Part shown: positions 1 to 64,000 of the stretch, in pieces
Layout: each line of letters opens with the position of its first letter
How positions within the stretch are numbered: position 1 is the stretch's first letter
NCBI GenBank assembly: GCA_017963105.1
Contig: JAGCTY010000031.1
Location: forward strand, 794-64,793
Length of the DNA stretch: 64,000 bases
Source: Lentisphaeria bacterium
Lineage (GTDB): Bacteria; Verrucomicrobiota; Lentisphaeria; Victivallales; UBA1829
Direction: 5' to 3'
Program-made: the position numbers and the translations under genes
Notes under the pieces: model-generated
The model's database searches: none
The model's input: only the letters and a program-made list of their open reading frames with translations
What the model was told of the DNA's origin: nothing

Positions 1-661
1 CTTCGGCGTTGATGGCGCAGGCGGCGCCCTCGTGGAAGTAGATCAGGCCGGGGACGAGCCAGACGGGAAACCCCTTCTTGTAGTCGATGCTGATGAAGAC
101 GTCGTCGGTGCGGAGGTCGATGAAGCTGATATTGGCGAGGTCGGCGATGATGTCGGAGCGGGACAGCATGGCATAGGCGTCGCCGAGGATGGAGACGGCC
201 ATGCCGGTGAGCTTGTCGACGTCGGCGAAATCGCCGATCCCGAGGTGGTGCTCCAGGATCGCGGGGCGTTTGGCGTCATAGAGATATTCGCGGTTCTTCA
301 GGCTCATCTGCAGGTCCGCCGTGGCCTTGCCGATCTGGCGCAGCAGGTAGAAGCCGAAGCCGCGACGCTTATGGCCGGGGGAACCGGCGCTCATCTTGGC
401 GAACGCTTCGCGGATGGAGTCACGGAGCGTGCGGGAGAGCCAGGTATCGAACGGCATCAGGTACTTGCTGAAATACGCCTCGCGGGCGAGCGTGTGGGAA
501 TAGGCGTCCCACCCGCCCTGCGCGAGGTAGTACCGGATGAAATACGCCCGGCGGCAGAACCGGAAGAGGTAGTGCCTGGCGAGGGACCAGGAGAACTCCT
601 CCGTCCGGATCGGCGGAAGCGGCCCGGCGGCGTTTCTGACTTCCTGTTCGAAATCTCTCAT
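1..661 (-). CDS. PD-(D/E)XK nuclease-superfamily-like protein, running off the window start
   Basis: Manually translated open frame from ATG at 661, not in the ORF track: MRDFEQEVRNAAGPLPPIRTEEFSWSLARHYLFRFCRRAYFIRYYLAQGGW... The FSWS..C.R.Y..YY..GGW start resembles PDDEXK_1-type proteins. Confidence 0.5.
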   Translation of the reverse strand, partial: MRDFEQEVRNAAGPLPPIRTEEFSWSLARHYLFRFCRRAYFIRYYLAQGGWDAYSHTLAREAYFSKYLMPFDTWLSRTLRDSIREAFAKMSAGSPGHKRRGFGFYLLRQIGKATADLQMSLKNREYLYDAKRPAILEHHLGIGDFADVDKLTGMAVSILGDAYAMLSRSDIIADLANISFIDLRTDDVFISIDYKKGFPVWLVPGLIYFHEGAACAINAE

Positions 662-685
662 GGCGCACGCGGAAGGGATGCGGGA

Positions 686-1717
686 TCAGAGGCCAGTGGC
701 GAGGTAGTAGGGGCAGCCGGCCTTCGGAAGGACGACGTTCGTGCCGGAGAGGAGCGAGTTGAACGTGACGGGCTGGGCCTTCACGCCGAACATGCCGAGG
801 AGGTCGGCGATGGAGGTGCTGGACTTGAAGCGTTCGATACGGCAGTTGTCGCGGGTGAGCCCGGCGAGTTCGAGCGCGGCGTCCTCGGCGGTCGTGAAGT
901 ATCCGATCTGGTCCACCAGGCCGTTCGCAAGCGCCTGTTCGCCGTCGAACACGCGGCCGTCTCCGAGTTCGCCCTGAGTGATCTTCTCCAGCGGAATCTT
1001 TCTGGCTTCGGCGACAATGCCGGCGAATTCCTTGTAGGCGTCCATGACGAGCGCCTGGACGACCTTGGCCTCCTCTTCGGTGGTTGGCTTGGCGGGGTTG
1101 AGCATGGCCTTCATCTTGCCGGAGGTGTAGAACTCGGGCTTGACCTTGGCCCAGTCGAGCAGGCCGGAAACGTCCACGGTGGAGATGATGACGCCGATGC
1201 TCCCGGTCATCGTGAACTTGTTCGCGACGATCTTGTCCGCGCCGCAGGCGACGTAGTAGCCGCCGCTGGCCGCCATGGTGTTCATCATGGCGACGACGGG
1301 CTTGCCGCAGAGCTTGAGCTCGTGGTAGATCTCGTCGGAGGCGGTCACTTCGCCGCCGGGGGTGTCGAGGTCGACGATGATCGCCTTCACGCCGGCGTCG
1401 TCCTTCGCGGCACGGATGAGCTTGACGATCTGTTTGGAGTTCGCGACGACTTCGCCGAAGGACTCGCCTTCGCTCGCGATCGTGCCCTTCACGTCGATGA
1501 CGGCGATCCGGCTGTCGGCGTCCTCGTTGCCGCTGATGAACTCGGTGGTGTATTCGGCCGAACCGGACTTGAACGCCGCACCGCTTTCGCCGATCGCGTT
1601 CGCGACGGTAGCGATGCACACGACGAGTCCGATGAAGCCGACGATGCAGATGACAAAGAAGACGCCGAACGCGATCAGACAGCCGCGGAAGAGTCCGCCG
1701 GAAGAATTGGAGCTCAT
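686..1717 (-). CDS. sppA: Signal peptide peptidase SppA (S49)
   Basis: N-terminal TM; motifs DTPGGEV, KPVVA, AASGGYY, TGSIGVI, GLVDQIG. Confidence 0.93.
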   Translation of the reverse strand: MSSNSSGGLFRGCLIAFGVFFVICIVGFIGLVVCIATVANAIGESGAAFKSGSAEYTTEFISGNEDADSRIAVIDVKGTIASEGESFGEVVANSKQIVKLIRAAKDDAGVKAIIVDLDTPGGEVTASDEIYHELKLCGKPVVAMMNTMAASGGYYVACGADKIVANKFTMTGSIGVIISTVDVSGLLDWAKVKPEFYTSGKMKAMLNPAKPTTEEEAKVVQALVMDAYKEFAGIVAEARKIPLEKITQGELGDGRVFDGEQALANGLVDQIGYFTTAEDAALELAGLTRDNCRIERFKSSTSIADLLGMFGVKAQPVTFNSLLSGTNVVLPKAGCPYYLATGL

Positions 1718-1798
1718 GATGAATGTTCCTTTCAGGTTTGTTCTGGTTGATATGAAGTGAAACGTTTTTTATCGTGTCGGAAGTGTCAGGTTCAGGCG

Positions 1799-2773
1799 TC
1801 AGGTCGCGCGGGTTCGGACGGCTTCGATCCGCATTTCGTCCCGTATCCGGAGCGCTTCCGCCCGGTCGAAATCCGCCGCGTACTGCGTCAGGCAGCTCGC
1901 GCAGGCAGCGGCCAGCCCGGCGGCGAAGGCGGAAACCGCGTCAGCGCCCCCCAGAAGCTCGGACAGCATGACGCCGGAACAGACGTCGCCCGCGCCCAGG
2001 GGATTGCTGAGGCCGGAAACAGGCGGGATGGAGATGCTGTGAACTGATCCGCGCCGGACGATGAACGCCCGGCCCGGGCCGTCCGTGATGGCGGCGCACT
2101 CCAGCGGGAAGCGATCAAGCAGGGCAAGTGCGGCGGCTTCCGGCTCGGAAGCGCCGGTCACAGTCAGAAGTTCGCTGCTGTTGATCTTCAGGTACCGGAC
2201 ACCTGCGGCGAGCGTTTCTTCAAAAAACGCAACGGAATCCATGAGGACGTTCTTTCCAGCGCGGACGGCATTCGCGGCAAGTCCGGCGTAAAAACCGTCC
2301 GGGGTATTGTTCGGGAGCGTGCCGCAGAGCGCGAGGGCATCGGCATCCGGAATGGCGCCCGACATGCGTTCCAGCAGGAAATCCGCGTCCTCGCGGGTAA
2401 TGGACGGCGACGGTTCGATCAGCTCGGTCATGGAGGCGCAATTCCTGCACAGGACCGTGGTGCAGCAGCGCGTTTCGCCATCGATTTCCCGGGTGACGGC
2501 CTGAATCTCCTCCTGCTGAAGCCATTCGTTGAGGTTCCGTCCATTCGTCCCGCCAGCGAACTGGTACACGACCGGGTCGGCGAGCCCCCAGGTGCGGACG
2601 GCGCGGGCGAAATTCACCCCCTTGCCGGACGCCCGGCAGTCGCGTTCCTGCGCACGGTTGACCTCATGCGGATGGAGCACATCGAACGCAAGGGTCTTCT
2701 GCCAGGACGGGTTCGGACCGCAGACGAGGATGCGCGGAAGCTTTTGCGCGGATTCGTTCAGGTTCGGGATCAT
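1799..2773 (-). CDS. PfkB-family sugar kinase (1-phosphofructokinase/tagatose-6-phosphate kinase-like)
   Basis: NPSWQKTL, SGKGVNFAR, LKINSSEL and the NPLGAGD anion-hole motif. Confidence 0.85.
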   Translation of the reverse strand: MIPNLNESAQKLPRILVCGPNPSWQKTLAFDVLHPHEVNRAQERDCRASGKGVNFARAVRTWGLADPVVYQFAGGTNGRNLNEWLQQEEIQAVTREIDGETRCCTTVLCRNCASMTELIEPSPSITREDADFLLERMSGAIPDADALALCGTLPNNTPDGFYAGLAANAVRAGKNVLMDSVAFFEETLAAGVRYLKINSSELLTVTGASEPEAAALALLDRFPLECAAITDGPGRAFIVRRGSVHSISIPPVSGLSNPLGAGDVCSGVMLSELLGGADAVSAFAAGLAAACASCLTQYAADFDRAEALRIRDEMRIEAVRTRAT

Positions 2774-4533
2774 GGCGGCGTCCCCTCTCCGGCAGCGTTT
2801 TCATCGGATCCGGGCGCGGCATTCCCGTACATGTCCATATCCGGATACGCGCGGTGCATTTTTTCAAGTTCGAGATCGAGCATCTTCCGTTCGCGCTCAG
2901 GCAGGGATTCCGGCGCGAGCGGACCAATGTCGGTGCTGTAGACGTTGATCGCAGCGTCATAGTTTCCCTCCCTGATGAGCGGGGCGGCTTTTTCATTCAG
3001 CGACGTCATAAGCTTCGCGACGGCCGCGTCGGACGCTTTTTTCAGGTCGGAAATGAGGTTGAACGCCTCCGTCGCATATTCTTCGGACGACGTGAAGGAT
3101 TCCAGGTCGTCGATGGCTTTCCTGAACCCGAAACCGTCCTTCATGGCCCGCGCGGCGGCTTTCTTCGTCTCCTCGAAGAGGCCGGACGCCTGCGAATCGA
3201 TGTTTTCCCCGCCGATCGTGATTTCCGCGTCGAGCGCCTTCGTGGACGGGCGGACGGCCGGAACGGAGGATTCCCCGGACGGCGACACGTCGAATCCGGT
3301 CGTTTCCTGCTCGGTTTCCGCCTGTTCCCGTGGTTCGGCCAGATGATTCGCCGGAGGCGCGGCGGAGCACCCTTTCAGAAGAAGCAGCCCCCCCACGGCC
3401 AGGATCAGAAGGACGAGGACGGCGGCGACAGCCGGGAGCAGCATGGATCGTTTTTCCACGGCGGAGCTGCCGGTCAGCGCGGGAGTCCGGACATACGGGA
3501 CGGCGCCGCTCGTGGTCGAGGGGAGAGGAGCGTCCGCGAGGAACGCCTCCAGGTCGGCGAGCAGTTCCTCCGGCGAACCGTAGCGGTCCTCCGGGCGTTT
3601 CTGGATGCAGCGCATGACGATGTAGTCGAAATCGATGGGAATGCCGTGCATGTAGGTGCTGGGGACAAGCGGTTCGACGGAGATGTGCATATGGCGGAGC
3701 TCAGAGCGCGTCTGCGTCTCGAAAGGAAGGCGTCCGGTCGCGAGCTGGTACATGGTCACGCCGAGCGAATAGATGTCCGACCGGATGTCGCAGGATTCCG
3801 TGTCGATGTACTGTTCCGGGGACATGTATTCGAGCGTGCCGAAGCTCGTTTTGCGGGAGGATTTGTCCGGGGCGTCTTCGTCCAGGACCAGCGCACCGTT
3901 CCCGGAGGCGGACGATCCGTCGAGCTTCGCCAGCCCGAGGTCCGTGAGCTTGTACTGTCCCTCGGCAGAGAGCATGATGTTGTCCGGCTTGATGTCGCGG
4001 TGGACGATGCCGAGCCCGGCGGTCACGACGAGCGCGCGGCAGACTTCCGCGCCGATCCGCGCCGCCTCGCCGGGCGGGAAGGACCCGTTCTTCTGGATGC
4101 TGTCGGCGAGCGTGCCGCCGGAAAGGAACTCCATGGCCAGGAACGGCACGCCGTTCGCGTCCCGGCCCGTCTCATAAACCTTGACGATGTTCGGGTGGAC
4201 GGCCTTCGCATAGACCTTCGCGGCATGGAGGAACTGGTCGCGGGACGGCTTGTCGGCGGCATATTCGGGGAGGAGCGTCTTGACCGCGACGGGAACGCCG
4301 AGGTCGGGGTGGATGCCCTCATAGACGCAGTTCGACGCGCCGCGTCCGACGTAGCGCACGATGGAATAGCGGCCGATGGATTCGGGCGGCGGGAGGTCCG
4401 GCAGGGACAGCTCCTCCACAACCGTCGAATCGTCGATCCGGAAGGTTGCCCTGCAGGCGCAGACGGCGATCCGGCCATGGTCGACATGGGGGATTTCGCT
4501 GATTCTGAGGCATTGCGGGCAACGTATTTTCAT
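2770..4533 (-). CDS. Membrane-anchored Hanks-type Ser/Thr protein kinase with N-terminal Zn-ribbon
   Basis: N-terminal CPQC...CAC; GRGASNCVY, VAVK, HRDIKPDN, DLG, GTLEYMSPEQ, SDIYSLG; one TM followed by an extracytoplasmic helical domain. Confidence 0.92.
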   Translation of the reverse strand: MKIRCPQCLRISEIPHVDHGRIAVCACRATFRIDDSTVVEELSLPDLPPPESIGRYSIVRYVGRGASNCVYEGIHPDLGVPVAVKTLLPEYAADKPSRDQFLHAAKVYAKAVHPNIVKVYETGRDANGVPFLAMEFLSGGTLADSIQKNGSFPPGEAARIGAEVCRALVVTAGLGIVHRDIKPDNIMLSAEGQYKLTDLGLAKLDGSSASGNGALVLDEDAPDKSSRKTSFGTLEYMSPEQYIDTESCDIRSDIYSLGVTMYQLATGRLPFETQTRSELRHMHISVEPLVPSTYMHGIPIDFDYIVMRCIQKRPEDRYGSPEELLADLEAFLADAPLPSTTSGAVPYVRTPALTGSSAVEKRSMLLPAVAAVLVLLILAVGGLLLLKGCSAAPPANHLAEPREQAETEQETTGFDVSPSGESSVPAVRPSTKALDAEITIGGENIDSQASGLFEETKKAAARAMKDGFGFRKAIDDLESFTSSEEYATEAFNLISDLKKASDAAVAKLMTSLNEKAAPLIREGNYDAAINVYSTDIGPLAPESLPERERKMLDLELEKMHRAYPDMDMYGNAAPGSDENAAGEGTPP

Positions 4534-4555
4534 GGCGGGCCGGTGAGGTACTGGA

Positions 4556-5695
4556 TCAGGATTTGGAACGGGCGGTTTTCAGGGAGTTTTCGATAAAGCG
4601 GATGACGTTGGAGGCGGCATCCGGCTGCGCCATGGCGAGCGCCTTCCTGCCCGCCTCGCGGAATTTGTCCGGGGCGTCCAGAAATTCGGTAAGGATGCCG
4701 CGGAAAACCGAGGGGGAGCATTCGGCGTTCGGGACGATCCGGGCGGCCCCCGTTTGCGCCAGCAGGCGCGCGTTGTCGTCCTGGTGCCCCTCGGCGGCGT
4801 ACGGATACGGGATCAGGACGGCATAGCGCCCGAAGATGGCGAGTTCGGAGACGGTGCTTCCGCCGGCCCGGCACACCACGAGGTCCGCCGCCATGTAGAG
4901 GTTCTGCATGTCCGAGGCGGATTCGAGCGTGAGCGCGTTGATGCCGCACGCGGAATACTTGTCGTGGATGGCGTCGTATTTGCCGGGTCCGGACAGATGA
5001 ATGACCTGGAGCGACTTCGCGCCCGGGTGGTCGATCGGGATCGTGAAATTCTCGTTGATGGCCGCCGCGCCCAGCGAGCCGCCGAACACGAGGACGACAG
5101 GCCGGTCGGGTGCGAACGACGTGCCGCGCGTGGCGTTGATGCGGGCGACGGCCTCGGCCTTGGACGCGGGGACGTCCTCCAGCAGGGCCTTGCGGAGCGG
5201 AAGCCCGGTCACGGCGGAGGGACAATGCAGGGTGTTTCCATTGACGGCGGGGAAGGAAAGCGCGATGCCGGAGGCGATGCGGCTGAAGAGCCGGTTGGAC
5301 TTGCCGATGCGGGCGTTGCCGTCGTGGAGGAAGAGCGGGATGCCGGCGAACCTGGCGGCGACGGAGGCCGGAATGGAGGGAAACGCGCCCATGGAGAGGA
5401 CGGCGTCCGGCTTGAACTCGCGGAAGATCGCGCGCGCCTCGCGGACGCCTTTTATCTGCTGCGACAGGAAGCGGAACGCGGCGGAGGGGCTTTTCGCGAG
5501 TGGGGCGCAGGAGACGCGCCGGTATTCGATGCCGTTCTTTTCCGCGGTCTTCGACTGTTCCTCGAAGTGCTTGCCTCCGAGGATGAGCAGAGGTTTCCCG
5601 CCCGCGTCGCGGAACGCGCAGGCCGTGCTCAGGCCGGGATTGAAATGGCCGCCCGTGCCGCCGCAGCTGATGACAAGTCGGTTCAGTTCCTGCAT
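4556..5695 (-). CDS. murG: Undecaprenyldiphospho-muramoylpentapeptide GlcNAc transferase MurG
   Basis: GGTGGH, FGGSLGA, CRAGGSTVSE, LIPYP..HQ..NA. Start placed at MQELNRL (ATG 5695) after a GGAGA RBS. Confidence 0.95.
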   Translation of the reverse strand: MQELNRLVISCGGTGGHFNPGLSTACAFRDAGGKPLLILGGKHFEEQSKTAEKNGIEYRRVSCAPLAKSPSAAFRFLSQQIKGVREARAIFREFKPDAVLSMGAFPSIPASVAARFAGIPLFLHDGNARIGKSNRLFSRIASGIALSFPAVNGNTLHCPSAVTGLPLRKALLEDVPASKAEAVARINATRGTSFAPDRPVVLVFGGSLGAAAINENFTIPIDHPGAKSLQVIHLSGPGKYDAIHDKYSACGINALTLESASDMQNLYMAADLVVCRAGGSTVSELAIFGRYAVLIPYPYAAEGHQDDNARLLAQTGAARIVPNAECSPSVFRGILTEFLDAPDKFREAGRKALAMAQPDAASNVIRFIENSLKTARSKS

Positions 5696-5706
5696 GGTCT
5701 CTCCCT

Positions 5707-6933
5707 TCAGGATGATTGCTCCGCGCCCTCCGGCACGGAGGGACGTCTGAAATGAAGCCGTTTCCCGGCCCAGGCAAGCAGCTTGTCCGGGTAGTCGGGG
5801 ACGGCGGAATCGATCGCCACGCTCGCGACGCACGCCGAGGCGATAAGGCACGCGAGCAGATTGCTGCCGCCGTAGCTGATCATGGGCGCGGGCATTCCCT
5901 TGGTCGGGAACGCCGCCGTGATGACGCCGATGTTGATCAGCGCCTGCATCCCGATGAAGATGCTCATGCCGAACGCGATGAACATGCCCTGCCGGGTGCG
6001 CGCCTTCACACTGATGCGCAGCCCGACGAACACGAGGGTCAGGTACGCCACGATCACGGTCAGCAGCGTGATGAACCCGAGTTCCTCGCCAACGATGGAC
6101 AGGATGAAGTCGGTATGGTTCTCCGGGAGGTACAGCAGCTTGATGCGGCTTTCCGTGAAGCCGACTCCTGTCCAGCCGCCCGACCCGAGCGCAAGCAGCG
6201 AGTTCCACAGCTGATACCCGGAGGTCATCTTGTACGCCTCGGCGTCCATGAACACCGTGAGGCGGCTCCAGCGCATCGCGTCGAAATGCTTGATGAAGAG
6301 CACGGCGGCCGGCGGCAGGACGAGCGCGAACGGAAGGATATACCGCAGGCGCATCCCCGCCACGAAGAGCATCAGCAGATACAGCGAGCCGAGCAGGACG
6401 GTCGTGCCCAGGTCCTCGCCGAACAGGACCAGCAGGACGGTCGGAGCGACCCAGACGCCGCTCGGGAACATGACTTTTTTGAACGGTTCGCTTTCCAGAT
6501 CGCGCGTGCGCGAAGCGAGGAATTTCGCCATGAAGAGCGTGATGACGACCTTGCCCAGCTCGGACGGCTGAAGCGTGAATCCTGCGAACTGGATCCAGCG
6601 GCGGGCCCCGTTGATCGGTTTGCAGAAGAGGGCCCAGACCAGAAGCACGTCCAGCACGAGGACCATGACCGGGCTCCAGTCGGAGAGGCGTTTACTGCCG
6701 ATCAACACCGCGCCCACGCCCGCAATAACCCCGATGATCATCCACATCAGCTGTTTCGTGAAATAGGAGCTGCCCTGCGTGACGAACGAGGTGGAATACA
6801 GCATGATGAGCCCGAAAAGTGTGATCATGAACGCGAAAAGGATAAAGACGACGAGTTCGGGTAGCGCCGGTTTCTTCGGCTGTTCGATGGTCTGCACGTC
6901 GGGCTGCGGCTTGATGGGCTGACGGATTTTCAT
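5707..6933 (-). CDS. ftsW: SEDS peptidoglycan polymerase FtsW
   Basis: NGARRWI, QPSELGK, LPENHTDFI, EELG, PTKG..P.ISYGGS; lies directly upstream of murG. Confidence 0.93.
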   Translation of the reverse strand: MKIRQPIKPQPDVQTIEQPKKPALPELVVFILFAFMITLFGLIMLYSTSFVTQGSSYFTKQLMWMIIGVIAGVGAVLIGSKRLSDWSPVMVLVLDVLLVWALFCKPINGARRWIQFAGFTLQPSELGKVVITLFMAKFLASRTRDLESEPFKKVMFPSGVWVAPTVLLVLFGEDLGTTVLLGSLYLLMLFVAGMRLRYILPFALVLPPAAVLFIKHFDAMRWSRLTVFMDAEAYKMTSGYQLWNSLLALGSGGWTGVGFTESRIKLLYLPENHTDFILSIVGEELGFITLLTVIVAYLTLVFVGLRISVKARTRQGMFIAFGMSIFIGMQALINIGVITAAFPTKGMPAPMISYGGSNLLACLIASACVASVAIDSAVPDYPDKLLAWAGKRLHFRRPSVPEGAEQSS

Positions 6934-7220
6934 GTGTGTCTAAATACTGCGCGTGAGAGGTCCGGAAAAAAACAGATATGATAACCTAATCCAATTTTGC
7001 CGCAGTACAACCCGAAAACCGACTTTTTTTATAAAAAAGTCCGAAAAAATGTCCCCGGACATGTTTTTTGCTTGAAATCCGCCTTCCGGAGGGGCATATT
7101 ATTAATCCGCCCGCCGGTTATTTTTCCGTACCGGGAAGGCGCAGCCTTCACCGCGGCGGCGCCTGGTGTCGCACCGGCGCCCCGGACAGACCGGCAGCCA
7201 GAACAAGCCCCTCCCAGCCC

Positions 7221-7883
7221 ATGAAACATAACCTCATTCTGTCCTTTCTCTGCATGATCCTCTGCATCGGCATTGCGTCCTGCCGTTCCACCGCGGCGGC
7301 GGACTCCGAAACCGTCGGCGCATCGGAAGTCGTGGAAATCGAGGACTGCGTGCTGGATGCGCCGTGCGTGCTGGTGACGCCGGACGTGCTCGGCACGCTC
7401 CCGGAAGCAGTCCGGGACGAGGCGGAAAAGCACTGCGGCAAACCCGGCGTCGCTGTGGTCGCGTCGAGCTTGCGCCCGCTCTATTTCCGGATGATCCGGC
7501 GGCAGGAACGGCTCCTGCTCGGAAGCAACGAGAGCCCCGTTGTGCGGAACACCGTTTTTTTGAGCGTGATCACCGGGCTCGGCGAGGCGGCGGACTCCAT
7601 CCGGGGCATCGCGGTCGAAAACCCGGATTCGCCTGCCCCGTGGGACCTTGGCGTCTTCATGAAACGCTATCCCGAACTTTCCGACCGCATCGCCGCCCTC
7701 CCGCCAGGCGACGACCGTCTCGTCGCCCTCGAGCCCGCGGCGCGCGAACTGCTGAAACGCGGATCGACGCGCGTCATGCTGGAACGGCATTCCCGGACGA
7801 AAGATCCGGCGGCGATCGGGGAAGCGGCACAGGCCGAACGGGACCAGATCGGCGTCCTGGAAGAAATCCTGAACTCGAAATAG
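7221..7883 (+). CDS. Hypothetical lipoprotein
   Basis: MKHNLILSFLCMILCIGIASC lipobox-like signal. Confidence 0.6.
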   Translation: MKHNLILSFLCMILCIGIASCRSTAAADSETVGASEVVEIEDCVLDAPCVLVTPDVLGTLPEAVRDEAEKHCGKPGVAVVASSLRPLYFRMIRRQERLLLGSNESPVVRNTVFLSVITGLGEAADSIRGIAVENPDSPAPWDLGVFMKRYPELSDRIAALPPGDDRLVALEPAARELLKRGSTRVMLERHSRTKDPAAIGEAAQAERDQIGVLEEILNSK

Positions 7884-7970
7884 GCTGGTTCGAGGGCAAA
7901 AAAAACGCACGGCTGTCCGGCTTGCAGACAACTGTGCGTTATGTTTTTGTGAAAGCGGGGCGAATGGCGC

Positions 7971-8450
7971 TCAGGACGACGTCGAACCCGATCCCGCCGA
8001 CGCGGTCGATCCGGAGACGGTCTCCGTTTCCGGTTCCGACGGGGACAGTGCGGCGACCGTCAGGCACGCTGCCGCGCGGGCGTCCGGGCAGTCCAGCAGG
8101 CGGAACGACTCCGGGATGAACACGATGTCGCCGGACTGAAGGCCGTCCGCCGGGAACAGCTCCTGAAGCGTGTCGAACCTGGCGAGCGCGGCGGCGGTGC
8201 GGGCGTCGTTGGACCCCGCCAGCACGTCGACCAGGATCAGGTGGAACTGCTGGCGGCGCGTGAGCGTGCTGTCCGTAAAGACGCCGTCGCCCGCGAGAAT
8301 GAGCACGCATGGCGGACGGAGCCCGGCGGGCAGGCATCTGGCCTGGACCGCCGTTTCGGGCGTTCCGGCGGTCACGAATCCGACGGCGGGAAACGAATCT
8401 GCGACGATGGATTTCAGAGCGTTCGCGACGGTAAGCGTGGCGGCGGTCAT
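7971..8450 (-). CDS. Putative Mu gp37-like tail-completion protein
   Basis: 159 aa (MTAATLTVANALKSIVADSFP...PPCVLIL..F.LILVD). Its ATG overlaps the portal TGA (ATGA). Size and pattern fit Mu-type tail terminators; the assignment is tentative. Confidence 0.45.
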   Translation of the reverse strand: MTAATLTVANALKSIVADSFPAVGFVTAGTPETAVQARCLPAGLRPPCVLILAGDGVFTDSTLTRRQQFHLILVDVLAGSNDARTAAALARFDTLQELFPADGLQSGDIVFIPESFRLLDCPDARAAACLTVAALSPSEPETETVSGSTASAGSGSTSS

Positions 8451-9679
8451 GGGCGCACCTCCGGGGCGGATTCGGCGCGCTTCAGCGAGATGCCGAACCG
8501 GGCGGAAATCTCCTCGGGATCGGCGTCGAGCCCGGCACGGTGGAGCGTTTCCACGATGCCCGCAAAAACGGCACGGTCCTCCTGCGCGGAGTCGCGGAAC
8601 CGCAGGACGGGGACGGCCGCCGCATCGCCGAAATTGAACTTGGTCCACGGGACGGCGAGCTGGGAGCGGACGGTCGATTCGATCGCGCGGGCGTCGGCCT
8701 CCAGCAGGTCGCTCCTGACGCGGCTCTGCGCGTCGCCGCCGGAAAGGCCGCCGGATTCGGACGAGCTGGCGAGCTGTCCGAGGAGGACCTTCGTAATCGC
8801 CTTCGAGGTGTACTCCAGGAGCTTGAAGTAGACGTCGCCGCCCGAATTCGACGCCTGGAGGAGCTCCAGTTCGGTCGACTTCGTGAACACGCCGCCTCCG
8901 TTCGGCCCGAAGCTCCGGATCAGGTTCCGCATCACGCCGCGTTCGTTCTCCCACGCGCTGCGGTCGACCTTCGCCACCACGAACGGCATCCCGTAGCGCT
9001 CGACGAACGACACGAGGTCCTTCACCGGGTAATTCTGGAACACGTGCAGCCAGATCAGCGTCCGGATGAGCCCGGCCCGCGCCGGATCGCCCGCGCCGCC
9101 GTGCGTATGGACGATGAACTTCGCCGGAGGCAGAGGTACGCCCGCCCGGTCGTCGTCCGTCACGAGCAGCGGCGTTTCCGAGCCGCGGAACGTGAAATGC
9201 CAGGCGCCGACGGGCCGGAACCCGGCCAGCGAACCGCCCGCGCCCCAGACGATCTCGGCGGCGGAAAGCGGTGCGATCACGGCGTCCATCAGGTGGCCGG
9301 CGAGCTCGTGGAACGATGCCAGGCCGGGCTCGCCGCCGGATTCCCTCAGCGCGGCTTCGAACGCCTGCGCGGCTTCCTTCGAAGCCGGGCGGCCGTCGCC
9401 GGGTTCGACGCCCCAGTCGAGGCCGGTCAGCGCGCTTTTCCGCACCTGCATCGCCAGGATGACTTCCCAGTTTCGTTCCTGGATCTCGCGGGCGGCGACG
9501 GCGAGTTCCGCGATGTCGCCCTCGTTCGCGGCCTCCAGGATGCGCGAGACGTTCACGGGCGTATACTCGGAGGTCTGGAGCCAGCGGGCGCGGTCACCGG
9601 GCGCGGCGGCGATCCAGCTGCCAGGCGCGGGCGTTCCGCCGTCCCTTGCGGCGGTTCGGACTGAATGGTTCAGTTTCAT
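8447..9679 (-). CDS. Mu-like phage portal protein (gp29, DUF935)
   Basis: RKSALTGLDW, EIVW, PPAKFIVH, GLIRTLIW, FVERYGMP, ITKVLLGQ and DLLEADARAI.STV are DUF935 hallmarks. Confidence 0.9.
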   Translation of the reverse strand: MKLNHSVRTAARDGGTPAPGSWIAAAPGDRARWLQTSEYTPVNVSRILEAANEGDIAELAVAAREIQERNWEVILAMQVRKSALTGLDWGVEPGDGRPASKEAAQAFEAALRESGGEPGLASFHELAGHLMDAVIAPLSAAEIVWGAGGSLAGFRPVGAWHFTFRGSETPLLVTDDDRAGVPLPPAKFIVHTHGGAGDPARAGLIRTLIWLHVFQNYPVKDLVSFVERYGMPFVVAKVDRSAWENERGVMRNLIRSFGPNGGGVFTKSTELELLQASNSGGDVYFKLLEYTSKAITKVLLGQLASSSESGGLSGGDAQSRVRSDLLEADARAIESTVRSQLAVPWTKFNFGDAAAVPVLRFRDSAQEDRAVFAGIVETLHRAGLDADPEEISARFGISLKRAESAPEVRP

Positions 9680-9699
9680 GTTCGGATTCCTTATGGGGT

Positions 9700-9729
9700 T
9701 GAGGTTGATGTGAGGTTGATGTGAGGCTG
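9700..9729. repeat. 11-bp tandem repeat TGAGGTTGATG, about 2.7 units
   Basis: Units at 9700 and 9711, with a partial unit at 9722, in the spacer between the gp27-like gene and the portal. Confidence 0.85.
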
Positions 9730-9730
9730 T

Positions 9731-10357
9731 TTACGGTTTGATTCCCAGGATCGAGGACAGGCGGTCCGCGACCTCGGCCCCGTCCACGCGCGACCATTCG
9801 TCCCGGCGGCGGTCCAGCAGTTCGTTGTACTGCATCCGGGCGCGTTCGAGCGCCTCGCGCAGGCGGACGTTCTCCTCGGACAGCGCGGCGACGCGTTTCC
9901 GCAGGACGGTGTTCTGGCCGTCCGAAACGGATTTCGACAGGGTGACGGCCGAGCGGACGAGCCGTTCGATCGTCTTCGGATCGTCGGTTGTGGCGTCGGT
10001 GCATTCCCGGACGAGCTTCAGCAGGTCGATCTTGAGTTCCTCCGCAATCGCGCTCGTCGCCTCGCAGTCGCGGAGCAGCGCGGCGGACAGCCGGACCTCC
10101 TCGTATGCCAGATGCACTTTCTCCCGTTCCTCGGCAATGGTCTTGAACTCACGCGTCGTCCTGAACCGCGTTACCGCGGCGGCCGTCAGGGTCATCCCGA
10201 GCGCGTTCAGCGTACCGGCCACTTCAGGGTTGGCGAGCACGGCCTGGCTGGTCGCGCCCTCCAGGAGCAGGCATGCGATCCGGTAGCGGAGCCGGAACGG
10301 GAGGCGTCCGAACTGGGAAAGCGGTTTCGTTTTCTTCTGTTTCTGGGGCAGGCCCAT
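9731..10357 (-). CDS. Mu gp27-like (DUF3486) putative small terminase / DNA-binding protein
   Basis: N-terminal SQFGRLPFRLRYRIACLLLEGAT HTH-like segment, a coiled coil and a C-terminal LSSILGI; position upstream of the portal matches Mu-like gene order. Confidence 0.55.
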   Translation of the reverse strand: MGLPQKQKKTKPLSQFGRLPFRLRYRIACLLLEGATSQAVLANPEVAGTLNALGMTLTAAAVTRFRTTREFKTIAEEREKVHLAYEEVRLSAALLRDCEATSAIAEELKIDLLKLVRECTDATTDDPKTIERLVRSAVTLSKSVSDGQNTVLRKRVAALSEENVRLREALERARMQYNELLDRRRDEWSRVDGAEVADRLSSILGIKP

Positions 10358-10503
10358 GGTCCCTCCTTGTTTTGAGCTGATCTCTCAAAAAAGGGGCCGA
10401 GCCTGGAAAAACGGACGTGCCATTCTTGCAACAAAATCAACATCAATCACTTGCATCCGGCGCATCTGATCCTTTTTTTTGCGGTTTACGCGAATGCAAG
10501 TAC

Positions 10504-10540
10504 AAAAAATCCGGGCAGACCTGCGCGGCCTGTCCGGATC
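10504..10540 (-). terminator. Rho-independent terminator of the 10566-12557 gene
   Basis: Minus strand ATCCGGACAG...CTGCCCGGAT followed by a T run. Confidence 0.7.
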
Positions 10541-10565
10541 GGGTTCCGTCTGAATGTGCGGAGGA

Positions 10566-12557
10566 TTACTTTTTGTATTCCTTGGCAAAGACGAGGCTGG
10601 TGACTTTGTCCTTCGCCTTGTCGTAGTAGAAGATGAGCGTGCCGGAGACGTTCTGTCCCTTCCAGCTGAACGTATAGGGGAGCAGCACCTTGCCGGCGTT
10701 GTCCTTCGCGAGCTTGACGCGGGAGTAGACGTAGGGGAGATTGTCGGAGGAGACGGCGTTCTCGAACGTCTCGGCCTTGGCGTTGGCCGCCTTCAGCGCC
10801 GAAGCCGCATTGTCGCGGGCTTCCTGAAGCTCATCGCGGTTGTCGTCGTTCGCATTTTTCAGTTCGGCAACAGCCTTGTTGAACGCTTTTTCGGCATCCT
10901 TCACGGCGGCCTGCGCCGCTTCGATCTCGTCCGCGTCGGCGATCTGCTGCGGCGGGGTCTTCCCGGTGAAGATATTCGTGAACGCGACGGAGTTTCCGCC
11001 CTTGTCCTCGGCGGCATGTCCGTACTGCTCGGTGAGGGAGTCCTTGAAGCGGAGGAAATCCTGCCTGGAGCAGTCCTTCATCATATAGATGACCTTGGAG
11101 AGGCTGTTGGAGACGTACACGAGGTCGATGGAGTCGGGGTCGCCGGCGATGCCCACGTCCAGCCCTTCGGGCGGGAAGGTGATGACGTCGCGGCCGAGCG
11201 CGGGCTCGATGTGCGGGAATTCAGGTTCGCGCCAGAGCGCGTAGCGCGCGTCGGCGATGGTGAAGCCCCAGCAGGCTTTTTTGTATCCGCAGTCGGCGTC
11301 GATGCCGGCGTAGTTCTCGTTCGCGTTCTTCTGCTGGCTCTCCGCCTTGGCGATGACGGCCTCGTATCTGGCCAGGGATTCCGCGTTGTCCTCGAGCTTG
11401 ATGGCGTCGTTGACCGGGATGATCGTGGCCTGCGAGGAGCCCGGCGTCGTCTTTCCTGCGCCGGGGTTCACGGCGGGTGTGGAGTCCTGTCCGTCGTCCT
11501 CGGGGAAATCATCGAAACCGTCGTCGTTCCGGACCTGGGCGGTCGTCGTCTTCGGCTTCGGCTGTCTGGACTTGTCCTTGGCGAGCAGGTCGATATAATT
11601 CTTCGCAAGTTCCTGAGCCGTGGCCCACGCGCCGGTCAGAGGATCATAGATGTAGCCGGCGGTTTCGTTGCGCTTGAAGACTTCGCCTTTGAGCTTGTCG
11701 TAATTGGCCCGGATTTTTTCGTCCTTTTCGCGGGCGATCCGTTCAAGGTTCTTCTTGACGTACTGGCTGCGCATGTACTTATTCTTCTGAGGATCGAATT
11801 TCGCGCGGGTCTCGTCGTTCAGGTCGATGAAGTTGATGATCTTGTCCTCGACCGTGATGGATTTCTCCGTGACGCGGTAGAGCGTGCCCTTGACGGAGTA
11901 ATGCTTCGGCCCCATGTTGTAGTCCACAGAAACCTTGTCGCCGACCTTGTAAAGCGGGATTTCTTCCGCGGCCCGGGTCTCCACAATGCTCTGATACTTC
12001 TTGTCGTCGGAGCCGTAATCCTGCTCGACGAGTTTCTTGGCCTGTTCATTCAACGCCTGGAGATCCGCATTCTCAAGGGGGACGGACGGCACGAGCGGCA
12101 TGTGCTTCTCGATGTCCGCGTTGATGGAACGGACGACGGACGGCTCGGTGAGGTCCTCGGACGAAGCGTATCCGTCGATCGTGGTCCGGATGATATCGGT
12201 GCGGTGGTTCGAGAGCTGGTATTTCGCGGCTTCGAGCGCGGCCTTGTCGCTCCTGGCGGCATTGGTTTTCGCGGTGGTATTCGTCTTGTCGGTCGTCGCG
12301 GGCTTCGCACCGGTCTGACCGGTTCTTCCCTGGGCGGCGCCCCCCTGCTGGAATCCGGGGCCGGCTCCCATTCCCTGGGGCATTCCCTGCGGGAAATTGC
12401 CCTGCGGCATCCCCTGCATTCCCTGCGGGAAATTACCCTGGGGGAAATTCCCCTGCGGCATCCCCTGCGGGAAATTGCCCTGGGCAGCCACGGGGACGGA
12501 CAACAGCATGCAGCCTGCGGCAAGCATGCTTCCAAAAACCCATGTAGTGTTCTTCAT
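10566..12557 (-). CDS. Secreted hypothetical protein with N-terminal PQGNF/PQGM repeats
   Basis: Sec signal ending PVAA, low-complexity repeats, host-like codon usage. Confidence 0.8.
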   Translation of the reverse strand: MKNTTWVFGSMLAAGCMLLSVPVAAQGNFPQGMPQGNFPQGNFPQGMQGMPQGNFPQGMPQGMGAGPGFQQGGAAQGRTGQTGAKPATTDKTNTTAKTNAARSDKAALEAAKYQLSNHRTDIIRTTIDGYASSEDLTEPSVVRSINADIEKHMPLVPSVPLENADLQALNEQAKKLVEQDYGSDDKKYQSIVETRAAEEIPLYKVGDKVSVDYNMGPKHYSVKGTLYRVTEKSITVEDKIINFIDLNDETRAKFDPQKNKYMRSQYVKKNLERIAREKDEKIRANYDKLKGEVFKRNETAGYIYDPLTGAWATAQELAKNYIDLLAKDKSRQPKPKTTTAQVRNDDGFDDFPEDDGQDSTPAVNPGAGKTTPGSSQATIIPVNDAIKLEDNAESLARYEAVIAKAESQQKNANENYAGIDADCGYKKACWGFTIADARYALWREPEFPHIEPALGRDVITFPPEGLDVGIAGDPDSIDLVYVSNSLSKVIYMMKDCSRQDFLRFKDSLTEQYGHAAEDKGGNSVAFTNIFTGKTPPQQIADADEIEAAQAAVKDAEKAFNKAVAELKNANDDNRDELQEARDNAASALKAANAKAETFENAVSSDNLPYVYSRVKLAKDNAGKVLLPYTFSWKGQNVSGTLIFYYDKAKDKVTSLVFAKEYKK
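12370..12485 (-). repeat. Coding tandem repeat of 12-15 bp units (PQGNF/PQGM)
   Basis: Repeated ccctgcgggaaatt / ccctgcggcat units. Confidence 0.85.
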
Positions 12558-12761
12558 CGTCGTTATTCCTTATCTGCGGTTCATGGATGTGCGAATCGTG
12601 CATTTCCCGCCGTTTTTTGGAAAAAACTCGGGAAACATTCATACTTTAACTTGATTCTTGCGAGTTTTCAAGCTATAATAGAAAAGTTTTGACGTTTTTT
12701 TTAAAAAAAAGCTAGTTTCAGCCGTTATTTGCCCCCCTGAACCAACATAGGAACCGCCGCC

Positions 12762-13691
12762 GTGAGTGGTAAAACTTGTTTCGTCGCATCCCTGACGCCC
12801 GACCAGATGAACGCCCTCCGGGCCAGTCTTGAAAGCATCTCCGCATGGGAGTTCTCCGAGGGGCCCTACATGCTCTTCAAAGCCGCGCGGGAGAAGACGC
12901 AGGTGGCGGCGTACCGGTCCGGCAAGCTCGTCGTGCAGGGCGCGGGCACGCAGGATTTCGTCGAATTCGTGCTGGAGCCGCTGATCGGGCTCACGCGGGA
13001 CGAATCGGAACCGCCGCCGCTGCTTGAATTCAGGGACCCGCATGCGGGCATCGACGAAAGCGGCAAGGGGGATTTCTTCGGGCCGCTGGTCGTGGCGTGC
13101 GTGTTCGTGGCGGACGAGGAGACAGCGGACGTGCTGGCGAAGGCCGGCGTGCGCGACTCCAAGGCCATCAAGGACGATTCGAAGATCTCCGCGCTCGCGG
13201 AACAGGTCAAGACCACAGTCCGCGGCAAGTTCGGCGTCGTGGTCGTCGGACCGGAGGCGTACAACCGCACCTACGAATCCATCGGCAACCTCAACCGCTT
13301 CCTCGCATGGGGCCATGCACGCGCGCTTGAGAACATGCTCAGATTCGCGCCGGAATGCCGGCATGTGATCTCCGACCAGTTCGGCGACAAACGCCTCGTG
13401 GAAAACGCTCTCCTCAAAAACGGTCGCGCCGTCCGTCTGGAGCAATTCCCGCGAGGCGAACGCGACGTCGCCGTGGCCGCGGCATCCATCCTCGCGCGTG
13501 CCGAGTTCGTGCGGCGTCTGACGAAACTCGAAGAGGAGGCCGGATGCCCCCTGCCCAAGGGAGCCGGGACGCAGGTCGACAGAACCGCGAAACAGCTCTT
13601 CCTGTCCGGCGGCGAACCGCTCCTCCGAAAATTCGCAAAAATGCACTTCCGCACGGCACGGAAGGCGATGGGACTGCCTTTGGACGACTGA
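12762..13691 (+). CDS. rnhC: Ribonuclease HIII
   Basis: N-terminal TBP-like domain (YRSGKLVVQG); GIDESGKGDFFGPLVV, DSK, DQF, VAAASILAR. Confidence 0.95.
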   Translation: MSGKTCFVASLTPDQMNALRASLESISAWEFSEGPYMLFKAAREKTQVAAYRSGKLVVQGAGTQDFVEFVLEPLIGLTRDESEPPPLLEFRDPHAGIDESGKGDFFGPLVVACVFVADEETADVLAKAGVRDSKAIKDDSKISALAEQVKTTVRGKFGVVVVGPEAYNRTYESIGNLNRFLAWGHARALENMLRFAPECRHVISDQFGDKRLVENALLKNGRAVRLEQFPRGERDVAVAAASILARAEFVRRLTKLEEEAGCPLPKGAGTQVDRTAKQLFLSGGEPLLRKFAKMHFRTARKAMGLPLDD

Positions 13692-13751
13692 ACCGTCCCG
13701 TTTTTTCAGAGAAAGAATCGGGCGCAAAACCGTTTTTTCTCGAAAAAAAGA

Positions 13752-13780
13752 TTGCTTTTTATCCTGCGCGGTGCTATATT
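13752..13780 (+). promoter_or_regulatory. Putative sigma70 promoter of fba
   Basis: TTGCTT, 17 bp, TATATT, with an extended -10 TG. Confidence 0.55.
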
Positions 13781-13826
13781 GATATGATGGATTTCTTTCA
13801 ACCCTAATCATAGAAAGGACAACCGT

Positions 13827-14801
13827 ATGGTCAACTACAAAGATCTCGGACTGGTCAACACCCGCGAAATGTTCAAAAAGGCGATGGCCGGCCACTATGC
13901 GATCCCCGCATTCAACTTCAACAACATGGAACAGCTCCAGGCGATCATCGCCGCGTGCTCCGAAGAAGAATCCCCCGTGATCCTTCAGGTCTCCAAGGGC
14001 GCGCGCAACTACGCCAACCAGACCCTGCTCCGCTACCTCGCGCAGGGCGCTGTCGAATACGCCCGCGAAATCGGCGGCGGCAAGGTGATCCCGATCGCCC
14101 TCCACCTCGACCACGGCGATTCCTTCGAACTCTGCCAGAGCTGCATCGAGTTCGGTTTCTCCTCCGTCATGATCGACGGCTCCTCCAAGACCTTCGACGA
14201 CAACGTCGCCCTGACCAGGAAGGTCGTCGAATACGCCCATCAGTTCGATGTGACGGTCGAAGGCGAACTCGGCGTCCTCGCCGGCGTCGAAGACGAAGTC
14301 AAGGCCGAGCAGCACACCTACACGCGCCCCGAAGAAGTCGAATCCTTCCTGAAGGGCACCGGCGTCGACTCCCTCGCCATCTCCATCGGCACCAGCCATG
14401 GCGCCTACAAGTTCAAACCGGGCACGGATCCCCGCATCCGCCTCGATATCCTCAAGCAGATCGAAGAGCGCATCCCCGGTTTCCCGATCGTCCTCCACGG
14501 TTCCTCCTCCGTCCCGCAGGAATACGTTCAGATGATCAACCAGTACGGCGGCCAGCTGAAGGACGCCATCGGCATCGGCGAAGACCAGCTCCGCGAAGCA
14601 TCCAAGTCCGCCGTCTGCAAGATCAACATCGACTCCGACGGCCGTCTCGCCATGACCGCCGGCGTCCGCAAGGTCCTCATGGAAAAGCCCGCGGAATTCG
14701 ATCCCCGCAAGTATCTCGGCCCCGCCCGCGATATGCTCAAGGAACTCTACAAGCACAAAGTCATCAACGTGCTCGGTTCCGCCCACCACGCCTTCGATTG
14801 A
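13827..14801 (+). CDS. fba: Class II fructose-bisphosphate aldolase
   Basis: HLDHG, SSVMIDGS, VEGELG, IGTSHGAYK, VLHGSS, KINIDSD. Confidence 0.97.
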   Translation: MVNYKDLGLVNTREMFKKAMAGHYAIPAFNFNNMEQLQAIIAACSEEESPVILQVSKGARNYANQTLLRYLAQGAVEYAREIGGGKVIPIALHLDHGDSFELCQSCIEFGFSSVMIDGSSKTFDDNVALTRKVVEYAHQFDVTVEGELGVLAGVEDEVKAEQHTYTRPEEVESFLKGTGVDSLAISIGTSHGAYKFKPGTDPRIRLDILKQIEERIPGFPIVLHGSSSVPQEYVQMINQYGGQLKDAIGIGEDQLREASKSAVCKINIDSDGRLAMTAGVRKVLMEKPAEFDPRKYLGPARDMLKELYKHKVINVLGSAHHAFD

Positions 14802-14828
14802 TCTCCCGGTCGATTTCGCGTCATTCGC

Positions 14829-14860
14829 GCCGCTCTCCCTTCCCGGGGGAGCGGCTTTTT
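14829..14860 (+). terminator. Rho-independent terminator
   Basis: GCCGCTCTCCC/GGGGGAGCGGC stem followed by a T run. Confidence 0.85.
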
Positions 14861-14986
14861 CTTTTGCTAATTTGCTCCCGCGCGCACGTTTCCGCTTGAT
14901 TTTTCCGTTTTTTATGCTAGAATATAAGGATTCGCAACTGTCATTTTCTTCACCTTCATATTCACGAAAGGATAACCATTCCTGCC

Positions 14987-16015
14987 ATGTCTGAACTCCA
15001 AAAGACCCACAAGACGTTTTCGAATCCCATCTCCTGGTGGATTCTCAACATCCTGACCACGTGCTTCATCGCCACGGCCATTTGCGCGTTCTCGGTCCGC
15101 TCCGCCAAGACGTCCGGCAGCGTCCGCGTACTCCGCCTCGGGCACGGCCTCTCCGCCGACCACCCGGTCCATCAGGCGATGCTCCACATGTCGGAACGCC
15201 TGCGCGAGCTTTCCGCCGGCACGATGGAACTTCAAATCTATCCGAGCGGGCAGATCGGCTCCGAGGACGAATGCTTCAAGCAGGCGCAGAACGCCCAGAT
15301 CGAGTTCGCGAAATGCTCCGCCGCCGTGCTCGACGGCTCCGTGCCGGAATTCCAGGTTGTCGGCGCGCCGTTCCTGTTCCGCGATTCGGATCATTTCTGG
15401 GCGGTCATGAACGGCGAGATCGGCAAGTCCCTCCTGCGGAAGATCGACGGACTGATGGGCATCTGCTACTTCGACGCGGGCGCCCGCAACATCTACACCA
15501 CGAAAAAGGCCGTGCGTTCCGCCGAAGACATGAAGGGGCTGAAGATCCGCACGCAGAAGAGCTCCATCGCCATGCAGTCGATGGAGGCGCTGGGCGCGTC
15601 CCCGACCCCGATCTCCTGGGGCGAACTCTACACCGCCCTGTCGCAGGGCACCGTGGACGCCGCCGAAAACAACATCCCGAGCTTCGTGACCGGACGCCAC
15701 TTCGAGGTGTGCAAATATTTCACCTTCACGGAACACCAGCGTGTGCCGGACGTGCTCGTGATGAGCAAGAAGATCTGGGACGAACTCACTGCCGAGCAAA
15801 AGGGCTGGATCGAACAGGCCGCAGCCGATGCGAACGTGTTCCAGCGGCAGGCGTGGCGCGAATCCGAGGTCCTCAACGAGCAGATCGCGCGTGAAGCGGG
15901 CGTCGAGTTTATCAAGGTCGACCGCGCCCCGTTCATCGAGCTTTCCAAACCGATCTACGACGCGTTCCCGCCCGATCTGCAGGAGCTCGCGAAGCGCATC
16001 CGGGAGGTCAAGTGA
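14987..16015 (+). CDS. dctP: TRAP transporter substrate-binding protein
   Basis: IYPSGQIG, PFLFRD, DMKGLKIR, ELYTALSQGTVDAAEN. Confidence 0.92.
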   Translation: MSELQKTHKTFSNPISWWILNILTTCFIATAICAFSVRSAKTSGSVRVLRLGHGLSADHPVHQAMLHMSERLRELSAGTMELQIYPSGQIGSEDECFKQAQNAQIEFAKCSAAVLDGSVPEFQVVGAPFLFRDSDHFWAVMNGEIGKSLLRKIDGLMGICYFDAGARNIYTTKKAVRSAEDMKGLKIRTQKSSIAMQSMEALGASPTPISWGELYTALSQGTVDAAENNIPSFVTGRHFEVCKYFTFTEHQRVPDVLVMSKKIWDELTAEQKGWIEQAAADANVFQRQAWRESEVLNEQIAREAGVEFIKVDRAPFIELSKPIYDAFPPDLQELAKRIREVK

Positions 16016-16506
16016 TGCGGAAAATTCATACCGTCATGGTCAAAATCCTGAGTTTCCTCCTGGAAACCAGTATGGCGCTCCTGGTGCTGGACGTGCTCCT
16101 CGGCGTCATCTCGCGTTACGTCGTGGGCAAGCAGGTGTCCTGGACCGAGGAGCTCGCATGTCTGCTGCTTGTCTGGTCCTCCTTCTTCGGCATCGCCCTG
16201 GCGTTCAACAGCCGTTCCCACCTCGGCATCGACCTCATCGTGAACATGATGACCGACACCCCGCGCAAGACCGCCGCGACGATCGCCCATCTCGTAACGA
16301 TCGTGTTCACGGTCGTGGCGTTCCTGTACGGCGGTTGTTTCCTGCTGCACAAGGCCATGTTCGTCACCCGGAACGTGATGCCCGCGCTTCAGATCCCGGA
16401 CGCGGTGATGTACCTGCCGATCCCGGTTTCCGGCCTGTTCATCCTCTACTTTGAAATCTGCAATTACGCCGAGGATGTCCTCGGCAAGAAAGGGAAGGAG
16501 GCCTGA
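16015..16506 (+). CDS. dctQ: TRAP transporter small permease
   Basis: SRY...WTEELA...W...G...HLGID, 4 TMs. Confidence 0.9.
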   Translation: MRKIHTVMVKILSFLLETSMALLVLDVLLGVISRYVVGKQVSWTEELACLLLVWSSFFGIALAFNSRSHLGIDLIVNMMTDTPRKTAATIAHLVTIVFTVVAFLYGGCFLLHKAMFVTRNVMPALQIPDAVMYLPIPVSGLFILYFEICNYAEDVLGKKGKEA

Positions 16507-16508
16507 CG

Positions 16509-17804
16509 ATGGAGTGTGTAGGTTTTGTGCTCGCCCTGATCTTCTTCTCCCTGCTTCTCCTGAACGTCCCGGTCGCCGTGGCGATCGGGTCCGCCACCAT
16601 GCTCGGCGTGGCCGTCGCGGGCGGCACGTTCCGTCCCGAGATCATCGTGCCGGAACGCATGATGTTCGGCATCAACTCGTTCCCCCTGCTCGCCATCCCG
16701 TTCTTCGTGCTGTCCGGCATCCTGATGGGACGCGGCGGCATGGCGCGCCGTCTGATCGACTTCGCCTCGGCCCTGGTCGGGCATCTGCCCGGCGGCCTGG
16801 CGTACGCCAATACGATCACGTGCATGCTGTTCGGGTCGATCTCCGGCTCGGCGGGCGCGGCAGTCGCCAGCGTGGGCGGCTTCATGGTCCCGGAAATGGT
16901 CGAGAAAGGCTATGACCGGAACTTCTCGACGGCCCTGACCACGACGTCCGCCACGACCGGCCTCATCATCCCCCCGTCGAACATCATGATCGTCTACGCC
17001 GTGGCCTGCGGCTCCGTGTCGATCGCGGCGATGTTCCTGGCTGGTATCATACCCGGCATCGTGATGGGGCTTTGCATCATCGTGGCGTGCATGATCCATG
17101 CGGCCCGCTCCAAGGCGAAGTTCGAGAAACGCGTGCCGTTCTCCGTCCTGTGGACTTCGTTCCGCCGGGCGTTCCTCAGCCTCTTCCTGATGGTCATCAT
17201 CATCGGCGGCATCCTGAAGGGCATATTCACCGCCACGGAAGCCGCCGCCGTCGCCGTCGCCTACGCCTTCATCCTGAGCGTGTTCCTGTACAAGGAAGTC
17301 AAATTCAAAGACCTCCCCGGCATCCTGAAGGAAACCGGCATCACCACCGCCGTCGTAATGTTCCTGATCGGCGTCAGCTCCTCCATGAGCTGGATCATGA
17401 CCGTGGCGAACATCCCCGGCACCGTAAGCGCCTGGCTGCTGTCGCTGTCGTCCAGCCCGATCGTCATCCTGATCTTCATCAACGTCCTGCTGCTGGTCGT
17501 CGGAGCCTTCATGGACATGACGCCCGCCGTCCTGATCTTCACCCCGATCTTCCTCCCGATCGTCCGCGAATTCGGCATGACGGACATCCAGTTCGGCATC
17601 ATGATGATCGCGAACCTGTGCATCGGCCTCTGCACGCCGCCCGTCGGCACCTGCCTCTTCATCGGCTGCGGCATCGGCAAGACGTCGATCGCGAAAGTCA
17701 CGCCGTCCATGATCCCCTTCTGGATTGCGATGGTCGCCTCCGTGGTGCTGATCACCTACATCCCGGCGCTTTCCAACTGGCTGCCATCGCTGCTCGGAAA
17801 ATAA
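16509..17804 (+). CDS. dctM: TRAP transporter large permease
   Basis: LLAIPFFVLSG, FGSISGS, IIPPS, FTATEAA, CTPPVG. Confidence 0.95.
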   Translation: MECVGFVLALIFFSLLLLNVPVAVAIGSATMLGVAVAGGTFRPEIIVPERMMFGINSFPLLAIPFFVLSGILMGRGGMARRLIDFASALVGHLPGGLAYANTITCMLFGSISGSAGAAVASVGGFMVPEMVEKGYDRNFSTALTTTSATTGLIIPPSNIMIVYAVACGSVSIAAMFLAGIIPGIVMGLCIIVACMIHAARSKAKFEKRVPFSVLWTSFRRAFLSLFLMVIIIGGILKGIFTATEAAAVAVAYAFILSVFLYKEVKFKDLPGILKETGITTAVVMFLIGVSSSMSWIMTVANIPGTVSAWLLSLSSSPIVILIFINVLLLVVGAFMDMTPAVLIFTPIFLPIVREFGMTDIQFGIMMIANLCIGLCTPPVGTCLFIGCGIGKTSIAKVTPSMIPFWIAMVASVVLITYIPALSNWLPSLLGK

Positions 17805-17824
17805 AAACGAGTTCGAATCGCAGA

Positions 17825-17868
17825 AAAAACAACGGCCATCGTCTCAACAAACGACGGCCGTTTTTTTA
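17825..17868. terminator. Bidirectional terminator between convergent genes
   Basis: A run, then AACGGCC...GGCCGTT stem, then T run. Confidence 0.7.
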
Positions 17869-17890
17869 TTCCTGAATAAGCAGCAAAATA

Positions 17891-19330
17891 TCAGGGGCGT
17901 TCTTCAACGGACGGGACTGCGCCCTCCTCCAGAGAGGAATAATCGATGCGGCTGTTCGCGATCCGGGTGCGCTGCGCAAAGACGCATTCCGCATCCATGA
18001 GTTCGCAATTGCCGTTCGCCCTGCCGCAGCCGCAGGAACCGTTCGCAAGTCCTTTCGGGCAGGATTCCGGACAGACGTAATCGGTCTGCGGCAGTCTGCA
18101 CAGGTTGCATCCGCGGCACGACACAAGTAGTTTTTTGGTCAGGCGGCGTTCCCGCGCGGGCAGCTTGTCCGCGTTCGAGAAAAGCGCGCCGGCGAGCCTG
18201 CGCCGGAATTTCTCGGACCTGGTCAGCGGGCGTATCCCCGGTTCGAAGGAAAGCTGTTCGGCCGGAAGGTCGGTTTCCAGAAGATGGTCGAAGAGGTAGA
18301 ATTCGTTCGGGTACGGCGCCATGTCGAGGCGGTCGTAATACTCCCGGTAGGCGGTGCGCCAGTCCTCGAAGGTCGGGAATTCCCGGAACGCCTCGCGGAC
18401 CTTCTGCAGGATCGTCTCCATGAGGGCGACGTTGGTGACGCCGGCGATCTGTACGGCGCTGAACCCGAGCAGGCGCGCCCCGGCGGCGTGGATCTGGATG
18501 CGGCGGAGCTGGGCCGCCTCGAACTGGGCGAACGAGTGGTCGCGTTCATCCTTCAGCAATTTTTCGAAATCGGGCGAGATGTCTACCCCGTGGAACCCGC
18601 CCGCGCAGACCTGTTCGGCGTTGTCGGGCGTCAGGAACATCAGGCGCGCCACGGTCGGGATGTTGATTTCGCGGCGGAACAGGTTCCAGATCATTTCCTG
18701 GAGCTTCATCATATCCCAGCCGTACTGGGCGACAAGGTAGTCCGCGCCGTTGTCGAGCTTGCGGAACATCTTGAACGACTGCGCCAGAGCGGATTCCGGC
18801 GTGTACTGGTACGGATTGACCGTCGCGCCGACGGAGATCGAGGACAGCCCGGCCGCCCGGACCGCACCGAGGATGTTGACGCTTTCCAGGAACACATGTT
18901 TCCGGGTCTCCGCCTCGCCTTCGCCGGGAACCGCCGCACCGGTCACGGCACAGAAATTCTTGAACCCTTCGGAATGCGCGTGCCGGACCGATTCCAGAAT
19001 GTCCTTCATCGTGTTGTCGCGTCCGTGCAAATAAAGGATGTGGCGGTCGCGCGAGTATTTGCACAGCTCGGAGGCGAACTGCACCATGTCGAGCGAATAC
19101 CCCGCGGGCGCTTCGTTGACGAACGCGATGGACGCCTTCGGCCCCTCCTGCGAATGGACGAGATATTCGAAATCGGACGCGCGGCGCACGGCGTCGGCCA
19201 GCGGCGTGTCGGCGGACGGGACGGGGAGTTCGGCGATGAGCTGGAATTCGCCGAGGTCGAACCTCTGTTTGAACCGGTTCTCGTTGGTTCCGTCAAAATT
19301 CATTTCCAGCTGGATGGATTCCCGGATCAT
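17891..19330 (-). CDS. Methylenetetrahydrofolate reductase-like protein (MetF barrel plus C-terminal MetV-like Cys cluster)
   Basis: GATVNPY, RKLDNGADYLVAQYGWD; C-terminal CRGCNLC..CPESCPKGLANGSCG..C..C. Confidence 0.75.
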   Translation of the reverse strand: MIRESIQLEMNFDGTNENRFKQRFDLGEFQLIAELPVPSADTPLADAVRRASDFEYLVHSQEGPKASIAFVNEAPAGYSLDMVQFASELCKYSRDRHILYLHGRDNTMKDILESVRHAHSEGFKNFCAVTGAAVPGEGEAETRKHVFLESVNILGAVRAAGLSSISVGATVNPYQYTPESALAQSFKMFRKLDNGADYLVAQYGWDMMKLQEMIWNLFRREINIPTVARLMFLTPDNAEQVCAGGFHGVDISPDFEKLLKDERDHSFAQFEAAQLRRIQIHAAGARLLGFSAVQIAGVTNVALMETILQKVREAFREFPTFEDWRTAYREYYDRLDMAPYPNEFYLFDHLLETDLPAEQLSFEPGIRPLTRSEKFRRRLAGALFSNADKLPARERRLTKKLLVSCRGCNLCRLPQTDYVCPESCPKGLANGSCGCGRANGNCELMDAECVFAQRTRIANSRIDYSSLEEGAVPSVEERP

Positions 19331-20208
19331 GGACGTTTCTTTCCTTCTTCAAAAAATTCCCTGACATTGGTGATGAACTCCGCCGGATCGTCTTCCATGA
19401 GGAAACGCCCGGCAAGAGGCAGTATGACGACTTTTGCGGACGGGAAATACTCCGTCCATTTCCGCAGCGCGCGCTTCGTGTAGAGCCAGTCCCTGCCGCC
19501 CCACAGGATCAGCGCGCGTTTCCCCCGGAGCTGCCAGATCTCCGTTTCGATCTCGATCATGGACTGCGCCGACTTGTCCTCCGGCGCGCACGGCAGCGAG
19601 TTGATGAACTCCATGAGGGCGCACCGGTCTTCCCGCCGCGGGAACGGCATCAGGTAGGCGTCGCGGACGATCTTCGGGTAGCGCCACGGCGGGCGCAGGA
19701 AGAAATTGAACTTGTTGACGAGGATGTTTCCGAGGATGGGGAGCTTGCAGATGCGGAGGCGGAACGGCAGCGAGAAATCGGAGAACGACATGGCATTCAT
19801 GACGATGAAGGATTCGACACTTTCCGGGTGGCGGGCCGCATAGCCCATGCCGATGGCCGCGCCGCGTCCGTGCATCACGAGCGTGATCTGATCGGTAATT
19901 CCGAGGTGGTTGAGCAGCCGCTCCAGGTGCTCGATATGGTTCTCGATGCGGTAATCGAAGTTCAGGGGCTTGTCCGACTGCCCGAAGCCGAGCTGGTCGT
20001 AGGCGACCACGCGCCGCGTCGTGCGGAATTCCCGGATCACGCTGCGGAACGCGAACGCCGACATCGGGCAGGAATGAATCAGGACCAGCGCGGGGCCGGT
20101 CCCTTCATCGAAATAGCACAGGTTCTGGCCGTCGATTTCCAGGAAATGCGGTTCGAACGGAAACAGATCCCGGAATCTTTCCCGGTCCTGTGCACCTGGG
20201 TCAGACAT
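19327..20208 (-). CDS. Alpha/beta hydrolase of the haloalkane dehalogenase/OleB type, catalytic residues substituted
   Basis: LFPFEPHF, YFDEG.G, DQLGFGQSDKP, ILWG..DW. The canonical HGNP, HDWGG and AGH motifs read HSCP, HGRGA and AGR. Confidence 0.8.
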   Translation of the reverse strand: MSDPGAQDRERFRDLFPFEPHFLEIDGQNLCYFDEGTGPALVLIHSCPMSAFAFRSVIREFRTTRRVVAYDQLGFGQSDKPLNFDYRIENHIEHLERLLNHLGITDQITLVMHGRGAAIGMGYAARHPESVESFIVMNAMSFSDFSLPFRLRICKLPILGNILVNKFNFFLRPPWRYPKIVRDAYLMPFPRREDRCALMEFINSLPCAPEDKSAQSMIEIETEIWQLRGKRALILWGGRDWLYTKRALRKWTEYFPSAKVVILPLAGRFLMEDDPAEFITNVREFFEEGKKRP

Positions 20209-20238
20209 GGCGAACCGACGGCCTTTGCGGATACGGAA

Positions 20239-21408
20239 TCAGTAGCGGTTGCGGGAGCTTCTGCTGCTGCGGCCGTTGTTGTAGTTGTTGTTGCGGCGGT
20301 CCTCACGCTCTCTGCGGCGATCCTCCGCTTCCTGTCTCCGTCTTTCCGCTTCCTCTTCGGCCTTGCGCTTGCGCTCCTCGGCTTCCTGTTTCTTGCGCTC
20401 CTTTTCCTCCTCGGCCTTGCGCTTGCGCTCCTCCTCCTTCTCCTTCTGCTGCTGCCTGTATTCCTCGGCCTTGCGCTTGCGCTCCTCCTCCAGAGCTTTC
20501 TTTTTCTCGGCTTCCTCCGCGGCTTTCTGCTTGGCCGCTTCGGCTTTCGCCCGGGCGGCCTCATCCTTTTCGGAGAGGGCCGCGGTGGAACCGCCCTTCA
20601 GCGCGGCAACGCCGGCGGAGGCGGACGCCTTCGGCGCGTACGAGGAGGACGATGCGGCCGGGACGCCGCCGCCCTTCTGGAATTCAACGGTCATGCCGTC
20701 GGCGGCAAACGAAACGTCCTTGGCGCGGGCGAAGAAGTTCATGACTTCCTCATTGTCGATGAGCGTGGTAAAACCGTCGAGGAAGGTATGCGTGCTCACG
20801 AGGACCGGCAGACGGCCGATGTCGAGGCGTTTGACATCGAGCGACAGCGGCGCCGTCACATCGTTCGAGCCCTCCTCGCGGGAATTGAAGATGAGGTCGC
20901 CGTGGATGGTGTAGATCACCGGCACTTTGTCCTTGAGGGAAATCCACAGGTACACCACGGGCTGGTTCTTTTCCTCGTCGTACACGATCTCGGCGGCCGT
21001 GACCTTGGCGAAGGAATCAAGCTCGGACATCGGAGTTACGACTTTGGCGTTGAACATGCGGGTGAGCTCGGGATAGGTATATTTCACCTTGCCGACCGAA
21101 GTCCCGCTGACGGCGGCGGTGTATTTCTGGTTCGCGCTTGCCTCGGTCACGGCAGGCTCCTCGTACTTGCGGAGGCCGCCGTTGTAGAAAACCACGGCGA
21201 GGAACGCCACGACGACGAGCAGGCCGAACCCGGTGGAAATCGCCTCCTTGATGCGTTTCTTGGCGAGTTTGAGGTTCTTTTCCTTGTTGACGTCCTTCTG
21301 AAGCTTGTTCGGGTCGATCGCATCCATATTCAGCTTTTCGCCGCATTCGCGGCAGAAGATGCTGCCCATCTGGTTCTCGAAGCCGCACTTCTGGCATTTG
21401 ATCATCAT
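20239..21408 (-). CDS. Zn-ribbon membrane protein with a C-terminal charged coiled coil
   Basis: CQKCG..FCRECG, one TM, EEERKRKAEE repeats. Confidence 0.8.
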   Translation of the reverse strand: MMIKCQKCGFENQMGSIFCRECGEKLNMDAIDPNKLQKDVNKEKNLKLAKKRIKEAISTGFGLLVVVAFLAVVFYNGGLRKYEEPAVTEASANQKYTAAVSGTSVGKVKYTYPELTRMFNAKVVTPMSELDSFAKVTAAEIVYDEEKNQPVVYLWISLKDKVPVIYTIHGDLIFNSREEGSNDVTAPLSLDVKRLDIGRLPVLVSTHTFLDGFTTLIDNEEVMNFFARAKDVSFAADGMTVEFQKGGGVPAASSSSYAPKASASAGVAALKGGSTAALSEKDEAARAKAEAAKQKAAEEAEKKKALEEERKRKAEEYRQQQKEKEEERKRKAEEEKERKKQEAEERKRKAEEEAERRRQEAEDRRREREDRRNNNYNNGRSSRSSRNRY

Positions 21409-21549
21409 GGTAGGGGGGCCTTTCTTGTAAAAAAAACGGATAGGGAAGATGTAGTTTGATAATATAGCATTTCAATCATTTTTATCAAGCCGGTTTTCCC
21501 ATCTTTTTCTCTTTTTTTGGAAAAAAGGCGTCTTTCCCGCGCTTTCCAT

Positions 21550-21577
21550 TTGACTATCCGGTTTTCGGATGTATACT
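21550..21577 (+). promoter_or_regulatory. Putative sigma70 promoter of xseB-mutS
   Basis: TTGACT, 16 bp, TATACT. Confidence 0.55.
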
Positions 21578-21627
21578 TTTTGATACGCTTTTTGTTCAGA
21601 TCGTTTTTCAACAGGGAGATCAACACG

Positions 21628-21975
21628 ATGCCGCAGACCGAAAAGGCCCCCGCGCCCGCTCAGGATATGTCGTTCGAGGAAGCCATGGCCAAACTCGAAT
21701 CGCTCGTCCGGTCCATGGAGAACGGCAACACGCGCCTGGAGGACGTGATCGCGTCGTTCGAGGAGGCGAAACGCCTTTCCGTCTACTGCCAGCAGAAGCT
21801 CGAAACGCTCAAGCGCAAGATCGAGATCCTCACGAAGGACGGCCCCGAAGGCCAGACCTGGGCCCCGTTCCAGCCCGAAGCCGACGGCGGCGACACCTTC
21901 ATCCCGCCCGCCCGTGACAACGCGCCGTCCCGCGCGCCGCAGGATGACGACGACTTGGACAACGTTCCCTTCTGA
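21628..21975 (+). CDS. xseB: Exodeoxyribonuclease VII small subunit
   Basis: SFEEAMAKLESLVRSME.G...LE.....FEE...L...C...L; GGGAG RBS before ATG 21628. Confidence 0.9.
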   Translation: MPQTEKAPAPAQDMSFEEAMAKLESLVRSMENGNTRLEDVIASFEEAKRLSVYCQQKLETLKRKIEILTKDGPEGQTWAPFQPEADGGDTFIPPARDNAPSRAPQDDDDLDNVPF

Positions 21976-21995
21976 GGTACAGGCACGCGTCGACC

Positions 21996-24599
21996 ATGAG
22001 CAGACCCCCGAAACAGCGTTCCCCCGAGGACTTCGGCGAGAAGAACATCACGCCGATGATGAAGCAGTACCTTCAGGCGAAGGCGGAATCCCCCGCCGAC
22101 TCCATCCTGCTTTTCCGCGCCGGCGACTTCTACGAGATGTTCTTCGAGGACGCCCTGCGCGCCGCGCCGGTGCTCGACCTGGTGCTGACCCACCGCGCCG
22201 GAAACCCCATGTGCGGCGTTCCGTACCGCGCCGTCGACGCCTACATCCCGAAACTGCTCGACGCCGGGCTGAAAGTTGCCGTGGCGGAGCAGATGGAGGA
22301 CCCGGCGCTCGCGAAGGGCCTGGTCGAACGCGCCATCACCCGCATCATCACACCCGGAACCATCCTCGACGCGTCGTTCCTGAAGCCCGGCGACAACAAT
22401 TTCCTCTGTGCGGTCGTGGCCGAGGACAAGGACGTCTACGGGCTCGCATGGCTCGACATCAGCACCGCCGAATTCCAGACCGAACGCCTCGACACCCGCG
22501 AAGCATTCGAAAGCGAGCTCCAGCGCCTCCAGCCCCGCGAATGCCTCATCCCGCGTTCCCTCCATGAACAGTGGGAGCAGAACTGCGGCCGCCCCATGCT
22601 GATCCGGCCCATCCTCTGGACTCCGCTCGACGACTGGATCTTCTCCTTCGAACACACCTCCGAACTCCTGAAACGCCAGTTCTCCGTTGCCGTGCTCGAC
22701 GGCTTCGGCCTGAAGGACTGTGCGTGCGGCGTCCGCGCCGCCGGAGCCGTGCTGCATTACGCGACCGAAAACCTCCGCCGCAGCACCGGCCACATCGTTT
22801 CCATCCGCCGCAACTACAGCGAAAAATACCTCGGGCTCGACCCCGTCTGCCAGCGCAACCTGGAGCTCGTCGACGCGCTTCACGGCAGCGGCCGCGAGGG
22901 CACGCTTCTGCAGGTCCTCGACCGCACCTCGACCGCCATGGGGTCCCGCCTCATGCGCAGCTGGCTGCTGAAGCCGCTCCGCGACGTCGACGCCATCGTG
23001 GAGCGCCAGGACGTCGTCGGGCTCATGAAAGACGAGGTGCTGACCCGGCAGGAGATCCGCGAAACGCTCGTTTCCATCCGCGACATGGAGCGCCTCACCG
23101 CCAAGCTCAACGCGGGCGCGCTCAACCCCCGCGACCTGCTCGCGCTCGGACACAGCCTCTCCGTCCTGCCCGGCCTGAAGATGATCCTGAACGCCTACGA
23201 CCTGCCGCTCGTCGAACGCATCCGCGACGGCCTGGGCGACTTTCCCGAACTCACCTCGCGCATCTTCGCCGCACTCGCCGACGATCCCCCGGCGGACATG
23301 GCGGAGGGCGGATTCATCCGCGAGGGCTTCAACCACGACCTCGACGTCTTCCGCTCCGCCATCACCGACGGCAAGTCCTGGATCGCCGCGCTTCAGGCGA
23401 AGGAGCAGGAGCGCACCGGCATCAAGAGCCTGAAGGTGCATTTCAACGGCGTCTTCGGCTACTACATCGAAATCTCGAAGAGCAACCTCGCGCGCGTCCC
23501 CGACGACTACGTCCGCAAGCAGACGCTCGTGAACGCCGAACGCTTCATCACGCCCGAGCTCAAGGAGATGGAAAGCAAGATTCTCGGCGCGTCCGACAAG
23601 GCCGTCGCACTCGAAAAACAGCTCTTCGAGGAGCTCCGCACCTACGCGCGCACCTTCACCGGCAAAATCCAGAAGGCCGCGTTCTCCGTCGCACGCCTCG
23701 ACGTCCTGGCCGCCCTCGGCGAATGCGCCTCCAAATACCGTTACTGCCGCCCGCACGTCGCGGACGACGACGTCCTCAGCATCACCGCCGGACGCCACCC
23801 CGTGCTCGACGCGAAGATGGAGAGCGAACGCTTCGTGCCGAACGACACGCTCCTCGACGGCGGCGAAAACCGCATGATGATCATCACCGGGCCGAACATG
23901 GCGGGGAAATCCACCTACATCCGCCAGACCGCACTCCTCGTCATCATGGCGCAGATGGGGTCCTTCATCCCCGCCGACGAGGCGCACATCGGGCTCGTGG
24001 ACCGCGTGTTCACCCGCGTCGGGGCCATGGACGACCTCGCGCGCGGCCAGAGCACGTTCATGGTCGAAATGATCGAGACCGCGAACATCCTGAACCACGC
24101 CACCAGCAGGAGCCTCGTGATCCTCGACGAGATCGGACGCGGCACCAGCACGTTCGACGGACTCTCCATCGCGCTCTCCGTCGCCGAATACCTCCTCGAC
24201 CACCCCGCCGCGCGCGCCCGCACCCAGTTCGCCACGCACTACCACGAGATGACCGAGCTCGCCCTCACGCGCAAGGGCGTGAAGAACTACAACGTCGCGG
24301 TCCGCGAATACGGCGACCAGATCATCTTCCTGCGCCAGATCGTCCCCGGAGCCGCCGACAAGAGCTACGGCATCCACGTCGCCAAGCTCGCCGGGCTCCC
24401 GAACGACGTGATCGTCCGCGCCCGCGAAATCCTCGAAAACCTCGAGGAAAACGCCATCGCCGACGCCGGCATTCCGTCCTACACGCGCCCCATCCTCCGC
24501 GAACGCCACGCAAAGTTCCACACGAACGCGAAGAAGACGCGCAAAGCCGCCGCCCCGGAAAACGAAGACGACGAGCCCGAACAGCCCACGCTCTTCTGA
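21996..24599 (+). CDS. mutS: DNA mismatch repair protein MutS
   Basis: TPMMKQY, GDFYEMF, TGPNMAGKSTY, DEIGRGTST, ATHYHE, SYGIHVA. Confidence 0.98.
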   Translation: MSRPPKQRSPEDFGEKNITPMMKQYLQAKAESPADSILLFRAGDFYEMFFEDALRAAPVLDLVLTHRAGNPMCGVPYRAVDAYIPKLLDAGLKVAVAEQMEDPALAKGLVERAITRIITPGTILDASFLKPGDNNFLCAVVAEDKDVYGLAWLDISTAEFQTERLDTREAFESELQRLQPRECLIPRSLHEQWEQNCGRPMLIRPILWTPLDDWIFSFEHTSELLKRQFSVAVLDGFGLKDCACGVRAAGAVLHYATENLRRSTGHIVSIRRNYSEKYLGLDPVCQRNLELVDALHGSGREGTLLQVLDRTSTAMGSRLMRSWLLKPLRDVDAIVERQDVVGLMKDEVLTRQEIRETLVSIRDMERLTAKLNAGALNPRDLLALGHSLSVLPGLKMILNAYDLPLVERIRDGLGDFPELTSRIFAALADDPPADMAEGGFIREGFNHDLDVFRSAITDGKSWIAALQAKEQERTGIKSLKVHFNGVFGYYIEISKSNLARVPDDYVRKQTLVNAERFITPELKEMESKILGASDKAVALEKQLFEELRTYARTFTGKIQKAAFSVARLDVLAALGECASKYRYCRPHVADDDVLSITAGRHPVLDAKMESERFVPNDTLLDGGENRMMIITGPNMAGKSTYIRQTALLVIMAQMGSFIPADEAHIGLVDRVFTRVGAMDDLARGQSTFMVEMIETANILNHATSRSLVILDEIGRGTSTFDGLSIALSVAEYLLDHPAARARTQFATHYHEMTELALTRKGVKNYNVAVREYGDQIIFLRQIVPGAADKSYGIHVAKLAGLPNDVIVRAREILENLEENAIADAGIPSYTRPILRERHAKFHTNAKKTRKAAAPENEDDEPEQPTLF

Positions 24600-24755
24600 C
24601 GGTTTTCTCCGAAGACAAGGGCGGCGAACCCGGACAGCCCGCGCTCTTCTGTTTTTTTTAACAAAAAGTCTTCTTTTCCTTGATTTCACGCCGTTTGAAT
24701 GGTATTATATATTCGGAACCTGAGAAAACGCAAACTCTATGTGAGGAGATATGAT

Positions 24756-25640
24756 ATGAAACTCAGATTAATCCCGACTTTGTTCGTGTTTTGCTTTGCA
24801 CTGTCCCTGGCGACCGCGATCCCTGCATTTGCGGACGTCAGTGTGCTGGAAGTCATTGACGTGACGAGGGACGGAATCCAGGAAACCGGGCTCCCCGAGA
24901 TCAACGATCAGAACATCAACGGCATTCCGGATGAATGGGAGAAGGAGTTCAAACTCTCTCCCGGGCAGACGGCCGCCGATTCCGACCAGGATTCCGACGG
25001 CTTCACGCTGATTCAGGAGTACGAGGCAAAGACGGACCCCACCGATCCGAAGAGCCATCCGAAGTACATCACTCAAGTATTCGTCTCCGCGATCAGCCGG
25101 CAGCGCATCACCGGGCTTGAACTCGTCTCCGTCGAAATGAAAAAAAGCGACAAAAAGGATTGGATCGCAGACTTCGCCGTAATCAGAAACAACAGAAAAC
25201 GCAATGAGTTCGTCCGCATGAACGTCGGCACGTTCAAAAACAACGACGTCGAGTTCCGCCTTCTCGATCTTGAGGTGGACGAGAAGACGAAGGAACCTGT
25301 GGCCTACATCCAGCGCGTCGGCAGGGACGAGCGCATCCCCTGCCGGGTCAAGCAGCCGGTCTATGACCCTCTGATCCGCGTGAGATTTCAGGATGCCCTT
25401 GCCGACCGCACGTTCATCGTGTCCACCACCGAAGCCGAATTCAAGCTCGGCACGGCTAAGACGGGAGAGGAAACGTACAAGCTGGTCTCCGCCGACGTCA
25501 GCAACATGGAAGCCGTCGTGAAGTCCGTCGGGGAAAAACCCGAAACGGTCACGATCCGGCGCCTCCCCAGGCCGAATCCCGACGTCGTCACCGGAGACGA
25601 CAGCGATGATCGGGGAGCGTCTGGTGAAAAATCGGAATGA
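24756..25640 (+). CDS. Secreted protein resembling Amuc_1099-family pilus-system proteins (TSP3-like Ca-binding repeat)
   Basis: Signal peptide; NGIPDEWE...DQDSDGFTLIQEYEAKTDPTDPKSHP. Confidence 0.6.
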   Translation: MKLRLIPTLFVFCFALSLATAIPAFADVSVLEVIDVTRDGIQETGLPEINDQNINGIPDEWEKEFKLSPGQTAADSDQDSDGFTLIQEYEAKTDPTDPKSHPKYITQVFVSAISRQRITGLELVSVEMKKSDKKDWIADFAVIRNNRKRNEFVRMNVGTFKNNDVEFRLLDLEVDEKTKEPVAYIQRVGRDERIPCRVKQPVYDPLIRVRFQDALADRTFIVSTTEAEFKLGTAKTGEETYKLVSADVSNMEAVVKSVGEKPETVTIRRLPRPNPDVVTGDDSDDRGASGEKSE

Positions 25641-25757
25641 CGCCGCAATCCGTTTCCTCTACCGCACGCTGTTCTGACGCAAACGCCCGCCGGAAAAGGG
25701 CGGGGAAAATAGGAAAAAAACACTGATTTAGTTTTTTTTATAACCTTTGTTTTTTCC

Positions 25758-25786
25758 TTGACTTTGCCCTGCCTGCATGGTATATT
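25758..25786 (+). promoter_or_regulatory. Putative sigma70 promoter
   Basis: TTGACT, 17 bp, TATATT, with an extended -10 TG. Confidence 0.6.
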
Positions 25787-25860
25787 GTTTCGTCGAAGCA
25801 GTTGTTGCAAAAAATGCAACAGCTCGATCGACGAGTTTCCCCGGAGGACATGAAGACAAA

Positions 25861-26541
25861 ATGAAGAACACGGACATCACGAAGCCTTTACGATTCTTGG
25901 AGGACCATATTGCCGTCATCCTGGCGGTTTTCTGTCCCGCCTGGGTTGGCATCTTCCTCGTTCTGATGATTGGCCTGCCTCTGCTTCCGGAGAAGATCGC
26001 CAGAAAAGTGTCGCCGGAACCGCTGCACATTATGCTCGCGGTCCTGGGATCTCTGGTCATCTGTGTGCTCATCGCGATCCTGCGAATGGTCCGGGATGTC
26101 AAGGCTGGGAAACCGAAGCAAATTCTCATCTATCCGCTTCTTATTGCACTGGACATCTTTTTCATGCTTTACGTTCTTAATCTGTACGTAGCGCTCCAAT
26201 TGAAACAGGACAACGCAAACACGTCGGGGAACTTGTCTCATATATCAAAACGACTGTTCATGTATGAGATGGAACACGGGAGCTATCCGCCTCAGCAGGA
26301 TATGCGTTCCCTGCTGGAGACGCTGGGGATGAACGAAAGCGATTTCAGCAAAACCCGGTTCTATGATCTCTATTCCGCGGAATATCATGCTCCGGCCGTT
26401 GGTTCGTCTGATGAAACGATCATAACAATACGCACTAAATGGTTTATTCCTGAAAGCGATGCCCAGCTGCGGTTTTTGAGAAGAGACGGATCCGTTGGCA
26501 TCGAACGCCTGAAAGACATCCGTGAAGGAGCGGCAAAATGA
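25861..26541 (+). CDS. Membrane protein with pseudopilin-like domain, paralog 1
   Basis: 3 TMs, then NL..I...LFMY..EHGSYPPQQDMRSLLETLG; GGAGG upstream of ATG 25861. Confidence 0.7.
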   Translation: MKNTDITKPLRFLEDHIAVILAVFCPAWVGIFLVLMIGLPLLPEKIARKVSPEPLHIMLAVLGSLVICVLIAILRMVRDVKAGKPKQILIYPLLIALDIFFMLYVLNLYVALQLKQDNANTSGNLSHISKRLFMYEMEHGSYPPQQDMRSLLETLGMNESDFSKTRFYDLYSAEYHAPAVGSSDETIITIRTKWFIPESDAQLRFLRRDGSVGIERLKDIREGAAK

Positions 26542-27293
26542 AGAACAATATCCTGACGAAAACGTTTTGTTTTCTGGAGGACCATATTGTCCTCATCCTG
26601 GGGCTTTTCTTCCCCGCCTGGTTCGGCATATTATACCTGTCAGCCTTCCTGCTGACGATGATCCTGCGGAAGCTTCCGAGAGAAACAGCCGACATGCTGA
26701 CGCCTCACCCGATGAATGTTCTGTTCGTGATCCTGGGATCTCTGGTCATCTGTGTGCTCATCGCGATATGCCGGATGATCCGGGATATCAGGGAGAGGAA
26801 ACCGAAGCAAATCCTCGTCTGTCTGATTCTGATTGCAATGGACATTCTTATCCTGTTATACTTTTTCAACTGGTTCGGAGACGTTCAGTTGAAATCGGAT
26901 AACGCCCTCACGACAGAGAACATGATACGTGTATCAATACGCCTGGAAGCGTACAAGGAGGAACACGGGACTTATCCGCCTCAGCAGGATATGAAGTCCC
27001 TGCTGGAAACGCTGGGGATTAAGAAAAGCGATCTCCGACCGACTTTTTTCTTTGACCTCTATTCCGCGGAATACCATGCCCCGGCCGGGGATTCGAACGA
27101 TCCCGAGGACAGACTGATCACGATGCACGTCAAATGGCATTTGTCCGAAAGCTATGACGACCATCTGCTTTTCCTGAGAAGAGAAGGAACCGTCGGCACC
27201 GAGTACCTGAAAGACAAAACCCCGCCGCCCGTACCGAAGCACGAAAAGGAACGGTCCGCGGCAATACCGGAGCCGAACGATGAAAAACAATGA
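26538..27293 (+). CDS. Membrane protein with pseudopilin-like domain, paralog 2
   Basis: Clear paralog of 25861-26541 (LEDHI, YPPQQDM.SLLETLG, SAEYHAP, LRR.G). Confidence 0.75.
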   Translation: MKNNILTKTFCFLEDHIVLILGLFFPAWFGILYLSAFLLTMILRKLPRETADMLTPHPMNVLFVILGSLVICVLIAICRMIRDIRERKPKQILVCLILIAMDILILLYFFNWFGDVQLKSDNALTTENMIRVSIRLEAYKEEHGTYPPQQDMKSLLETLGIKKSDLRPTFFFDLYSAEYHAPAGDSNDPEDRLITMHVKWHLSESYDDHLLFLRREGTVGTEYLKDKTPPPVPKHEKERSAAIPEPNDEKQ

Positions 27294-27774
27294 CCGCATT
27301 TCCTCCGGGGAGATCCTTGAGAAAAAAGAGAAAAAAGGATGCATGATCGTCGCGGTCGTCCTCGGCTGCATCCTTACCGCCATCGTCGCGGGAGCCGTGT
27401 GGATCGGCCTCGAACTCTGTTTGCATGCGGATGTCGTCGGCACATGGGCCAATATGGGGCAGGTGGATAAAGCTTTGTTCATGTATTCCATGAGCCACGG
27501 GTGTTATCCGCCTCAGCAGGATATGGAATCCCTGCTGGAAACCCTGGGGCTGAAGGACAGCGACTTTCAGAAAGTGTGGTTGACCGACATCAAATCCGCG
27601 GAATACCATGCCCCGCCAGGGGCGGTAAAGGTTCCCGATGTCAGTCAGGATCCGATCCTGACGATTCGCGTCAGACAGCATGTTTTCGGCGGAAATCAAC
27701 TGTATATCTTGCGAAGAGACGGCAGCGGAATCACGGTGAATGAAGCTAGCCTGACGCCCGCGGTCGGATGGTAG
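27280..27774 (+). CDS. Single-TM protein with pseudopilin-like domain, paralog 3
   Basis: Same YPPQQDM.SLLETLG / SAEYHAP / LRRDG core with a different N-terminus. Confidence 0.72.
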   Translation: MKNNDRISSGEILEKKEKKGCMIVAVVLGCILTAIVAGAVWIGLELCLHADVVGTWANMGQVDKALFMYSMSHGCYPPQQDMESLLETLGLKDSDFQKVWLTDIKSAEYHAPPGAVKVPDVSQDPILTIRVRQHVFGGNQLYILRRDGSGITVNEASLTPAVGW

Positions 27775-27817
27775 GTGCGCGTGATGCCCCTGAAATAAGC
27801 GTCCGTGAAGAAATCAC

Positions 27818-27881
27818 GTGCCGTCGCGAAGCAAGGCACTACCCGCCACACTATGTGTGTGCCGTTGCGAAGCAAGGCACT
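27818..27881. repeat. Two REP-like hairpin repeats (GTGCCGTYGCGAAGCAAGGCACT)
   Basis: 23-bp direct repeats at 27818-27840 and 27859-27881, each self-complementary; GTAG flanks the first copy on the minus strand. Confidence 0.7.
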
Positions 27882-28015
27882 GCCGCAGTGGAGGCTCCGC
27901 CTCCCCATTTTTCCGCATCTTTCGGCGGTTCGACTTGATTTTTACCACAATTCATGCTATCTTTATATAATATTTGTCGTTCCATCCCCCAACATCACAA
28001 AAGGAAACACGATCA

Positions 28016-28741
28016 ATGAAATTCAAAATCGGCGACATCATCGCGGTCATCTACTTCGCAGCGTTCGTCTGCCTCGTCTTCTTCTTCCCGCTGGACTACG
28101 GCCCGCACAGAACCGGTACGCTCTCCGGAGAAATCGGGCTCTACTGGAACGGCTTCACGACGGAAGGCATCAAGGCGTTCGGCCGCGTCGTCGGGCATTA
28201 CCCCTACATCTCCGGCTTCCTGAAGGTCGCCCTGCTCGCCACGCTCGGCGAAATGATCAAGGTGCGCGGCAAGACCGGCAGCTGGAAGACCCCCGACCTG
28301 CTCCTGAAGTTCCTCGTCTGGGGCGTGTACGGCATGCTCTTCACCATCGCGTTCGCGCTCTTCGGCAAAGGCATCGCCGCCGTCATGGGCACCCCGGTCT
28401 GGCCGCTCACGTTCGAAAACGACACCGTCCAGAAGATCTGGCAGGGCTTCTCCACCTCCCTGTGGGCGAACCTCATCTTCTGCTTCCCGATGATGCTCAG
28501 CCACGATTACTGGAACACCTGCATCACGAAGAAGCGCTTCCTCGGCGGCGCGGAGTTCCTCGAAGGCATCGACAAACACCTCTGGGGCTCCTACCTGCTG
28601 AAGACCATCGTCGTCTTCTGGATCCCGGCGCACACGATCACGTTCTCGCTCCCGGCGAACTACCAGGTCCTCATGAGCGCGTTCCTCAGCCTCGCCCTCG
28701 GATTCATCCTCACCATCAAGCCCAAAAAGAAAGCCGAGTGA
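28016..28741 (+). CDS. Mpv17/PMP22-like membrane protein
   Basis: Multi-TM; KTIVVFWIPAHTITF.LP..YQVL motif. Confidence 0.65.
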   Translation: MKFKIGDIIAVIYFAAFVCLVFFFPLDYGPHRTGTLSGEIGLYWNGFTTEGIKAFGRVVGHYPYISGFLKVALLATLGEMIKVRGKTGSWKTPDLLLKFLVWGVYGMLFTIAFALFGKGIAAVMGTPVWPLTFENDTVQKIWQGFSTSLWANLIFCFPMMLSHDYWNTCITKKRFLGGAEFLEGIDKHLWGSYLLKTIVVFWIPAHTITFSLPANYQVLMSAFLSLALGFILTIKPKKKAE

Positions 28742-28803
28742 CCGCGTTTTTCCGATCCGGCTTTCCACATCATAATCAACAATCAAACGAAAGGCAAACC
28801 ATC

Positions 28804-29019
28804 ATGAAGAAACTGCTCTTCACGCTCACGATCGCCGCGGCCGCGTTCTGCGCCATGACCTTCACCTCCTGCGAGAAGAAGGAAACCGCCGGCCAGAAGC
28901 TCGACAACGCGATCGACAGCACCAACAAGGCCGCCAGCAACTTCACCAAGAAGGCTGAAGAGGCCGCCCAGGATACCAACGACGCCGTCAGCAAGGCCAT
29001 CAAAGACATCCAGAAGTAA
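28804..29019 (+). CDS. Small lipoprotein
   Basis: MKKLLF...FTSC lipobox, amphipathic helical body. Confidence 0.8.
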   Translation: MKKLLFTLTIAAAAFCAMTFTSCEKKETAGQKLDNAIDSTNKAASNFTKKAEEAAQDTNDAVSKAIKDIQK

Positions 29020-29176
29020 GGGACTGTTCTCAGCTTCTTTCCGAACCCCGTGTGCCGGTCTGATCCCGCGCAAACGGCGTTCGATGCCCCGGTTCCCGCC
29101 ATGCGCGGAGCCGGGGATTATTACGGACGGCAGCCTCCCCGAACAAATATCGGACCGGACAATAAGGACCCCTGCT

Positions 29177-31150
29177 ATGAACAAAATGTTCTGTTTGCTC
29201 GCTGTCGCCGCGATTGCGCTCTGTTCCATAGCGCTCACGGTCTCCTGCAGGGGCGAAGAGGATCAGCCCTGCCTTCCTCCCGTCGAAGAGAACCCGTTTT
29301 ACAGTCTTTTCGAGGGAGGAAACGAGCCGGACACCGTATCTTTCGAAGGCACTGTTCGCGCAGCCTCACTCATTCCTGACCCCGAAAAGAATGATTATCC
29401 CAACTGCCTCTATGCGCTTTTTGTTGAGCTGGACTCTGTGCTGTCCTCAACACCGCTGAGCAAACGTGTTGCGTATGAAGTGATCGTCAATGTCCCGGTC
29501 ATGAAGGACAAAACGATCCTCGAACAGAACATCTTTCTGCCGGGCGACAGGATTTCCTGCATCTGCGCGGATTATGATGCGATGCCGCAGGCAATCCGGG
29601 AGATCCAGCTTTCCGACGACATCCAGTCGTTCGAACACCAGCAGTATTATGCGCTGAGCATCTGCAAAGTGCAGGATTTCCGGACAACCGGGAACAGGGA
29701 TTTCGCGAAACGGGAGATCACGGTTCTGCCGGTTCAGTCCTGGCCAAAAGATGAAAACGCCGCAAGGATGAGGCGGGACCGTATTCAAAAGGAAATCGCC
29801 CGCATCGAAGAAGAACTGAAAATGCATGGCGGCACCTTCTCCGCCTGGAAAGAAGAATACAAGACGATCGCCGCGAAATACAAAGATCTTCGCGACAAAA
29901 AATACAGGGGTTGGATCGGCGATTCATATTTTGCCGCCGACGGAGAGGAAACGACCTACAACACCAGGGAATACATCGACGGGATACTCCCCTATAAAAA
30001 GTATCTCGAAGAAAACAATATCGACCTCATTCTGGTCCGCATCCCGTCCAAGGGAGATTTCGCCGCGCGCGTCCTGGCGTCGGACGATTTTCAGGAGAAT
30101 CCGGAATGGGTCGAGCACTATTTCGAATGTCTGAAAAACGACATTGAGGTCATCGACCCGATGCCGGAGATGTGGAAACACAGGTTCGATTTCCCCCTGT
30201 TCTATTTCTACACCCTCGAAGCGGAACAGCATCCGTTTGAGGGTCAGGCAGTTATTACGGCTCAAATTCTTTCCGGGGTCCTGAAGCGCTATCGCTATTC
30301 CCGAACGGATCAGCCGATCACTCTTGAGGACGCGGATTTCAAAGCCGATGACGACGATTCCCGGTTCTTCTGGCCGAAAGGCAATAATAAGTTCGATCCC
30401 GCAAAAACCATTGGCTTCAAGCAGACGAATCAGAATGGCCGGCCGATCGGAAATCTTGCGGTCAATACAGGATCTCCATTCCTTTTCCTTTCAAATTCCT
30501 TCTTCTGGTACCCTCAGCGCGAGCTGGGAGCGTCCGTTCCGGGTTACACCGCGTTTTTCCTCCAGCATGTTCCCGATTGGCTTTATCAGGACGGCATCAA
30601 CAATCAGATGATACGGAATCTGGTCTGTTCGCCGGAGATCCTGCAGAAACGGAAGGCGGTCATCATGGTCAAGATGCCTGCCATGTGCAGGGAGGGTTTT
30701 CCCGATCTTCCGAGGTACCTTTCCGAACATGTGGAGGTCATCACCATGGAGAAGTCTCTGGGGTTCCTGGACTCCGGGATCAAGATTCACGACAACGGAT
30801 CTTTCACCTTCAAAAAGGAAAAGGACGGGCTGGTCCATTTTACGCGGAACATGCTCAAATTCCGTGCGGAGAACCAGTTCGGGATCGAGCTGGCGATCCC
30901 GCCGTGCGAGGGGAAAACGACCTGCATGCTGAGAATGAATTTCAAAAAGAACTCTTCTATCTCTCTGAACGTGCTGGACGGCGCCGACGGATCCGTCATT
31001 GATTCCACACGCCTGCCGTCCGGAAAAAATGCCCGTTTCGACTTCTTTATCCCCGTAACGGAATCCGAACGTACGATCAGGATTCAGTTTATCCCGTCGA
31101 ATCCGAAAAGGGATTTTTTCGTCAGGAACCTCGAACTCTGGTATTTCTGA
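29177..31150 (+). CDS. Lipoprotein with a putative AlgX/AlgJ-like SGNH domain
   Basis: Lipobox LTVSC; IDLILVRIPSK, IEVIDP, PLFYF...H and SNSF patterns recall AlgX/AlgJ. Confidence 0.55.
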   Translation: MNKMFCLLAVAAIALCSIALTVSCRGEEDQPCLPPVEENPFYSLFEGGNEPDTVSFEGTVRAASLIPDPEKNDYPNCLYALFVELDSVLSSTPLSKRVAYEVIVNVPVMKDKTILEQNIFLPGDRISCICADYDAMPQAIREIQLSDDIQSFEHQQYYALSICKVQDFRTTGNRDFAKREITVLPVQSWPKDENAARMRRDRIQKEIARIEEELKMHGGTFSAWKEEYKTIAAKYKDLRDKKYRGWIGDSYFAADGEETTYNTREYIDGILPYKKYLEENNIDLILVRIPSKGDFAARVLASDDFQENPEWVEHYFECLKNDIEVIDPMPEMWKHRFDFPLFYFYTLEAEQHPFEGQAVITAQILSGVLKRYRYSRTDQPITLEDADFKADDDDSRFFWPKGNNKFDPAKTIGFKQTNQNGRPIGNLAVNTGSPFLFLSNSFFWYPQRELGASVPGYTAFFLQHVPDWLYQDGINNQMIRNLVCSPEILQKRKAVIMVKMPAMCREGFPDLPRYLSEHVEVITMEKSLGFLDSGIKIHDNGSFTFKKEKDGLVHFTRNMLKFRAENQFGIELAIPPCEGKTTCMLRMNFKKNSSISLNVLDGADGSVIDSTRLPSGKNARFDFFIPVTESERTIRIQFIPSNPKRDFFVRNLELWYF

Positions 31151-31289
31151 GTTCGTCTCGCAAGCAGGCAGCGGTCCAAGAGCAGGTCGTGCTCGACCAT
31201 ACTACGACCTGTCCACGGAAAAGACCGGCCCGCCACGGCAACTCCGGCTCCGCTCCCGCGAAGTCCGGCGGACGGACGGAATCCGCCCG

Positions 31290-33044
31290 TCACTCCTCCT
31301 CGTTTTTCGCCTTGCGGGTCATGAGCTCGTGGACGACTTCGCGCGCGTCGCGTCCGTCGTGGAGCGCGGCGTAGATGCCGTGGATCAGCGGCGTGTCGAC
31401 GTTCCAGCGTTCGGAGAGCGCATAGGCGGCCTCGCAGGTCTTCACGCCTTCGGCAACGACCATGTTCATGGACTTGATGATCTCGTCGAGCTTGCGGCCC
31501 TTGCCCAGCTCCTCGCCGACGAACCGGTTGCGGCTGTGCTTGCTGGTGCAGGTCACGATCAGGTCGCCCACGCCGCTCAGCCCGCTGAACGTCTCCTTCT
31601 TGCCGCCGAGGACCTTGCCCAGGCGGGACATCTCGGCGATGGCGCGCGTCATCATCGCGGCCTTCGAGTTGTCGCCCATGCCGCAGCCGTCCACGATGCC
31701 CGCCGCGATCGCGTAGATGTTCTTCAGCGCGCCGCCCAGCTCCACGCCGACCACGTCGAACGACGTGTACACGCGGAAATACTCGTTCATGAACAGGCGC
31801 TGCACGTATTCCGCGATGTCGCGGTCCTCGCACGCGGTCACGACCAGGGTCGGGATCCGGCGCGCGACTTCCTCCGCGTGGCTCGGCCCGGAGAGCGCCA
31901 CGTAATGCGTCGGACCGAGTTCCTGCCGGCAGAGCTCGCTCATGGTCAGCAGCGAATTCACCTCGATGCCCTTCACGATGTCCACGACGATCTGTGTGTC
32001 GGGGTTCAGGTACGGCTTGAACTTCTGGAGCACGCCGCGGAGATACTGCGACGGCGTCGCGAGCACGACCAGCCGCGCGTCCTTCACCGCGGATTCCATG
32101 TCGGATGTGTATTCCAGGTCCGCCGGGATCGGCACGCCCGGCAGGAATTTCTTATTCTCATGCTCGCGGTTCACGGCGTCGATGTTCTCCTGGAACGCGC
32201 CCCACACTTTCACCTTGTGGCCGTTGGCGTGGAGCGTGAGCGCGAGCGCGGTACCCCAGGCGCCGTCGCCCAGCACGGCGGCGCGGATGGAGGAATCGTC
32301 CCGGAGCGAGGAGAGCGGCATCGGAGCCGCCTTCTTCTTGCGCTCGAACTTATTTTCCGTCCCCGCGCGCAGCCGTTTAATATTCGACGCGTGCTTGGTC
32401 ACGGCGAGCGCGGCGAGCAGGAAGAACAGGATGATCTCCGGCACGGTCGCGTTCGAGAGACCCGCGGCGCGGTAGACCACGCAGAAGACCGCAATCGACA
32501 CGGCCGCCGCGATGCTCGCCAGCGACACGTAGCGCGAGGCGAAGAACACGATCACCCACACGGCCCCGGCGGAGAGCAGCGACAGCGGGTTCAGCGCCAG
32601 GATCGCGCCCGCGGCCGTCGAGACGCCCTTCCCGCCCTTGAAATTCAGGTACACCGGCCAGATGTGCCCGCAGACCGCCGCGAACGCCGCCACGCAGGCC
32701 AGCAGCCCGCCCGGGTCCGGCAGGCACGGTTCCATCTTCAGCCATTCGGGCAGGTGCTCCACCACGAACTGCGAGGATTCGCGCGTGGAGAGCATGGATG
32801 CGGCGATCACGGGGACTGCGCCTTTCAGGAAGTCGAGGAAGAAGCAGAGGCGTCCCCAGCCTTTGCCGAGCACGCGCGTCACGTTCGTGGCGCCGATGTT
32901 GCCGCTGCCGTGCTTGCGGATGTCGATGCCCTTGATCAGCTTGCCGAGGAGGAAGCCGAACGGGACGGCTCCGACAAGGTAGGATCCGAGCGCGATCACG
33001 GTGATGGAGACGCCGATGCCGACGGGAGTATTGGGAATCGTCAT
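31290..33044 (-). CDS. plsY-gpsA: Fused PlsY acyltransferase and GpsA NAD(P)H-dependent glycerol-3-phosphate dehydrogenase
   Basis: PlsY motifs GSGNIGATN, GHIWP, FKGGKGV and H.SNI.RL..G.E are in frame with GpsA motifs GDGAWGTALA, SGPSHAEEV, GGALKN and GDLIVTC..SRN. Confidence 0.93.
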   Translation of the reverse strand: MTIPNTPVGIGVSITVIALGSYLVGAVPFGFLLGKLIKGIDIRKHGSGNIGATNVTRVLGKGWGRLCFFLDFLKGAVPVIAASMLSTRESSQFVVEHLPEWLKMEPCLPDPGGLLACVAAFAAVCGHIWPVYLNFKGGKGVSTAAGAILALNPLSLLSAGAVWVIVFFASRYVSLASIAAAVSIAVFCVVYRAAGLSNATVPEIILFFLLAALAVTKHASNIKRLRAGTENKFERKKKAAPMPLSSLRDDSSIRAAVLGDGAWGTALALTLHANGHKVKVWGAFQENIDAVNREHENKKFLPGVPIPADLEYTSDMESAVKDARLVVLATPSQYLRGVLQKFKPYLNPDTQIVVDIVKGIEVNSLLTMSELCRQELGPTHYVALSGPSHAEEVARRIPTLVVTACEDRDIAEYVQRLFMNEYFRVYTSFDVVGVELGGALKNIYAIAAGIVDGCGMGDNSKAAMMTRAIAEMSRLGKVLGGKKETFSGLSGVGDLIVTCTSKHSRNRFVGEELGKGRKLDEIIKSMNMVVAEGVKTCEAAYALSERWNVDTPLIHGIYAALHDGRDAREVVHELMTRKAKNEEE

Positions 33045-33144
33045 ATGATCTCTTTGCTTTTTTACGCGGGATGTGATATATTAAAGGATAACATTCAATT
33101 TAACTTCATTTGCATCCTTTTTCAAGCGAGGAGGTCTTTTTTCT

Positions 33145-34275
33145 ATGGAAAAAATCACGCAGGCACGCCTGATCGCCGCCACCACCGCCGAATCCGCGGA
33201 CCTCGTCTACGGCTCCGGGTTCTTCGCCCCCGACGAGTTCATCTACGCCGAAATCAACGGCAAACGCTATGTTTTCGTATCCGTGCTGGAGATCGCGCGA
33301 GCCCGCCGCGAAGTGCGCCCCGGCATCGAGGTGGTCGACTTCGCCGACGTCCTGAAGCAGGCTCCGCAGGACTGCAAGCGCTGCCTCGTGGCCGCCATCA
33401 GCAAGGTCTACGGCGTGACCCGCTGGCAGGTGCCCGAACGCTTCCCGCTCATCTTCGCGACAAAGCTCCGCGCCGCCGGAATCGAGGTCGAAATGGCCGA
33501 CGGACCGTTCTTCCCCGAACGCGCCGTGAAGCGCCCGGACGAGATCGAAAAGCTCCGCGCCGCCGAGGCCGCCACGCAGGAAGCCCAGCTCCAGGTGCGC
33601 GATTTCATCGCCGAATCCACGGTCAATTCGCAGGGCTTCCTCGAATGGCACGGCAAGGTCCTGACCTGCGACTTCATCCGCGCCGAGGTCGAGGCCGAGT
33701 TCAAGCGCAAATCCTACTCCGCCGTCGGCACCATCATCTCCTGCGGCCCCGACTCCGCCCTGCCCCACTGCATCGGCAGCGGCCCCATCAAGGCCGGCGC
33801 GCCCGTCGTCTCCGACATCTTCCCGCGCAGCGACATCAACGGCTACTGGGGCGACATGACCCGCACGTTCGTGAAGGGCAAGGCCAGCAAGCGCCTCTTC
33901 GAGATGTACAAGGCAGTCCGCTACGTGAACGAAGCCGTCGAGGCGCAGCTGAAACCCGGCGTCCCGTGCAGCCTCATGCAGGATTTCTGCATCAAGTCGC
34001 TCGCCGAGGCCGGATTCAAGACCGGCGTCGACGACGAGGGCTACCCCTGCGGATACTTCCACGGGCTCGGACACAGCGTCGGGCTGGAAATCCACGAACA
34101 GCCCAGGTTTTCCGCGCGTAATTTCGAGCTGCTCCAGCCCGGAAACGTCATCACGGTCGAACCCGGCCTGTACTACCACGACATCGGCGGCGTCCGCATC
34201 GAGGACCTCGTGCTCATCACCGAAACCGGCATCGAAAACTTCTGCTCCATGCCGAAGGACATCGAAGTCCCGTAA
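33145..34275 (+). CDS. Xaa-Pro aminopeptidase (M24B)
   Basis: [33 protein letters not shown]. Confidence 0.93.
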
Positions 34276-34302
34276 AAAACGCGCCGGAGACCGCGCCCGC
34301 GA

Positions 34303-34650
34303 TCAATCGAGGATCGACCTGTCGAGCAGAAAATCCGTCAGTCCGATGTGCAGGACTCCGGTTTCATCGTACCAGCGTTTGCCGATGTCCCGGCGGACGA
34401 TGATCTTCGGGAATGAATCGCCAGTCAGAGCAAACGGTCTGAGTTCGGACTCCTGCTTGGCATCCGTCGGCATCGCAAAGGCCGATTGGATGTAGAACTT
34501 CCGGTTGCCTTTGGACGCGATGAAGTCGATTTCGCGCCGGACCCGCACGCCACGTAGTAAAACTCCGAAAAGGAGAGCGGATGGATTCTGATCTCATCGC
34601 CGCACCCCAGGAATTCGGTCAGGATATCGCTGGAAAGCATGTCAAGCACA
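34303..34650 (-). pseudogene. Internally deleted remnant of an AAA_14/DUF4143 ATPase
   Basis: The fragment LSSDILTEF.G.GDEIRIHPLSFSEF is joined out of frame to the C-terminal EIDFIA...YIQSAF...DSFPKIIV...GL.DFLL; most of the gene is absent. Confidence 0.75.
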
Positions 34651-34756
34651 TTTCATTGAAAAGTTGCCTTGTTTGATGCCGTACTTTTCAATGAAACCGC
34701 TGCGGTTCTGCCCGTTGATAAGCTCGCATCATTGAAAAGTTGCCTTGTTTGATGCC
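34651..34756. repeat. 28-bp direct repeat with an overlapping 14-bp inverted repeat
   Basis: TCATTGAAAAGTTGCCTTGTTTGATGCC at 34653 and 34729; TTTCATTGAAAAGT (34651) pairs with ACTTTTCAATGAAA (34683). Confidence 0.85.
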
Positions 34757-35201
34757 AAAGTTATCAGCGGAATCGTCTTATCTCCTGTTTTCTGCATCCA
34801 CTGTGCCCGCCTGTCCGGATCATTCGCCGCGTTTTTTTCGTTTTTGAGGCACGGGAAACAGAATTCTTTTCCACGAACATTTTTTCGCTTGCATTCTTCC
34901 GAAAACGTGGTATTATATAGTCGAAACGCATTCATATCCGCGAATCCATGCTCGAACGAACGGAAAATGTCCCGTATCCGCCGAACAAAGGACGGGGATC
35001 GCACGGACAGGCAGCGTCGGGAAAGAAAACAGACCGGGGACGGAGCCGAACCGTCCGCTCGCCGGTTCGGACGCACAGACCGGGTCCGGGCGGAAGACGC
35101 AGGAAACGGGTTGACGTTTTGACCGGATCCGTTCCATCGTGCAAACACGGCTCCCCCGGCCGGGGAAGAAGTCCACACCAAGATTGCAGAAAGGATAAGA
35201 A

Positions 35202-36581
35202 ATGAAAAAACTTCCGGAAATCTTCTGGGAAAGCGGCATCGAGGATCAGTATGATACCAACGCCTACGCTTTCCGCATCTGCTCCTTTGTCATTCTTTTT
35301 GTGGTGATGAAATGGCGCTTTTCCTACGGCGCGGACCTTTCCGCGGCATGTGCCGCCGCGGGCTCGTCCCTCATCTTCAGTCTCTACATCAACAAGACCC
35401 ACAGCATAGCCACTGCGATCGTGTTCGCCGCGGCATCCATCCTGTACTATTTCCGGATAGGGCCCATGCTGGAAGCCATGACATCCATGTCCCACCTCAA
35501 TCCGATCGGCCACCCGGGGTTTGGCCATTTCCTGTCCTGGCTGGTGATCCTCGCGGGCATTCATCTGGCTTCGTTTCTGGTCTGTCTGCCTTTCTTCAAG
35601 GGGCAGCTGCCGCGGGAGCTCCATCATGCCGCCCTGATCTGCATTCTTACGCTGGAACACACCTGTATTTACCTCCTGTTTTCGCTGGTCGTGCTCATCG
35701 TCTGCTGGTTTCTGGGGGTTGCGGAACTGGCCTTTCTTCTTGCCTTCATCGTCTGCATGATCCTGGGCATCAGGGAGGCGACGGAGGAGGCGGCGAATAT
35801 TTCATGGGATTTTTTTGTGGCAAGAAATAACGTTTTTTCCTTCATGTGGCTCACGAAGCAGGCGCAGCAGGAGCTTGACATGGCGCTGGAGGAGGTACCG
35901 GACCTGTCGCCCCTCAAGGAGAATGGAATGCTGAACACGGAAGTCGCAAGAGGCGTCTCTCTGCCGCAAAGAAGGCTCGCGCAGTATTACGCCATGTGTC
36001 CCGGCGTCATGCGGAACGCGCAGCAGTGCATCCGGTGGTGCAAAGCCACGCTCGAATATCTGGAAGGAGGGTCATCGGACGCGATCCTTCACAACAAACT
36101 GAATTCCTACAGGGATTATTATATCGCCCACATGCTGCTCTATATCGTCTATTCGAGCAGCGGGAAATACAAATCCGAGACCGAAGCCCAGAAGCATTGG
36201 GCGCTGTTCAGTCAGAGCAAGCTCAGTGTTTCCGATTTCTACGCCTACGCGACTTCCGAGAAAACAATGGCCGACGTCATCCAGATGGCGGGGAAGGAAT
36301 GGAGCGACCCGAACAGCCCGTTCGAGGATCACGGACCGCTGCGTTTCTTCGGCCTCCCGCGTAAAAAGCTCATCAGAATCGCGCAAACGGAGCCGGACGC
36401 CTATCTGTCGCTATACTACTATTATCTGGCCTATGCCAGCTTTACGATTGACGAACAGGAGAAAAGCGAATTGAAAAACCAGGCCGCAGCCTTCCTGATG
36501 GAAGGCGTGAACCGGAACAGTCCCGCCTGCGTGTCATTCCATAATAGCCCGGATTACGCTTTGAGCCTGAAAAACGCTTGA
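35202..36581 (+). CDS. Hypothetical membrane protein (multi-TM N-terminus, helical soluble C-terminus)
   Basis: 459-aa ORF with a hydrophobic N-terminal half. Confidence 0.7.
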   Translation: MKKLPEIFWESGIEDQYDTNAYAFRICSFVILFVVMKWRFSYGADLSAACAAAGSSLIFSLYINKTHSIATAIVFAAASILYYFRIGPMLEAMTSMSHLNPIGHPGFGHFLSWLVILAGIHLASFLVCLPFFKGQLPRELHHAALICILTLEHTCIYLLFSLVVLIVCWFLGVAELAFLLAFIVCMILGIREATEEAANISWDFFVARNNVFSFMWLTKQAQQELDMALEEVPDLSPLKENGMLNTEVARGVSLPQRRLAQYYAMCPGVMRNAQQCIRWCKATLEYLEGGSSDAILHNKLNSYRDYYIAHMLLYIVYSSSGKYKSETEAQKHWALFSQSKLSVSDFYAYATSEKTMADVIQMAGKEWSDPNSPFEDHGPLRFFGLPRKKLIRIAQTEPDAYLSLYYYYLAYASFTIDEQEKSELKNQAAAFLMEGVNRNSPACVSFHNSPDYALSLKNA

Positions 36582-36601
36582 GAACAATCAGAGAGCCAAC
36601 C

Positions 36602-37720
36602 ATGAAATTCGTTCGTTTCGGGTCGCTGACGCCGCAGAAGCAGATGCACTACAAGGAGCCGAAAACAGGCATGTGGCCCTGCTGTCCGCCGTGCAAGAAG
36701 GGGTTTTTCGCCTTCCCGGCGGGATACATGGACACGTTTTACCTGCCGTTGAGCCGTCCGCCGGAGGACCCGCATTCCCTGAAGCAGTACTTCCGCGATG
36801 AAAACGGCGAGAAAATCACAAAAAAAGCCTTTTATCGCAAAAACACCGAGGCTGCCGAACGCATCGCAAACTATGCGGAGGAACTGAAGTTCAGCAACTG
36901 GGGGCGGAATCTGAAACTGCCGAAGGGGGACAATGACTGGTTCTTTCGTATGGTAGCGAGGGATAAGCTGTACCCGAACGGAGAAGACGAGCCGACCGTC
37001 GCCCCGGGAATCCAGGCGCTGCTGAAGAAAAGGAAACTGAAAGAGTACCAGATCTTATGGGTCCAGCGGCCGTCCTACATCATGTACTTCCCCGATCCGA
37101 AAAAGGACCTGACGTTCTACGGACTCGGCACGGATCGGGAAGACCGGACCCGTCTGAGCCAGCCGCTGGAATTCCTGATCGATCCCTTCGGTAAGAAAAT
37201 CGAGCCAGACAATTACATTAATTCCGATTATTATGAGGGGGCTTTCCCGAGCCTTTTCGAGGGCGGATTTCGTGCGCCCGACCCGAAAAAGGATTACATG
37301 TCCCATTCCAGCGTTTATTTCCCGGACAAAAAGAGCGTCCCGTTTCTCAAGTGGCTGAAGATGAAGCATATTTCCCCGGATCAGCTTTGCGTCTGGCCGT
37401 GTTATCCCGAGGAAGAGGACGAATTCGCCACCACGCTGAAAAAATACCATGTCTTCGACTATGACGGATGCCTCTGGCATCATCTCGGCGAGCTTCTGAA
37501 ACCATCCGAGATCCTTTCCCGGTTCGCGGACACCTGGGTCTACACGGACATGCACGCCTATGAACGCGCGCTCAAGAAATCCAACGGCACCGCTTACCAG
37601 AGGAACATGAAGTACCAGCGGAATATGACGCGCCCCGGGTATTTCGGCACACAGACCTGGAACGGGACATTCGACCTGTCCACCATGTACGAAGTCTTCT
37701 TCGACGTAAAATTCCACTGA
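36602..37720 (+). CDS. Hypothetical cytoplasmic protein
   Basis: Long ORF with probable start MKFVRFGSL; PP..KGFFAFP and F.Y.G.LWHHL motifs; function not recognised. Confidence 0.7.
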   Translation: MKFVRFGSLTPQKQMHYKEPKTGMWPCCPPCKKGFFAFPAGYMDTFYLPLSRPPEDPHSLKQYFRDENGEKITKKAFYRKNTEAAERIANYAEELKFSNWGRNLKLPKGDNDWFFRMVARDKLYPNGEDEPTVAPGIQALLKKRKLKEYQILWVQRPSYIMYFPDPKKDLTFYGLGTDREDRTRLSQPLEFLIDPFGKKIEPDNYINSDYYEGAFPSLFEGGFRAPDPKKDYMSHSSVYFPDKKSVPFLKWLKMKHISPDQLCVWPCYPEEEDEFATTLKKYHVFDYDGCLWHHLGELLKPSEILSRFADTWVYTDMHAYERALKKSNGTAYQRNMKYQRNMTRPGYFGTQTWNGTFDLSTMYEVFFDVKFH

Positions 37721-37984
37721 TCCCGGAACGGACGTCCTCATATGAGGCACGATCCGCCGCTGTGAGGCACCGGTCCGCACCGTCCTGTCTATCTGTCCTA
37801 TTTTGCCCTGTCTCGCCTCTGCCGCGCCCGCGCCTGCCCGGAGCATCCCTGTTCATCGCGAAAGTCAAGTTCGTCGACCACGGCCGCGCCCATGCCGGCG
37901 TGAATCATTCGCACGTTTTTCTTGTCATTTCGAGGCGGGGGAGGCAGAAAGTTAAAAGTTTTTTTGCAGAGGCTTTTTTTCCGC

Positions 37985-38012
37985 TTGCATTTTTATGAAT
38001 CCGTGATATGGT
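37985..38012 (+). promoter_or_regulatory. Putative promoter at the head of the cassette array
   Basis: TTGCAT, 16 bp, TATGGT in an AT-rich tract upstream of 38090. Confidence 0.4.
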
Positions 38013-38089
38013 ATAGGATTGAAACGGCTGATGTTCTTGAATGCGCCGTACGGTTCCCTCGATCTTGAAACACCCCTGGAGAACTTGCC

Positions 38090-39433
38090 ATGAAAAAGAA
38101 AACTGTCTGGATTACCGCCGCGATCCTATGCCTTGTCGCCGTCATTTTTGTGCTGGTGCAGGTATACAGATCGATCCTCATCGAAGGGACGATCACGGAC
38201 GATCAGGGAAACGCCATGAACGGGGTTTCCGCCTATGTGACCTTTTCGCGCAAAAAAGCGGGATGGTACAGTGGGACAAAAGAACTCGAGGAGACCGTCG
38301 ATTCCTCCTTCCGTTTCGAGGGGAAAGGCGACGCTGTCTTCGTCGTTTTCGCCAAAAAAGGATACGCTCCGGGGCAAATCCAGCTTGACCGCGGGCGCGG
38401 CAGCCAAGTGCTCCGGCGCGACCTCCGCATCGTCATGAAGGAATTGACGCCGGAAGAACTGGAAAAACGTTTTTTCAGGACGATCTACGAATGGAGTCAA
38501 CTTGATGTCTACATCGACGCAGGGGAAAAAATGCCCACGACCGAGGACCAGCTTGAGCGTTTGCGCAAGTATTTCGGGCTGGAAAAAAGCGATATGACGG
38601 ATCTTTTCGTGAAAGCGATTCGGGAAGGCGTCGATACCGGCGAGGAGATCCTCGCCGAAGTTCATTTCGTCGACGATGAGGACAAGGAATACCTGATTGG
38701 CCCTCCGGACGATCTTTCCGGGATCGAAACGAAATCGGAGAAAAGGTCGCTCAGAGAACGGTATTTCTCTGCAATGCGTTATCTTCAGTATTATCCGCCG
38801 CCTCAGCAGCAGTTTTTGGAATTGATCCGGAAAGCAGTCGAACTGGAGCCGGAGTCCGCGGACACGCTCATTCTCTCTTATACGAAGGCGTACCCGGATT
38901 GGGTGTTCGATGACGGAACGATCCTTGAATTGACCTGCAAAAGCGACATGGAAGAGTTTAATCTTCGCGAGGCCGGCTCCGATTTAAGGGTTCAAGTTCG
39001 TCAGGAAAACGACGAGGCACGCAGGAAAAAGCTTCTTGACAAGGCTTTCGAATGGGCATTCCAGGACGACAAGGTCGAAATCTTTCATTATTTGGATAGG
39101 CTTTTGCTTGACCACTACGATAAGGATTACGCAACGAATCCCGGACGAAAGCTCCAGTTGGAAAAGGATTTGAAGCGTCATGAGGAAGCGGAGATTTATG
39201 ACTGGGTTTACCGCCGGACAAAATACGCTCTGGAACATTTCGACGAGGGAGATGAAGCGCTTGAAATGTTATACAAGTTGGATACAGATCCCAAAAGGTG
39301 GGATGGTGAGTGGGAACGTTCCGAGCGTAAAAGACGGATAAGAGAGAGTATAGAAGAGTGGAAGAAGGAGGGAAACGATCCGTCGTATATTTTTTCTGAA
39401 GATTTTCTCGAACGAATATACAAAGATGAATAG
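38090..39433 (+). CDS. Cassette 1: exported protein (beta-sandwich module A plus helical module B)
   Basis: Signal MKKKTVWITAAILC; IEGTITDDQG..TVDSSF..KKGY module; C-terminal half paralogous to 48159-49286. Confidence 0.8.
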   Translation: MKKKTVWITAAILCLVAVIFVLVQVYRSILIEGTITDDQGNAMNGVSAYVTFSRKKAGWYSGTKELEETVDSSFRFEGKGDAVFVVFAKKGYAPGQIQLDRGRGSQVLRRDLRIVMKELTPEELEKRFFRTIYEWSQLDVYIDAGEKMPTTEDQLERLRKYFGLEKSDMTDLFVKAIREGVDTGEEILAEVHFVDDEDKEYLIGPPDDLSGIETKSEKRSLRERYFSAMRYLQYYPPPQQQFLELIRKAVELEPESADTLILSYTKAYPDWVFDDGTILELTCKSDMEEFNLREAGSDLRVQVRQENDEARRKKLLDKAFEWAFQDDKVEIFHYLDRLLLDHYDKDYATNPGRKLQLEKDLKRHEEAEIYDWVYRRTKYALEHFDEGDEALEMLYKLDTDPKRWDGEWERSERKRRIRESIEEWKKEGNDPSYIFSEDFLERIYKDE

Positions 39434-39444
39434 ACTCCTTCTTT

Positions 39445-39483
39445 CCTCACCATCCCCGGCCGACTAACCCCGACACCACGGAG
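39445..39483 (+). repeat. Array repeat copy 1
   Basis: CCTCACCATCCCCGGCCGACTAACCCCGACACCACGGAG; similarity to other copies continues to about 39534. Confidence 0.95.
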
Positions 39484-39493
39484 AAAAATCAAT

Positions 39494-42400
39494 ATGAAAT
39501 ACAAATCGGTCAGCACCATCGCCGCGATCCTCTGTCCACTGGCGACACAATACAGGCGAACGGAAAAACGTTATAATAAGAGACAACAACACACAGGGGG
39601 TCCCGATATGAAAATGAAATCGATCCGCAGTGCTTTCTTCGCCGTAGTCGCGATCTTTCTGACCGTCGCAGCGTTCACCGGATGCGGCAAAAGCGAGGAA
39701 GGCGCGCCGGCCTCGAACGCCTCGGAAACGAAGACCGAAGCATCCGCCAGCACGACCCTCGAACAGCAAAAGAGCGCTCCGGGCGAAGCGGAACTCAGGA
39801 AAGGGCTTGCCGCCTGTGACAAGAATGACTACGAAGCGGCCGTGAAGTCCTTCCGCGCCGCCGCGGAACAGGGCAACTCGGACGCCATGCTGCTGTACTA
39901 TGATTGTCTGGTGAGCAGCAAGATCGCGAAAGACAGGGCTGACTCCATAGAATGGCTGGAAAAAGCCGCGGAGGCCGGAAACCTGACGGCGCAGGCGCTC
40001 TACGGCAGTAAATTTGTGGGCGGGGGGCAGGAAGCGAAGGGGATCGAATACATGAAGCGGTCCGCGGACAGCGGAAACATCCTGGGCATGCACCTGCTCG
40101 GGATGACCGCCTTTGAAAAAAAGCCCGGAGAAGCGGGCGAGGATGCCTTGAAGTCTCTGAAAACGCTTGCCGGCCTGCCGTTCTCGGAACAGAAAACAGT
40201 TTTGGATTATCTGCACCGGATCAGCAGCGACTTCAATCTGACGGGAAAACTCAACACCAATACGAACAAGCTCATCGTCATGGATCAATACATGCTCGGC
40301 GTGTATTACCTCGAAGGCAGAGCGCCCGGCGGGCGGCGGGATCTCGACGAGGCGGCGAAGTGGCTGAAGATGGCAAAGGACAACGGGCTTCCCGATGTCG
40401 ATCCGCTCCTGCGGAGGGTTGAGGTGATGAAGCAGAGCCCCGACGCAAGCCGGACCAATGAGGAACTCCAGAAGGCCAGAGCCGAAGCCTTCCTGGCCGA
40501 TACGCAAAACCAGATCGACGCTTCGGAATTCGACCTTCGGTTCACCATCACGGACGCCGACGGCAAGCCGCTGGACGGCGTCAAAGTGGAAATGAGACTG
40601 GAGCGTCCGGTTGTCAAATTGCTCCTGAGCGGCGGATCGGAATCCAAAAAACCGGAAGAGAAGACGGTCGATTCCAAGTTCAGCATTCACGAAAAAGGCT
40701 GGACGAGCCTCGAACTTACGTTCATGAAAGACGGCTATTATATCGAAGACCGCTACTATTATATCAACTTCATGCCGAACAGTCCCGACGAGCTCGGCCC
40801 GGACGGCAAACCGAAGCTCGTGATGAAGGAAGACGTCCAGGTCGTCATGTACAAGGGCGTCCCCCCCGGCGACCTGACCGGGACCAGCGGATACCTGATC
40901 TATGATTTAGAAAAAGCGACAAAGACGGTCTGCGATCTTTCCGCGTTCGACAAAAAGCTGGAACGACCGAAAAAGAGGACTGTTTCGGAGAAAGACGAGG
41001 AGGACGAGGAATATGATGACGAGGACGAGGAAGACGAAGAGGAATATGTGGAGGAAATCAGGATCGGAATGAAGAAGGTCGACCTGAAGGCGAAACCGGA
41101 ATTGACAAAGTATATCGAAGTGGATTTCAGGCGGGACGAAAACGGCGAAGTCCTGTTCGACGGGACGCTGGGGGACGCCCCGTGCCCCTCATCGTTCATC
41201 ATCCGTCTCCACTCCGACGATCCCGACGACGGTTTTATCGTCGTGGACGAATTGGGACCGGGGTTCGTCAGACGGGAAGAATACGAAAAACGTTGTCCGA
41301 CCGCCCCGGAAACCGGATACAAAAAAGAACTCGTGTTCGATTTCGGGAAAAAAAGCGCCGATGGGAAATACACGTATAATGATATTCACACATTCGCTTT
41401 CGTGAAATGCGGACAGCGCTACGGAAAAGTCTTTATCGATCCCGTTTATGTCGACATCGGAAGGAACCGGCCGCTCCGTCTGTTCCACAGGAAAATCCAG
41501 TTGACGATCAACAGAACCGAAGGCGACAGGAACGTGTCGGGCGGCAGTTTCTATGTCGAACGCGAGCGACCGGCGCAAACCAGGAACGACTTGAAGAAAA
41601 CGGATGCGAAGAACGAAGCCAAAGACGCTTCCGATGACAAGGCCGAACTGGCGAAAGAACAAATCCTGCTGATTCATGATGCACTTGAGCAGTACAAACT
41701 GGACGTCGGGACTTATCCCTCCAGTCTGCAGGGCCTCGAAAAGAACGTCGACAAGTCCGAACGCTGGGACGGCCCCTACATCGTGCCGAAGGTCCCGCGG
41801 GTGGATCTCTGGGGCAACAAATACCAGTACCGTTTCGACGCGGAAAAAGGAACGTATCGCCTGTACCTGATCTCGTTCGACCTTTCCGAAACGAGAATCG
41901 AGGATCCCCCGGAATCGGCGCAGGAACAACAGACCGAACCGGACGATCCGAAACAACCGGACATCTTCGCGGGATTGCCCCTCTGGAACACGGCGCGTGA
42001 CGGAAAGCCCGAAGTCATGCTCCCCAGACTCGTCAAGGATGCGGCGAAACGTGCGAATGTCAATCTCCAGTCGCTCGGCGATGTCAGGATCGATCCGATC
42101 GATGCCGGGCATTCCTACGCCGAGCTCGATCTCGATGTCGTCGACGAATACGGCAAAATCGTCCGCTTCCTCGAGGAAATCGAGAAGAAAACGCCGAAGC
42201 TTGCCTGGCGCCGCCTCGAACTCCGAGTCAATTCCGCCCGCGAACGCATCGCGTCCGAACTGCAGGACGGCGCGTCCGCTGCGGCCTCCGCCAAAGCGAT
42301 CCGCATGAGCGGGCAGGTCCGCGTCATCGCGTACGATCCGGCAGCCGGTCCCTCCGCATCGCCGAAGAGATTTTGGACGGATGACATGCCGGTTTCCCCC

Positions 42401-42982
42401 GGCGAAACGGACATTCTCACCCTGCTTTACGATTTGTCTGTCTCGCTCCCCGATGACGCTCTCGTGACCGTTTTCCGGCTTGACAACTGGAAATGCGAGT
42501 TCGTGATCCAGACGCTGGCGCTTTATACCGACCTCCCTCGGTACCTGCGCTTCCCCGCCTGGAATATCGGCAGGCTGCAGAAGAGGATCCTTTCCGATGA
42601 CGTTTGTACTTTCTCCGTGGCCCTTCAGAAAAAAGACAATCCGGAGCCGCGAAAGGACAGTGTGACCCCGGATAAAAAGATCGCGACCATCGTGGCTCTG
42701 AACCTCTTCGACCCGGAAGCCGTTCCGCGTAAGGCGGCCGCCTCCGGCATGCCCGCCTCGAACGGTACGCGCGCGAACAACGCGAAAGACCCTGAAACGG
42801 AACTGAAAGAGCAGCTGAAGAAGGCGATCAACAACCAGAATGAACTGAAAGAACTGCTCAAAACGCTCTCGAATACGCCCGGCGCCACGAAAGAGCAGAC
42901 CGATATGGTCGAGCAGCGCCTGAAACGCAACGAACAGGAGATCAGGCGCCTTCGGGAACAGCAGAACAGGCTTCGTCCCTGA
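39494..42982 (+). CDS. Cassette 2: mosaic lipoprotein (Sel1 repeats, modules A and C, GspG-like and GspM/GspL-like segments); probable start 39608
   Basis: Lipobox FTGC after the in-frame ATG at 39608; Sel1 motifs AAEQGNSDA and AAEAGN; region paralogous to 44943-45995; ALEQYKLDVGTYPS..WDGPY..D.WGN.YQY. Confidence 0.8.
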   Translation: MKYKSVSTIAAILCPLATQYRRTEKRYNKRQQHTGGPDMKMKSIRSAFFAVVAIFLTVAAFTGCGKSEEGAPASNASETKTEASASTTLEQQKSAPGEAELRKGLAACDKNDYEAAVKSFRAAAEQGNSDAMLLYYDCLVSSKIAKDRADSIEWLEKAAEAGNLTAQALYGSKFVGGGQEAKGIEYMKRSADSGNILGMHLLGMTAFEKKPGEAGEDALKSLKTLAGLPFSEQKTVLDYLHRISSDFNLTGKLNTNTNKLIVMDQYMLGVYYLEGRAPGGRRDLDEAAKWLKMAKDNGLPDVDPLLRRVEVMKQSPDASRTNEELQKARAEAFLADTQNQIDASEFDLRFTITDADGKPLDGVKVEMRLERPVVKLLLSGGSESKKPEEKTVDSKFSIHEKGWTSLELTFMKDGYYIEDRYYYINFMPNSPDELGPDGKPKLVMKEDVQVVMYKGVPPGDLTGTSGYLIYDLEKATKTVCDLSAFDKKLERPKKRTVSEKDEEDEEYDDEDEEDEEEYVEEIRIGMKKVDLKAKPELTKYIEVDFRRDENGEVLFDGTLGDAPCPSSFIIRLHSDDPDDGFIVVDELGPGFVRREEYEKRCPTAPETGYKKELVFDFGKKSADGKYTYNDIHTFAFVKCGQRYGKVFIDPVYVDIGRNRPLRLFHRKIQLTINRTEGDRNVSGGSFYVERERPAQTRNDLKKTDAKNEAKDASDDKAELAKEQILLIHDALEQYKLDVGTYPSSLQGLEKNVDKSERWDGPYIVPKVPRVDLWGNKYQYRFDAEKGTYRLYLISFDLSETRIEDPPESAQEQQTEPDDPKQPDIFAGLPLWNTARDGKPEVMLPRLVKDAAKRANVNLQSLGDVRIDPIDAGHSYAELDLDVVDEYGKIVRFLEEIEKKTPKLAWRRLELRVNSARERIASELQDGASAAASAKAIRMSGQVRVIAYDPAAGPSASPKRFWTDDMPVSPGETDILTLLYDLSVSLPDDALVTVFRLDNWKCEFVIQTLALYTDLPRYLRFPAWNIGRLQKRILSDDVCTFSVALQKKDNPEPRKDSVTPDKKIATIVALNLFDPEAVPRKAAASGMPASNGTRANNAKDPETELKEQLKKAINNQNELKELLKTLSNTPGATKEQTDMVEQRLKRNEQEIRRLREQQNRLRP

Positions 42983-42993
42983 TAACGCTTACC

Positions 42994-43032
42994 CCTCACC
43001 ATCCCCAGCCGACTAACCCCGACACCCCGGAG
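42994..43032 (+). repeat. Array repeat copy 2
   Basis: CCTCACCATCCCCAGCCGACTAACCCCGACACCCCGGAG. Confidence 0.95.
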
Positions 43033-43040
43033 ACCTTAAC

Positions 43041-44918
43041 ATGAAATACAAAACGGTCAGTACCATCGCCGCGATCCTCTGCGGTATCTTTGCATTGTTT
43101 ACCGCGACTCCGGCGACATCCGCGGAGATCATCGAGCATCCATACTGGATGACGGCGGAAAATACGAAAGGCATCCCGGAAGTGATCCTGCAGGGGTATC
43201 TGTATCGGAAAAACAAAACAAGAAAGGCGCTCGAAAAACAGAACGGCCCCAGGAGCGAAGAAGAGGAACGGAGGATCAACGACGTGTGGAGCGGGAATCT
43301 GCTGGAGTTGTCGCAGTATCTGGCCGAACACCCGGAGGAACAGCGGAAACTGGCGGAACATTACAAGAAGATCAGGATCGACGAGATCGACTGGGGGAAT
43401 CCGCCCGATCCGCCGTGGGTGAACGAGATCATTCGAAAAGAAATGGATCCGGCAAACCTGAAAGTGAACATCGAGCTCTATTACGACAGCCCGGAATGGA
43501 CGAAAGGGGCAGCCGAAAGAAATGCGCTGGGAGTTTTCGGCAGAACTTTTTTCCCGGATCAGCCTGCTCCCGTCGAAGGTCCTGACTTTGGAATCGGCTT
43601 TGGCGGGGGTAACGGGAATCATCCGGCCGACCGTTTCGAGCTCCTGAAACTCATTGCGCAGGAAAAAGAGAATCCGCATCAGTTCGATGGTTTCTTCAAC
43701 GCGAGAGACTGGGTGCGGTATTGGGAACAGCCGTACGGCGTCACCCGGAATACCTGCGTGATCGACCGGGAGTTCGAACGGAACGTCATGCTCGTTCTGT
43801 CCAGGACGGCCCCCATCGCGGAGCCTCAGAAACAATGGAACGCGCCTGTGCTGTCCAGATCCCTCCGGGATGACGATCATTATCAGTATTATCAATACAC
43901 CTGGCTGAACCGCTGCAAACTCGGCGTACTGTCCATGCTCATCACCGTAATCGAGGATCATGCGACCGGACTGATCTATAAAAATGATCTGCCGCGCGAT
44001 GATATGAGGGCCGCGCTCGACCTCTTCGCCTCGAAACTGCAATCGGGGAACGACGATATGGAAGCGGTCGCCCGTCTTCTCCGCATGATGCACGGGATGG
44101 CGCTGTGCGATATGCCCGGCGGAGCGGAATACGAAGCGATCGGGATGTGCCGCCGTGCATTGACGAAATGGGCAGGGATGAAGAACTGGTACTGGGAAAA
44201 ATCGGAAGAACTCCTGCAGCATGACAAGAACAACAAGGATGCAGTGCTGATTCCGCATCCCGTCAAAAAGCAGGATTTCTGGCCGAAACGCGATTCCGTG
44301 CAGCCGGACGAACCCGAAGTCATCCTCACGCTGGAAGGGACGCTTAACGCTTCGGGCAAGTTCGTTTTTACAGGCGACACGATCCGGTACGACGCACCCG
44401 GCGAACACCAGGCCCCGTCCGACGTCACGATCGACGGCAAGCCGTGGAAGGACCTGAACCAGCCGTTCAAGCTCGCTTTCACCCCGGATTTCGAGAATGT
44501 CATCATCGCGGACAGAGCGGGCGGGAACGGCGTTATGCTGAACAGAGGTTCGGAGCGGGCAGAGCTCACTCTCTTCATCGTCGATGCACATGCACCCGCG
44601 CCGCACTTTGTGGTCCGGCTGGTCGTCAAAAACGTCAGCAGTTCGCGCACAGAGCCTGCTCGCCTGAACCCGTCGGAGCTCCCGTCCGGCCCGATCCCGT
44701 TCCAACAGCAGTTGCAGATGGCGCTCGAACGGCGCGCCGTGCTGGAAAAAACGATCAGGAATCTTGAATTGGTCCCGGATTTCCCGGAGGAGTCGATCGA
44801 CGAGGTGCGCAGGCAACTCCGGGATCTCGACCGTATGATCGAGCTACTGAAAGAGGTCGTCGAAAAAGCAGCCGCCCGTGATGCAAACGAACCACCCTCG
44901 CCACCCCCAGCCGACTAA
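43041..44918 (+). CDS. Cassette 3: secreted hypothetical protein
   Basis: MKYKTVSTIAAILC signal; the ORF ends at the TAA inside repeat copy 3 (PSPPPAD*). Confidence 0.8.
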   Translation: MKYKTVSTIAAILCGIFALFTATPATSAEIIEHPYWMTAENTKGIPEVILQGYLYRKNKTRKALEKQNGPRSEEEERRINDVWSGNLLELSQYLAEHPEEQRKLAEHYKKIRIDEIDWGNPPDPPWVNEIIRKEMDPANLKVNIELYYDSPEWTKGAAERNALGVFGRTFFPDQPAPVEGPDFGIGFGGGNGNHPADRFELLKLIAQEKENPHQFDGFFNARDWVRYWEQPYGVTRNTCVIDREFERNVMLVLSRTAPIAEPQKQWNAPVLSRSLRDDDHYQYYQYTWLNRCKLGVLSMLITVIEDHATGLIYKNDLPRDDMRAALDLFASKLQSGNDDMEAVARLLRMMHGMALCDMPGGAEYEAIGMCRRALTKWAGMKNWYWEKSEELLQHDKNNKDAVLIPHPVKKQDFWPKRDSVQPDEPEVILTLEGTLNASGKFVFTGDTIRYDAPGEHQAPSDVTIDGKPWKDLNQPFKLAFTPDFENVIIADRAGGNGVMLNRGSERAELTLFIVDAHAPAPHFVVRLVVKNVSSSRTEPARLNPSELPSGPIPFQQQLQMALERRAVLEKTIRNLELVPDFPEESIDEVRRQLRDLDRMIELLKEVVEKAAARDANEPPSPPPAD

Positions 44919-44934
44919 CCCCGACACCACGGAG
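44896..44934 (+). repeat. Array repeat copy 3
   Basis: CCTCGCCACCCCCAGCCGACTAACCCCGACACCACGGAG. Confidence 0.95.
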
Positions 44935-44942
44935 GAAATACC

Positions 44943-45995
44943 ATGAAATACAAAACGGTCAGCACCATCGCCGCGATCCTCTGCCTCGGCCTGACGGCAG
45001 GGCTTCTGGGCAGTTCCTGCAAGACCGGAACGGCTCTGCTGATGAATGCGGATGACAATCTCAGGATCTCGTCTTCGGGATTCGACCTCCGCGGGACCGT
45101 GACGGACGAAGACGGCAATCCGCTCGACGGCGTGAAGATGGAAATGGCATTCTCGCGCGTCAACACCGCGTCGTTCCGGTCGGAGAACCTGCATGAAACG
45201 GAAACGGTCGATTCGGCGTTTCATGTTCAGAGAAAGGGCTGGACGGAGCTCCAGCTAACGTTCTGGAAAGACGGTTATTTCCCGGAACGACTCGCTTTTG
45301 ACTCGCCGTGGTTGGAAAAAGGCAAAAAACGTTATGTCGAGGAGGACGGAGTCCAGGTCAGAATGGTCAAAATGGGACCGATCGCGAAATTATACCGGAC
45401 CAGGACCAGCGACTCGATTCGTCTCAAATACGATTTCAAACAGGAATCCGGGGCAATCTGCGACCTCTCCATGCTTCAAGCTTCGGAAGAACTGGACAGA
45501 AGGCAATACGAGAACATCGAGGCGACGGCTTTTAAACTGGAATCGGGACCGGAAGCGACGAAGTATCTGGAACTGGATTTTAGGCGGAATGAAAACGGCG
45601 AAATCGTTTTTGTCTCTCTTCCAGGCGTGCTCGCGCCGTGTCCCGCCGAATTGATCGTCCGGCTTCACTCGGACGACCCGGGCGACGGGATGATCTTGCT
45701 CAACGAACTGGACCCCGACATCACGGAGGACAAGGTCTACAAGAAATACAACACCGCGCCGGAAACCGGATACGACAGGAAAGAAATCGCCTTTGCGCTG
45801 ACCGATCAATGGCATGAACTTGACAAGTCAACTAATTTCGTCTATTTGAAATGCGGAAACCACTATGGAAAAGCCAGGATTCGTAACCTTAATATTGAAA
45901 TACACAGGACATTTGAGAGCGCCAAGGCATTTATTGCGCTTCATATCAACCGGGTCCCCGGCGACAGAAATCTGACATCACAATTCGGCTTTTGA
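44943..45995 (+). CDS. Cassette 4: lipoprotein (modules A and C)
   Basis: MKYKTVSTIAAILC...GSSC; LHSDDP.DG, TAPETGY, KCG..YGK and INR..GDRN are shared with cassette 2. Confidence 0.8.
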   Translation: MKYKTVSTIAAILCLGLTAGLLGSSCKTGTALLMNADDNLRISSSGFDLRGTVTDEDGNPLDGVKMEMAFSRVNTASFRSENLHETETVDSAFHVQRKGWTELQLTFWKDGYFPERLAFDSPWLEKGKKRYVEEDGVQVRMVKMGPIAKLYRTRTSDSIRLKYDFKQESGAICDLSMLQASEELDRRQYENIEATAFKLESGPEATKYLELDFRRNENGEIVFVSLPGVLAPCPAELIVRLHSDDPGDGMILLNELDPDITEDKVYKKYNTAPETGYDRKEIAFALTDQWHELDKSTNFVYLKCGNHYGKARIRNLNIEIHRTFESAKAFIALHINRVPGDRNLTSQFGF

Positions 45996-46010
45996 CACCC
46001 CACACCATCG

Positions 46011-46049
46011 CCTCACCATCCCCAGCCGACTAACCCCGACACCACGGAG
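46011..46049 (+). repeat. Array repeat copy 4
   Basis: Consensus copy, followed by a short leader ORF at 46058-46162 (MKYKTVSTIAAILCPLATQYRRTKKRYNKKQQHT*). Confidence 0.95.
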
Positions 46050-46171
46050 GAAATACCATGAAATACAAAACGGTCAGCACCATCGCCGCGATCCTCTGTC
46101 CACTGGCAACACAATATCGGCGAACGAAAAAACGTTATAATAAGAAACAACAACACACTTGAGGTCCCGAT

Positions 46172-48079
46172 ATGAAAACGAAATCGTTCCGCAGCACGAT
46201 CTTTGCCGTCGTCGCACTCTTCCTGACCGTCGCAGCGTTCACCGGATGCGGCAAACGCGGGGGAAATGCGGATCATTCTTTACGGGAAGACAATGCCGCA
46301 TTTGAGGCAAAGGATGGAGAAAACACGGAAGAGCTTTCGGAAAAAGGCAATGCCGCTTTTGAGGCGAAGGATTTGGAGATCGCGACCATTCAGCTGGAAC
46401 AGTATTCCGGCAGCGTCCGCTCCTCACAACCGGACGTAAGAACGCAGTCCGTTTCCATTGCGAACCGGTCCGACAAAACGATTGACTTATACGGCTATTC
46501 CGTCACGAACAACGGAAAAGAAATCCTGCGGATCAACGAGCATGTCGAATTGGAAAAAGATGCAAAGAAGGTGTTTCCGCTCCCTTTAGTCGATACAGGA
46601 AAAGAGAACAGGAAGCAGGGATTCGCAATCGAGCCATGGTTCCTTTACTCCATAGTCTTCAAGGACGAGAATGAAGCCCGGAAGGAACGGGAAGAGCTTG
46701 CGACGATGATGGAACGGTATCTGCCGTATCTCACGGAACTGAGTAAAACGATATTCGAAGTAGACTATAGTACGGGGAAATATTCGTTCTACTTTTCGGA
46801 AATCGCCTTGAAGTCTCCCCGGAATGAAACCGTGGACCAGATACTTCTGACGAAGGTGGATGTTCAGAAGAATCCGTATTCCCTTGTGGCATTCTTAGAA
46901 CCCATACAAGCCACAGGCGTTTTTCGGAAAGGAAATCGTGCGATCGTCTGCAGCGTGCCCGAAATGGCGCCTTTCCCGGTCGACATTATCTTTTACAGCG
47001 GGCAGTCACTGGCGATACTTACAAGCGGGAATCAATACTTCAGCGAAAACACCGGATTGTTTGTGCCGGATCTGAAGATGACATTATCCCTGTATCGTGA
47101 TCAGGACCTCAAGGAAGAAATGGTCCGTCTGGAAGGAGAGAAATTCTTTTTCAACAAAATGAGCGAAGCGCAAACGGATGAACTCGATAAGTTCCTGGAC
47201 GGGGCAAGAATGAAGGAAGTGTATTATAAACTTTCCGTCACGCATCCGGTTTTCCCCGAATTGTCGCTTCCGGAGCCATTGACCGGAAAAGTTAATATCC
47301 AGCTGCGGCTAGCGCGCAGCCCCGGCAGCGGCATCGCCTACGAGTACAACGCCCTCAACAACATCACGGGGCAGGTAAGAAATACGAATTGGAACACGGA
47401 ATCCGCGACTGGCAATGGCGGCGGAGCCGTCAACAGAACCGGAGGCAGATCCGCCGCGCAGGACGAGTATCCGGGTTCCCGGCTTGTGAACGGCATTCTT
47501 TACTCGGAGGACGGTTCCACCCTCATTTCCTGCGTTTCCGCGCCGAACGGCCCGTGCATCGTCCAGCCGGGCGTGAAGACCATCGCAGATCGCGCGTTTT
47601 CCGGCTGCGCCGGATTGACGGAAGTCCGCCTGCCGGAAGGCATCACGAAGATCGGCCGCTCCGCATTCTGGAAATGCTCCGGGTTGAAACGCATCAATCT
47701 GCCGGACTCGCTGGAAGAGATCGGGACCAATGTGTTTGAGGAGTGTACCGGACTGACGGAGATCGCGATCCCGCCGGGCATCCGTGTCATCAAGTCGAGC
47801 ACATTTATCGTGTGTGCCGGGCTGAAGCGCGTCGATCTGCCGGATTCGCTGACGGAAATCGAGTTTGCCGCGTTTACGGCGTGTACCGGGCTGACGGAGA
47901 TCACGATCCCGCCGAACGTCACATCCATCGGGGAAAGCGCGTTTGCGGGGTGTACCGGACTGAAGCACGTGACGCTCCCGGACAGCCTGAAATCCATTTC
48001 TCCGGGCGCTTTTTCCGGTTGCGAGTCCCTTGACCAGGAAACACGGGAGCGTCTGAACAAACTGACACGCAGGCCATAG
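46172..48079 (+). CDS. Cassette 5: lipoprotein with C-terminal BspA-type leucine-rich repeats (LRR_5)
   Basis: Lipobox FTGC; repeated C.GL..I.LP.SL..IG..AF units. Confidence 0.85.
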   Translation: MKTKSFRSTIFAVVALFLTVAAFTGCGKRGGNADHSLREDNAAFEAKDGENTEELSEKGNAAFEAKDLEIATIQLEQYSGSVRSSQPDVRTQSVSIANRSDKTIDLYGYSVTNNGKEILRINEHVELEKDAKKVFPLPLVDTGKENRKQGFAIEPWFLYSIVFKDENEARKEREELATMMERYLPYLTELSKTIFEVDYSTGKYSFYFSEIALKSPRNETVDQILLTKVDVQKNPYSLVAFLEPIQATGVFRKGNRAIVCSVPEMAPFPVDIIFYSGQSLAILTSGNQYFSENTGLFVPDLKMTLSLYRDQDLKEEMVRLEGEKFFFNKMSEAQTDELDKFLDGARMKEVYYKLSVTHPVFPELSLPEPLTGKVNIQLRLARSPGSGIAYEYNALNNITGQVRNTNWNTESATGNGGGAVNRTGGRSAAQDEYPGSRLVNGILYSEDGSTLISCVSAPNGPCIVQPGVKTIADRAFSGCAGLTEVRLPEGITKIGRSAFWKCSGLKRINLPDSLEEIGTNVFEECTGLTEIAIPPGIRVIKSSTFIVCAGLKRVDLPDSLTEIEFAAFTACTGLTEITIPPNVTSIGESAFAGCTGLKHVTLPDSLKSISPGAFSGCESLDQETRERLNKLTRRP

Positions 48080-48111
48080 CCTTTCGCGAGTTCAAGGGAA
48101 AAGCGGACCCT

Positions 48112-48150
48112 CCTCACCATCCCCAGCCGACTAACCCCGACACCACGGAG
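48112..48150 (+). repeat. Array repeat copy 5
   Basis: Consensus copy. Confidence 0.95.
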
Positions 48151-48158
48151 AATATAAC

Positions 48159-49286
48159 ATGAAACACAAATCGGTCAGCACCATCGCCGCACTCCTCTGC
48201 GGCGGCTTCCTCTCGTTTATTCCGGCATTCGCGCAGGAGAACACGGATGGAAAAACGGAACAAGACAAGACCTCACAAATGCAGCCGCATTACACGCTGG
48301 AGGAGCTGAAGAATGCTGAAATAACGGCGACCGGGGCAACGAACGCCGATAACAATGGATCGTCAGGCACTTCGCTGAACAATGACCAGATGGAAGAATT
48401 GACAGAATCACTCTTTCAGGCAATTCAATTTTGGTCATCGCTTGATGACATGCGTAACCCAGAAGCCAGTCTTAGCAGATATGATCGCCTTGAGCTCTGG
48501 CGTAAAGAACATAAACTCGAAAAAGATGATATGACGAAGATTTTTGTCAAAACAATTCAAGTTTATTTTTTAGAACTGGAAAAGAAATCAGAAAACAAAA
48601 AACTTATGATGTGGCATTTTTATGCCATCTCCAGTCTCAGGGATTATCCGCCGCCTCAAAAGGTGTTCAAGGAACTGATTCAAAAAACATTTCAAATGGA
48701 ACCAAATTGTGTTGAAGGGGTCATATATGAGTATATAAGTGTATTCCCGGATTGGGTTTTTGATGACAAACCGATTATTGAAATAATATATAAAACCAAC
48801 TCAAAAACAAACAGACTTTACAGAGTGTGCTCTGATTTAAAAGACCAAATTCTTAAAGAAAAAAATGAAGTTCGTAAAAAGAAGCTTCTTGATAAGGCTT
48901 TCGAATGGGCTTTTCAGGATGACAAGCTTGACATCTTCTGTTTTTTAGACAGAACTTTGCTTGACCACTACGATAAGGAGTATGCAACACATCCTGGACG
49001 AAAGCTCCAACTGGAAAAGGATTTGAAGCGTTATGAGGAAGCCAAGAATTACGACTGGGTTTACCGCCGGACGAAATATGCGCTGGAGCATTTCGGCGAG
49101 GGAGACGAAGCGTTTGAAATGTTATACAAGATGGATACGGATCCCAAATTGCAAGATGGTGAATGGGATCGTTCTGAGCGCAAAAGACGCTCAAGAGAGC
49201 ATATAGAAGAGATGAAGAAGGCGGGAAAAGACCCCAGGTCTGTTTATTCCAAAAGGTATCTTGACGAACTATACAGCGATGAATAA
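48159..49286 (+). CDS. Cassette 6: secreted protein (module B), AT-rich
   Basis: MKHKSVSTIAALLC signal; KKLLDKAFEWAFQDDK and PGRKLQLEKDLKR are shared with cassette 1. Confidence 0.8.
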   Translation: MKHKSVSTIAALLCGGFLSFIPAFAQENTDGKTEQDKTSQMQPHYTLEELKNAEITATGATNADNNGSSGTSLNNDQMEELTESLFQAIQFWSSLDDMRNPEASLSRYDRLELWRKEHKLEKDDMTKIFVKTIQVYFLELEKKSENKKLMMWHFYAISSLRDYPPPQKVFKELIQKTFQMEPNCVEGVIYEYISVFPDWVFDDKPIIEIIYKTNSKTNRLYRVCSDLKDQILKEKNEVRKKKLLDKAFEWAFQDDKLDIFCFLDRTLLDHYDKEYATHPGRKLQLEKDLKRYEEAKNYDWVYRRTKYALEHFGEGDEAFEMLYKMDTDPKLQDGEWDRSERKRRSREHIEEMKKAGKDPRSVYSKRYLDELYSDE

Positions 49287-49292
49287 ACATCC

Positions 49293-49331
49293 CCTCACCA
49301 TCCCCAGCCGACTAACCCCGACACCACGGAG
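49293..49331 (+). repeat. Array repeat copy 6
   Basis: Consensus copy. Confidence 0.95.
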
Positions 49332-49339
49332 GATATAAC

Positions 49340-52249
49340 ATGAAATCTAAAACAGCTTGGATCATTGCCCTGATCGCGCTGCCGCTTCTTGCGGCAGTAT
49401 TCACTCTGCACGCACAGAAACAAGACGACGGACGGGACAAACAGGAGCGCTCTTTTGGAGTTGAAAAGATTTATATTAGTGATGGTATTTTAAATTATTG
49501 TCTATCTCCGGATGCAGCTGACAGCGCTGTTGTGCTTTATTCCTTTGATATTCGAGATGGAGAATGTAAACAATACTATTTACCTATGACAATCGTTCCC
49601 GAAATCGACACCAGAAATGATGGGAATAAACAAATCATTAAATTCCCCCTTGCATGGTACATGAACAGCGAAGAGTTACTTATTGTATTTCATGATTTAG
49701 AATCAGATGCAATGGGCAGAGTTATATTTTGTCTTTTTTCAACAGACAGGACCCGCGATTTTGATTTTCGGTCTTTTACAGATTATTATGAATATCAAAA
49801 TGATATAATGAAGTATAAGGGGTTTTATTTCGGCGTGGGTGGCCGCATATATATCCATGGAATGAGTTCTGCCCCATTTGTGGATCATCGTCTAACTAAC
49901 AATTCTAAAATATGGTATGATTTTGCTGGCAAAAATATTATTGCACGTTTCCCATCCTTATCCGATAAGCAAGAAAACTGGATGCCATCAGAAAATCCAG
50001 CATACTATAAATGGATGTCGTATGCAATTGAAGATGGTAAGAGTATTGTTATTCAAGATGATCAATTGAAAGATTTTTACCCATTATCAAGTATTTCTGT
50101 AAAAGGGAAAAAAATCTATACGGATAATGGTGAAACGATCAACTTTCCAAGCGATATTGATTCGATCATTTGGGGTATTGATAACAATTCAACTCCAAGT
50201 ATAATATTGTTATCTCAAACCGATAAGATTAAAATTTCTAAAAAGGATTATCCGAAACTTCCGAAGTTGATTCTTGCAAATGAAGACTCTGATTACGTGA
50301 TGTTTATTTTTGACCGCAAGATTGATTCATCGAATGTGCAAGGTTCTTTACAGGAGATCAAAGATGTGCTCGAAAAGAGCAGTTTATTACAACAATATCC
50401 ACCACGTCCTAAGAAAAAGGAAGTTAAGCCAACAGAAAATGTGATACATACTGCTACGCCATCGCCTGAAGAAATGAAACGGAGAGAAGCTGAATATTTA
50501 GCGAATCATCTCAAAGTATTGTATGAATCCGCCAATATTATTGTTACAATTACGCCACCAGATATCAATCAATTCAGTGAAGGTAATATTCAATTGCTTG
50601 ATAAATCGAAACAAAATAAAATATTATGGGAAATGGCAATTCCAAGTCAAATGGAATCAGGAACAGGGGCCGGGGCTATAAAATCAACGGCGTTTTTTGA
50701 AGATAATAAACGCGGATTTTTCTATGCTGCTATTATCCGCAATGAACTGTTTCCTGAAGTAGTTATTCTTAAAATTGATTCAAAGAATGAAACAGTAAGT
50801 GAATTAAGGTTTGCCAGTCCTTTTCTTCCGGACCTGCCATTTAAAAAGATGAAGTTGAACGTGGTCCAAAATATTGTTTTTTTATCTGTCACATATAATG
50901 ACAATAAACATCAAGAATCTGCTATAGATATTTCTTCTGGTTTTTACAATATGATATTGAATGAGAGACATAGAAAATATCCATATATACCGACAGAATT
51001 GTTTCTATTATTGACATCAGGTGACACAAATGATAATGATGATTTTCTCGACATACAGGATATAAAACATAAAAGGTTAAAGTCACTGTATGCAGACCTG
51101 ACGATTTTAGGATTAAGTTTCGCCGAATATTTGTATCATGTCGATGTTAAAGGCTCCTCCATTAATGATAGCACATTTGCTAATCTAAACAAAAAATATC
51201 ATGTTAGTTCGTTGCTTAACAATAAAGTTTATGAAGATGAGTTAGATCACTATTTGGATCAAAACTCAGAGATTTTATGGTCTATTCAAAAAAGAATAGA
51301 CAAACGAATAATTCGACAGGCAAAATTTCTAAACAAAGATGCATTCTTAAAACAAATAGCTCAAATACATGTATCGAAAGACGCGGGGGCTGCCGTTAAT
51401 CCATCGCCTGAAGAAATGGAACGGAGAAAAGCTGAATTTTTAGCGAATCTACCGAAAGATAACATTTTTACCGATGACGAGTTTAAAGCTCTGTTTCCCA
51501 AGGTTGAATATGATAAAATTTCCGATTTATACGAGCGTGGCATGGCTTATGATTGGGATGAGAAATTCTCCGATGCCATGAAATGCTTTGAGCAAGACTC
51601 ATCATTAAAGTCAAAATTAATGTTGGCAATGTATTACAAAACCGGGAGACCTGATATTCCAAAAGACTCTGTCAAGGCTAATGCTATCTTTAATGAGATA
51701 ATTGAAGATGTCAGTAACAAATCCGCCCCCACTCCTGAAATGTTATGCATAGCCGGACGCGCCTGCATGGAATTTGTTTCAACAGAATTTTTTGAAACAC
51801 AAGAGTTTCAAAAAAAAGCAACAGAATTCTTCAAAGAATCCATTGAGCAAGGATATGCTGCTGCCGCTTTTTATCCTCAATATTACATAAGAAACAATGG
51901 TAAGTTTCAACCTCGGGAATTACTTGAAATAGCCAACAAAAACAACTGTTTGGACACTGAAGTGTTAGCCGCAGGGATGGCATTATTTCGGAATCCTGTC
52001 TTTATGAATTATCGCAACAAACAGGAAAACCTGTTAACCATCAAAAAGGGTATTCAAGCACACATCCCATTGGCGGAATATATCCTTGGCGAATTATTCT
52101 ATCTTGATGCCGCGAATCCTGATCTTGCATTAAAGCCGAATCGAGAACTGGCGTTATTCTGGATGAAACGTGCCGCGAATCATGGAGAAGCGGATGCCAT
52201 AGAACTTTTACGGCAAAATCCCACTTTGAGATCATTGCTGCATCCTTGA
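49340..52249 (+). CDS. Cassette 7: large, very AT-rich secreted protein with C-terminal Sel1-like repeats
   Basis: Signal peptide; ALFWMKRAANHGEADA; internal duplicated SPEEM.RR.AE.LAN linker. Confidence 0.8.
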   Translation: MKSKTAWIIALIALPLLAAVFTLHAQKQDDGRDKQERSFGVEKIYISDGILNYCLSPDAADSAVVLYSFDIRDGECKQYYLPMTIVPEIDTRNDGNKQIIKFPLAWYMNSEELLIVFHDLESDAMGRVIFCLFSTDRTRDFDFRSFTDYYEYQNDIMKYKGFYFGVGGRIYIHGMSSAPFVDHRLTNNSKIWYDFAGKNIIARFPSLSDKQENWMPSENPAYYKWMSYAIEDGKSIVIQDDQLKDFYPLSSISVKGKKIYTDNGETINFPSDIDSIIWGIDNNSTPSIILLSQTDKIKISKKDYPKLPKLILANEDSDYVMFIFDRKIDSSNVQGSLQEIKDVLEKSSLLQQYPPRPKKKEVKPTENVIHTATPSPEEMKRREAEYLANHLKVLYESANIIVTITPPDINQFSEGNIQLLDKSKQNKILWEMAIPSQMESGTGAGAIKSTAFFEDNKRGFFYAAIIRNELFPEVVILKIDSKNETVSELRFASPFLPDLPFKKMKLNVVQNIVFLSVTYNDNKHQESAIDISSGFYNMILNERHRKYPYIPTELFLLLTSGDTNDNDDFLDIQDIKHKRLKSLYADLTILGLSFAEYLYHVDVKGSSINDSTFANLNKKYHVSSLLNNKVYEDELDHYLDQNSEILWSIQKRIDKRIIRQAKFLNKDAFLKQIAQIHVSKDAGAAVNPSPEEMERRKAEFLANLPKDNIFTDDEFKALFPKVEYDKISDLYERGMAYDWDEKFSDAMKCFEQDSSLKSKLMLAMYYKTGRPDIPKDSVKANAIFNEIIEDVSNKSAPTPEMLCIAGRACMEFVSTEFFETQEFQKKATEFFKESIEQGYAAAAFYPQYYIRNNGKFQPRELLEIANKNNCLDTEVLAAGMALFRNPVFMNYRNKQENLLTIKKGIQAHIPLAEYILGELFYLDAANPDLALKPNRELALFWMKRAANHGEADAIELLRQNPTLRSLLHP

Positions 52250-52267
52250 TCATTTTCAATTTAACCG

Positions 52268-52738
52268 ATGACGAACGTAATTTTCAACAGCGGCTTTATC
52301 GGCTTTTTGGTTTGGGTGTTGCTCTTTGCCGTCAGCACGGCGGCACTGGCAATCGCTATCCGCTGTGTGTGGGGGTTGCATAAAACTATATTTGCGATGG
52401 CGGAATTCAAAGAAAAGTTGATTCCGTTTCTTTTTCTCGCTTTCGCTCTGATGTTTTCGGTCCTTCCTCTGCGCGTCCAGGCGGCATTGCCGAAGGAACT
52501 TCCGACTGCACCGACGAAGTTCCTGACGGGAGCCTGCCTGACACGTTCGGAAGACCTTTGGATCACGGCGGAGGCGGGCGGCGTCTACCGTCTGAGCGGG
52601 CAGGAGATGAAGCCGAAGTGGAAGGATATGCGGAAGCAGCCGGGATTCCCGAAGACGGACAACTGCCAGTCTATAACAAAACAACAACAACTTGAAACCT
52701 CGCCGGAGCAGCACCCCTCACCACCCCCAGCCGACTAA
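52268..52738 (+). pseudogene. Probable chimeric fragment ORF (ExbB/TolQ-like N-terminus plus the start of a secreted beta-propeller-like protein)
   Basis: SGFIGFLVWVLLFAVS.AALAIAIR, then a second signal (LRVQA) and DLWITAEAGGVYRL; terminates in repeat copy 7. Confidence 0.45.
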
Positions 52739-52756
52739 CCCCGACACCGCATGGAG
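52716..52756 (+). repeat. Array repeat copy 7
   Basis: CCTCACCACCCCCAGCCGACTAACCCCGACACCGCATGGAG. Confidence 0.92.
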
Positions 52757-52764
52757 AATTTAAC

Positions 52765-53859
52765 ATGAAACACCGATTATTCCTGCCTGCGCTGATGTGC
52801 TGCCTGACACTGACGGCATTCGGTTTCTTCGTATTTGCCCTGGTCCGTGACTCCATGCGGAACACGCCGCAGACGGACTGGGAAGGATGGAACATGTATG
52901 TTGCCGTCCCTGAATTCGATTTGTCTTGCCGATTGGCCAAGAAATACGGGCTTGATGCCTGCCCGCCGTCAGATTGCACAAACGATCGCATTATCGGGTT
53001 CCGGTTCAACCTTGACCACCCGGAACACGCGGCGGAGATCGTGCGCGATCTCCATGAATGGAAGCGCCAGTCGCCGGAACTCGTCAACGAAACGTTCGGC
53101 GTGGATGCCTACCTCTATCGCTCGGATGACAAGCACTGGCGAACAGAACGGCTTCTGGTCATCCGCACGATGATGCCTGCGCCGGGAAGGACCGAATTTC
53201 AGGGGGCGTATCAGGGGCGGACAAGCGACGTGGTGATCGAAAACGGCAATGTTTCGAAGACGTTCACACCGGATGAGTTCTATCATCCCGCCGACGGATC
53301 CGACGAAGCCGATACATTCATCCGGGCCCTTGCGGACGCCCCCGTAGCCGAGACGGAGAAAACGGCTGGGGAAAAGATTCCCGATGTCAACAACGAGGCG
53401 ATGCTCACAAACCAGAAAGCGTACTTGGAAAAGAGCGGTCGTTCCATGTTCGAGATTCTGCCGGGACTGTTCGCCGCGACATGGTTCGACTTCATCTGCG
53501 CGATTGTCCTTTTCCTTTTCGCCATCCGTTATCGGGATCAGGGAATCGGCGGGCGTCTCTTCCCGTTATGGCTTCTGACCATCCTGCACATGCTTCTGTT
53601 TCCTTCGCTCGACCTCATTCCGCTCGACCATGACAAGATCGCCGGGACCATGACCGGAACCATTTTCCTCGTTCTGGAGTCGACAATCTTGTTTTCGCCC
53701 CTCGTCCTGTTCCTGTTTGCCCTAGTCTACGGAATCGCGCTGAGCAACATGAAGCGAACGGACCGCCCGTTGAAAATCGCCTTCGTTTTATTTTCCGCAA
53801 ACGTTCTCATTCAGGGGCTGATCGCATTGAGCGTATGGGCCCTTTCGCAGGGCGGATAA
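52765..53859 (+). CDS. Cassette 8: membrane protein (N-terminal anchor, extracytoplasmic domain, about 4 C-terminal TMs)
   Basis: Hydrophobicity pattern; starts directly after repeat copy 7. Confidence 0.75.
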   Translation: MKHRLFLPALMCCLTLTAFGFFVFALVRDSMRNTPQTDWEGWNMYVAVPEFDLSCRLAKKYGLDACPPSDCTNDRIIGFRFNLDHPEHAAEIVRDLHEWKRQSPELVNETFGVDAYLYRSDDKHWRTERLLVIRTMMPAPGRTEFQGAYQGRTSDVVIENGNVSKTFTPDEFYHPADGSDEADTFIRALADAPVAETEKTAGEKIPDVNNEAMLTNQKAYLEKSGRSMFEILPGLFAATWFDFICAIVLFLFAIRYRDQGIGGRLFPLWLLTILHMLLFPSLDLIPLDHDKIAGTMTGTIFLVLESTILFSPLVLFLFALVYGIALSNMKRTDRPLKIAFVLFSANVLIQGLIALSVWALSQGG

Positions 53860-53918
53860 TCCGAACAAGTCATCTTCTCAAGATTTGGAACATGCATCCG
53901 GCGAACGCGGGGCAAAGG

Positions 53919-53978
53919 TCACGCCTGGTAGTAGCAGGCGACGGTGTCGTGGCCGCTGCGCTTCAGGGCGGCGGCGAT
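53919..53978. repeat. Displaced duplicate of the PP2C gene 3' end (att-like)
   Basis: Matches 55109-55174 apart from a 6-bp deletion and one substitution. Confidence 0.9.
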
Positions 53979-54159
53979 AAAGATAGAATTCGCATTAAGG
54001 ATTATTGCGTCAGAATGTCACAATCGGTTAGTGAGACTAACCGATTGGGTTCTAAGCTGTTCATTTTGAAAGGGTGGACTTTTCTGTTTTATGGGGAGCA
54101 AAAAACGAATGGATTACAAAAACGATTAGCAAAGCACAAAAAGCCGCAATGTAATCCTG

Positions 54160-55089
54160 TTATGGATTCTGCGATGATGCTTTTTCCTTTATTCCATCAG
54201 GTTCCATGCTGGAATCATCGCTTTCGTAGTAGTAGGAATAATCAATCCCCTTCATAAACAGCTCACGATTATCTATTTCGTTGGTCAAGGCCGCTCGAAG
54301 CAGAGATTTCAGATGGGTACTGTTGTCAACGCTTTCCCTCATGGCGCTCAAATACTCGAATTTATCGATCCTGCTCCAGTCCACACATTTCTTCAGGGTG
54401 CGTTTGAGCATCAAATCTAGCCAGATACGCGTACTGCGGCCATTGCCTTCCATAAACGGGTGCGCTATATTCATTTCAATGTATTTGTCCGCGATCTGCT
54501 CAAACGTGGTTTCCGGCATGGACTCTATCATAGGAAGCGTGGTCCCGAAATGGCGCGCATTGGCAAAAGCAAACCCGCCTTTGCTGATGTTCCTGTCGCG
54601 GATTCTGCCGGCAAATTCGTAGAGTCCACCAAAAATATAGGCATGAATCTGCTGAAGACACTCAATAGTTCCCGGTTCCAGAGAAGACAACAGACCGCTT
54701 TCGAAAAGATCATATGCTCTCTTTTTGCTTTGCCCGTCTATTGTATTGTCACTGTACAGGAACCAATCCAGAAACTTCGATGCCTTTGTATTGGGGAAAC
54801 TTTTGGCAAGCGCAATGATTCCGGCACTGTCAAGACAATCCGTTGAACGGGATCTGCCATCGGAACCGGGAAGGCGCAATAGTTTTACGGCATTGATTAG
54901 CTGGTCTTTTTCCTTTTTCAGCTTCCCCTTCAAGTATTTCCAGTAATTGCGGGTCTTCCCGGCATCGTCCTGCTCATTAAGCACAGCAACAATATCCAGA
55001 ACGGAAAACCACCATTTGCTGTTTTGAACATCCCAAACAGCCCGGACTTTTTGCTTGCCGTAATGTCGTACAGAAATTTTAACAATCAT
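54160..55089 (-). CDS. fic: BRO-N-like domain fused to a Fic AMPylase (class III-like)
   Basis: VRAVWD..WWFSV.D...RNYWKYLK N-terminus; HPFMEGNGRSTR Fic motif; C-terminal SYYYE inhibitory motif. Confidence 0.9.
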   Translation of the reverse strand: MIVKISVRHYGKQKVRAVWDVQNSKWWFSVLDIVAVLNEQDDAGKTRNYWKYLKGKLKKEKDQLINAVKLLRLPGSDGRSRSTDCLDSAGIIALAKSFPNTKASKFLDWFLYSDNTIDGQSKKRAYDLFESGLLSSLEPGTIECLQQIHAYIFGGLYEFAGRIRDRNISKGGFAFANARHFGTTLPMIESMPETTFEQIADKYIEMNIAHPFMEGNGRSTRIWLDLMLKRTLKKCVDWSRIDKFEYLSAMRESVDNSTHLKSLLRAALTNEIDNRELFMKGIDYSYYYESDDSSMEPDGIKEKASSQNP

Positions 55090-55108
55090 ATCGCCATCGA
55101 TCCGGCTG

Positions 55109-55933
55109 TCACGCCTGGTAGTAGCAGGCGACGGTGACGTTGTCGTGGCCGCCGCGCTTCAGGGCGGCGGCGATGAGGTCGCGCACGGCGTCCTGCGCCG
55201 AATTGCTCCGCGCCATGATGTCGAGGATCTCCGGGTCGGATACATGGCACATCAGGCCGTCGGAACACACGATGAACTTGTCGCCGTGCCTGCGGTCGTG
55301 GACGCGGATGTCCGGGTCCAGACTGCGTTGCTGTCCGATCGACTTGTAGATCACGTGGGACATCGGATGGATCTTCGCGGCGGCCTCCGTGATCACGCCC
55401 TCGCGGACCCATTTCTGCACGAGCGAATGGTCGGCGGTCAGGCATTCGATCCCGCCGTCGCGGAACCGGTACGCGCGGCTGTCGCCGGCGTGCGCGACCA
55501 CGACCTGGTCCTGCAGCAGCGCGAGCGCGGCGACCGTGGTGCCCATGGGCGAGGAGAGCGTGCCCTGGTCGGCGTTGATGCCGTACACGGTCCGGTTGAT
55601 GTCCTCCAGCGCCCTCCGGAAGAACTCGACGGTCTCGTGCGCGCCGGGCGTCCTGCCCGCGGCAAACCGTTTCCACTGTGCCAGCAGGCTCTTCGCCGTG
55701 AACTGGCTGGCGAGGTCGCCGCCGCTGTTCCCGCCCACGCCGTCGGCCACGAAGAGCAGCGAGCAGCCCCCTGCGGGGTCCGTAAACGTGCCGAAACTGT
55801 CCTCGTTGTGGTCGCGCTGGAATCCCGGATGGGTGTCGGCGGCGATGCAGGAGGTCTCGGCGGGGAAAAGCTCGATGACCTGCGTCCTGGAAGGCGAGTC
55901 CAGGAATGTTCCGTCCTGTTTGCGGGTTGACAT
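55109..55933 (-). CDS. PP2C-family Ser/Thr phosphatase (PrpC/Stp-like)
   Basis: G..RDHNEDS, VADGVGG, MGTT, HAGDSRAY, CSDGL, GGHDNVT. Confidence 0.93.
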   Translation of the reverse strand: MSTRKQDGTFLDSPSRTQVIELFPAETSCIAADTHPGFQRDHNEDSFGTFTDPAGGCSLLFVADGVGGNSGGDLASQFTAKSLLAQWKRFAAGRTPGAHETVEFFRRALEDINRTVYGINADQGTLSSPMGTTVAALALLQDQVVVAHAGDSRAYRFRDGGIECLTADHSLVQKWVREGVITEAAAKIHPMSHVIYKSIGQQRSLDPDIRVHDRRHGDKFIVCSDGLMCHVSDPEILDIMARSNSAQDAVRDLIAAALKRGGHDNVTVACYYQA

Positions 55934-56051
55934 GTCGGTTCGGCGGTGAATGGTTGTGCGACGGCGTTGAAAAAAGTATCGTTTCTAATGTATCACGTTT
56001 TCAGGGAAAAGCAAGTCCGGTTCCGCTGAAAAAACGGAAGAGACGGCGGAA

Positions 56052-57155
56052 TCACGCTTTCGGGGCGCGTTTTCCGCGGTCGAAGATGAAGAAGACCGAG
56101 CAGGACAGCGCCACGAGCAGGGTCACCATCGTGACCAGGATCGGGATCACGCCGCTCTCCGTGTCGGTGAACCCCATGGCGGTCATCATCTCGGCGCAGG
56201 CGATGTCGCGCGTACCGGTACCGCCGAACGAACCGGGGATCGCTGCGATCGTCTGGCTCACGTTCGAGATCATGAGGCACGGCAGGAAACCGCGGTGCGG
56301 CGCGCCCTCGAAGCCGTTGGCGATCAGCCACACGGGCATACTGAGGATCGGGAAGAAGATCAGCGTGGTTGCGGCAATCCAGCCGAGCAGGAGTTTCCAG
56401 TTCCGGCGGTACAGCGCCACGGCGTCCGCGGCGCGCTTGAACGTATCCTTCGTGATGCGGTCGGCGATGTCGAGGAAGAACTTGAAGAACTGCACCTTGT
56501 ACAGCAGGTCGCTGAAGAAGACGAAGATCACCACGCAGAGCAGCGCGCCGCACACCGCACACATCACCAGCAGGCCGTGCCGCGCCCCCTCCGGGAACTG
56601 CGCGATCGTGTCATGGCAGATCAGGCATGTCCCGAGCAGGGCGATCAGCAGCGCGCCCAGCCCGCACAGACGGTCCACGAAGATCGAAAACACCACGTTG
56701 AACTTGCCGCCGGGAGGCGTCCGCGTGGCGAGGATGCCCGCCTTCACCACGTCACCGCCCACCGAGCCGCCCGGCAGAAACTGAGAGAAGAACATCCCCT
56801 GCATCTGGAGACTGAACGCCTCGCGGAAAGAGCACTTCACGCCCGCGGCGCGCAGGAGCGTGAACCAGCGAACGGCGGTCAGGGAGAGCTGGGTGCAGAT
56901 GGCGAGGAACGCGGCGGCGATGCACCACGGATTCACGAGCTTGAAGTCCTGCCACTTGATGTCGCGCGTACAGACGATGTAGGTGAGGATGCCCGCGGAA
57001 ACGCCGAATTTGAGGAGGAATTTCAGCGTCTTTTTCCAGGCGGGTACGAGCGGCTTCTCCGTTTCCGCCGCGGGTGCGGTTTCAGAGGAGGAAACGGCCG
57101 CACCGTCCGTCTGTCCGTTTTGCGCCGCGTTGTTCAGAGATTCGGATTCGTTCAT
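56052..57155 (-). CDS. Lysylphosphatidylglycerol-synthase-TM / flippase-like membrane protein
   Basis: RWFTLL, FFSQFLPGGSVGGDVVK, DRLCG, IPGSFGG.G.R; start MNESES overlaps the trmL stop. Confidence 0.85.
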   Translation of the reverse strand: MNESESLNNAAQNGQTDGAAVSSSETAPAAETEKPLVPAWKKTLKFLLKFGVSAGILTYIVCTRDIKWQDFKLVNPWCIAAAFLAICTQLSLTAVRWFTLLRAAGVKCSFREAFSLQMQGMFFSQFLPGGSVGGDVVKAGILATRTPPGGKFNVVFSIFVDRLCGLGALLIALLGTCLICHDTIAQFPEGARHGLLVMCAVCGALLCVVIFVFFSDLLYKVQFFKFFLDIADRITKDTFKRAADAVALYRRNWKLLLGWIAATTLIFFPILSMPVWLIANGFEGAPHRGFLPCLMISNVSQTIAAIPGSFGGTGTRDIACAEMMTAMGFTDTESGVIPILVTMVTLLVALSCSVFFIFDRGKRAPKA

Positions 57156-57637
57156 GACAGCTTCCCCTTTCCCGGCAGGATCCGGCGCAGCCCCTCGTAC
57201 ACGGCGATGGCGGTCGAGTTGGCCAGGTTCAGGCTCCGGTTGAAGTTTCCCGGCATGGGGATCGTGTAGAACTGCGGCGCATACGTGTCGTGCAGGTATT
57301 GCGGCAGTCCCTTGCTCTCGCTGCCGAAGACGAGGAAGGAACCGCGTTCGAACGGGCAGTCCCAGTAGCACCGTTTCGCCTTGGTGGAGAAGAAATACAT
57401 CGGCGCTCCGGCGGCAGTCCGCAGCACGGAGTCGAAATCCTCGTGGATGATGCAGTCCACGTGCCGCCAGTAGTCCATCCCGGCGCGCTTCAGGTGCGCG
57501 TCGTCGAACGAAAACGAGATGGGTTTCACCAGGTGCAGGCGGCATTCCGTGCAGCAGGCGATGCGTCCGATGTTCCCCGTGTTCTGGGGGATTTCGGGCG
57601 CGTGCAGGACGATATGGAAGAGAGGATCGGAGGGCAT
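57152..57637 (-). CDS. trmL: tRNA (cytidine/uridine-2'-O)-methyltransferase TrmL
   Basis: PEIPQNTGNI.R, KRAGMDYW, FGSESKGLP, RSLNLANS. Confidence 0.95.
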   Translation of the reverse strand: MPSDPLFHIVLHAPEIPQNTGNIGRIACCTECRLHLVKPISFSFDDAHLKRAGMDYWRHVDCIIHEDFDSVLRTAAGAPMYFFSTKAKRCYWDCPFERGSFLVFGSESKGLPQYLHDTYAPQFYTIPMPGNFNRSLNLANSTAIAVYEGLRRILPGKGKLS

Positions 57638-57706
57638 GAAAGTAATAACACCAAAAAACGGAAAGGAATCGTTGAAATCAGCTTGGAACGGCCTCGCTTC
57701 GCGGGT

Positions 57707-58987
57707 TCAGTTGTTCAGGCGCAAGCGCGCCTCCACGTCGCCGTTCCGCGCCGCTTCGCGGTACAGCGCCAGCGCCTTTTCCAGGTCGACGTCGCAGCCG
57801 ACGCCGTTCTCGTAGCACACGGCCAGCTGGCGCTGTGCGGGGGCGTTACCTTTGGACGCGGCGCGGTTGAACCAGAAGAACGCGGACTTGTCGTCCTTCG
57901 CGATCGGACCGTCCTTTTGCAGGAAGAGCATCCCGAGTTCGTACTGGCAGTTCGCGTGTTCGAGCTGGGCGCCGCGGGAGAAGAGTTCCGCGGCGAGTTC
58001 AGGGTCCTTTTCGGCGCCGATGCCGTGAAGGTTCCAGACACCGAGGCGGTACAGCGCCTCCGGGCAGTCCTCGACGGCTGACTTCTTGATCCACACGAGC
58101 GCATCGTCCGTGCCTTTTCCCTCGACCTCGCCCGCGGCGATCATGTCGCCGTATTTGAGCATGGCGGCGGGCAGTCCGGCCTTCGCGGCGCGTTCGTAGC
58201 ACGCGAGCGCCTTTTTCGGATCGGCCTTCACGTTGATGCCGAATTCATAGCAGTAGCCCATGCGGGACAGCGCCTCCAGGTTGCCTTTCGCGACCGCCTT
58301 TTCCAGCGCCTCGATCATCTTTTTTCCGTCGGGAATGGTGCCGAATCCGGAGAAATAGCAGTCGGCCAGGACGCGCCAAGCGCGCGCGGGCGCGTCGGGG
58401 TCCTTCACGGCCCTGGAAACCAGCGCGAACGCCTCCTCGGCGTCCTTCGCGGACACGTCGTCCGGTCTGGCGATCAGGATGGCGGCGAGCTCGACCTGGG
58501 CGGGCAGATAGCCGCGTCCGGCGAGCGACCGGATCATCTTGCGCGCCTTTTCCGGGTCGCGGGCGGGGAGGTCGGCGTCCTTGAACTTGCCGCTCTCTTC
58601 GACGGTGCGGAATTCCACGCCGTTCAGCAGCACCATGGCGTAGTTGTATTCGGCGGGCTCGCAGTTCTTTTCGGCGGCCTTGCGGTAACATTCGGCGGCG
58701 GCCACGGGGTCGCGGTCCACGCCGAGGCCGCGTTCCAGGCAGACACCGTAGTTGAACATCGCCTCGGGGATCTCGTCGGACGCCTTGCGGAACCAGTGCG
58801 CGGCAAGCACGGGATTCGCTTTGCGCGTCTCCGTGCCGTAGAAATACTCGTTGCCGAGCGCGAACTCGGATTTCGGGTCGCCGAGCAGCGCCTTTTCGCG
58901 AAGCTCGTCCTCGGCGGAGGACATCCGGACGCAAAAAAGGGCGGCGCACCCGATCAGAAGAAAACAGATGTTTCCGCGTCCAGTCAC
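57707..58987 (-). CDS. Secreted Sel1-repeat protein
   Basis: Signal peptide followed by many Sel1 units (A..LG..Y..G.GV..D..KA..Y.KAA). Confidence 0.9.
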   Translation of the reverse strand: MTGRGNICFLLIGCAALFCVRMSSAEDELREKALLGDPKSEFALGNEYFYGTETRKANPVLAAHWFRKASDEIPEAMFNYGVCLERGLGVDRDPVAAAECYRKAAEKNCEPAEYNYAMVLLNGVEFRTVEESGKFKDADLPARDPEKARKMIRSLAGRGYLPAQVELAAILIARPDDVSAKDAEEAFALVSRAVKDPDAPARAWRVLADCYFSGFGTIPDGKKMIEALEKAVAKGNLEALSRMGYCYEFGINVKADPKKALACYERAAKAGLPAAMLKYGDMIAAGEVEGKGTDDALVWIKKSAVEDCPEALYRLGVWNLHGIGAEKDPELAAELFSRGAQLEHANCQYELGMLFLQKDGPIAKDDKSAFFWFNRAASKGNAPAQRQLAVCYENGVGCDVDLEKALALYREAARNGDVEARLRLNN

Positions 58988-59005
58988 GATGCACCGCCAG
59001 TGCGG

Positions 59006-62380
<3,375 letters not shown>

Positions 62381-62448
62381 GGATGGTCTTTCTGTGGTTC
62401 ATCCGCCCGTCCGTCCCCTCAAAAAAAGAACGGCGGGGCGGAGCGGAT

Positions 62449-63027
62449 TCAGGATTTGCTGCCGGGGACGTCGATGGGCTGTCCGGCGCGGCACATGGGG
62501 CACTCCTCCGCCGTGTAGGTCGGCAGGGAGAGCTTCAGCAGACTGAAGAACGGGATGCCGCCGAAGGAGGCTTTGCCGCCGCTGCGGTCCGTGATGACCG
62601 CCACCGCGACAGGATCGGCCCCGTGCGCGCGAACCAGGTCGATGGTCTGCTGGACGCGGCCGCCCTCGGTCACGACGTCCTCCGCCACGATGACCTTCTG
62701 CCCGGGTTCGAGACGGAAGCCGCGCTTCAGGACGAGCTGGTCGTTCTCCTTGTCGGCGAAGATGGATTCGATGTGGAGGGCGCGGGCGATCTCCTGCCCG
62801 ACGAAAAGGCCGCCGACCGCCGGCGAGATCACGACGGATGCGTCGATCCCGGCGGCTTTGATGCGGGCGGCGAGTTCCTTGCAGAGCTCTTCCCCGACCC
62901 ACGGCTTCTTGAAAACGAGCGCGGCCTGGAAGAAACGGTTGCTGTGCTTCTTGCTGCGGAGCTGGAAATGTCCGGTCAGCAGTGCGCCGGCGGACTCGAA
63001 TGCGGCGATGATTTCCTGGTCTGTCAT
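62449..63027 (-). CDS. pyrE: Orotate phosphoribosyltransferase
   Basis: GHFQLRS..HS; PRPP-binding motif VAEDVVTEGG. Confidence 0.92.
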   Translation of the reverse strand: MTDQEIIAAFESAGALLTGHFQLRSKKHSNRFFQAALVFKKPWVGEELCKELAARIKAAGIDASVVISPAVGGLFVGQEIARALHIESIFADKENDQLVLKRGFRLEPGQKVIVAEDVVTEGGRVQQTIDLVRAHGADPVAVAVITDRSGGKASFGGIPFFSLLKLSLPTYTAEECPMCRAGQPIDVPGSKS

Positions 63028-63054
63028 GATGCGATGTACCCTTTTTTTCGGTGA

Positions 63055-63447
63055 TTAACGGAACGTGTCGGGCGAGGACGGCTGGATCCAGAGATGGAAG
63101 TCGATGGACTTGCCGCCCACACGGAGCGTGAGCATGGTGTTCAGGCGGGTCAGCAGCAGGGCGTAGGGGACCTTCACGCTGCCGCCGGGGACGTTGACGG
63201 AGACGCAGCAGTCGCCGAGGATGGGTTCGGCCTCGCGGACGACCTCGATCAGCTTCTGGAGCTTGCCGAACTTCGTGCGGAGTTCATGATCGAACACATA
63301 GGGCTTGTGGCACTTGGGGCACAGCACCTGGATATTGCTTTCGGAGCAGTCCTGCAGGCTGAACTGCACGACGCCGTCGCAGCCTTCTTCGGCGCAAATA
63401 AAATCGACCTTTGCCTGGCCGTTCTTACTGGTTTTGTCTTCCGGCAT
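63055..63447 (-). CDS. Hypothetical Zn-binding protein
   Basis: C...C and CPKC motifs; host-like codon usage. Confidence 0.75.
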   Translation of the reverse strand: MPEDKTSKNGQAKVDFICAEEGCDGVVQFSLQDCSESNIQVLCPKCHKPYVFDHELRTKFGKLQKLIEVVREAEPILGDCCVSVNVPGGSVKVPYALLLTRLNTMLTLRVGGKSIDFHLWIQPSSPDTFR

Positions 63448-63566
63448 TTTGGATTCCTTGCGGTTGATTCGTGTGGGGGATTAAAAGTCTTATCTTATAA
63501 TATAGCACGCTTTTCTCATTTATGAAAGCCATTTTTTAGAAAAAGGTGCATTTTTTAAAGCAAACA

Positions 63567-63596
63567 GCCGTGCCCGGAACGAATACCGGACACGGC
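63567..63596. terminator. Hairpin, probable terminator
   Basis: GCCGTGCCCGG/CCGGACACGGC stem downstream of the last ORF. Confidence 0.55.
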
Positions 63597-63618
63597 ATTT
63601 TCAAGAGAGGACACCGGT

Positions 63619-64000
63619 TTATTTCTTCATCACGCGAATCTTGGTGAGCTGAGGAGACGCTTTGCCGTTCGCGCCGGAGAACACAAGCTTCGCCGTGCCG
63701 TCCGCGGCGATGGCATCCGCGTGGATCAGGACCGTTTTCTCGACGCTCTGTCCGCGTTCGGTGTTCACGTCCTCGGAGAATAATTCCTTGCCGCCGCAGA
63801 CGATCTTCAGCGCGGAATTGCGGCCGGACATCTCCACGGTCAGCTCCAGCGGCTCGCCGGACGGCAGGTTCGACACGGTGTACTCGAACGAGGTCCCGGC
63901 AGGCGCGAAACGGAACCTGCGGCCGTCCATTCCGGCGCGCGCCTGCGTGTTTCCGATCACGACCTTATGGTCGATCTCGGACTGCTGGTAGCCCGGGTTG
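63619..64000 (-). CDS. C-terminus of a gene that starts beyond the window; resembles the C-terminal beta-domain of GH127/GH146-type glycosidases
   Basis: PGYQQSEIDH...GRRFR.A..G.SFEY pattern; frame is open to the window edge. Confidence 0.45.
   Translation of the reverse strand, partial: NPGYQQSEIDHKVVIGNTQARAGMDGRRFRFAPAGTSFEYTVSNLPSGEPLELTVEMSGRNSALKIVCGGKELFSEDVNTERGQSVEKTVLIHADAIAADGTAKLVFSGANGKASPQLTKIRVMKK

What the first reader, a model, noticed from the sequence alone, without database searches (positions are those of the whole stretch)
38071..53859. Integron-like array of exported-protein cassettes punctuated by a conserved 39-bp non-attC repeat
Seen: seven near-identical copies of CCTCACCATCCCCAGCCGACTAACCCCGACACCACGGAG start at 39445, 42994, 44896, 46011, 48112, 49293 and 52716. 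Each sits at the end of one gene and ends in the GGAG RBS a few bases before the next ATG. All genes are co-oriented, all carry signal peptides, lipoboxes or TMs, and they range from host-like GC to strongly AT-rich. Known: integron attC sites are imperfect palindromes (RYYYAAC...GTTRRRY), CRISPR spacers are tens of bp, and shufflon sites flank invertible segments. This repeat fits none of these, and no integrase is visible in the window. Inference: a cassette capture, excision or shuffling system for surface proteins, in which the repeat is both the crossover site and a ready-made translation start. It could be driven by a recombinase encoded elsewhere or by RecA-dependent exchange.
Basis: partly seen in the sequence, partly recalled or inferred. 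Interest (0 to 1): 0.9.

Follow-up and report, generated by a model that had tools for sequence, protein, structure and literature searches.

The report
Shuffled secreted-protein cassettes sharing one junction
In an uncultured rumen Victivallales bacterium, nine exported-protein genes form one array whose gene-to-gene junctions are copies of the same short leader sequence, and related strains carry different genes on either side of that junction, so it marks where gene cassettes are swapped, most likely by ordinary homologous recombination and not by an integron-like enzyme.

Summary
Six copies of the 39-mer have 0-2 mismatches, and a seventh is diverged. None is expected by chance.

The repeat is longer than reported. 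It runs 39-mer, GGAG, ATG and, in five copies, about 45 nt of shared signal-peptide codons. Its 20-nt core is restricted to one genus of rumen Lentisphaeria/Victivallales MAGs. The core occurs in a fixed order: promoter-core-[gene-tail-core]n-terminator.

The array fills a variable island between conserved M24-peptidase and PP2C genes. It lies between a conserved promoter and the gene that promoter drives in sister species.

Across 76 junctions, 14 of 17 recurrent left flanks pair with two or more right partners. Contigs about 98% identical to the window differ by whole cassettes.

I found no linked recombinase, no dyad symmetry and no hairpin. One resolved crossover lies in the signal-peptide codons, outside the 39-mer. 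A private variant of the repeat has spread through five junctions of this array.

Verdict: cassette shuffling at the repeat is supported. An integron-like enzymatic system is not. The best reading is homologous recombination at a duplicated operon leader. All evidence comes from short-read assemblies.

The parts
33145..34272 (+). M24 peptidase gene, the conserved left border of the variable island
   Evidence: Pfam Peptidase_M24, E 8e-43. 97% aa identity to the G013 gene. 90.5-95.6% nt identity in 10 relatives.
37985..38012 (+). Promoter-like element ahead of the first array gene: TTGCAT, 16 nt, TG-n-TATGGT
   Evidence: Read from the sequence. It aligns with the region upstream of the g9 orthologues of G013 and G004, with the region upstream of the first cassette of G005, and more distantly with the promoter module that precedes the core in relatives. 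It was not listed by the consensus scan. Function is inferred.
38090..39433 (+). g1, 447 aa, N-terminal signal/anchor. Its C-terminal half is paralogous to g6.
   Evidence: 52% identity to g6 over 326 aa. No Pfam family.
39445..39483 (+). Junction repeat 1
   Evidence: 1 mismatch.
39494..42982 (+). g2, 1162 aa. A 38-aa leader peptide is fused in frame to a lipoprotein start. Contains Sel1 and an internal T2SSG-like domain.
42994..43032 (+). Junction repeat 2
   Evidence: 1 mismatch.
43041..44918 (+). g3, 625 aa, signal peptide. Its stop codon is the TAA inside repeat 3.
   Evidence: 98.5% nt identity in L031 and L034, where a promoter precedes it instead of g2.
44896..44934 (+). Junction repeat 3
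   Evidence: 2 mismatches.
44943..45995 (+). g4, 350 aa lipoprotein-like. A transthyretin-like beta-sandwich followed by a second all-beta domain.
   Evidence: Model pLDDT 87.9. Z 8.2 to the carboxypeptidase D transthyretin-like domain, and Z 7.3-7.5 to HmuY/BfrB-like lipoproteins for residues 148-345.
46011..46049 (+). Junction repeat 4
   Evidence: 0 mismatches.
46058..46162 (+). 34-codon short ORF: the shared signal-peptide start joined to the older 5' UTR of the g5 lipoprotein gene
   Evidence: The same arrangement occurs in L018, L041 and L016.
46172..48079 (+). g5, 635 aa lipoprotein with BspA-type leucine-rich repeats
   Evidence: (LRR_5, E 5e-49).
48112..48150 (+). Junction repeat 5
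   Evidence: 0 mismatches.
48159..49286 (+). g6, 375 aa, signal peptide, paralogue of g1
49293..49331 (+). Junction repeat 6
   Evidence: 0 mismatches.
49340..52249 (+). g7, 969 aa, AT-rich, Sel1/TPR C-terminus, with an internal 58-nt direct repeat
   Evidence: Direct-repeat family D8. 95-97% nt identity to the G001 copy.
52268..52738 (+). g8, 156 aa membrane protein. No repeat lies before it. Its stop codon is the TAA inside repeat 7.
52716..52756 (+). Junction repeat 7, diverged, with two extra bases before GGAG
52765..53859 (+). g9, 364 aa multi-pass membrane protein, the resident gene of the locus in sister species
   Evidence: 44-47% aa orthologues lie upstream of PP2C in G010, G013, G006, G004 and G015. 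In those with full ORF calls, a 136-aa ORF lies between them.
55109..55933 (-). PP2C phosphatase gene, the conserved right border of the island
   Evidence: Pfam PP2C_2. Found in 14 of 15 other species of the genus.

Best explanation
The repeat is the standard junction of a modular operon of exported-protein genes.

What the core is. Its 20-nt core (AGCCGACTAACCCCGACACC) is the transcribed leader of a promoter family found only in this genus of rumen Victivallales. The same leader recurs directly after the promoter, between consecutive genes, and after the last gene before a terminator hairpin. Between genes it is preceded by a 13-nt C-rich tail. Every cassette is therefore bracketed by identical sequence.

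What the leader provides. It is C-rich and unstructured. It gives each gene the same Shine-Dalgarno sequence and spacing, and often the same signal-peptide start.

How cassettes move. General homologous recombination acts on this 33-100 nt of identity. It can act within an array, between arrays, or with incoming DNA. It deletes, duplicates, inserts and reorders whole cassettes, and it homogenises the junctions. Recombination between the two core copies that flank a terminator-promoter module would fuse neighbouring transcription units into one operon.

Result in this genome. The resident promoter-g9 unit between the M24 peptidase and PP2C genes has grown into a nine-gene array.

Shown: the order of elements, the genus restriction, the variable island, cassette-level differences with boundaries at the junction, one crossover mapped to the signal-peptide codons, and the spread of a private repeat variant.

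Inferred: RecA dependence, co-transcription, the translational role of the leader, and fusion by deletion of the terminator-promoter module.
For: Order of elements.
- Of 66 distinct junction contexts, the core is followed by GGAG-ATG in 47, by the terminator hairpin in 11 and by a longer leader in 6. It is preceded by the promoter module in 4 (sequences).
- In L016 and L027 two core copies flank a terminator-promoter module.

Leader origin.
- The region upstream of g1 aligns with the promoter region that drives the g9 orthologue in G013 and G004.
- That ancestral 5' UTR already contains CCCCGACACC before its GGAG.

Variable island, in the 9 relatives whose locus spans M24 to PP2C.
- G001 and G014 hold no homologue of any array gene. 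One search lists a 136-aa ORF there in G001.
- G013 and G004 hold a g9 orthologue plus the 136-aa ORF. G010 holds both plus a 165-aa ORF. G006 holds a g9 orthologue.
- G003 holds a Fic gene only.
- G005 holds 3 cassettes.
- G002 holds 4 cassettes.
- The flanking genes are 86-96% nt identical.

Shuffling.
- 14 of 17 recurrent left flanks have two or more right partners, and 11 of 14 recurrent right flanks have two or more left partners.
- The 3' end of g4 is followed by four different things: the short ORF plus g5 in the window, another gene in L031 and L042, a g7-type start in L032, and a terminator in L054.
- L031 has g3 at 98.5% and g4 at 97.8% nt identity, with an extra 1.2-kb cassette between them.
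- Public-run contigs show further repeat-to-repeat joints. One (49315 to 46107) appears in 3 runs from 3 studies.

Homologous rather than site-specific recombination.
- The crossover for that extra cassette lies after the 39-mer and the spacer between GGAG and the ATG, inside the 45 nt of shared signal-peptide codons.
- Other breakpoints fall at repeats inside genes.
- The variant tail CCTCACCATCCCC is in 5 of 10 copies in this genome, all in the array, against 1 of 69 copies elsewhere. Orthologous junctions in other strains carry the common form.
- No recombinase lies on the four contigs that carry the core.
- There are no inverted repeats of 25 nt or more and no significant fold as DNA or RNA.

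Operon.
- Junction gaps are 24-62 nt.
- Terminator-like sites are not enriched: 26 found against 26.0 expected.
- Contigs of an RNA library cover 23 of 30 bins of the stretch. This is weak evidence, because DNA carry-over is possible.
Against: Assemblies only. All adjacency data come from short-read metagenome assemblies and k=31 unitigs of mixed communities. Joins across a repeat of about 100 nt could be chimeric. No long read or isolate confirms the order of cassettes in the window or in any comparison contig. Joins whose shared stretch is only about 40-45 nt are less exposed to this. Examples are the g7-type and terminator neighbours.

Resolution. Only one crossover could be placed relative to the 39-mer. 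Most lie somewhere inside the identical stretch, so a fixed cleavage site cannot be excluded for them.

Unexplained conservation. Homologous recombination alone does not explain why the core stays nearly invariant in species that hold a single copy (G004, G005). It also does not explain why the core sits before terminators. A sequence-specific factor may act on it.

Circularity. The high conservation of the core is partly circular, because those copies were found by searching for the core.

Not universal. In an unbiased look at g4-family genes, many carry other leaders, so the core is not used by the whole family.

Not shown. Promoter, co-transcription and RecA dependence are untested.
Confidence: 0.6

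Rival explanations
1. A dedicated recombinase encoded elsewhere in the genome recognises the asymmetric core and excises or inserts cassettes next to the resident promoter. This would be a true integron-like system with a site unlike attC.
For: Layout.
- The cassettes are co-oriented and promoterless, and each is bracketed by the same site.
- The array has grown between a resident promoter and the resident gene.
- The first site is a half-site: promoter plus core without the tail.
- The last cassette still carries a full site before the terminator.

Conservation and candidates.
- The core is nearly invariant across species.
- Four tyrosine recombinases exist elsewhere in the genome.
Against: - None of the 4 PF00589 hits is on a contig that carries the core, and there are 0 PF00239 hits.
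- In 5 relatives, 1 of 25 PF00589 hits is within about 8-11 kb of a core-bearing site.
- The site lacks the inverted binding arms or hairpin used by known tyrosine, serine and integron recombinases.
- One crossover lies outside the 39-mer.
- The private repeat variant has spread independently of the left-hand genes.
- No circle junction could be shown. The one joint that goes back also fits the gene order of another strain (L048 and L050).
Confidence: 0.1
2. The core is above all a cis-regulatory operator in the RNA or the DNA, bound by a specific factor that co-regulates these exported proteins through translation, stability, processing into monocistronic mRNAs, or Rho loading. Cassette shuffling is then a by-product of its repetition.
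For: - The core always lies in the sense orientation inside the predicted transcript: at the 5' end, between cistrons, and before the terminator.
- It is C-rich and G-poor and is predicted to be unstructured.
- It contains the pentamer CCGAC twice, 10 nt apart. The heptamer GCCGACT recurs in the terminator module (my reading).
- It is retained in species that hold a single copy.
Against: - No Rfam family matches.
- There is no conserved fold.
- No complementary partner of 14 nt or more exists elsewhere in the genome.
- Many paralogues work with other leaders.
- No read-level 5' or 3' ends were available (table 6: none).
- The idea does not conflict with the recombination evidence. It differs only on why the sequence is kept.
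Confidence: 0.2
3. The array and its apparent variability are artefacts of assembling short reads from mixed strains across a shared repeat.
For: - The genome is a MAG of 187 contigs, 87% complete with 6.6% contamination.
- Unitigs of the runs end at the repeats (table 8).
- Several related strains coexist in each run: pieces at 99% or more, at 95-99% and at 90-95% identity (table 1).
- Five junctions share about 90-100 nt.
Against: - The copies in the window differ from each other at specific positions, so they were not collapsed.
- Five of them share a variant that is almost absent elsewhere, which fits one genome.
- The same alternative joins recur in separate assemblies: L031 and L034, L031 and L042, L036 and L041, L048 and L050.
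- Several joins share only about 40-45 nt.
- The island differs between species-level MAGs whose flanks are collinear.
- The g7-g8 adjacency, which has no repeat, is kept in L018, L021/L045 and L057.
Confidence: 0.06

Closest known systems
Integrons (intI, attI, Pc promoter, attC-bounded cassettes). Features are recalled from general knowledge.
   Same: - Co-oriented, promoterless cassettes lie downstream of a resident promoter.
- Each cassette is bounded by a recurring site.
- Cassette content differs between strains.
- The array grows next to the promoter.
   Different: - No adjacent integrase.
- The site is an asymmetric, unstructured C-rich 20-39-mer, not an imperfect palindrome that folds.
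- The site carries the ribosome-binding site of the next gene and often its signal peptide.
- At least one crossover lies outside the site.
Mycoplasma Vpma/Vsp/Vsa surface-lipoprotein loci. [quoted passage not shown] It also describes a unique promoter and an adjacent xer1 that is essential for switching. I read passages of that paper only.
   Same: - A family of exported or lipoprotein genes has a conserved 5' untranslated stretch that is the place of exchange.
- Signal peptides are conserved.
- There appears to be one promoter per locus.
   Different: - All genes here are co-oriented, so exchange gives deletion, insertion or reordering. It cannot give inversion-based on/off switching.
- No recombinase is adjacent.
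- All cassettes are probably co-expressed.
- The variation seen here is between strains. It is not shown within a clone.
Recombining multigene families that evolve by unequal crossing-over and gene conversion at conserved 5' blocks. Examples recalled: Campylobacter fetus sap homologues, Mycoplasma hyorhinis vlp, and terminal reassortment of type III effectors, in which the promoter and secretion signal are reused.
   Same: - Conserved 5' blocks (leader plus secretion signal) are joined to unrelated mature domains.
- Copy number and order vary.
- Repeats evolve in concert.
   Different: - The shared block here is mostly non-coding.
- It sits at every intercistronic junction of one operon and also before terminators.
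- It belongs to a promoter-leader-terminator set of modules.
- The host is an uncultured commensal of the Lentisphaerota, not a pathogen.
REP/BIME-type intergenic repeats. Features are recalled from general knowledge.
   Same: A short repeat lies in intercistronic regions of operons.
   Different: - It is not palindromic.
- It has 10 copies, not hundreds, and 7 are in one array.
- It always abuts a start codon or a terminator.

Membership tests
Integron | Tyrosine recombinase (IntI) gene adjacent to the array | tested here: not met
   The 4 PF00589 hits in the genome are on C151, C35, C109 and C46. None is on C133, C54, C64 or C89. Pfam on 24 ORFs of the window found no recombinase.
Integron | attC sites: imperfect inverted repeats that fold as single strands | tested here: not met
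   0 inverted repeats of 25 nt or more in 37500-54500. Four junctions folded as DNA on both strands gave z from -1.73 to +0.87.
Integron | Co-oriented promoterless cassettes behind a resident promoter, with content that varies between strains | tested here: met
   The promoter is inferred from homology and hexamers and is not shown to be active.
Mycoplasma Vpma/Vsp-type inversion system | Conserved 5' UTR site plus conserved signal peptide on each gene | tested here: met
Mycoplasma Vpma/Vsp-type inversion system | Adjacent site-specific recombinase | tested here: not met
Mycoplasma Vpma/Vsp-type inversion system | Genes in both orientations, so that inversion moves one promoter between them | tested here: not met
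   All nine genes and all seven repeats are on the + strand.
Multigene family reshuffled by general homologous recombination | Crossover points spread over the shared homology and not fixed at one site | tested here: met
   One event mapped to the signal-peptide codons. Others lie within the 39-mer region. Others lie at repeats inside genes. Only one event could be placed finely.
Multigene family reshuffled by general homologous recombination | Concerted evolution of the repeats within a genome | tested here: met
   The private tail variant is in 5 of 10 copies in this genome against 1 of 69 elsewhere.
Multigene family reshuffled by general homologous recombination | Dependence on RecA | not testable with these tools
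   Needs culture or a heterologous assay.
REP/BIME interspersed repeats | Palindromic unit scattered genome-wide | tested here: not met
Described RNA families (Rfam 15) | Match to a curated covariance model | tested here: not met
   0 matches at E up to 1 over 37500-54500, both strands.

The most novel reading that the evidence does not exclude
The asymmetric 20-nt core is the recognition site of an undescribed trans-encoded machine, either a recombinase or a guided nuclease/transposase. That machine would insert and excise promoterless secreted-protein cassettes next to a resident promoter. It would be a cassette-capture system unrelated to attC/IntI, in which the site doubles as the leader for translation.
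Probability: 0.08. Interest if true: 0.9.

Novelty: new variant of a known kind. Interest (0 to 1): 0.5.

Why it matters
If the reading holds, a gut commensal lineage builds its exported-protein repertoire from interchangeable cassettes. One standard junction carries the upstream stop codon, the leader, the ribosome-binding site and often the secretion signal.

Any gene placed between two junctions would then be transcribed, translated and exported. Strains could differ by whole cassettes at a hotspot between housekeeping genes.

This would be a natural counterpart of standardised intercistronic parts in synthetic operons. It would also be an integrase-free route to integron-like diversity. 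It offers a concrete locus for studying strain-level variation of surface proteins in uncultured rumen Victivallales.

In addition, the 20-nt core is a specific probe for recovering such arrays from rumen metagenomes.

Tried and rejected
Searches that gave nothing useful.
- Known RNA family: Rfam gave 0 matches.
- Structured RNA or attC-like DNA hairpin: no fold better than shuffles.
- Trans-acting antisense partner: apart from the 10 junction copies, the only match of 14 nt or more to the 39-mer on either strand is a 17-mer on C35.
- Serine recombinases: 0 hits in this 87%-complete genome.
- Consensus promoter/terminator scan: no terminator enrichment. It did not list the promoter that I infer from homology.
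- g0b (36578-37720) as a synteny anchor: found in only 1 of 15 other species, so M24 and PP2C were used instead.
- Protein Atlas for g6: best score 0.82, below the level the tool treats as more than a lead.
- Foldseek on the g4 model: only weak matches, TM about 0.2. VIA-align gave the domain-level leads used above. Values of Z below 8 may reflect common folds only.
- Viral contigs: one IMG/VR contig carries the core after an ankyrin-repeat gene, with the same sequence as L055 and L062. This is not evidence for a phage origin.

Limits of the read data.
- Only Logan contigs were available, so no starts, ends, circles or within-clone heterogeneity could be assessed.
- Parts without cover in X9, X11 or X15 say nothing.
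- The joint that goes back from 48157 to 38089 in X2 was considered as a circle junction. I rejected that as evidence, because the same gene order exists linearly in other strains (L048, L050).

Literature.
- The listings showed no paper on such arrays in Victivallales or Lentisphaerae. This covers only those three searches of the held library.
- Supplements were not consulted.

Ideas I considered and dropped for lack of fit, judged from recall and not tested here: DNA uptake sequence (far too few copies), Xer/dif-type modules (no dyad), G-quadruplex on the opposite strand (only two long G runs), and pairing of the tail with the Shine-Dalgarno sequence (not predicted).

Full report
OBSERVATION

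The 39-mer is on the + strand at 39445, 42994, 44896, 46011, 48112 and 49293 with 0-2 mismatches. None is expected in 100 shuffles. The copy at 52716 has one mismatch in its first 33 nt and two extra bases before GGAG.

All nine ORFs from 38090 to 53859 are on the + strand. By my reading of the translations, each starts with a signal peptide, a lipobox or a membrane helix. GC falls to 0.33-0.38 across the end of g6 and across g7.

ANATOMY

The repeated unit is larger than 39 bp.
- The full unit is the 39-mer, GGAG, 8-10 nt and ATG. In five copies about 45 nt encoding MKYK/MKHK-[TS]VSTIAA[IL]LC follow. One search reports 5 copies of 108 nt at 68-84% identity to the reference copy.
- After copy 46011 this start opens a 34-codon short ORF. 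It ends 9 nt before the g5 lipoprotein gene.
- After copy 39445 the same peptide is fused in frame to the lipoprotein start of g2.
- The TAA inside the repeat is the stop codon of g3 and g8.

DISTRIBUTION

- The genome (3.03 Mb, 187 contigs, 87% complete) has 10 copies: 7 in the window and one each on C54, C64 and C89.
- A 22-nt pattern containing the core, with up to 2 mismatches, was found in 9 of 15 other species of the genus. It was found in 0 of 45 genomes of other genera of the family and order.
- An exact scan of one genome for each of 185,579 species gave 10 contigs from 8 MAGs. Four contigs (three MAGs) are titled Lentisphaeria or Victivallales; six contigs (five MAGs) are titled only 'uncultured bacterium isolate RUG…'. 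'Rumen' appears only in two contig names, for the two RGIG MAGs.
- A metagenome scan gave 33 contigs.
- A viral scan gave one contig, whose sequence duplicates two metagenome contigs.

ORDER OF ELEMENTS

The 20-nt core AGCCGACTAACCCCGACACC appears in three settings.
- Directly after a conserved promoter module: TTGACT, 17 nt ending in TG-n, then TAAAGT or TATAGT.
- Between genes, preceded by the 13-nt tail CCTCACCACCCCC and followed by GGAG-ATG.
- After a last gene, with the tail, and followed by a conserved GC-rich hairpin.

Counts among 66 distinct contexts:

| Left of core | Right of core | Count |
|---|---|---|
| tail | GGAG-ATG | 30 |
| variant left arm | GGAG-ATG | 13 |
| promoter | GGAG-ATG | 4 |
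| tail or variant | terminator | 11 |
| tail | longer leader | 6 |
| other | other | 2 |

In L016 and L027 two cores flank a terminator-promoter module.

THE LOCUS

The array lies between an M24 peptidase gene (33145-34272) and a PP2C gene (55109-55933). The M24 gene has a PlsY-GpsA fusion gene as its divergent neighbour. These flanks are 86-96% nt identical in relatives.

| Relatives (9 loci spanning the interval) | Content between M24 and PP2C |
|---|---|
| G001, G014 | no homologue of any array gene; a 136-aa ORF is listed in G001 |
| G013, G004 | g9 orthologue (44-47% aa) plus the 136-aa ORF |
| G010 | as G013 and G004, plus a 165-aa ORF |
| G006 | g9 orthologue |
| G003 | a Fic gene, 94% aa identical to the window's |
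| G005 | three cassettes, with two core-type junctions |
| G002 | four cassettes, with two diverged cores |

The 150 nt upstream of g1 align with the region upstream of g9 in G013 and G004 and with the region upstream of the first cassette in G005. They contain TTGCAT, 16 nt, TG-n-TATGGT at 37985-38012.

The ancestral g9 leader already holds CCCCGACACC before its GGAG. So in this genome eight genes sit between a resident promoter and the gene it drives elsewhere. The right half of the core is an old leader.

SHUFFLING

- Of 17 left flanks seen at two or more of 76 junctions, 14 have two or more right partners. Of 14 recurrent right flanks, 11 have two or more left partners. Right flanks were clustered on the signal-peptide region, which undercounts partners.
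- The 3' end of g4 is followed by four different things: the short ORF plus g5 (window), another gene (L031, L042), a g7-type start (L032), and a terminator (L054).
- Four left flanks occur with both a short junction and a terminator.
- L031 holds g3 at 98.5% and g4 at 97.8% nt identity, with an extra 1.2-kb cassette between them and a promoter instead of g2 before g3.
- As a small control, the g7-g8 adjacency, which has no repeat, is kept in L018, L021/L045 and L057.
- Contigs of four public runs show further repeat-to-repeat joints. One of them appears in three runs from three studies.

MECHANISM

Evidence against a dedicated recombinase:
- No tyrosine recombinase lies on any contig of this genome that carries the core, and there is no serine recombinase.
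- In five relatives, 1 of 25 tyrosine-recombinase hits is within about 8-11 kb of a core-bearing site.
- The junction has no inverted repeat and no fold better than shuffles, as DNA on either strand or as RNA.

Evidence for general homologous recombination:
- I aligned the window's g3-g4 junction with the two L031 junctions. The window follows the g3 side through the tail, the core and the spacer between GGAG and the ATG. It switches to the g4 side only after the shared signal-peptide codons. That crossover is therefore outside the 39-mer.
- Other breakpoints lie at a 58-nt repeat inside g7 and in a module shared by g2 and g4.
- The tail variant with T at position 9 is in 5 of 10 copies here and in 1 of 69 elsewhere. 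Orthologous junctions in other strains carry C. This points to exchange among the copies of the array.

Together these results favour general homologous recombination over the whole shared stretch. Deletion between the two cores that flank a terminator-promoter module would produce the short junction. This step is inferred.

RNA LEVEL

- No Rfam match.
- No complementary partner elsewhere in the genome.
- The leader is C-rich and unstructured.
- Contigs of an RNA library cover 23 of 30 bins of the stretch, which is weak evidence of expression.
- A specific factor that binds the core is not excluded. It would explain why the core persists in single-copy species and before terminators.

CASSETTE PROTEINS

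- Pfam finds Sel1 and an internal T2SSG-like domain in g2, BspA-type leucine-rich repeats in g5, and Sel1/TPR in g7. It finds nothing in the other genes.
- A model of g4 (pLDDT 87.9) has a transthyretin-like sandwich (Z 8.2). Its second beta domain resembles HmuY/BfrB-type lipoproteins at Z 7.3-7.5, which is only a lead.
- g7 is 95-97% nt identical to the G001 copy, while its neighbours are 69-87% identical.

COMPARISON WITH KNOWN SYSTEMS

The layout resembles an integron, but two defining features fail: there is no adjacent integrase and no attC-like site.

It also resembles the Mycoplasma Vpma locus. [quoted passage not shown] Here the genes are co-oriented and no recombinase is linked.

I file it as a new variant of recombining surface-protein gene families. 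Three literature searches found no description of it in this lineage (listings only).

CAVEATS

- All evidence comes from short-read assemblies and unitigs of mixed communities.
- The cassette order in the window is not independently confirmed.
- Only one crossover was finely placed.
- Conservation of the core among copies that were found by searching for the core is circular.

Noticed in passing
window 49340-52249 (g7): This AT-rich gene (about 34% GC) encodes a 969-aa Sel1/TPR protein. It is 95-97% nt identical to the copy in another species (L018, G001), while the neighbouring cassettes are 69-87% identical. It may have moved between species recently. Relatives break or delete it at its internal 58-nt direct repeat (50459-50516 and 51401-51458).
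   Followed up: partly
window 39494-39607 and 46058-46162: The shared signal-peptide start is joined to what looks like the older 5' UTR of a lipoprotein gene. Before g5 this gives a 34-codon upstream ORF. In g2 it gives an in-frame 38-aa extension. The arrangement recurs in L016, L018 and L041. The true start of g2 may be the internal ATG at 39608.
   Followed up: partly
L016 about 11771-11976; L027 about 315-535; L020; L025: A module of about 165 nt, made of a GC-rich hairpin followed by a promoter, is repeated within and between related genomes. Copies of the core flank it. No copy was found in the window's own genome with up to 5-6 mismatches. A diverged version sits at window 37800-38022.
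   Followed up: partly
window 54160-55089 (- strand): A gene with Bro-N and Fic/DOC domains lies between the array and PP2C. A 94% identical copy occupies the same place in G003, where it is the only gene in the island.
   Followed up: no
window 39494-42982, residues 713-792: A type II secretion pseudopilin (T2SSG) globular domain sits in the middle of a 1162-aa lipoprotein, without the usual N-terminal pilin helix.
   Followed up: no
window 24699-31150 and 35202-37720: Several co-oriented ORFs upstream of the array have no Pfam family. g0b (36578-37720) was found in only 1 of 15 other species of the genus, so the variable island may start left of the array proper.
   Followed up: partly
window 54022-54046: A perfect 10-bp hairpin lies between the convergent g9 and Fic genes, with no T run on either side. 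It may be a terminator for both directions.
   Followed up: no
L114 (IMG/VR contig, 98.5 kb): The tail, core and terminator follow a 781-aa ankyrin-repeat gene on a contig filed as viral. The same sequence is in L055 and L062.
   Followed up: partly
L064-L092 (g4-family genes of the genus): At least three other recurring leader types precede paralogues of the same family. One follows a terminator-like hairpin and ends in CCAACCAAGAAACACCAGGAGGACT. The core may therefore be one of several interchangeable leaders.
   Followed up: no

Follow-up and report, generated by a model that had tools for sequence, protein, structure and literature searches.

A conserved 5′ unit shared by tandem genes for putative exported proteins in a Lentisphaeria bacterium

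The sequence analyzed here (the window) is a stretch of 64,000 nucleotides from the genome of a Lentisphaeria bacterium, in which an array of nine genes runs in one direction from 38090 to 53859. Copies of a unit of ~90 nt (the head) are distributed along this array, and our analysis indicates that the head is probably a conserved patch of homology, where recombination between tandem cassettes takes place, as well as an expression signal. The first-pass annotation had read the unit as a fusion device, and this reading is partly supported. Judged from its sequence, the start carried by the head is a member of a genus-specific family of putative Sec-type N-termini in rumen Lentisphaeria/Victivallales. 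All of the genomes compared were MAGs or metagenome contigs.

Results

The head consists of a C-rich, G-poor leader with two blocks, A1 (CCTCACCAYCCCCAG) and A2 (CCGACTAACCCCGACACC), followed by an SD (GGAG), the ATG, the n-region, and the first half of the h-region. Seven matches of the 18-nt A2 core were counted in the window (0.05 expected by chance), all on the + strand, at positions 39460, 43009, 44911, 46026, 48127, 49308, and 52731, and the 26-mer GTCAGCACCATCGCCGCGATCCTCTG occurs five times at ≤2 mismatches (chance expectation 0.00). Genome-wide, 10 of the 12 A2 core matches are genuine heads, three of which lie beyond the window on contigs C54, C64, and C89. The 14-codon start MK[YH]K[ST]VSTIAA[IL]LC is present on seven of these ten heads (five window genes and two on other contigs); the A2 core also precedes other start types and unrelated 5′ ends. 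As previously described, copies 1-5 run on to CCTCTG and then break, and the same hexamers were found after CCTCTG. Copies 6 and 7 had been reported to part from the others right after ATGAAA, which holds for copy 7 but not for copy 6. The latter retains 25 of the first 36 nt of the shared start (manual count on the alignment) and is thus a diverged homologue of it. The features of the array are listed in Table 1.

Table 1. Coordinates of genes, head copies, and linkers in the array (window positions)
Feature	Positions	Strand
g0, first array gene; start MKKKTVWITAAILC, homologous to the shared start but diverged	38090..39433	+
Head copy 1; A1 39445-39459, A2 39460-39477, SD, ATG 39494, 14 codons to CCTCTG 39534	39445..39534	+
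73-nt linker, in frame, encoding the basic stretch PLATQYRRTEKRYNKRQQHTGGPD; also in copy 4 and two congeners	39535..39607	+
c1; lipoprotein-type signal peptide with own SD/ATG, Sel1 repeats, module A, GspG-like domain, C-terminal part	39608..42982	+
Head copy 2; ATG 43041	42994..43081	+
c2; stop is the TAA within the following A2 core	43041..44918	+
Head copy 3; ATG 44943	44896..44983	+
c3, module A protein; possible lipobox LLGSSC	44943..45995	+
Head copy 4; ATG 46058	46011..46098	+
Copy 4 head frame; 34 codons, then TGA; frame is that of the downstream gene	46058..46162	+
c4; lipoprotein signal peptide and BspA-type leucine-rich repeats	46172..48079	+
Head copy 5; ATG 48159, variant MKHKSVSTIAALLC	48112..48199	+
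c5, module B protein	48159..49286	+
Copy 6; A1, A2, SD, ATG 49340, type II signal peptide and linker, up to the low-GC junction	49293..49445	+
c6 passenger, low GC	49446..52249	+
Copy 7; A1, A2, SD, ATG 52765	52716..52767	+
c7, membrane protein, last of the array; type IV start MKHRLFL	52765..53859	+

Identity by position over the seven copies of this genome falls abruptly, as had been anticipated: mean pairwise identity is 0.90-1.00 from +2 to +37, 0.71 from +38 to +43, and 0.33 from +44 to +49, and it stays at 0.23-0.44 farther downstream, the drop from 0.9-1.0 to about 0.33 taking 6-9 nt past CCTCTG. Identity is 0.25-0.35 upstream of -47, where the contexts vary, and also past +44, and the head block is flanked on both sides by variable DNA. 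Copies 1 and 4 have ~150 nt more in common (the linker and the lipoprotein signal peptide). In the genus-wide profile, for which copies were ascertained by the 26-mer itself, a Gly codon comes next (LCG) in 14 of 21 distinct copies, and faint leftover identity of 0.36-0.45 extends out to +67. The end point lies at +41 for 163 of 210 copy pairs; as the 26-mer had served to find these copies, the count is biased and is not relied on here. When copies were ascertained on the first 32 nt alone, GATCCTCTG comes next in 20 of 32. As part of the explanation that we favor, the CCTCTG edge is probably the 3′ limit of shared homology, with ATCGCCGCGATCCTCTG as the last common block, and not a dedicated fusion site.

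Between species, the head is conserved well beyond the background level: the 26-mer is exact at 7 of 15 places in congeners, whereas identity of secA is only 81-86% over most of its length. In the congener orthologue on L083, the 26-mer has five changes (manual count). Nine codons have synonymous sites that are invariant across paralogues and species, for which codon usage alone gives P = 1.4e-3. Recombination alone does not explain the same 26 nt across species, so selection at the nucleotide level may also act. It is possible, if unlikely, that such purifying selection is the principal cause and recombination secondary, in which case the conserved 5′ block would be a nucleic-acid element. 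It could act in the mRNA, as a leader or early-coding signal with a role in translational control, in targeting to the membrane, or in the binding of a regulator, or else as a DNA operator, ATCGCCGCGAT being an 11-nt palindrome. The invariant synonymous sites would be expected of such an element, as would the presence of the A2 core upstream of other start types and unrelated 5′ ends and the restriction of the ACACCACGGAG leader within the genome to the family (11 of 35 loose matches, all 11 on family members). Arguing against it, the 26-mer drifts in some orthologues, and orphan and truncated heads occur. In addition, the cassette bodies too are far more alike between species than secA, with identities of 92-100% for some bodies against 81-86% for secA over most of its length, so that much of the identity is accounted for by recent transfer.

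Searches for a fold, an RNA family, and a complementary partner also tell against an element of this kind. The fold of the head, including pairing of the SD with UCCUCUG, was no better than that of shuffled sequences (z +0.12 to -1.72), and no Rfam 15 covariance model matched within 37500-54500 at E up to 1. Searching the rest of the genome on both strands with 13-mers for a trans-acting complementary partner yielded, apart from the orphan head on C64, a few chance-like matches in coding sequence and no convincing partner. On the + strand, neither a sigma-70-type promoter nor an intrinsic terminator was found at the heads, which, together with the unstructured leader, fits a translation start within an operon; promoter-like matches cluster in the AT-rich c6 body. 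RNA contigs from one run overlap parts of c1, c2, c4, c6, and c7, a coverage that does not show transcription, its start, or its end. Contigs from public runs end at heads, and their depth, holes, and short-sided joints (such as 43016>46107 and, in two runs, 49150>52716) are unusable as evidence.

Signal peptides were read by eye. Candidate cleavage sites (slash) are ATSA/E in c2, AFA/Q in c5 and in the C89 gene, and ASA/Q in the C54 gene, and candidate lipoboxes are LLGSS/C in c3 and FTG/C in c1 and c4. The unit had been proposed to supply the RBS, the start codon, and the n- and h-regions of the signal. It does contribute an SD and an ATG together with MKYK as the n-region and about 10 hydrophobic residues, but a self-sufficient portable signal peptide is not supported: each productive fusion brings 8-14 hydrophobic residues of its own and an AxA site or lipobox, and these second signal halves are themselves homologous in several genes (72% over 29 aa for C54/c5). 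The start and the basic linker of copies 1 and 4 are followed by a complete lipoprotein gene equipped with an SD, an ATG, and a lipoprotein signal of its own; for annotation, the first ATG is not always the true start in such copies. Nor do the junctions support fusion at one constant point behind the Cys codon, as had been supposed. They lie at codon 14 in c3 and c1/c4, 6-8 nt past that point on metagenome contig L106 (codon 16), at codon ~36 in c6, and just past the lipobox in the C64 group.

The passengers had been described as otherwise unrelated. This is true of the bodies of c2, c4, and c7, but some pairs share sequence, namely c1 and c3 (37.5% identity over 360 aa), c5 and g0 (C-terminal part, 52% over 326 aa), and c1 and c4 (46% over 78 aa), the shared modules being those of c1/c3/C64, g0/c5, and c1/c4. 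Residues 1-415 of c2 had no match among the 59 other genomes of the family that were searched, and residues 420-616 form a domain common in the genus. The nearest homologues of c3 begin with MKHR[VL]FL instead of the shared start, and the type II signal peptide and linker of copy 6 are also present on contig C64. As to function, Pfam and NCBIfam matches of the passengers were limited to Sel1, GspG-like, and BspA-LRR. A PDB sequence search with c3 returned nothing useful, and the only matches to its predicted model (pLDDT 87.8) were beta-sandwich domains of the transthyretin or carboxypeptidase-regulatory type, with a TM of about 0.2.

That heads and passengers have recombined in nature, as had been suggested, is borne out by c6 and by the C64 clade, in both of which homologues of the passenger were found to have other N-termini. 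The c6 passenger has a GC content of 32-38% (genome, 60%), and a congener gene 95-97% identical to it lies behind an unrelated leader and encodes a low-GC signal peptide of its own, the identity ending sharply at window position ~49446. Passengers of the C64 clade with 96-97% aa identity carry two N-terminal arrangements, both of which are present in both subclades. The body of g0 is 97-100% identical to that of its orthologue, the first 60 nt are 73-77% identical, and the upstream sequence is unrelated; for the C89 gene and its orthologue, the body is 93-100% identical and the leader unrelated. Between c5 and its orthologue, there are four differences in the 42-nt head versus one in the next 90 nt (manual count), and the tract that c5 has in common with a congener spans from A2 (48125) to the following A2 (49318). 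Copy 4 has a head without any difference from that of copy 3 (A2 core through CCTCTG) and c1-like sequence downstream (88%).

The survey covered 44 distinct instances of the head and 20 clusters of passengers. More than one upstream context was found for all eight clusters seen at least twice, and passengers of the c1/c4, c2, c3, c5, and D13 types were found behind both A1 and a promoter-like TTGACT-17-TAAAGT block. Metagenome contigs L102 and L105 contain c2 (98.5% to window 43007-44984), a head, and an extra 1.2-kb cassette, and L102 continues with another head and then c3 (97.8% to window 44896-46063); at this site, the window lacks the extra cassette and reads c2, head, c3. The c2-to-c3 junction of the window is bridged by none of the independent contigs listed. 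Orphan heads without a passenger lie on contig C64 of G000 (2365-2402) and on L046 (9430). On the module A tree, signal-peptide type changes eight times (7-12 in shuffles, ≤8 in 27 of 1000), and by this comparison the two appear barely congruent.

These observations make plain vertical descent, in which full-length paralogues would have inherited a duplicated leader and signal peptide with a slower 5′ end and no exchange, very improbable. It would account for the continuum of starts (type I, g0-like, type II, and type IV), for the modules common to several passengers, and for the start being kept in orthologues; to this extent, a signal inherited by duplication, which the first-pass annotation had named as contrary to its own reading, did partly emerge from the comparison. 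Yet mosaics were found: passengers that are 96-100% identical stand behind unrelated leaders or differ in their signal peptides, c6 combines foreign GC content with a resident head, a cassette indel lies between heads, and the types of signal peptide are spread almost randomly over the module A tree. Vertical descent is already contradicted by them, unless the mosaics are assembly artefacts. At a 75-90-nt repeat, assemblers can wrongly join different strains, and some adjacencies may thus be chimeric.

We regard as extremely improbable a dedicated cassette system with site-specific recombination of the integron or shufflon/invertase kind, in which the 26-mer or A2 would be the site and CCTCTG the crossover. 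Such a system would suit an array in which each co-directional gene has one repeat, three junction classes end at the same 3′ edge, and cassettes are present or absent between repeats, and integron arrays likewise have co-directional cassettes, one repeat per cassette, and variable content. However, the Pfam scan of 29 window ORFs revealed no integrase (intI) or invertase, the heads show no attC-like imperfect inverted repeat, and the repeat here is a 5′ one that is in part coding and provides an SD and an ATG. The nine inverted-repeat pairs in 42900-46250 do not touch a head, and the junctions vary. Invertible switches (vsp, vsa, and the shufflon) have inverted sites, whereas all seven window copies are on the same (+) strand. 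The integron or invertase reading was rejected on the recombinase-free set of scanned ORFs and the lack of an inverted repeat in the heads.

Discussion

In the explanation that we consider probable, the ~90-nt unit would be the 5′ end that the genes for a genus-specific family of Sec-exported proteins have in common, in tandem co-directional arrays of rumen Lentisphaeria/Victivallales. It would serve in translation initiation and as the start of the signal peptide; its second role in this explanation, which the comparisons show, is that of a near-identical patch for RecA-type homologous recombination and gene conversion. At this patch, what lies upstream (a promoter-type or in-array leader and the neighboring gene) would be swapped against the downstream passenger, and through such exchange whole cassettes would be inserted, deleted, reordered, and moved across species. 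Fresh junctions between head and passenger, at differing points, would probably arise by short-homology events.

Two further systems with constant 5′ parts may be compared. In polymorphic toxin loci (CdiA and Rhs), the N-terminal part is conserved, the C-terminal parts vary, and orphan modules occur; the array resembles them in its constant 5′ part, the sharp switch to a variable 3′ part, orphan fragments, and exchange by recombination, but its constant part is just a leader and half a signal peptide, and no toxin/immunity pair was recognized. The extended signal peptide region (ESPR) of autotransporters is an N-terminal extension ahead of a classical signal peptide, and the long form of c1 would similarly read n1-h1-n2-h2-lipobox. 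However, at E up to 1 Pfam gave no match to an N-terminal family such as the ESPR, the head frame of copy 4 is closed by an in-frame stop, and the second ATG has its own SD. A literature search combining Victivallales and signal peptide returned nothing relevant by title and abstract.

The closest analogue is the lpl cluster of Staphylococcus aureus, in which tandem paralogues have 132 conserved nt within the ORF, downstream of the signal peptide, and homologous recombination at this region reassorts the flanks and generates indels between strains (Tsuru and Kobayashi 2008, PMC2568036). The lpl cluster is likewise composed of tandem co-directional genes with a nucleotide-conserved block between variable flanks, incongruent flank pairs, and indels that end in the conserved block (here those of L102 and L105 and the c5 tract, subject to the caveat of metagenome assembly). 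It differs in that the conserved block is central in the ORF, whereas here it comprises the intergenic leader and codons 1-14, and in that here the promoter or leader and the neighboring gene reassort against whole, many of them unrelated, passengers and across species. The same source names p35 of Mycoplasma penetrans and vsp of Mycoplasma bovis, tandem surface lipoprotein families with a conserved 5′ signal-peptide part (p35) or region upstream of the ORF (vsp) (PMC2568036). They share with the array their tandem arrangement and a conserved 5′ end, but the copies here are co-directional, with no invertible element or recombinase seen. Expression of p35 and vsp is switched by promoter or site-specific inversion.

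A stronger version, which we regard as distinctly doubtful, takes the head for an integrase-free capture-and-export adaptor, its synonymous invariance resulting from selection for exchangeability or from an added mRNA-level function. As a cassette is bounded by two copies of the ~90-nt patch, a head-bearing ORF would be movable between arrays and species by homologous recombination, and, if this version is true, it would arrive with its leader, SD, ATG, and the start of its signal peptide. The low-GC c6, its native signal peptide replaced by the resident head, would then be foreign DNA domesticated in the secretome.

For genome reconstruction, heads are places where MAG contigs tend to end or may be wrongly joined. 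With the head as a conserved patch at which cassettes probably recombine, the 'conserved patch' model of the lpl type would be extended to a partly non-coding patch bearing expression signals, and the array would show how an uncultured gut or rumen lineage renews its secreted and surface protein repertoire via one common joint.

The shared head and its boundary

The window (contig C133:794-64793) lies in an assembly of 3.03 Mb (187 contigs, 60% GC) and carries nine genes in head-to-tail order, including g0 and c1 to c7. An 18-nt sequence, CCGACTAACCCCGACACC (the A2 core), occurs in seven of the intergenic spacers, with seven matches in the window against 0.05 expected. It belongs to a conserved layout, here called the head, in which A1 (CCTCACCAYCCCCAG) is followed by the A2 core, ACGGAG, 8-11 nt and ATG. 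In five of the seven window heads (copies 1-7, in front of c1-c7), the first 14 codons consist of ATGAAAYACAAAWCG and then GTCAGCACCATCGCCGCGATCCTCTG, which is the type I start ending in CCTCTG; its 26-mer gave five matches with ≤2 mismatches in the window, against 0.00 expected. Ten heads were detected in the whole genome, seven of them with a type I start, and since a contig end lies within 1.2 kb of the three heads outside the window, this count is a lower bound. A truncated orphan type I start, MKYKSVSTIAAV followed by a stop codon, lies directly after a module A gene on contig C64 of the same genome and has neither an A1/A2 leader nor a passenger (the gene body downstream of a head). A similar orphan was observed in L046. 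In addition, c2 uses as its stop codon the TAA that lies inside the following head's A2 core, and it therefore reads through A1, ending in ...PPSPPPAD.

Coordinates of the features discussed (window positions unless a contig is named)
Feature	Position	Strand
Array of nine genes	38090-53859	+
c2, with C-terminal repeat domain (residues 420-616)	43041-44918	
c2 stop codon	44916-44918	
c6 passenger	49446-52249	
Inverted repeat	54021-54047	
Fic/DOC and Bro-N domain gene	54160-55089	-
PlsY and GpsA domain ORF	31290-33044	-
SecA gene	59006-62380	-
Orphan type I start	G000 C64:2365-2402	
Similar orphan start	L046 9430	
Gene with MK.KTVS extension	G000 C170, start 29914 on reverse-complemented contig	-

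The first-pass annotation had described an abrupt divergence after CCTCTG. When the genome's own seven copies are compared in pairs, identity averages 0.90-1.00 between +2 and +37 (relative to the ATG), 0.71 from +38 to +43 and only 0.33 from +44 to +49, which confirms the sharp edge. Some qualifications apply: a Gly codon comes next after the block in 14 of 21 distinct copies from the genus, weak residual identity (0.36-0.45) extends as far as +67, copies 1 and 4 have a further ~150 nt in common, and in a set of copies selected by their first 32 nt alone, the following 9 nt read GATCCTCTG in 20 of 32 distinct instances, the other 12 being variants. The count of pairs ending at +41 (163 of 210) is biased by the way in which the copies were found.

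By eye, the N-termini appear to be of Sec type, with candidate AxA sites in c2, c5, c6, C54 and C89 (the last two on other contigs of the genome) and lipobox-like candidate sites in c1, c3 and c4. The unit does carry the start of a putative signal, as had been suggested, but the 14 shared codons provide only MKYK and about 10 hydrophobic residues, with each passenger contributing the remainder of the h-region and a cleavage site. In copies 1 and 4, a 73-nt linker separates CCTCTG from a further SD and an ATG that opens a full lipoprotein signal peptide. The frame of the copy 1 head runs on into the c1 gene, likewise in two congeners, and that of copy 4 meets a TGA after 34 codons; the shared start of these two copies is apparently not the working signal peptide.

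Conservation among relatives

The same motif was found in named records of rumen MAGs of Lentisphaeria or Victivallales. The A2 core is present in 9 of 15 congeners and, outside the genus, in one of 25 genomes as a 2-mismatch match. Eight of the 15 congeners have the 26-mer, with an exact match at 7 of the 15 places that lie beyond the window's genome, compared with 81-86% identity along most of the length of secA in the same genomes, and the probability of the nine codons from codon usage alone is P = 1.4e-3; thus, the block is conserved far beyond neutral coding sequence. Drift does exist, with five changes (our own count) in the 26-mer of the L083 orthologue. Recombination alone does not explain this cross-species invariance, and a function of the block at the nucleotide level is possible, if less probable. 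A stable RNA fold was looked for in the head and not found, and an Rfam search returned no family.

The type I start is one branch in a continuum of homologous starts, and ATC..GCC GCG ATC-like codons are kept in the g0-like (MK.KT.WI.AAI), type II (MK.KT.WIIALIA) and type IV (MKHR.FL) starts. An in-frame N-terminal extension, MK.KTVS.VAAI.LCCILA, was also observed on genes whose products go on with MDLTLSLQAFVQGIVEGVTEFLPVSS in congeners L023, L024 and L088 and in contig C170 of the window's genome. These genes look like undecaprenyl-diphosphatase genes; in two congeners, the DNA of the extension shares 23 of 26 nucleotides with the type I 26-mer.

Passengers and their reassortment

The passengers are a mosaic of modules: module A (~330 aa) in c1, c3 and C64 and partially in g0, module B in g0 and c5 (52% identity), Sel1 repeats in c1, C54 and c6, BspA-type LRRs in c4, and a GspG-like domain in c1. 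Residues 1-415 of c2 matched nothing in a search of 59 other genomes from the family. Its C-terminal repeat domain, without a matching Pfam or NCBIfam family, has >150 matches in 13 of 15 congeners, commonly several per protein (500-2100 aa). The c3 model (pLDDT 87.8) contains predicted beta-sandwich domains, whose matches are weak and all to transthyretin or carboxypeptidase-regulatory-like folds.

Homologues of the passengers, whose N-termini had been proposed for comparison, indeed have different starts among relatives of c6, the C64 clade and c3. At 32-38% GC, the c6 passenger departs from the genome (about 60%); it shares 95-97% identity with a gene of a congener (secA, only 81-86%) and looks like recently shared foreign DNA. 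In that congener, the gene follows an unrelated leader and begins with a low-GC signal peptide of its own (MKKNFFRFFFCGLFF...), and the identity ends within a few nt at ~49446, codon 36; in a third species, a type IV head is fused to an internal part of this passenger. Within the C64 clade (module A), passengers of 96-97% protein identity show one of two arrangements, a type II signal peptide or a type I head plus linker and lipoprotein signal, and each of the two subclades contains both. MKHR[VL]FL starts are found in the closest homologues of c3 (47-48% identity, module A), whose signal peptides can be aligned with that of c3 from IAA to SSCK. On the module A tree, signal-peptide type changes eight times (17 labelled rows counted, nine "other"-type rows left out), compared with 7-12 in shuffles, of which 27 of 1000 reach ≤8.

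Near-identical orthologues differ at just their 5' ends as well: g0 (97-100% over the body, 73-77% over the first 60 nt, unrelated sequence upstream), C89 (an unrelated leader in front of a body of 93-100% identity) and c5 (four differences in the 42-nt head, one in the next 90 nt, our own count). Across 44 distinct heads and 20 passenger clusters, none of the eight clusters with two or more instances is confined to a single upstream context, and five passengers follow A1 in some instances and a promoter-like block, TTGACTTTTCCCGGAATAGGTGATAAAGT, in others. This conserved block, TTGACT-17 nt-TAAAGT, often replaces A1 before A2 in relatives (L004, L009, L010, L025, L030 and many metagenome contigs, L100-L129); it has no match in the window's genome with up to five mismatches.

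After c2, metagenome contigs L102 and L105 have an additional 1.2-kb g0/c5-like cassette, which in L102 is followed by c3 (identities to the window: c2 98.5%, c3 97.8%) and flanked by two heads, each matching the window's lone c2-c3 head. Between A2 and CCTCTG, the heads of the adjacent copies 3 and 4 are identical, and the linker and gene of copy 4 are c1-like. All comparisons are based on MAGs and metagenome contigs, in which the 75-90-nt repeat is a possible mis-join site; independent unitigs end at heads, and no independent contig bridges the window's c2-to-c3 junction.

Other features of the window

A lower-GC stretch at the array end contains a perfect 12-nt inverted repeat (CAATCGGTTAGT, GAG, ACTAACCGATTG) shortly beyond the stop end of the Fic/DOC and Bro-N domain gene. 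One further ORF contains both a PlsY (G3P acyltransferase) and a GpsA (NAD-dependent G3P dehydrogenase) domain. SecA (1124 aa) matches a 290-position DEAD-like profile across residues 6-604, a span that points to a large insertion in addition to the usual preprotein-binding domain.

A probable recombination joint

The head is probably a translation start, given its SD, its C/A-rich, unstructured leader and the fact that nothing resembling a promoter or a terminator was seen at the heads. Inverted repeats are absent within the heads, and no recombinase was found among the 29 window ORFs scanned. The simplest account would be homologous recombination and gene conversion at the conserved patch, as has been proposed for the lpl cluster of S. 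aureus (PMC2568036). Through head-to-head crossovers, entire cassettes would be relocated, lost or gained and leaders exchanged, and the edge would be sharp because the patch, and hence the exchange tracts, end at CCTCTG(CGG). New head-passenger joints would arise through other, probably short-homology, events. The portable-fusion reading keeps its shared leader and start and its reassorting heads and passengers and loses the fixed point after the Cys codon, as some junctions lie elsewhere, e.g., at codon 36 of c6, after the lipobox in the C64 group, and 6-8 nt further downstream for the c3 passenger in contig L106. Judging from these sequence comparisons, the unit of a shared leader and half a signal peptide acts as the joint at which secreted-protein cassettes recombine, within a pool that turns over quickly and extends across species.
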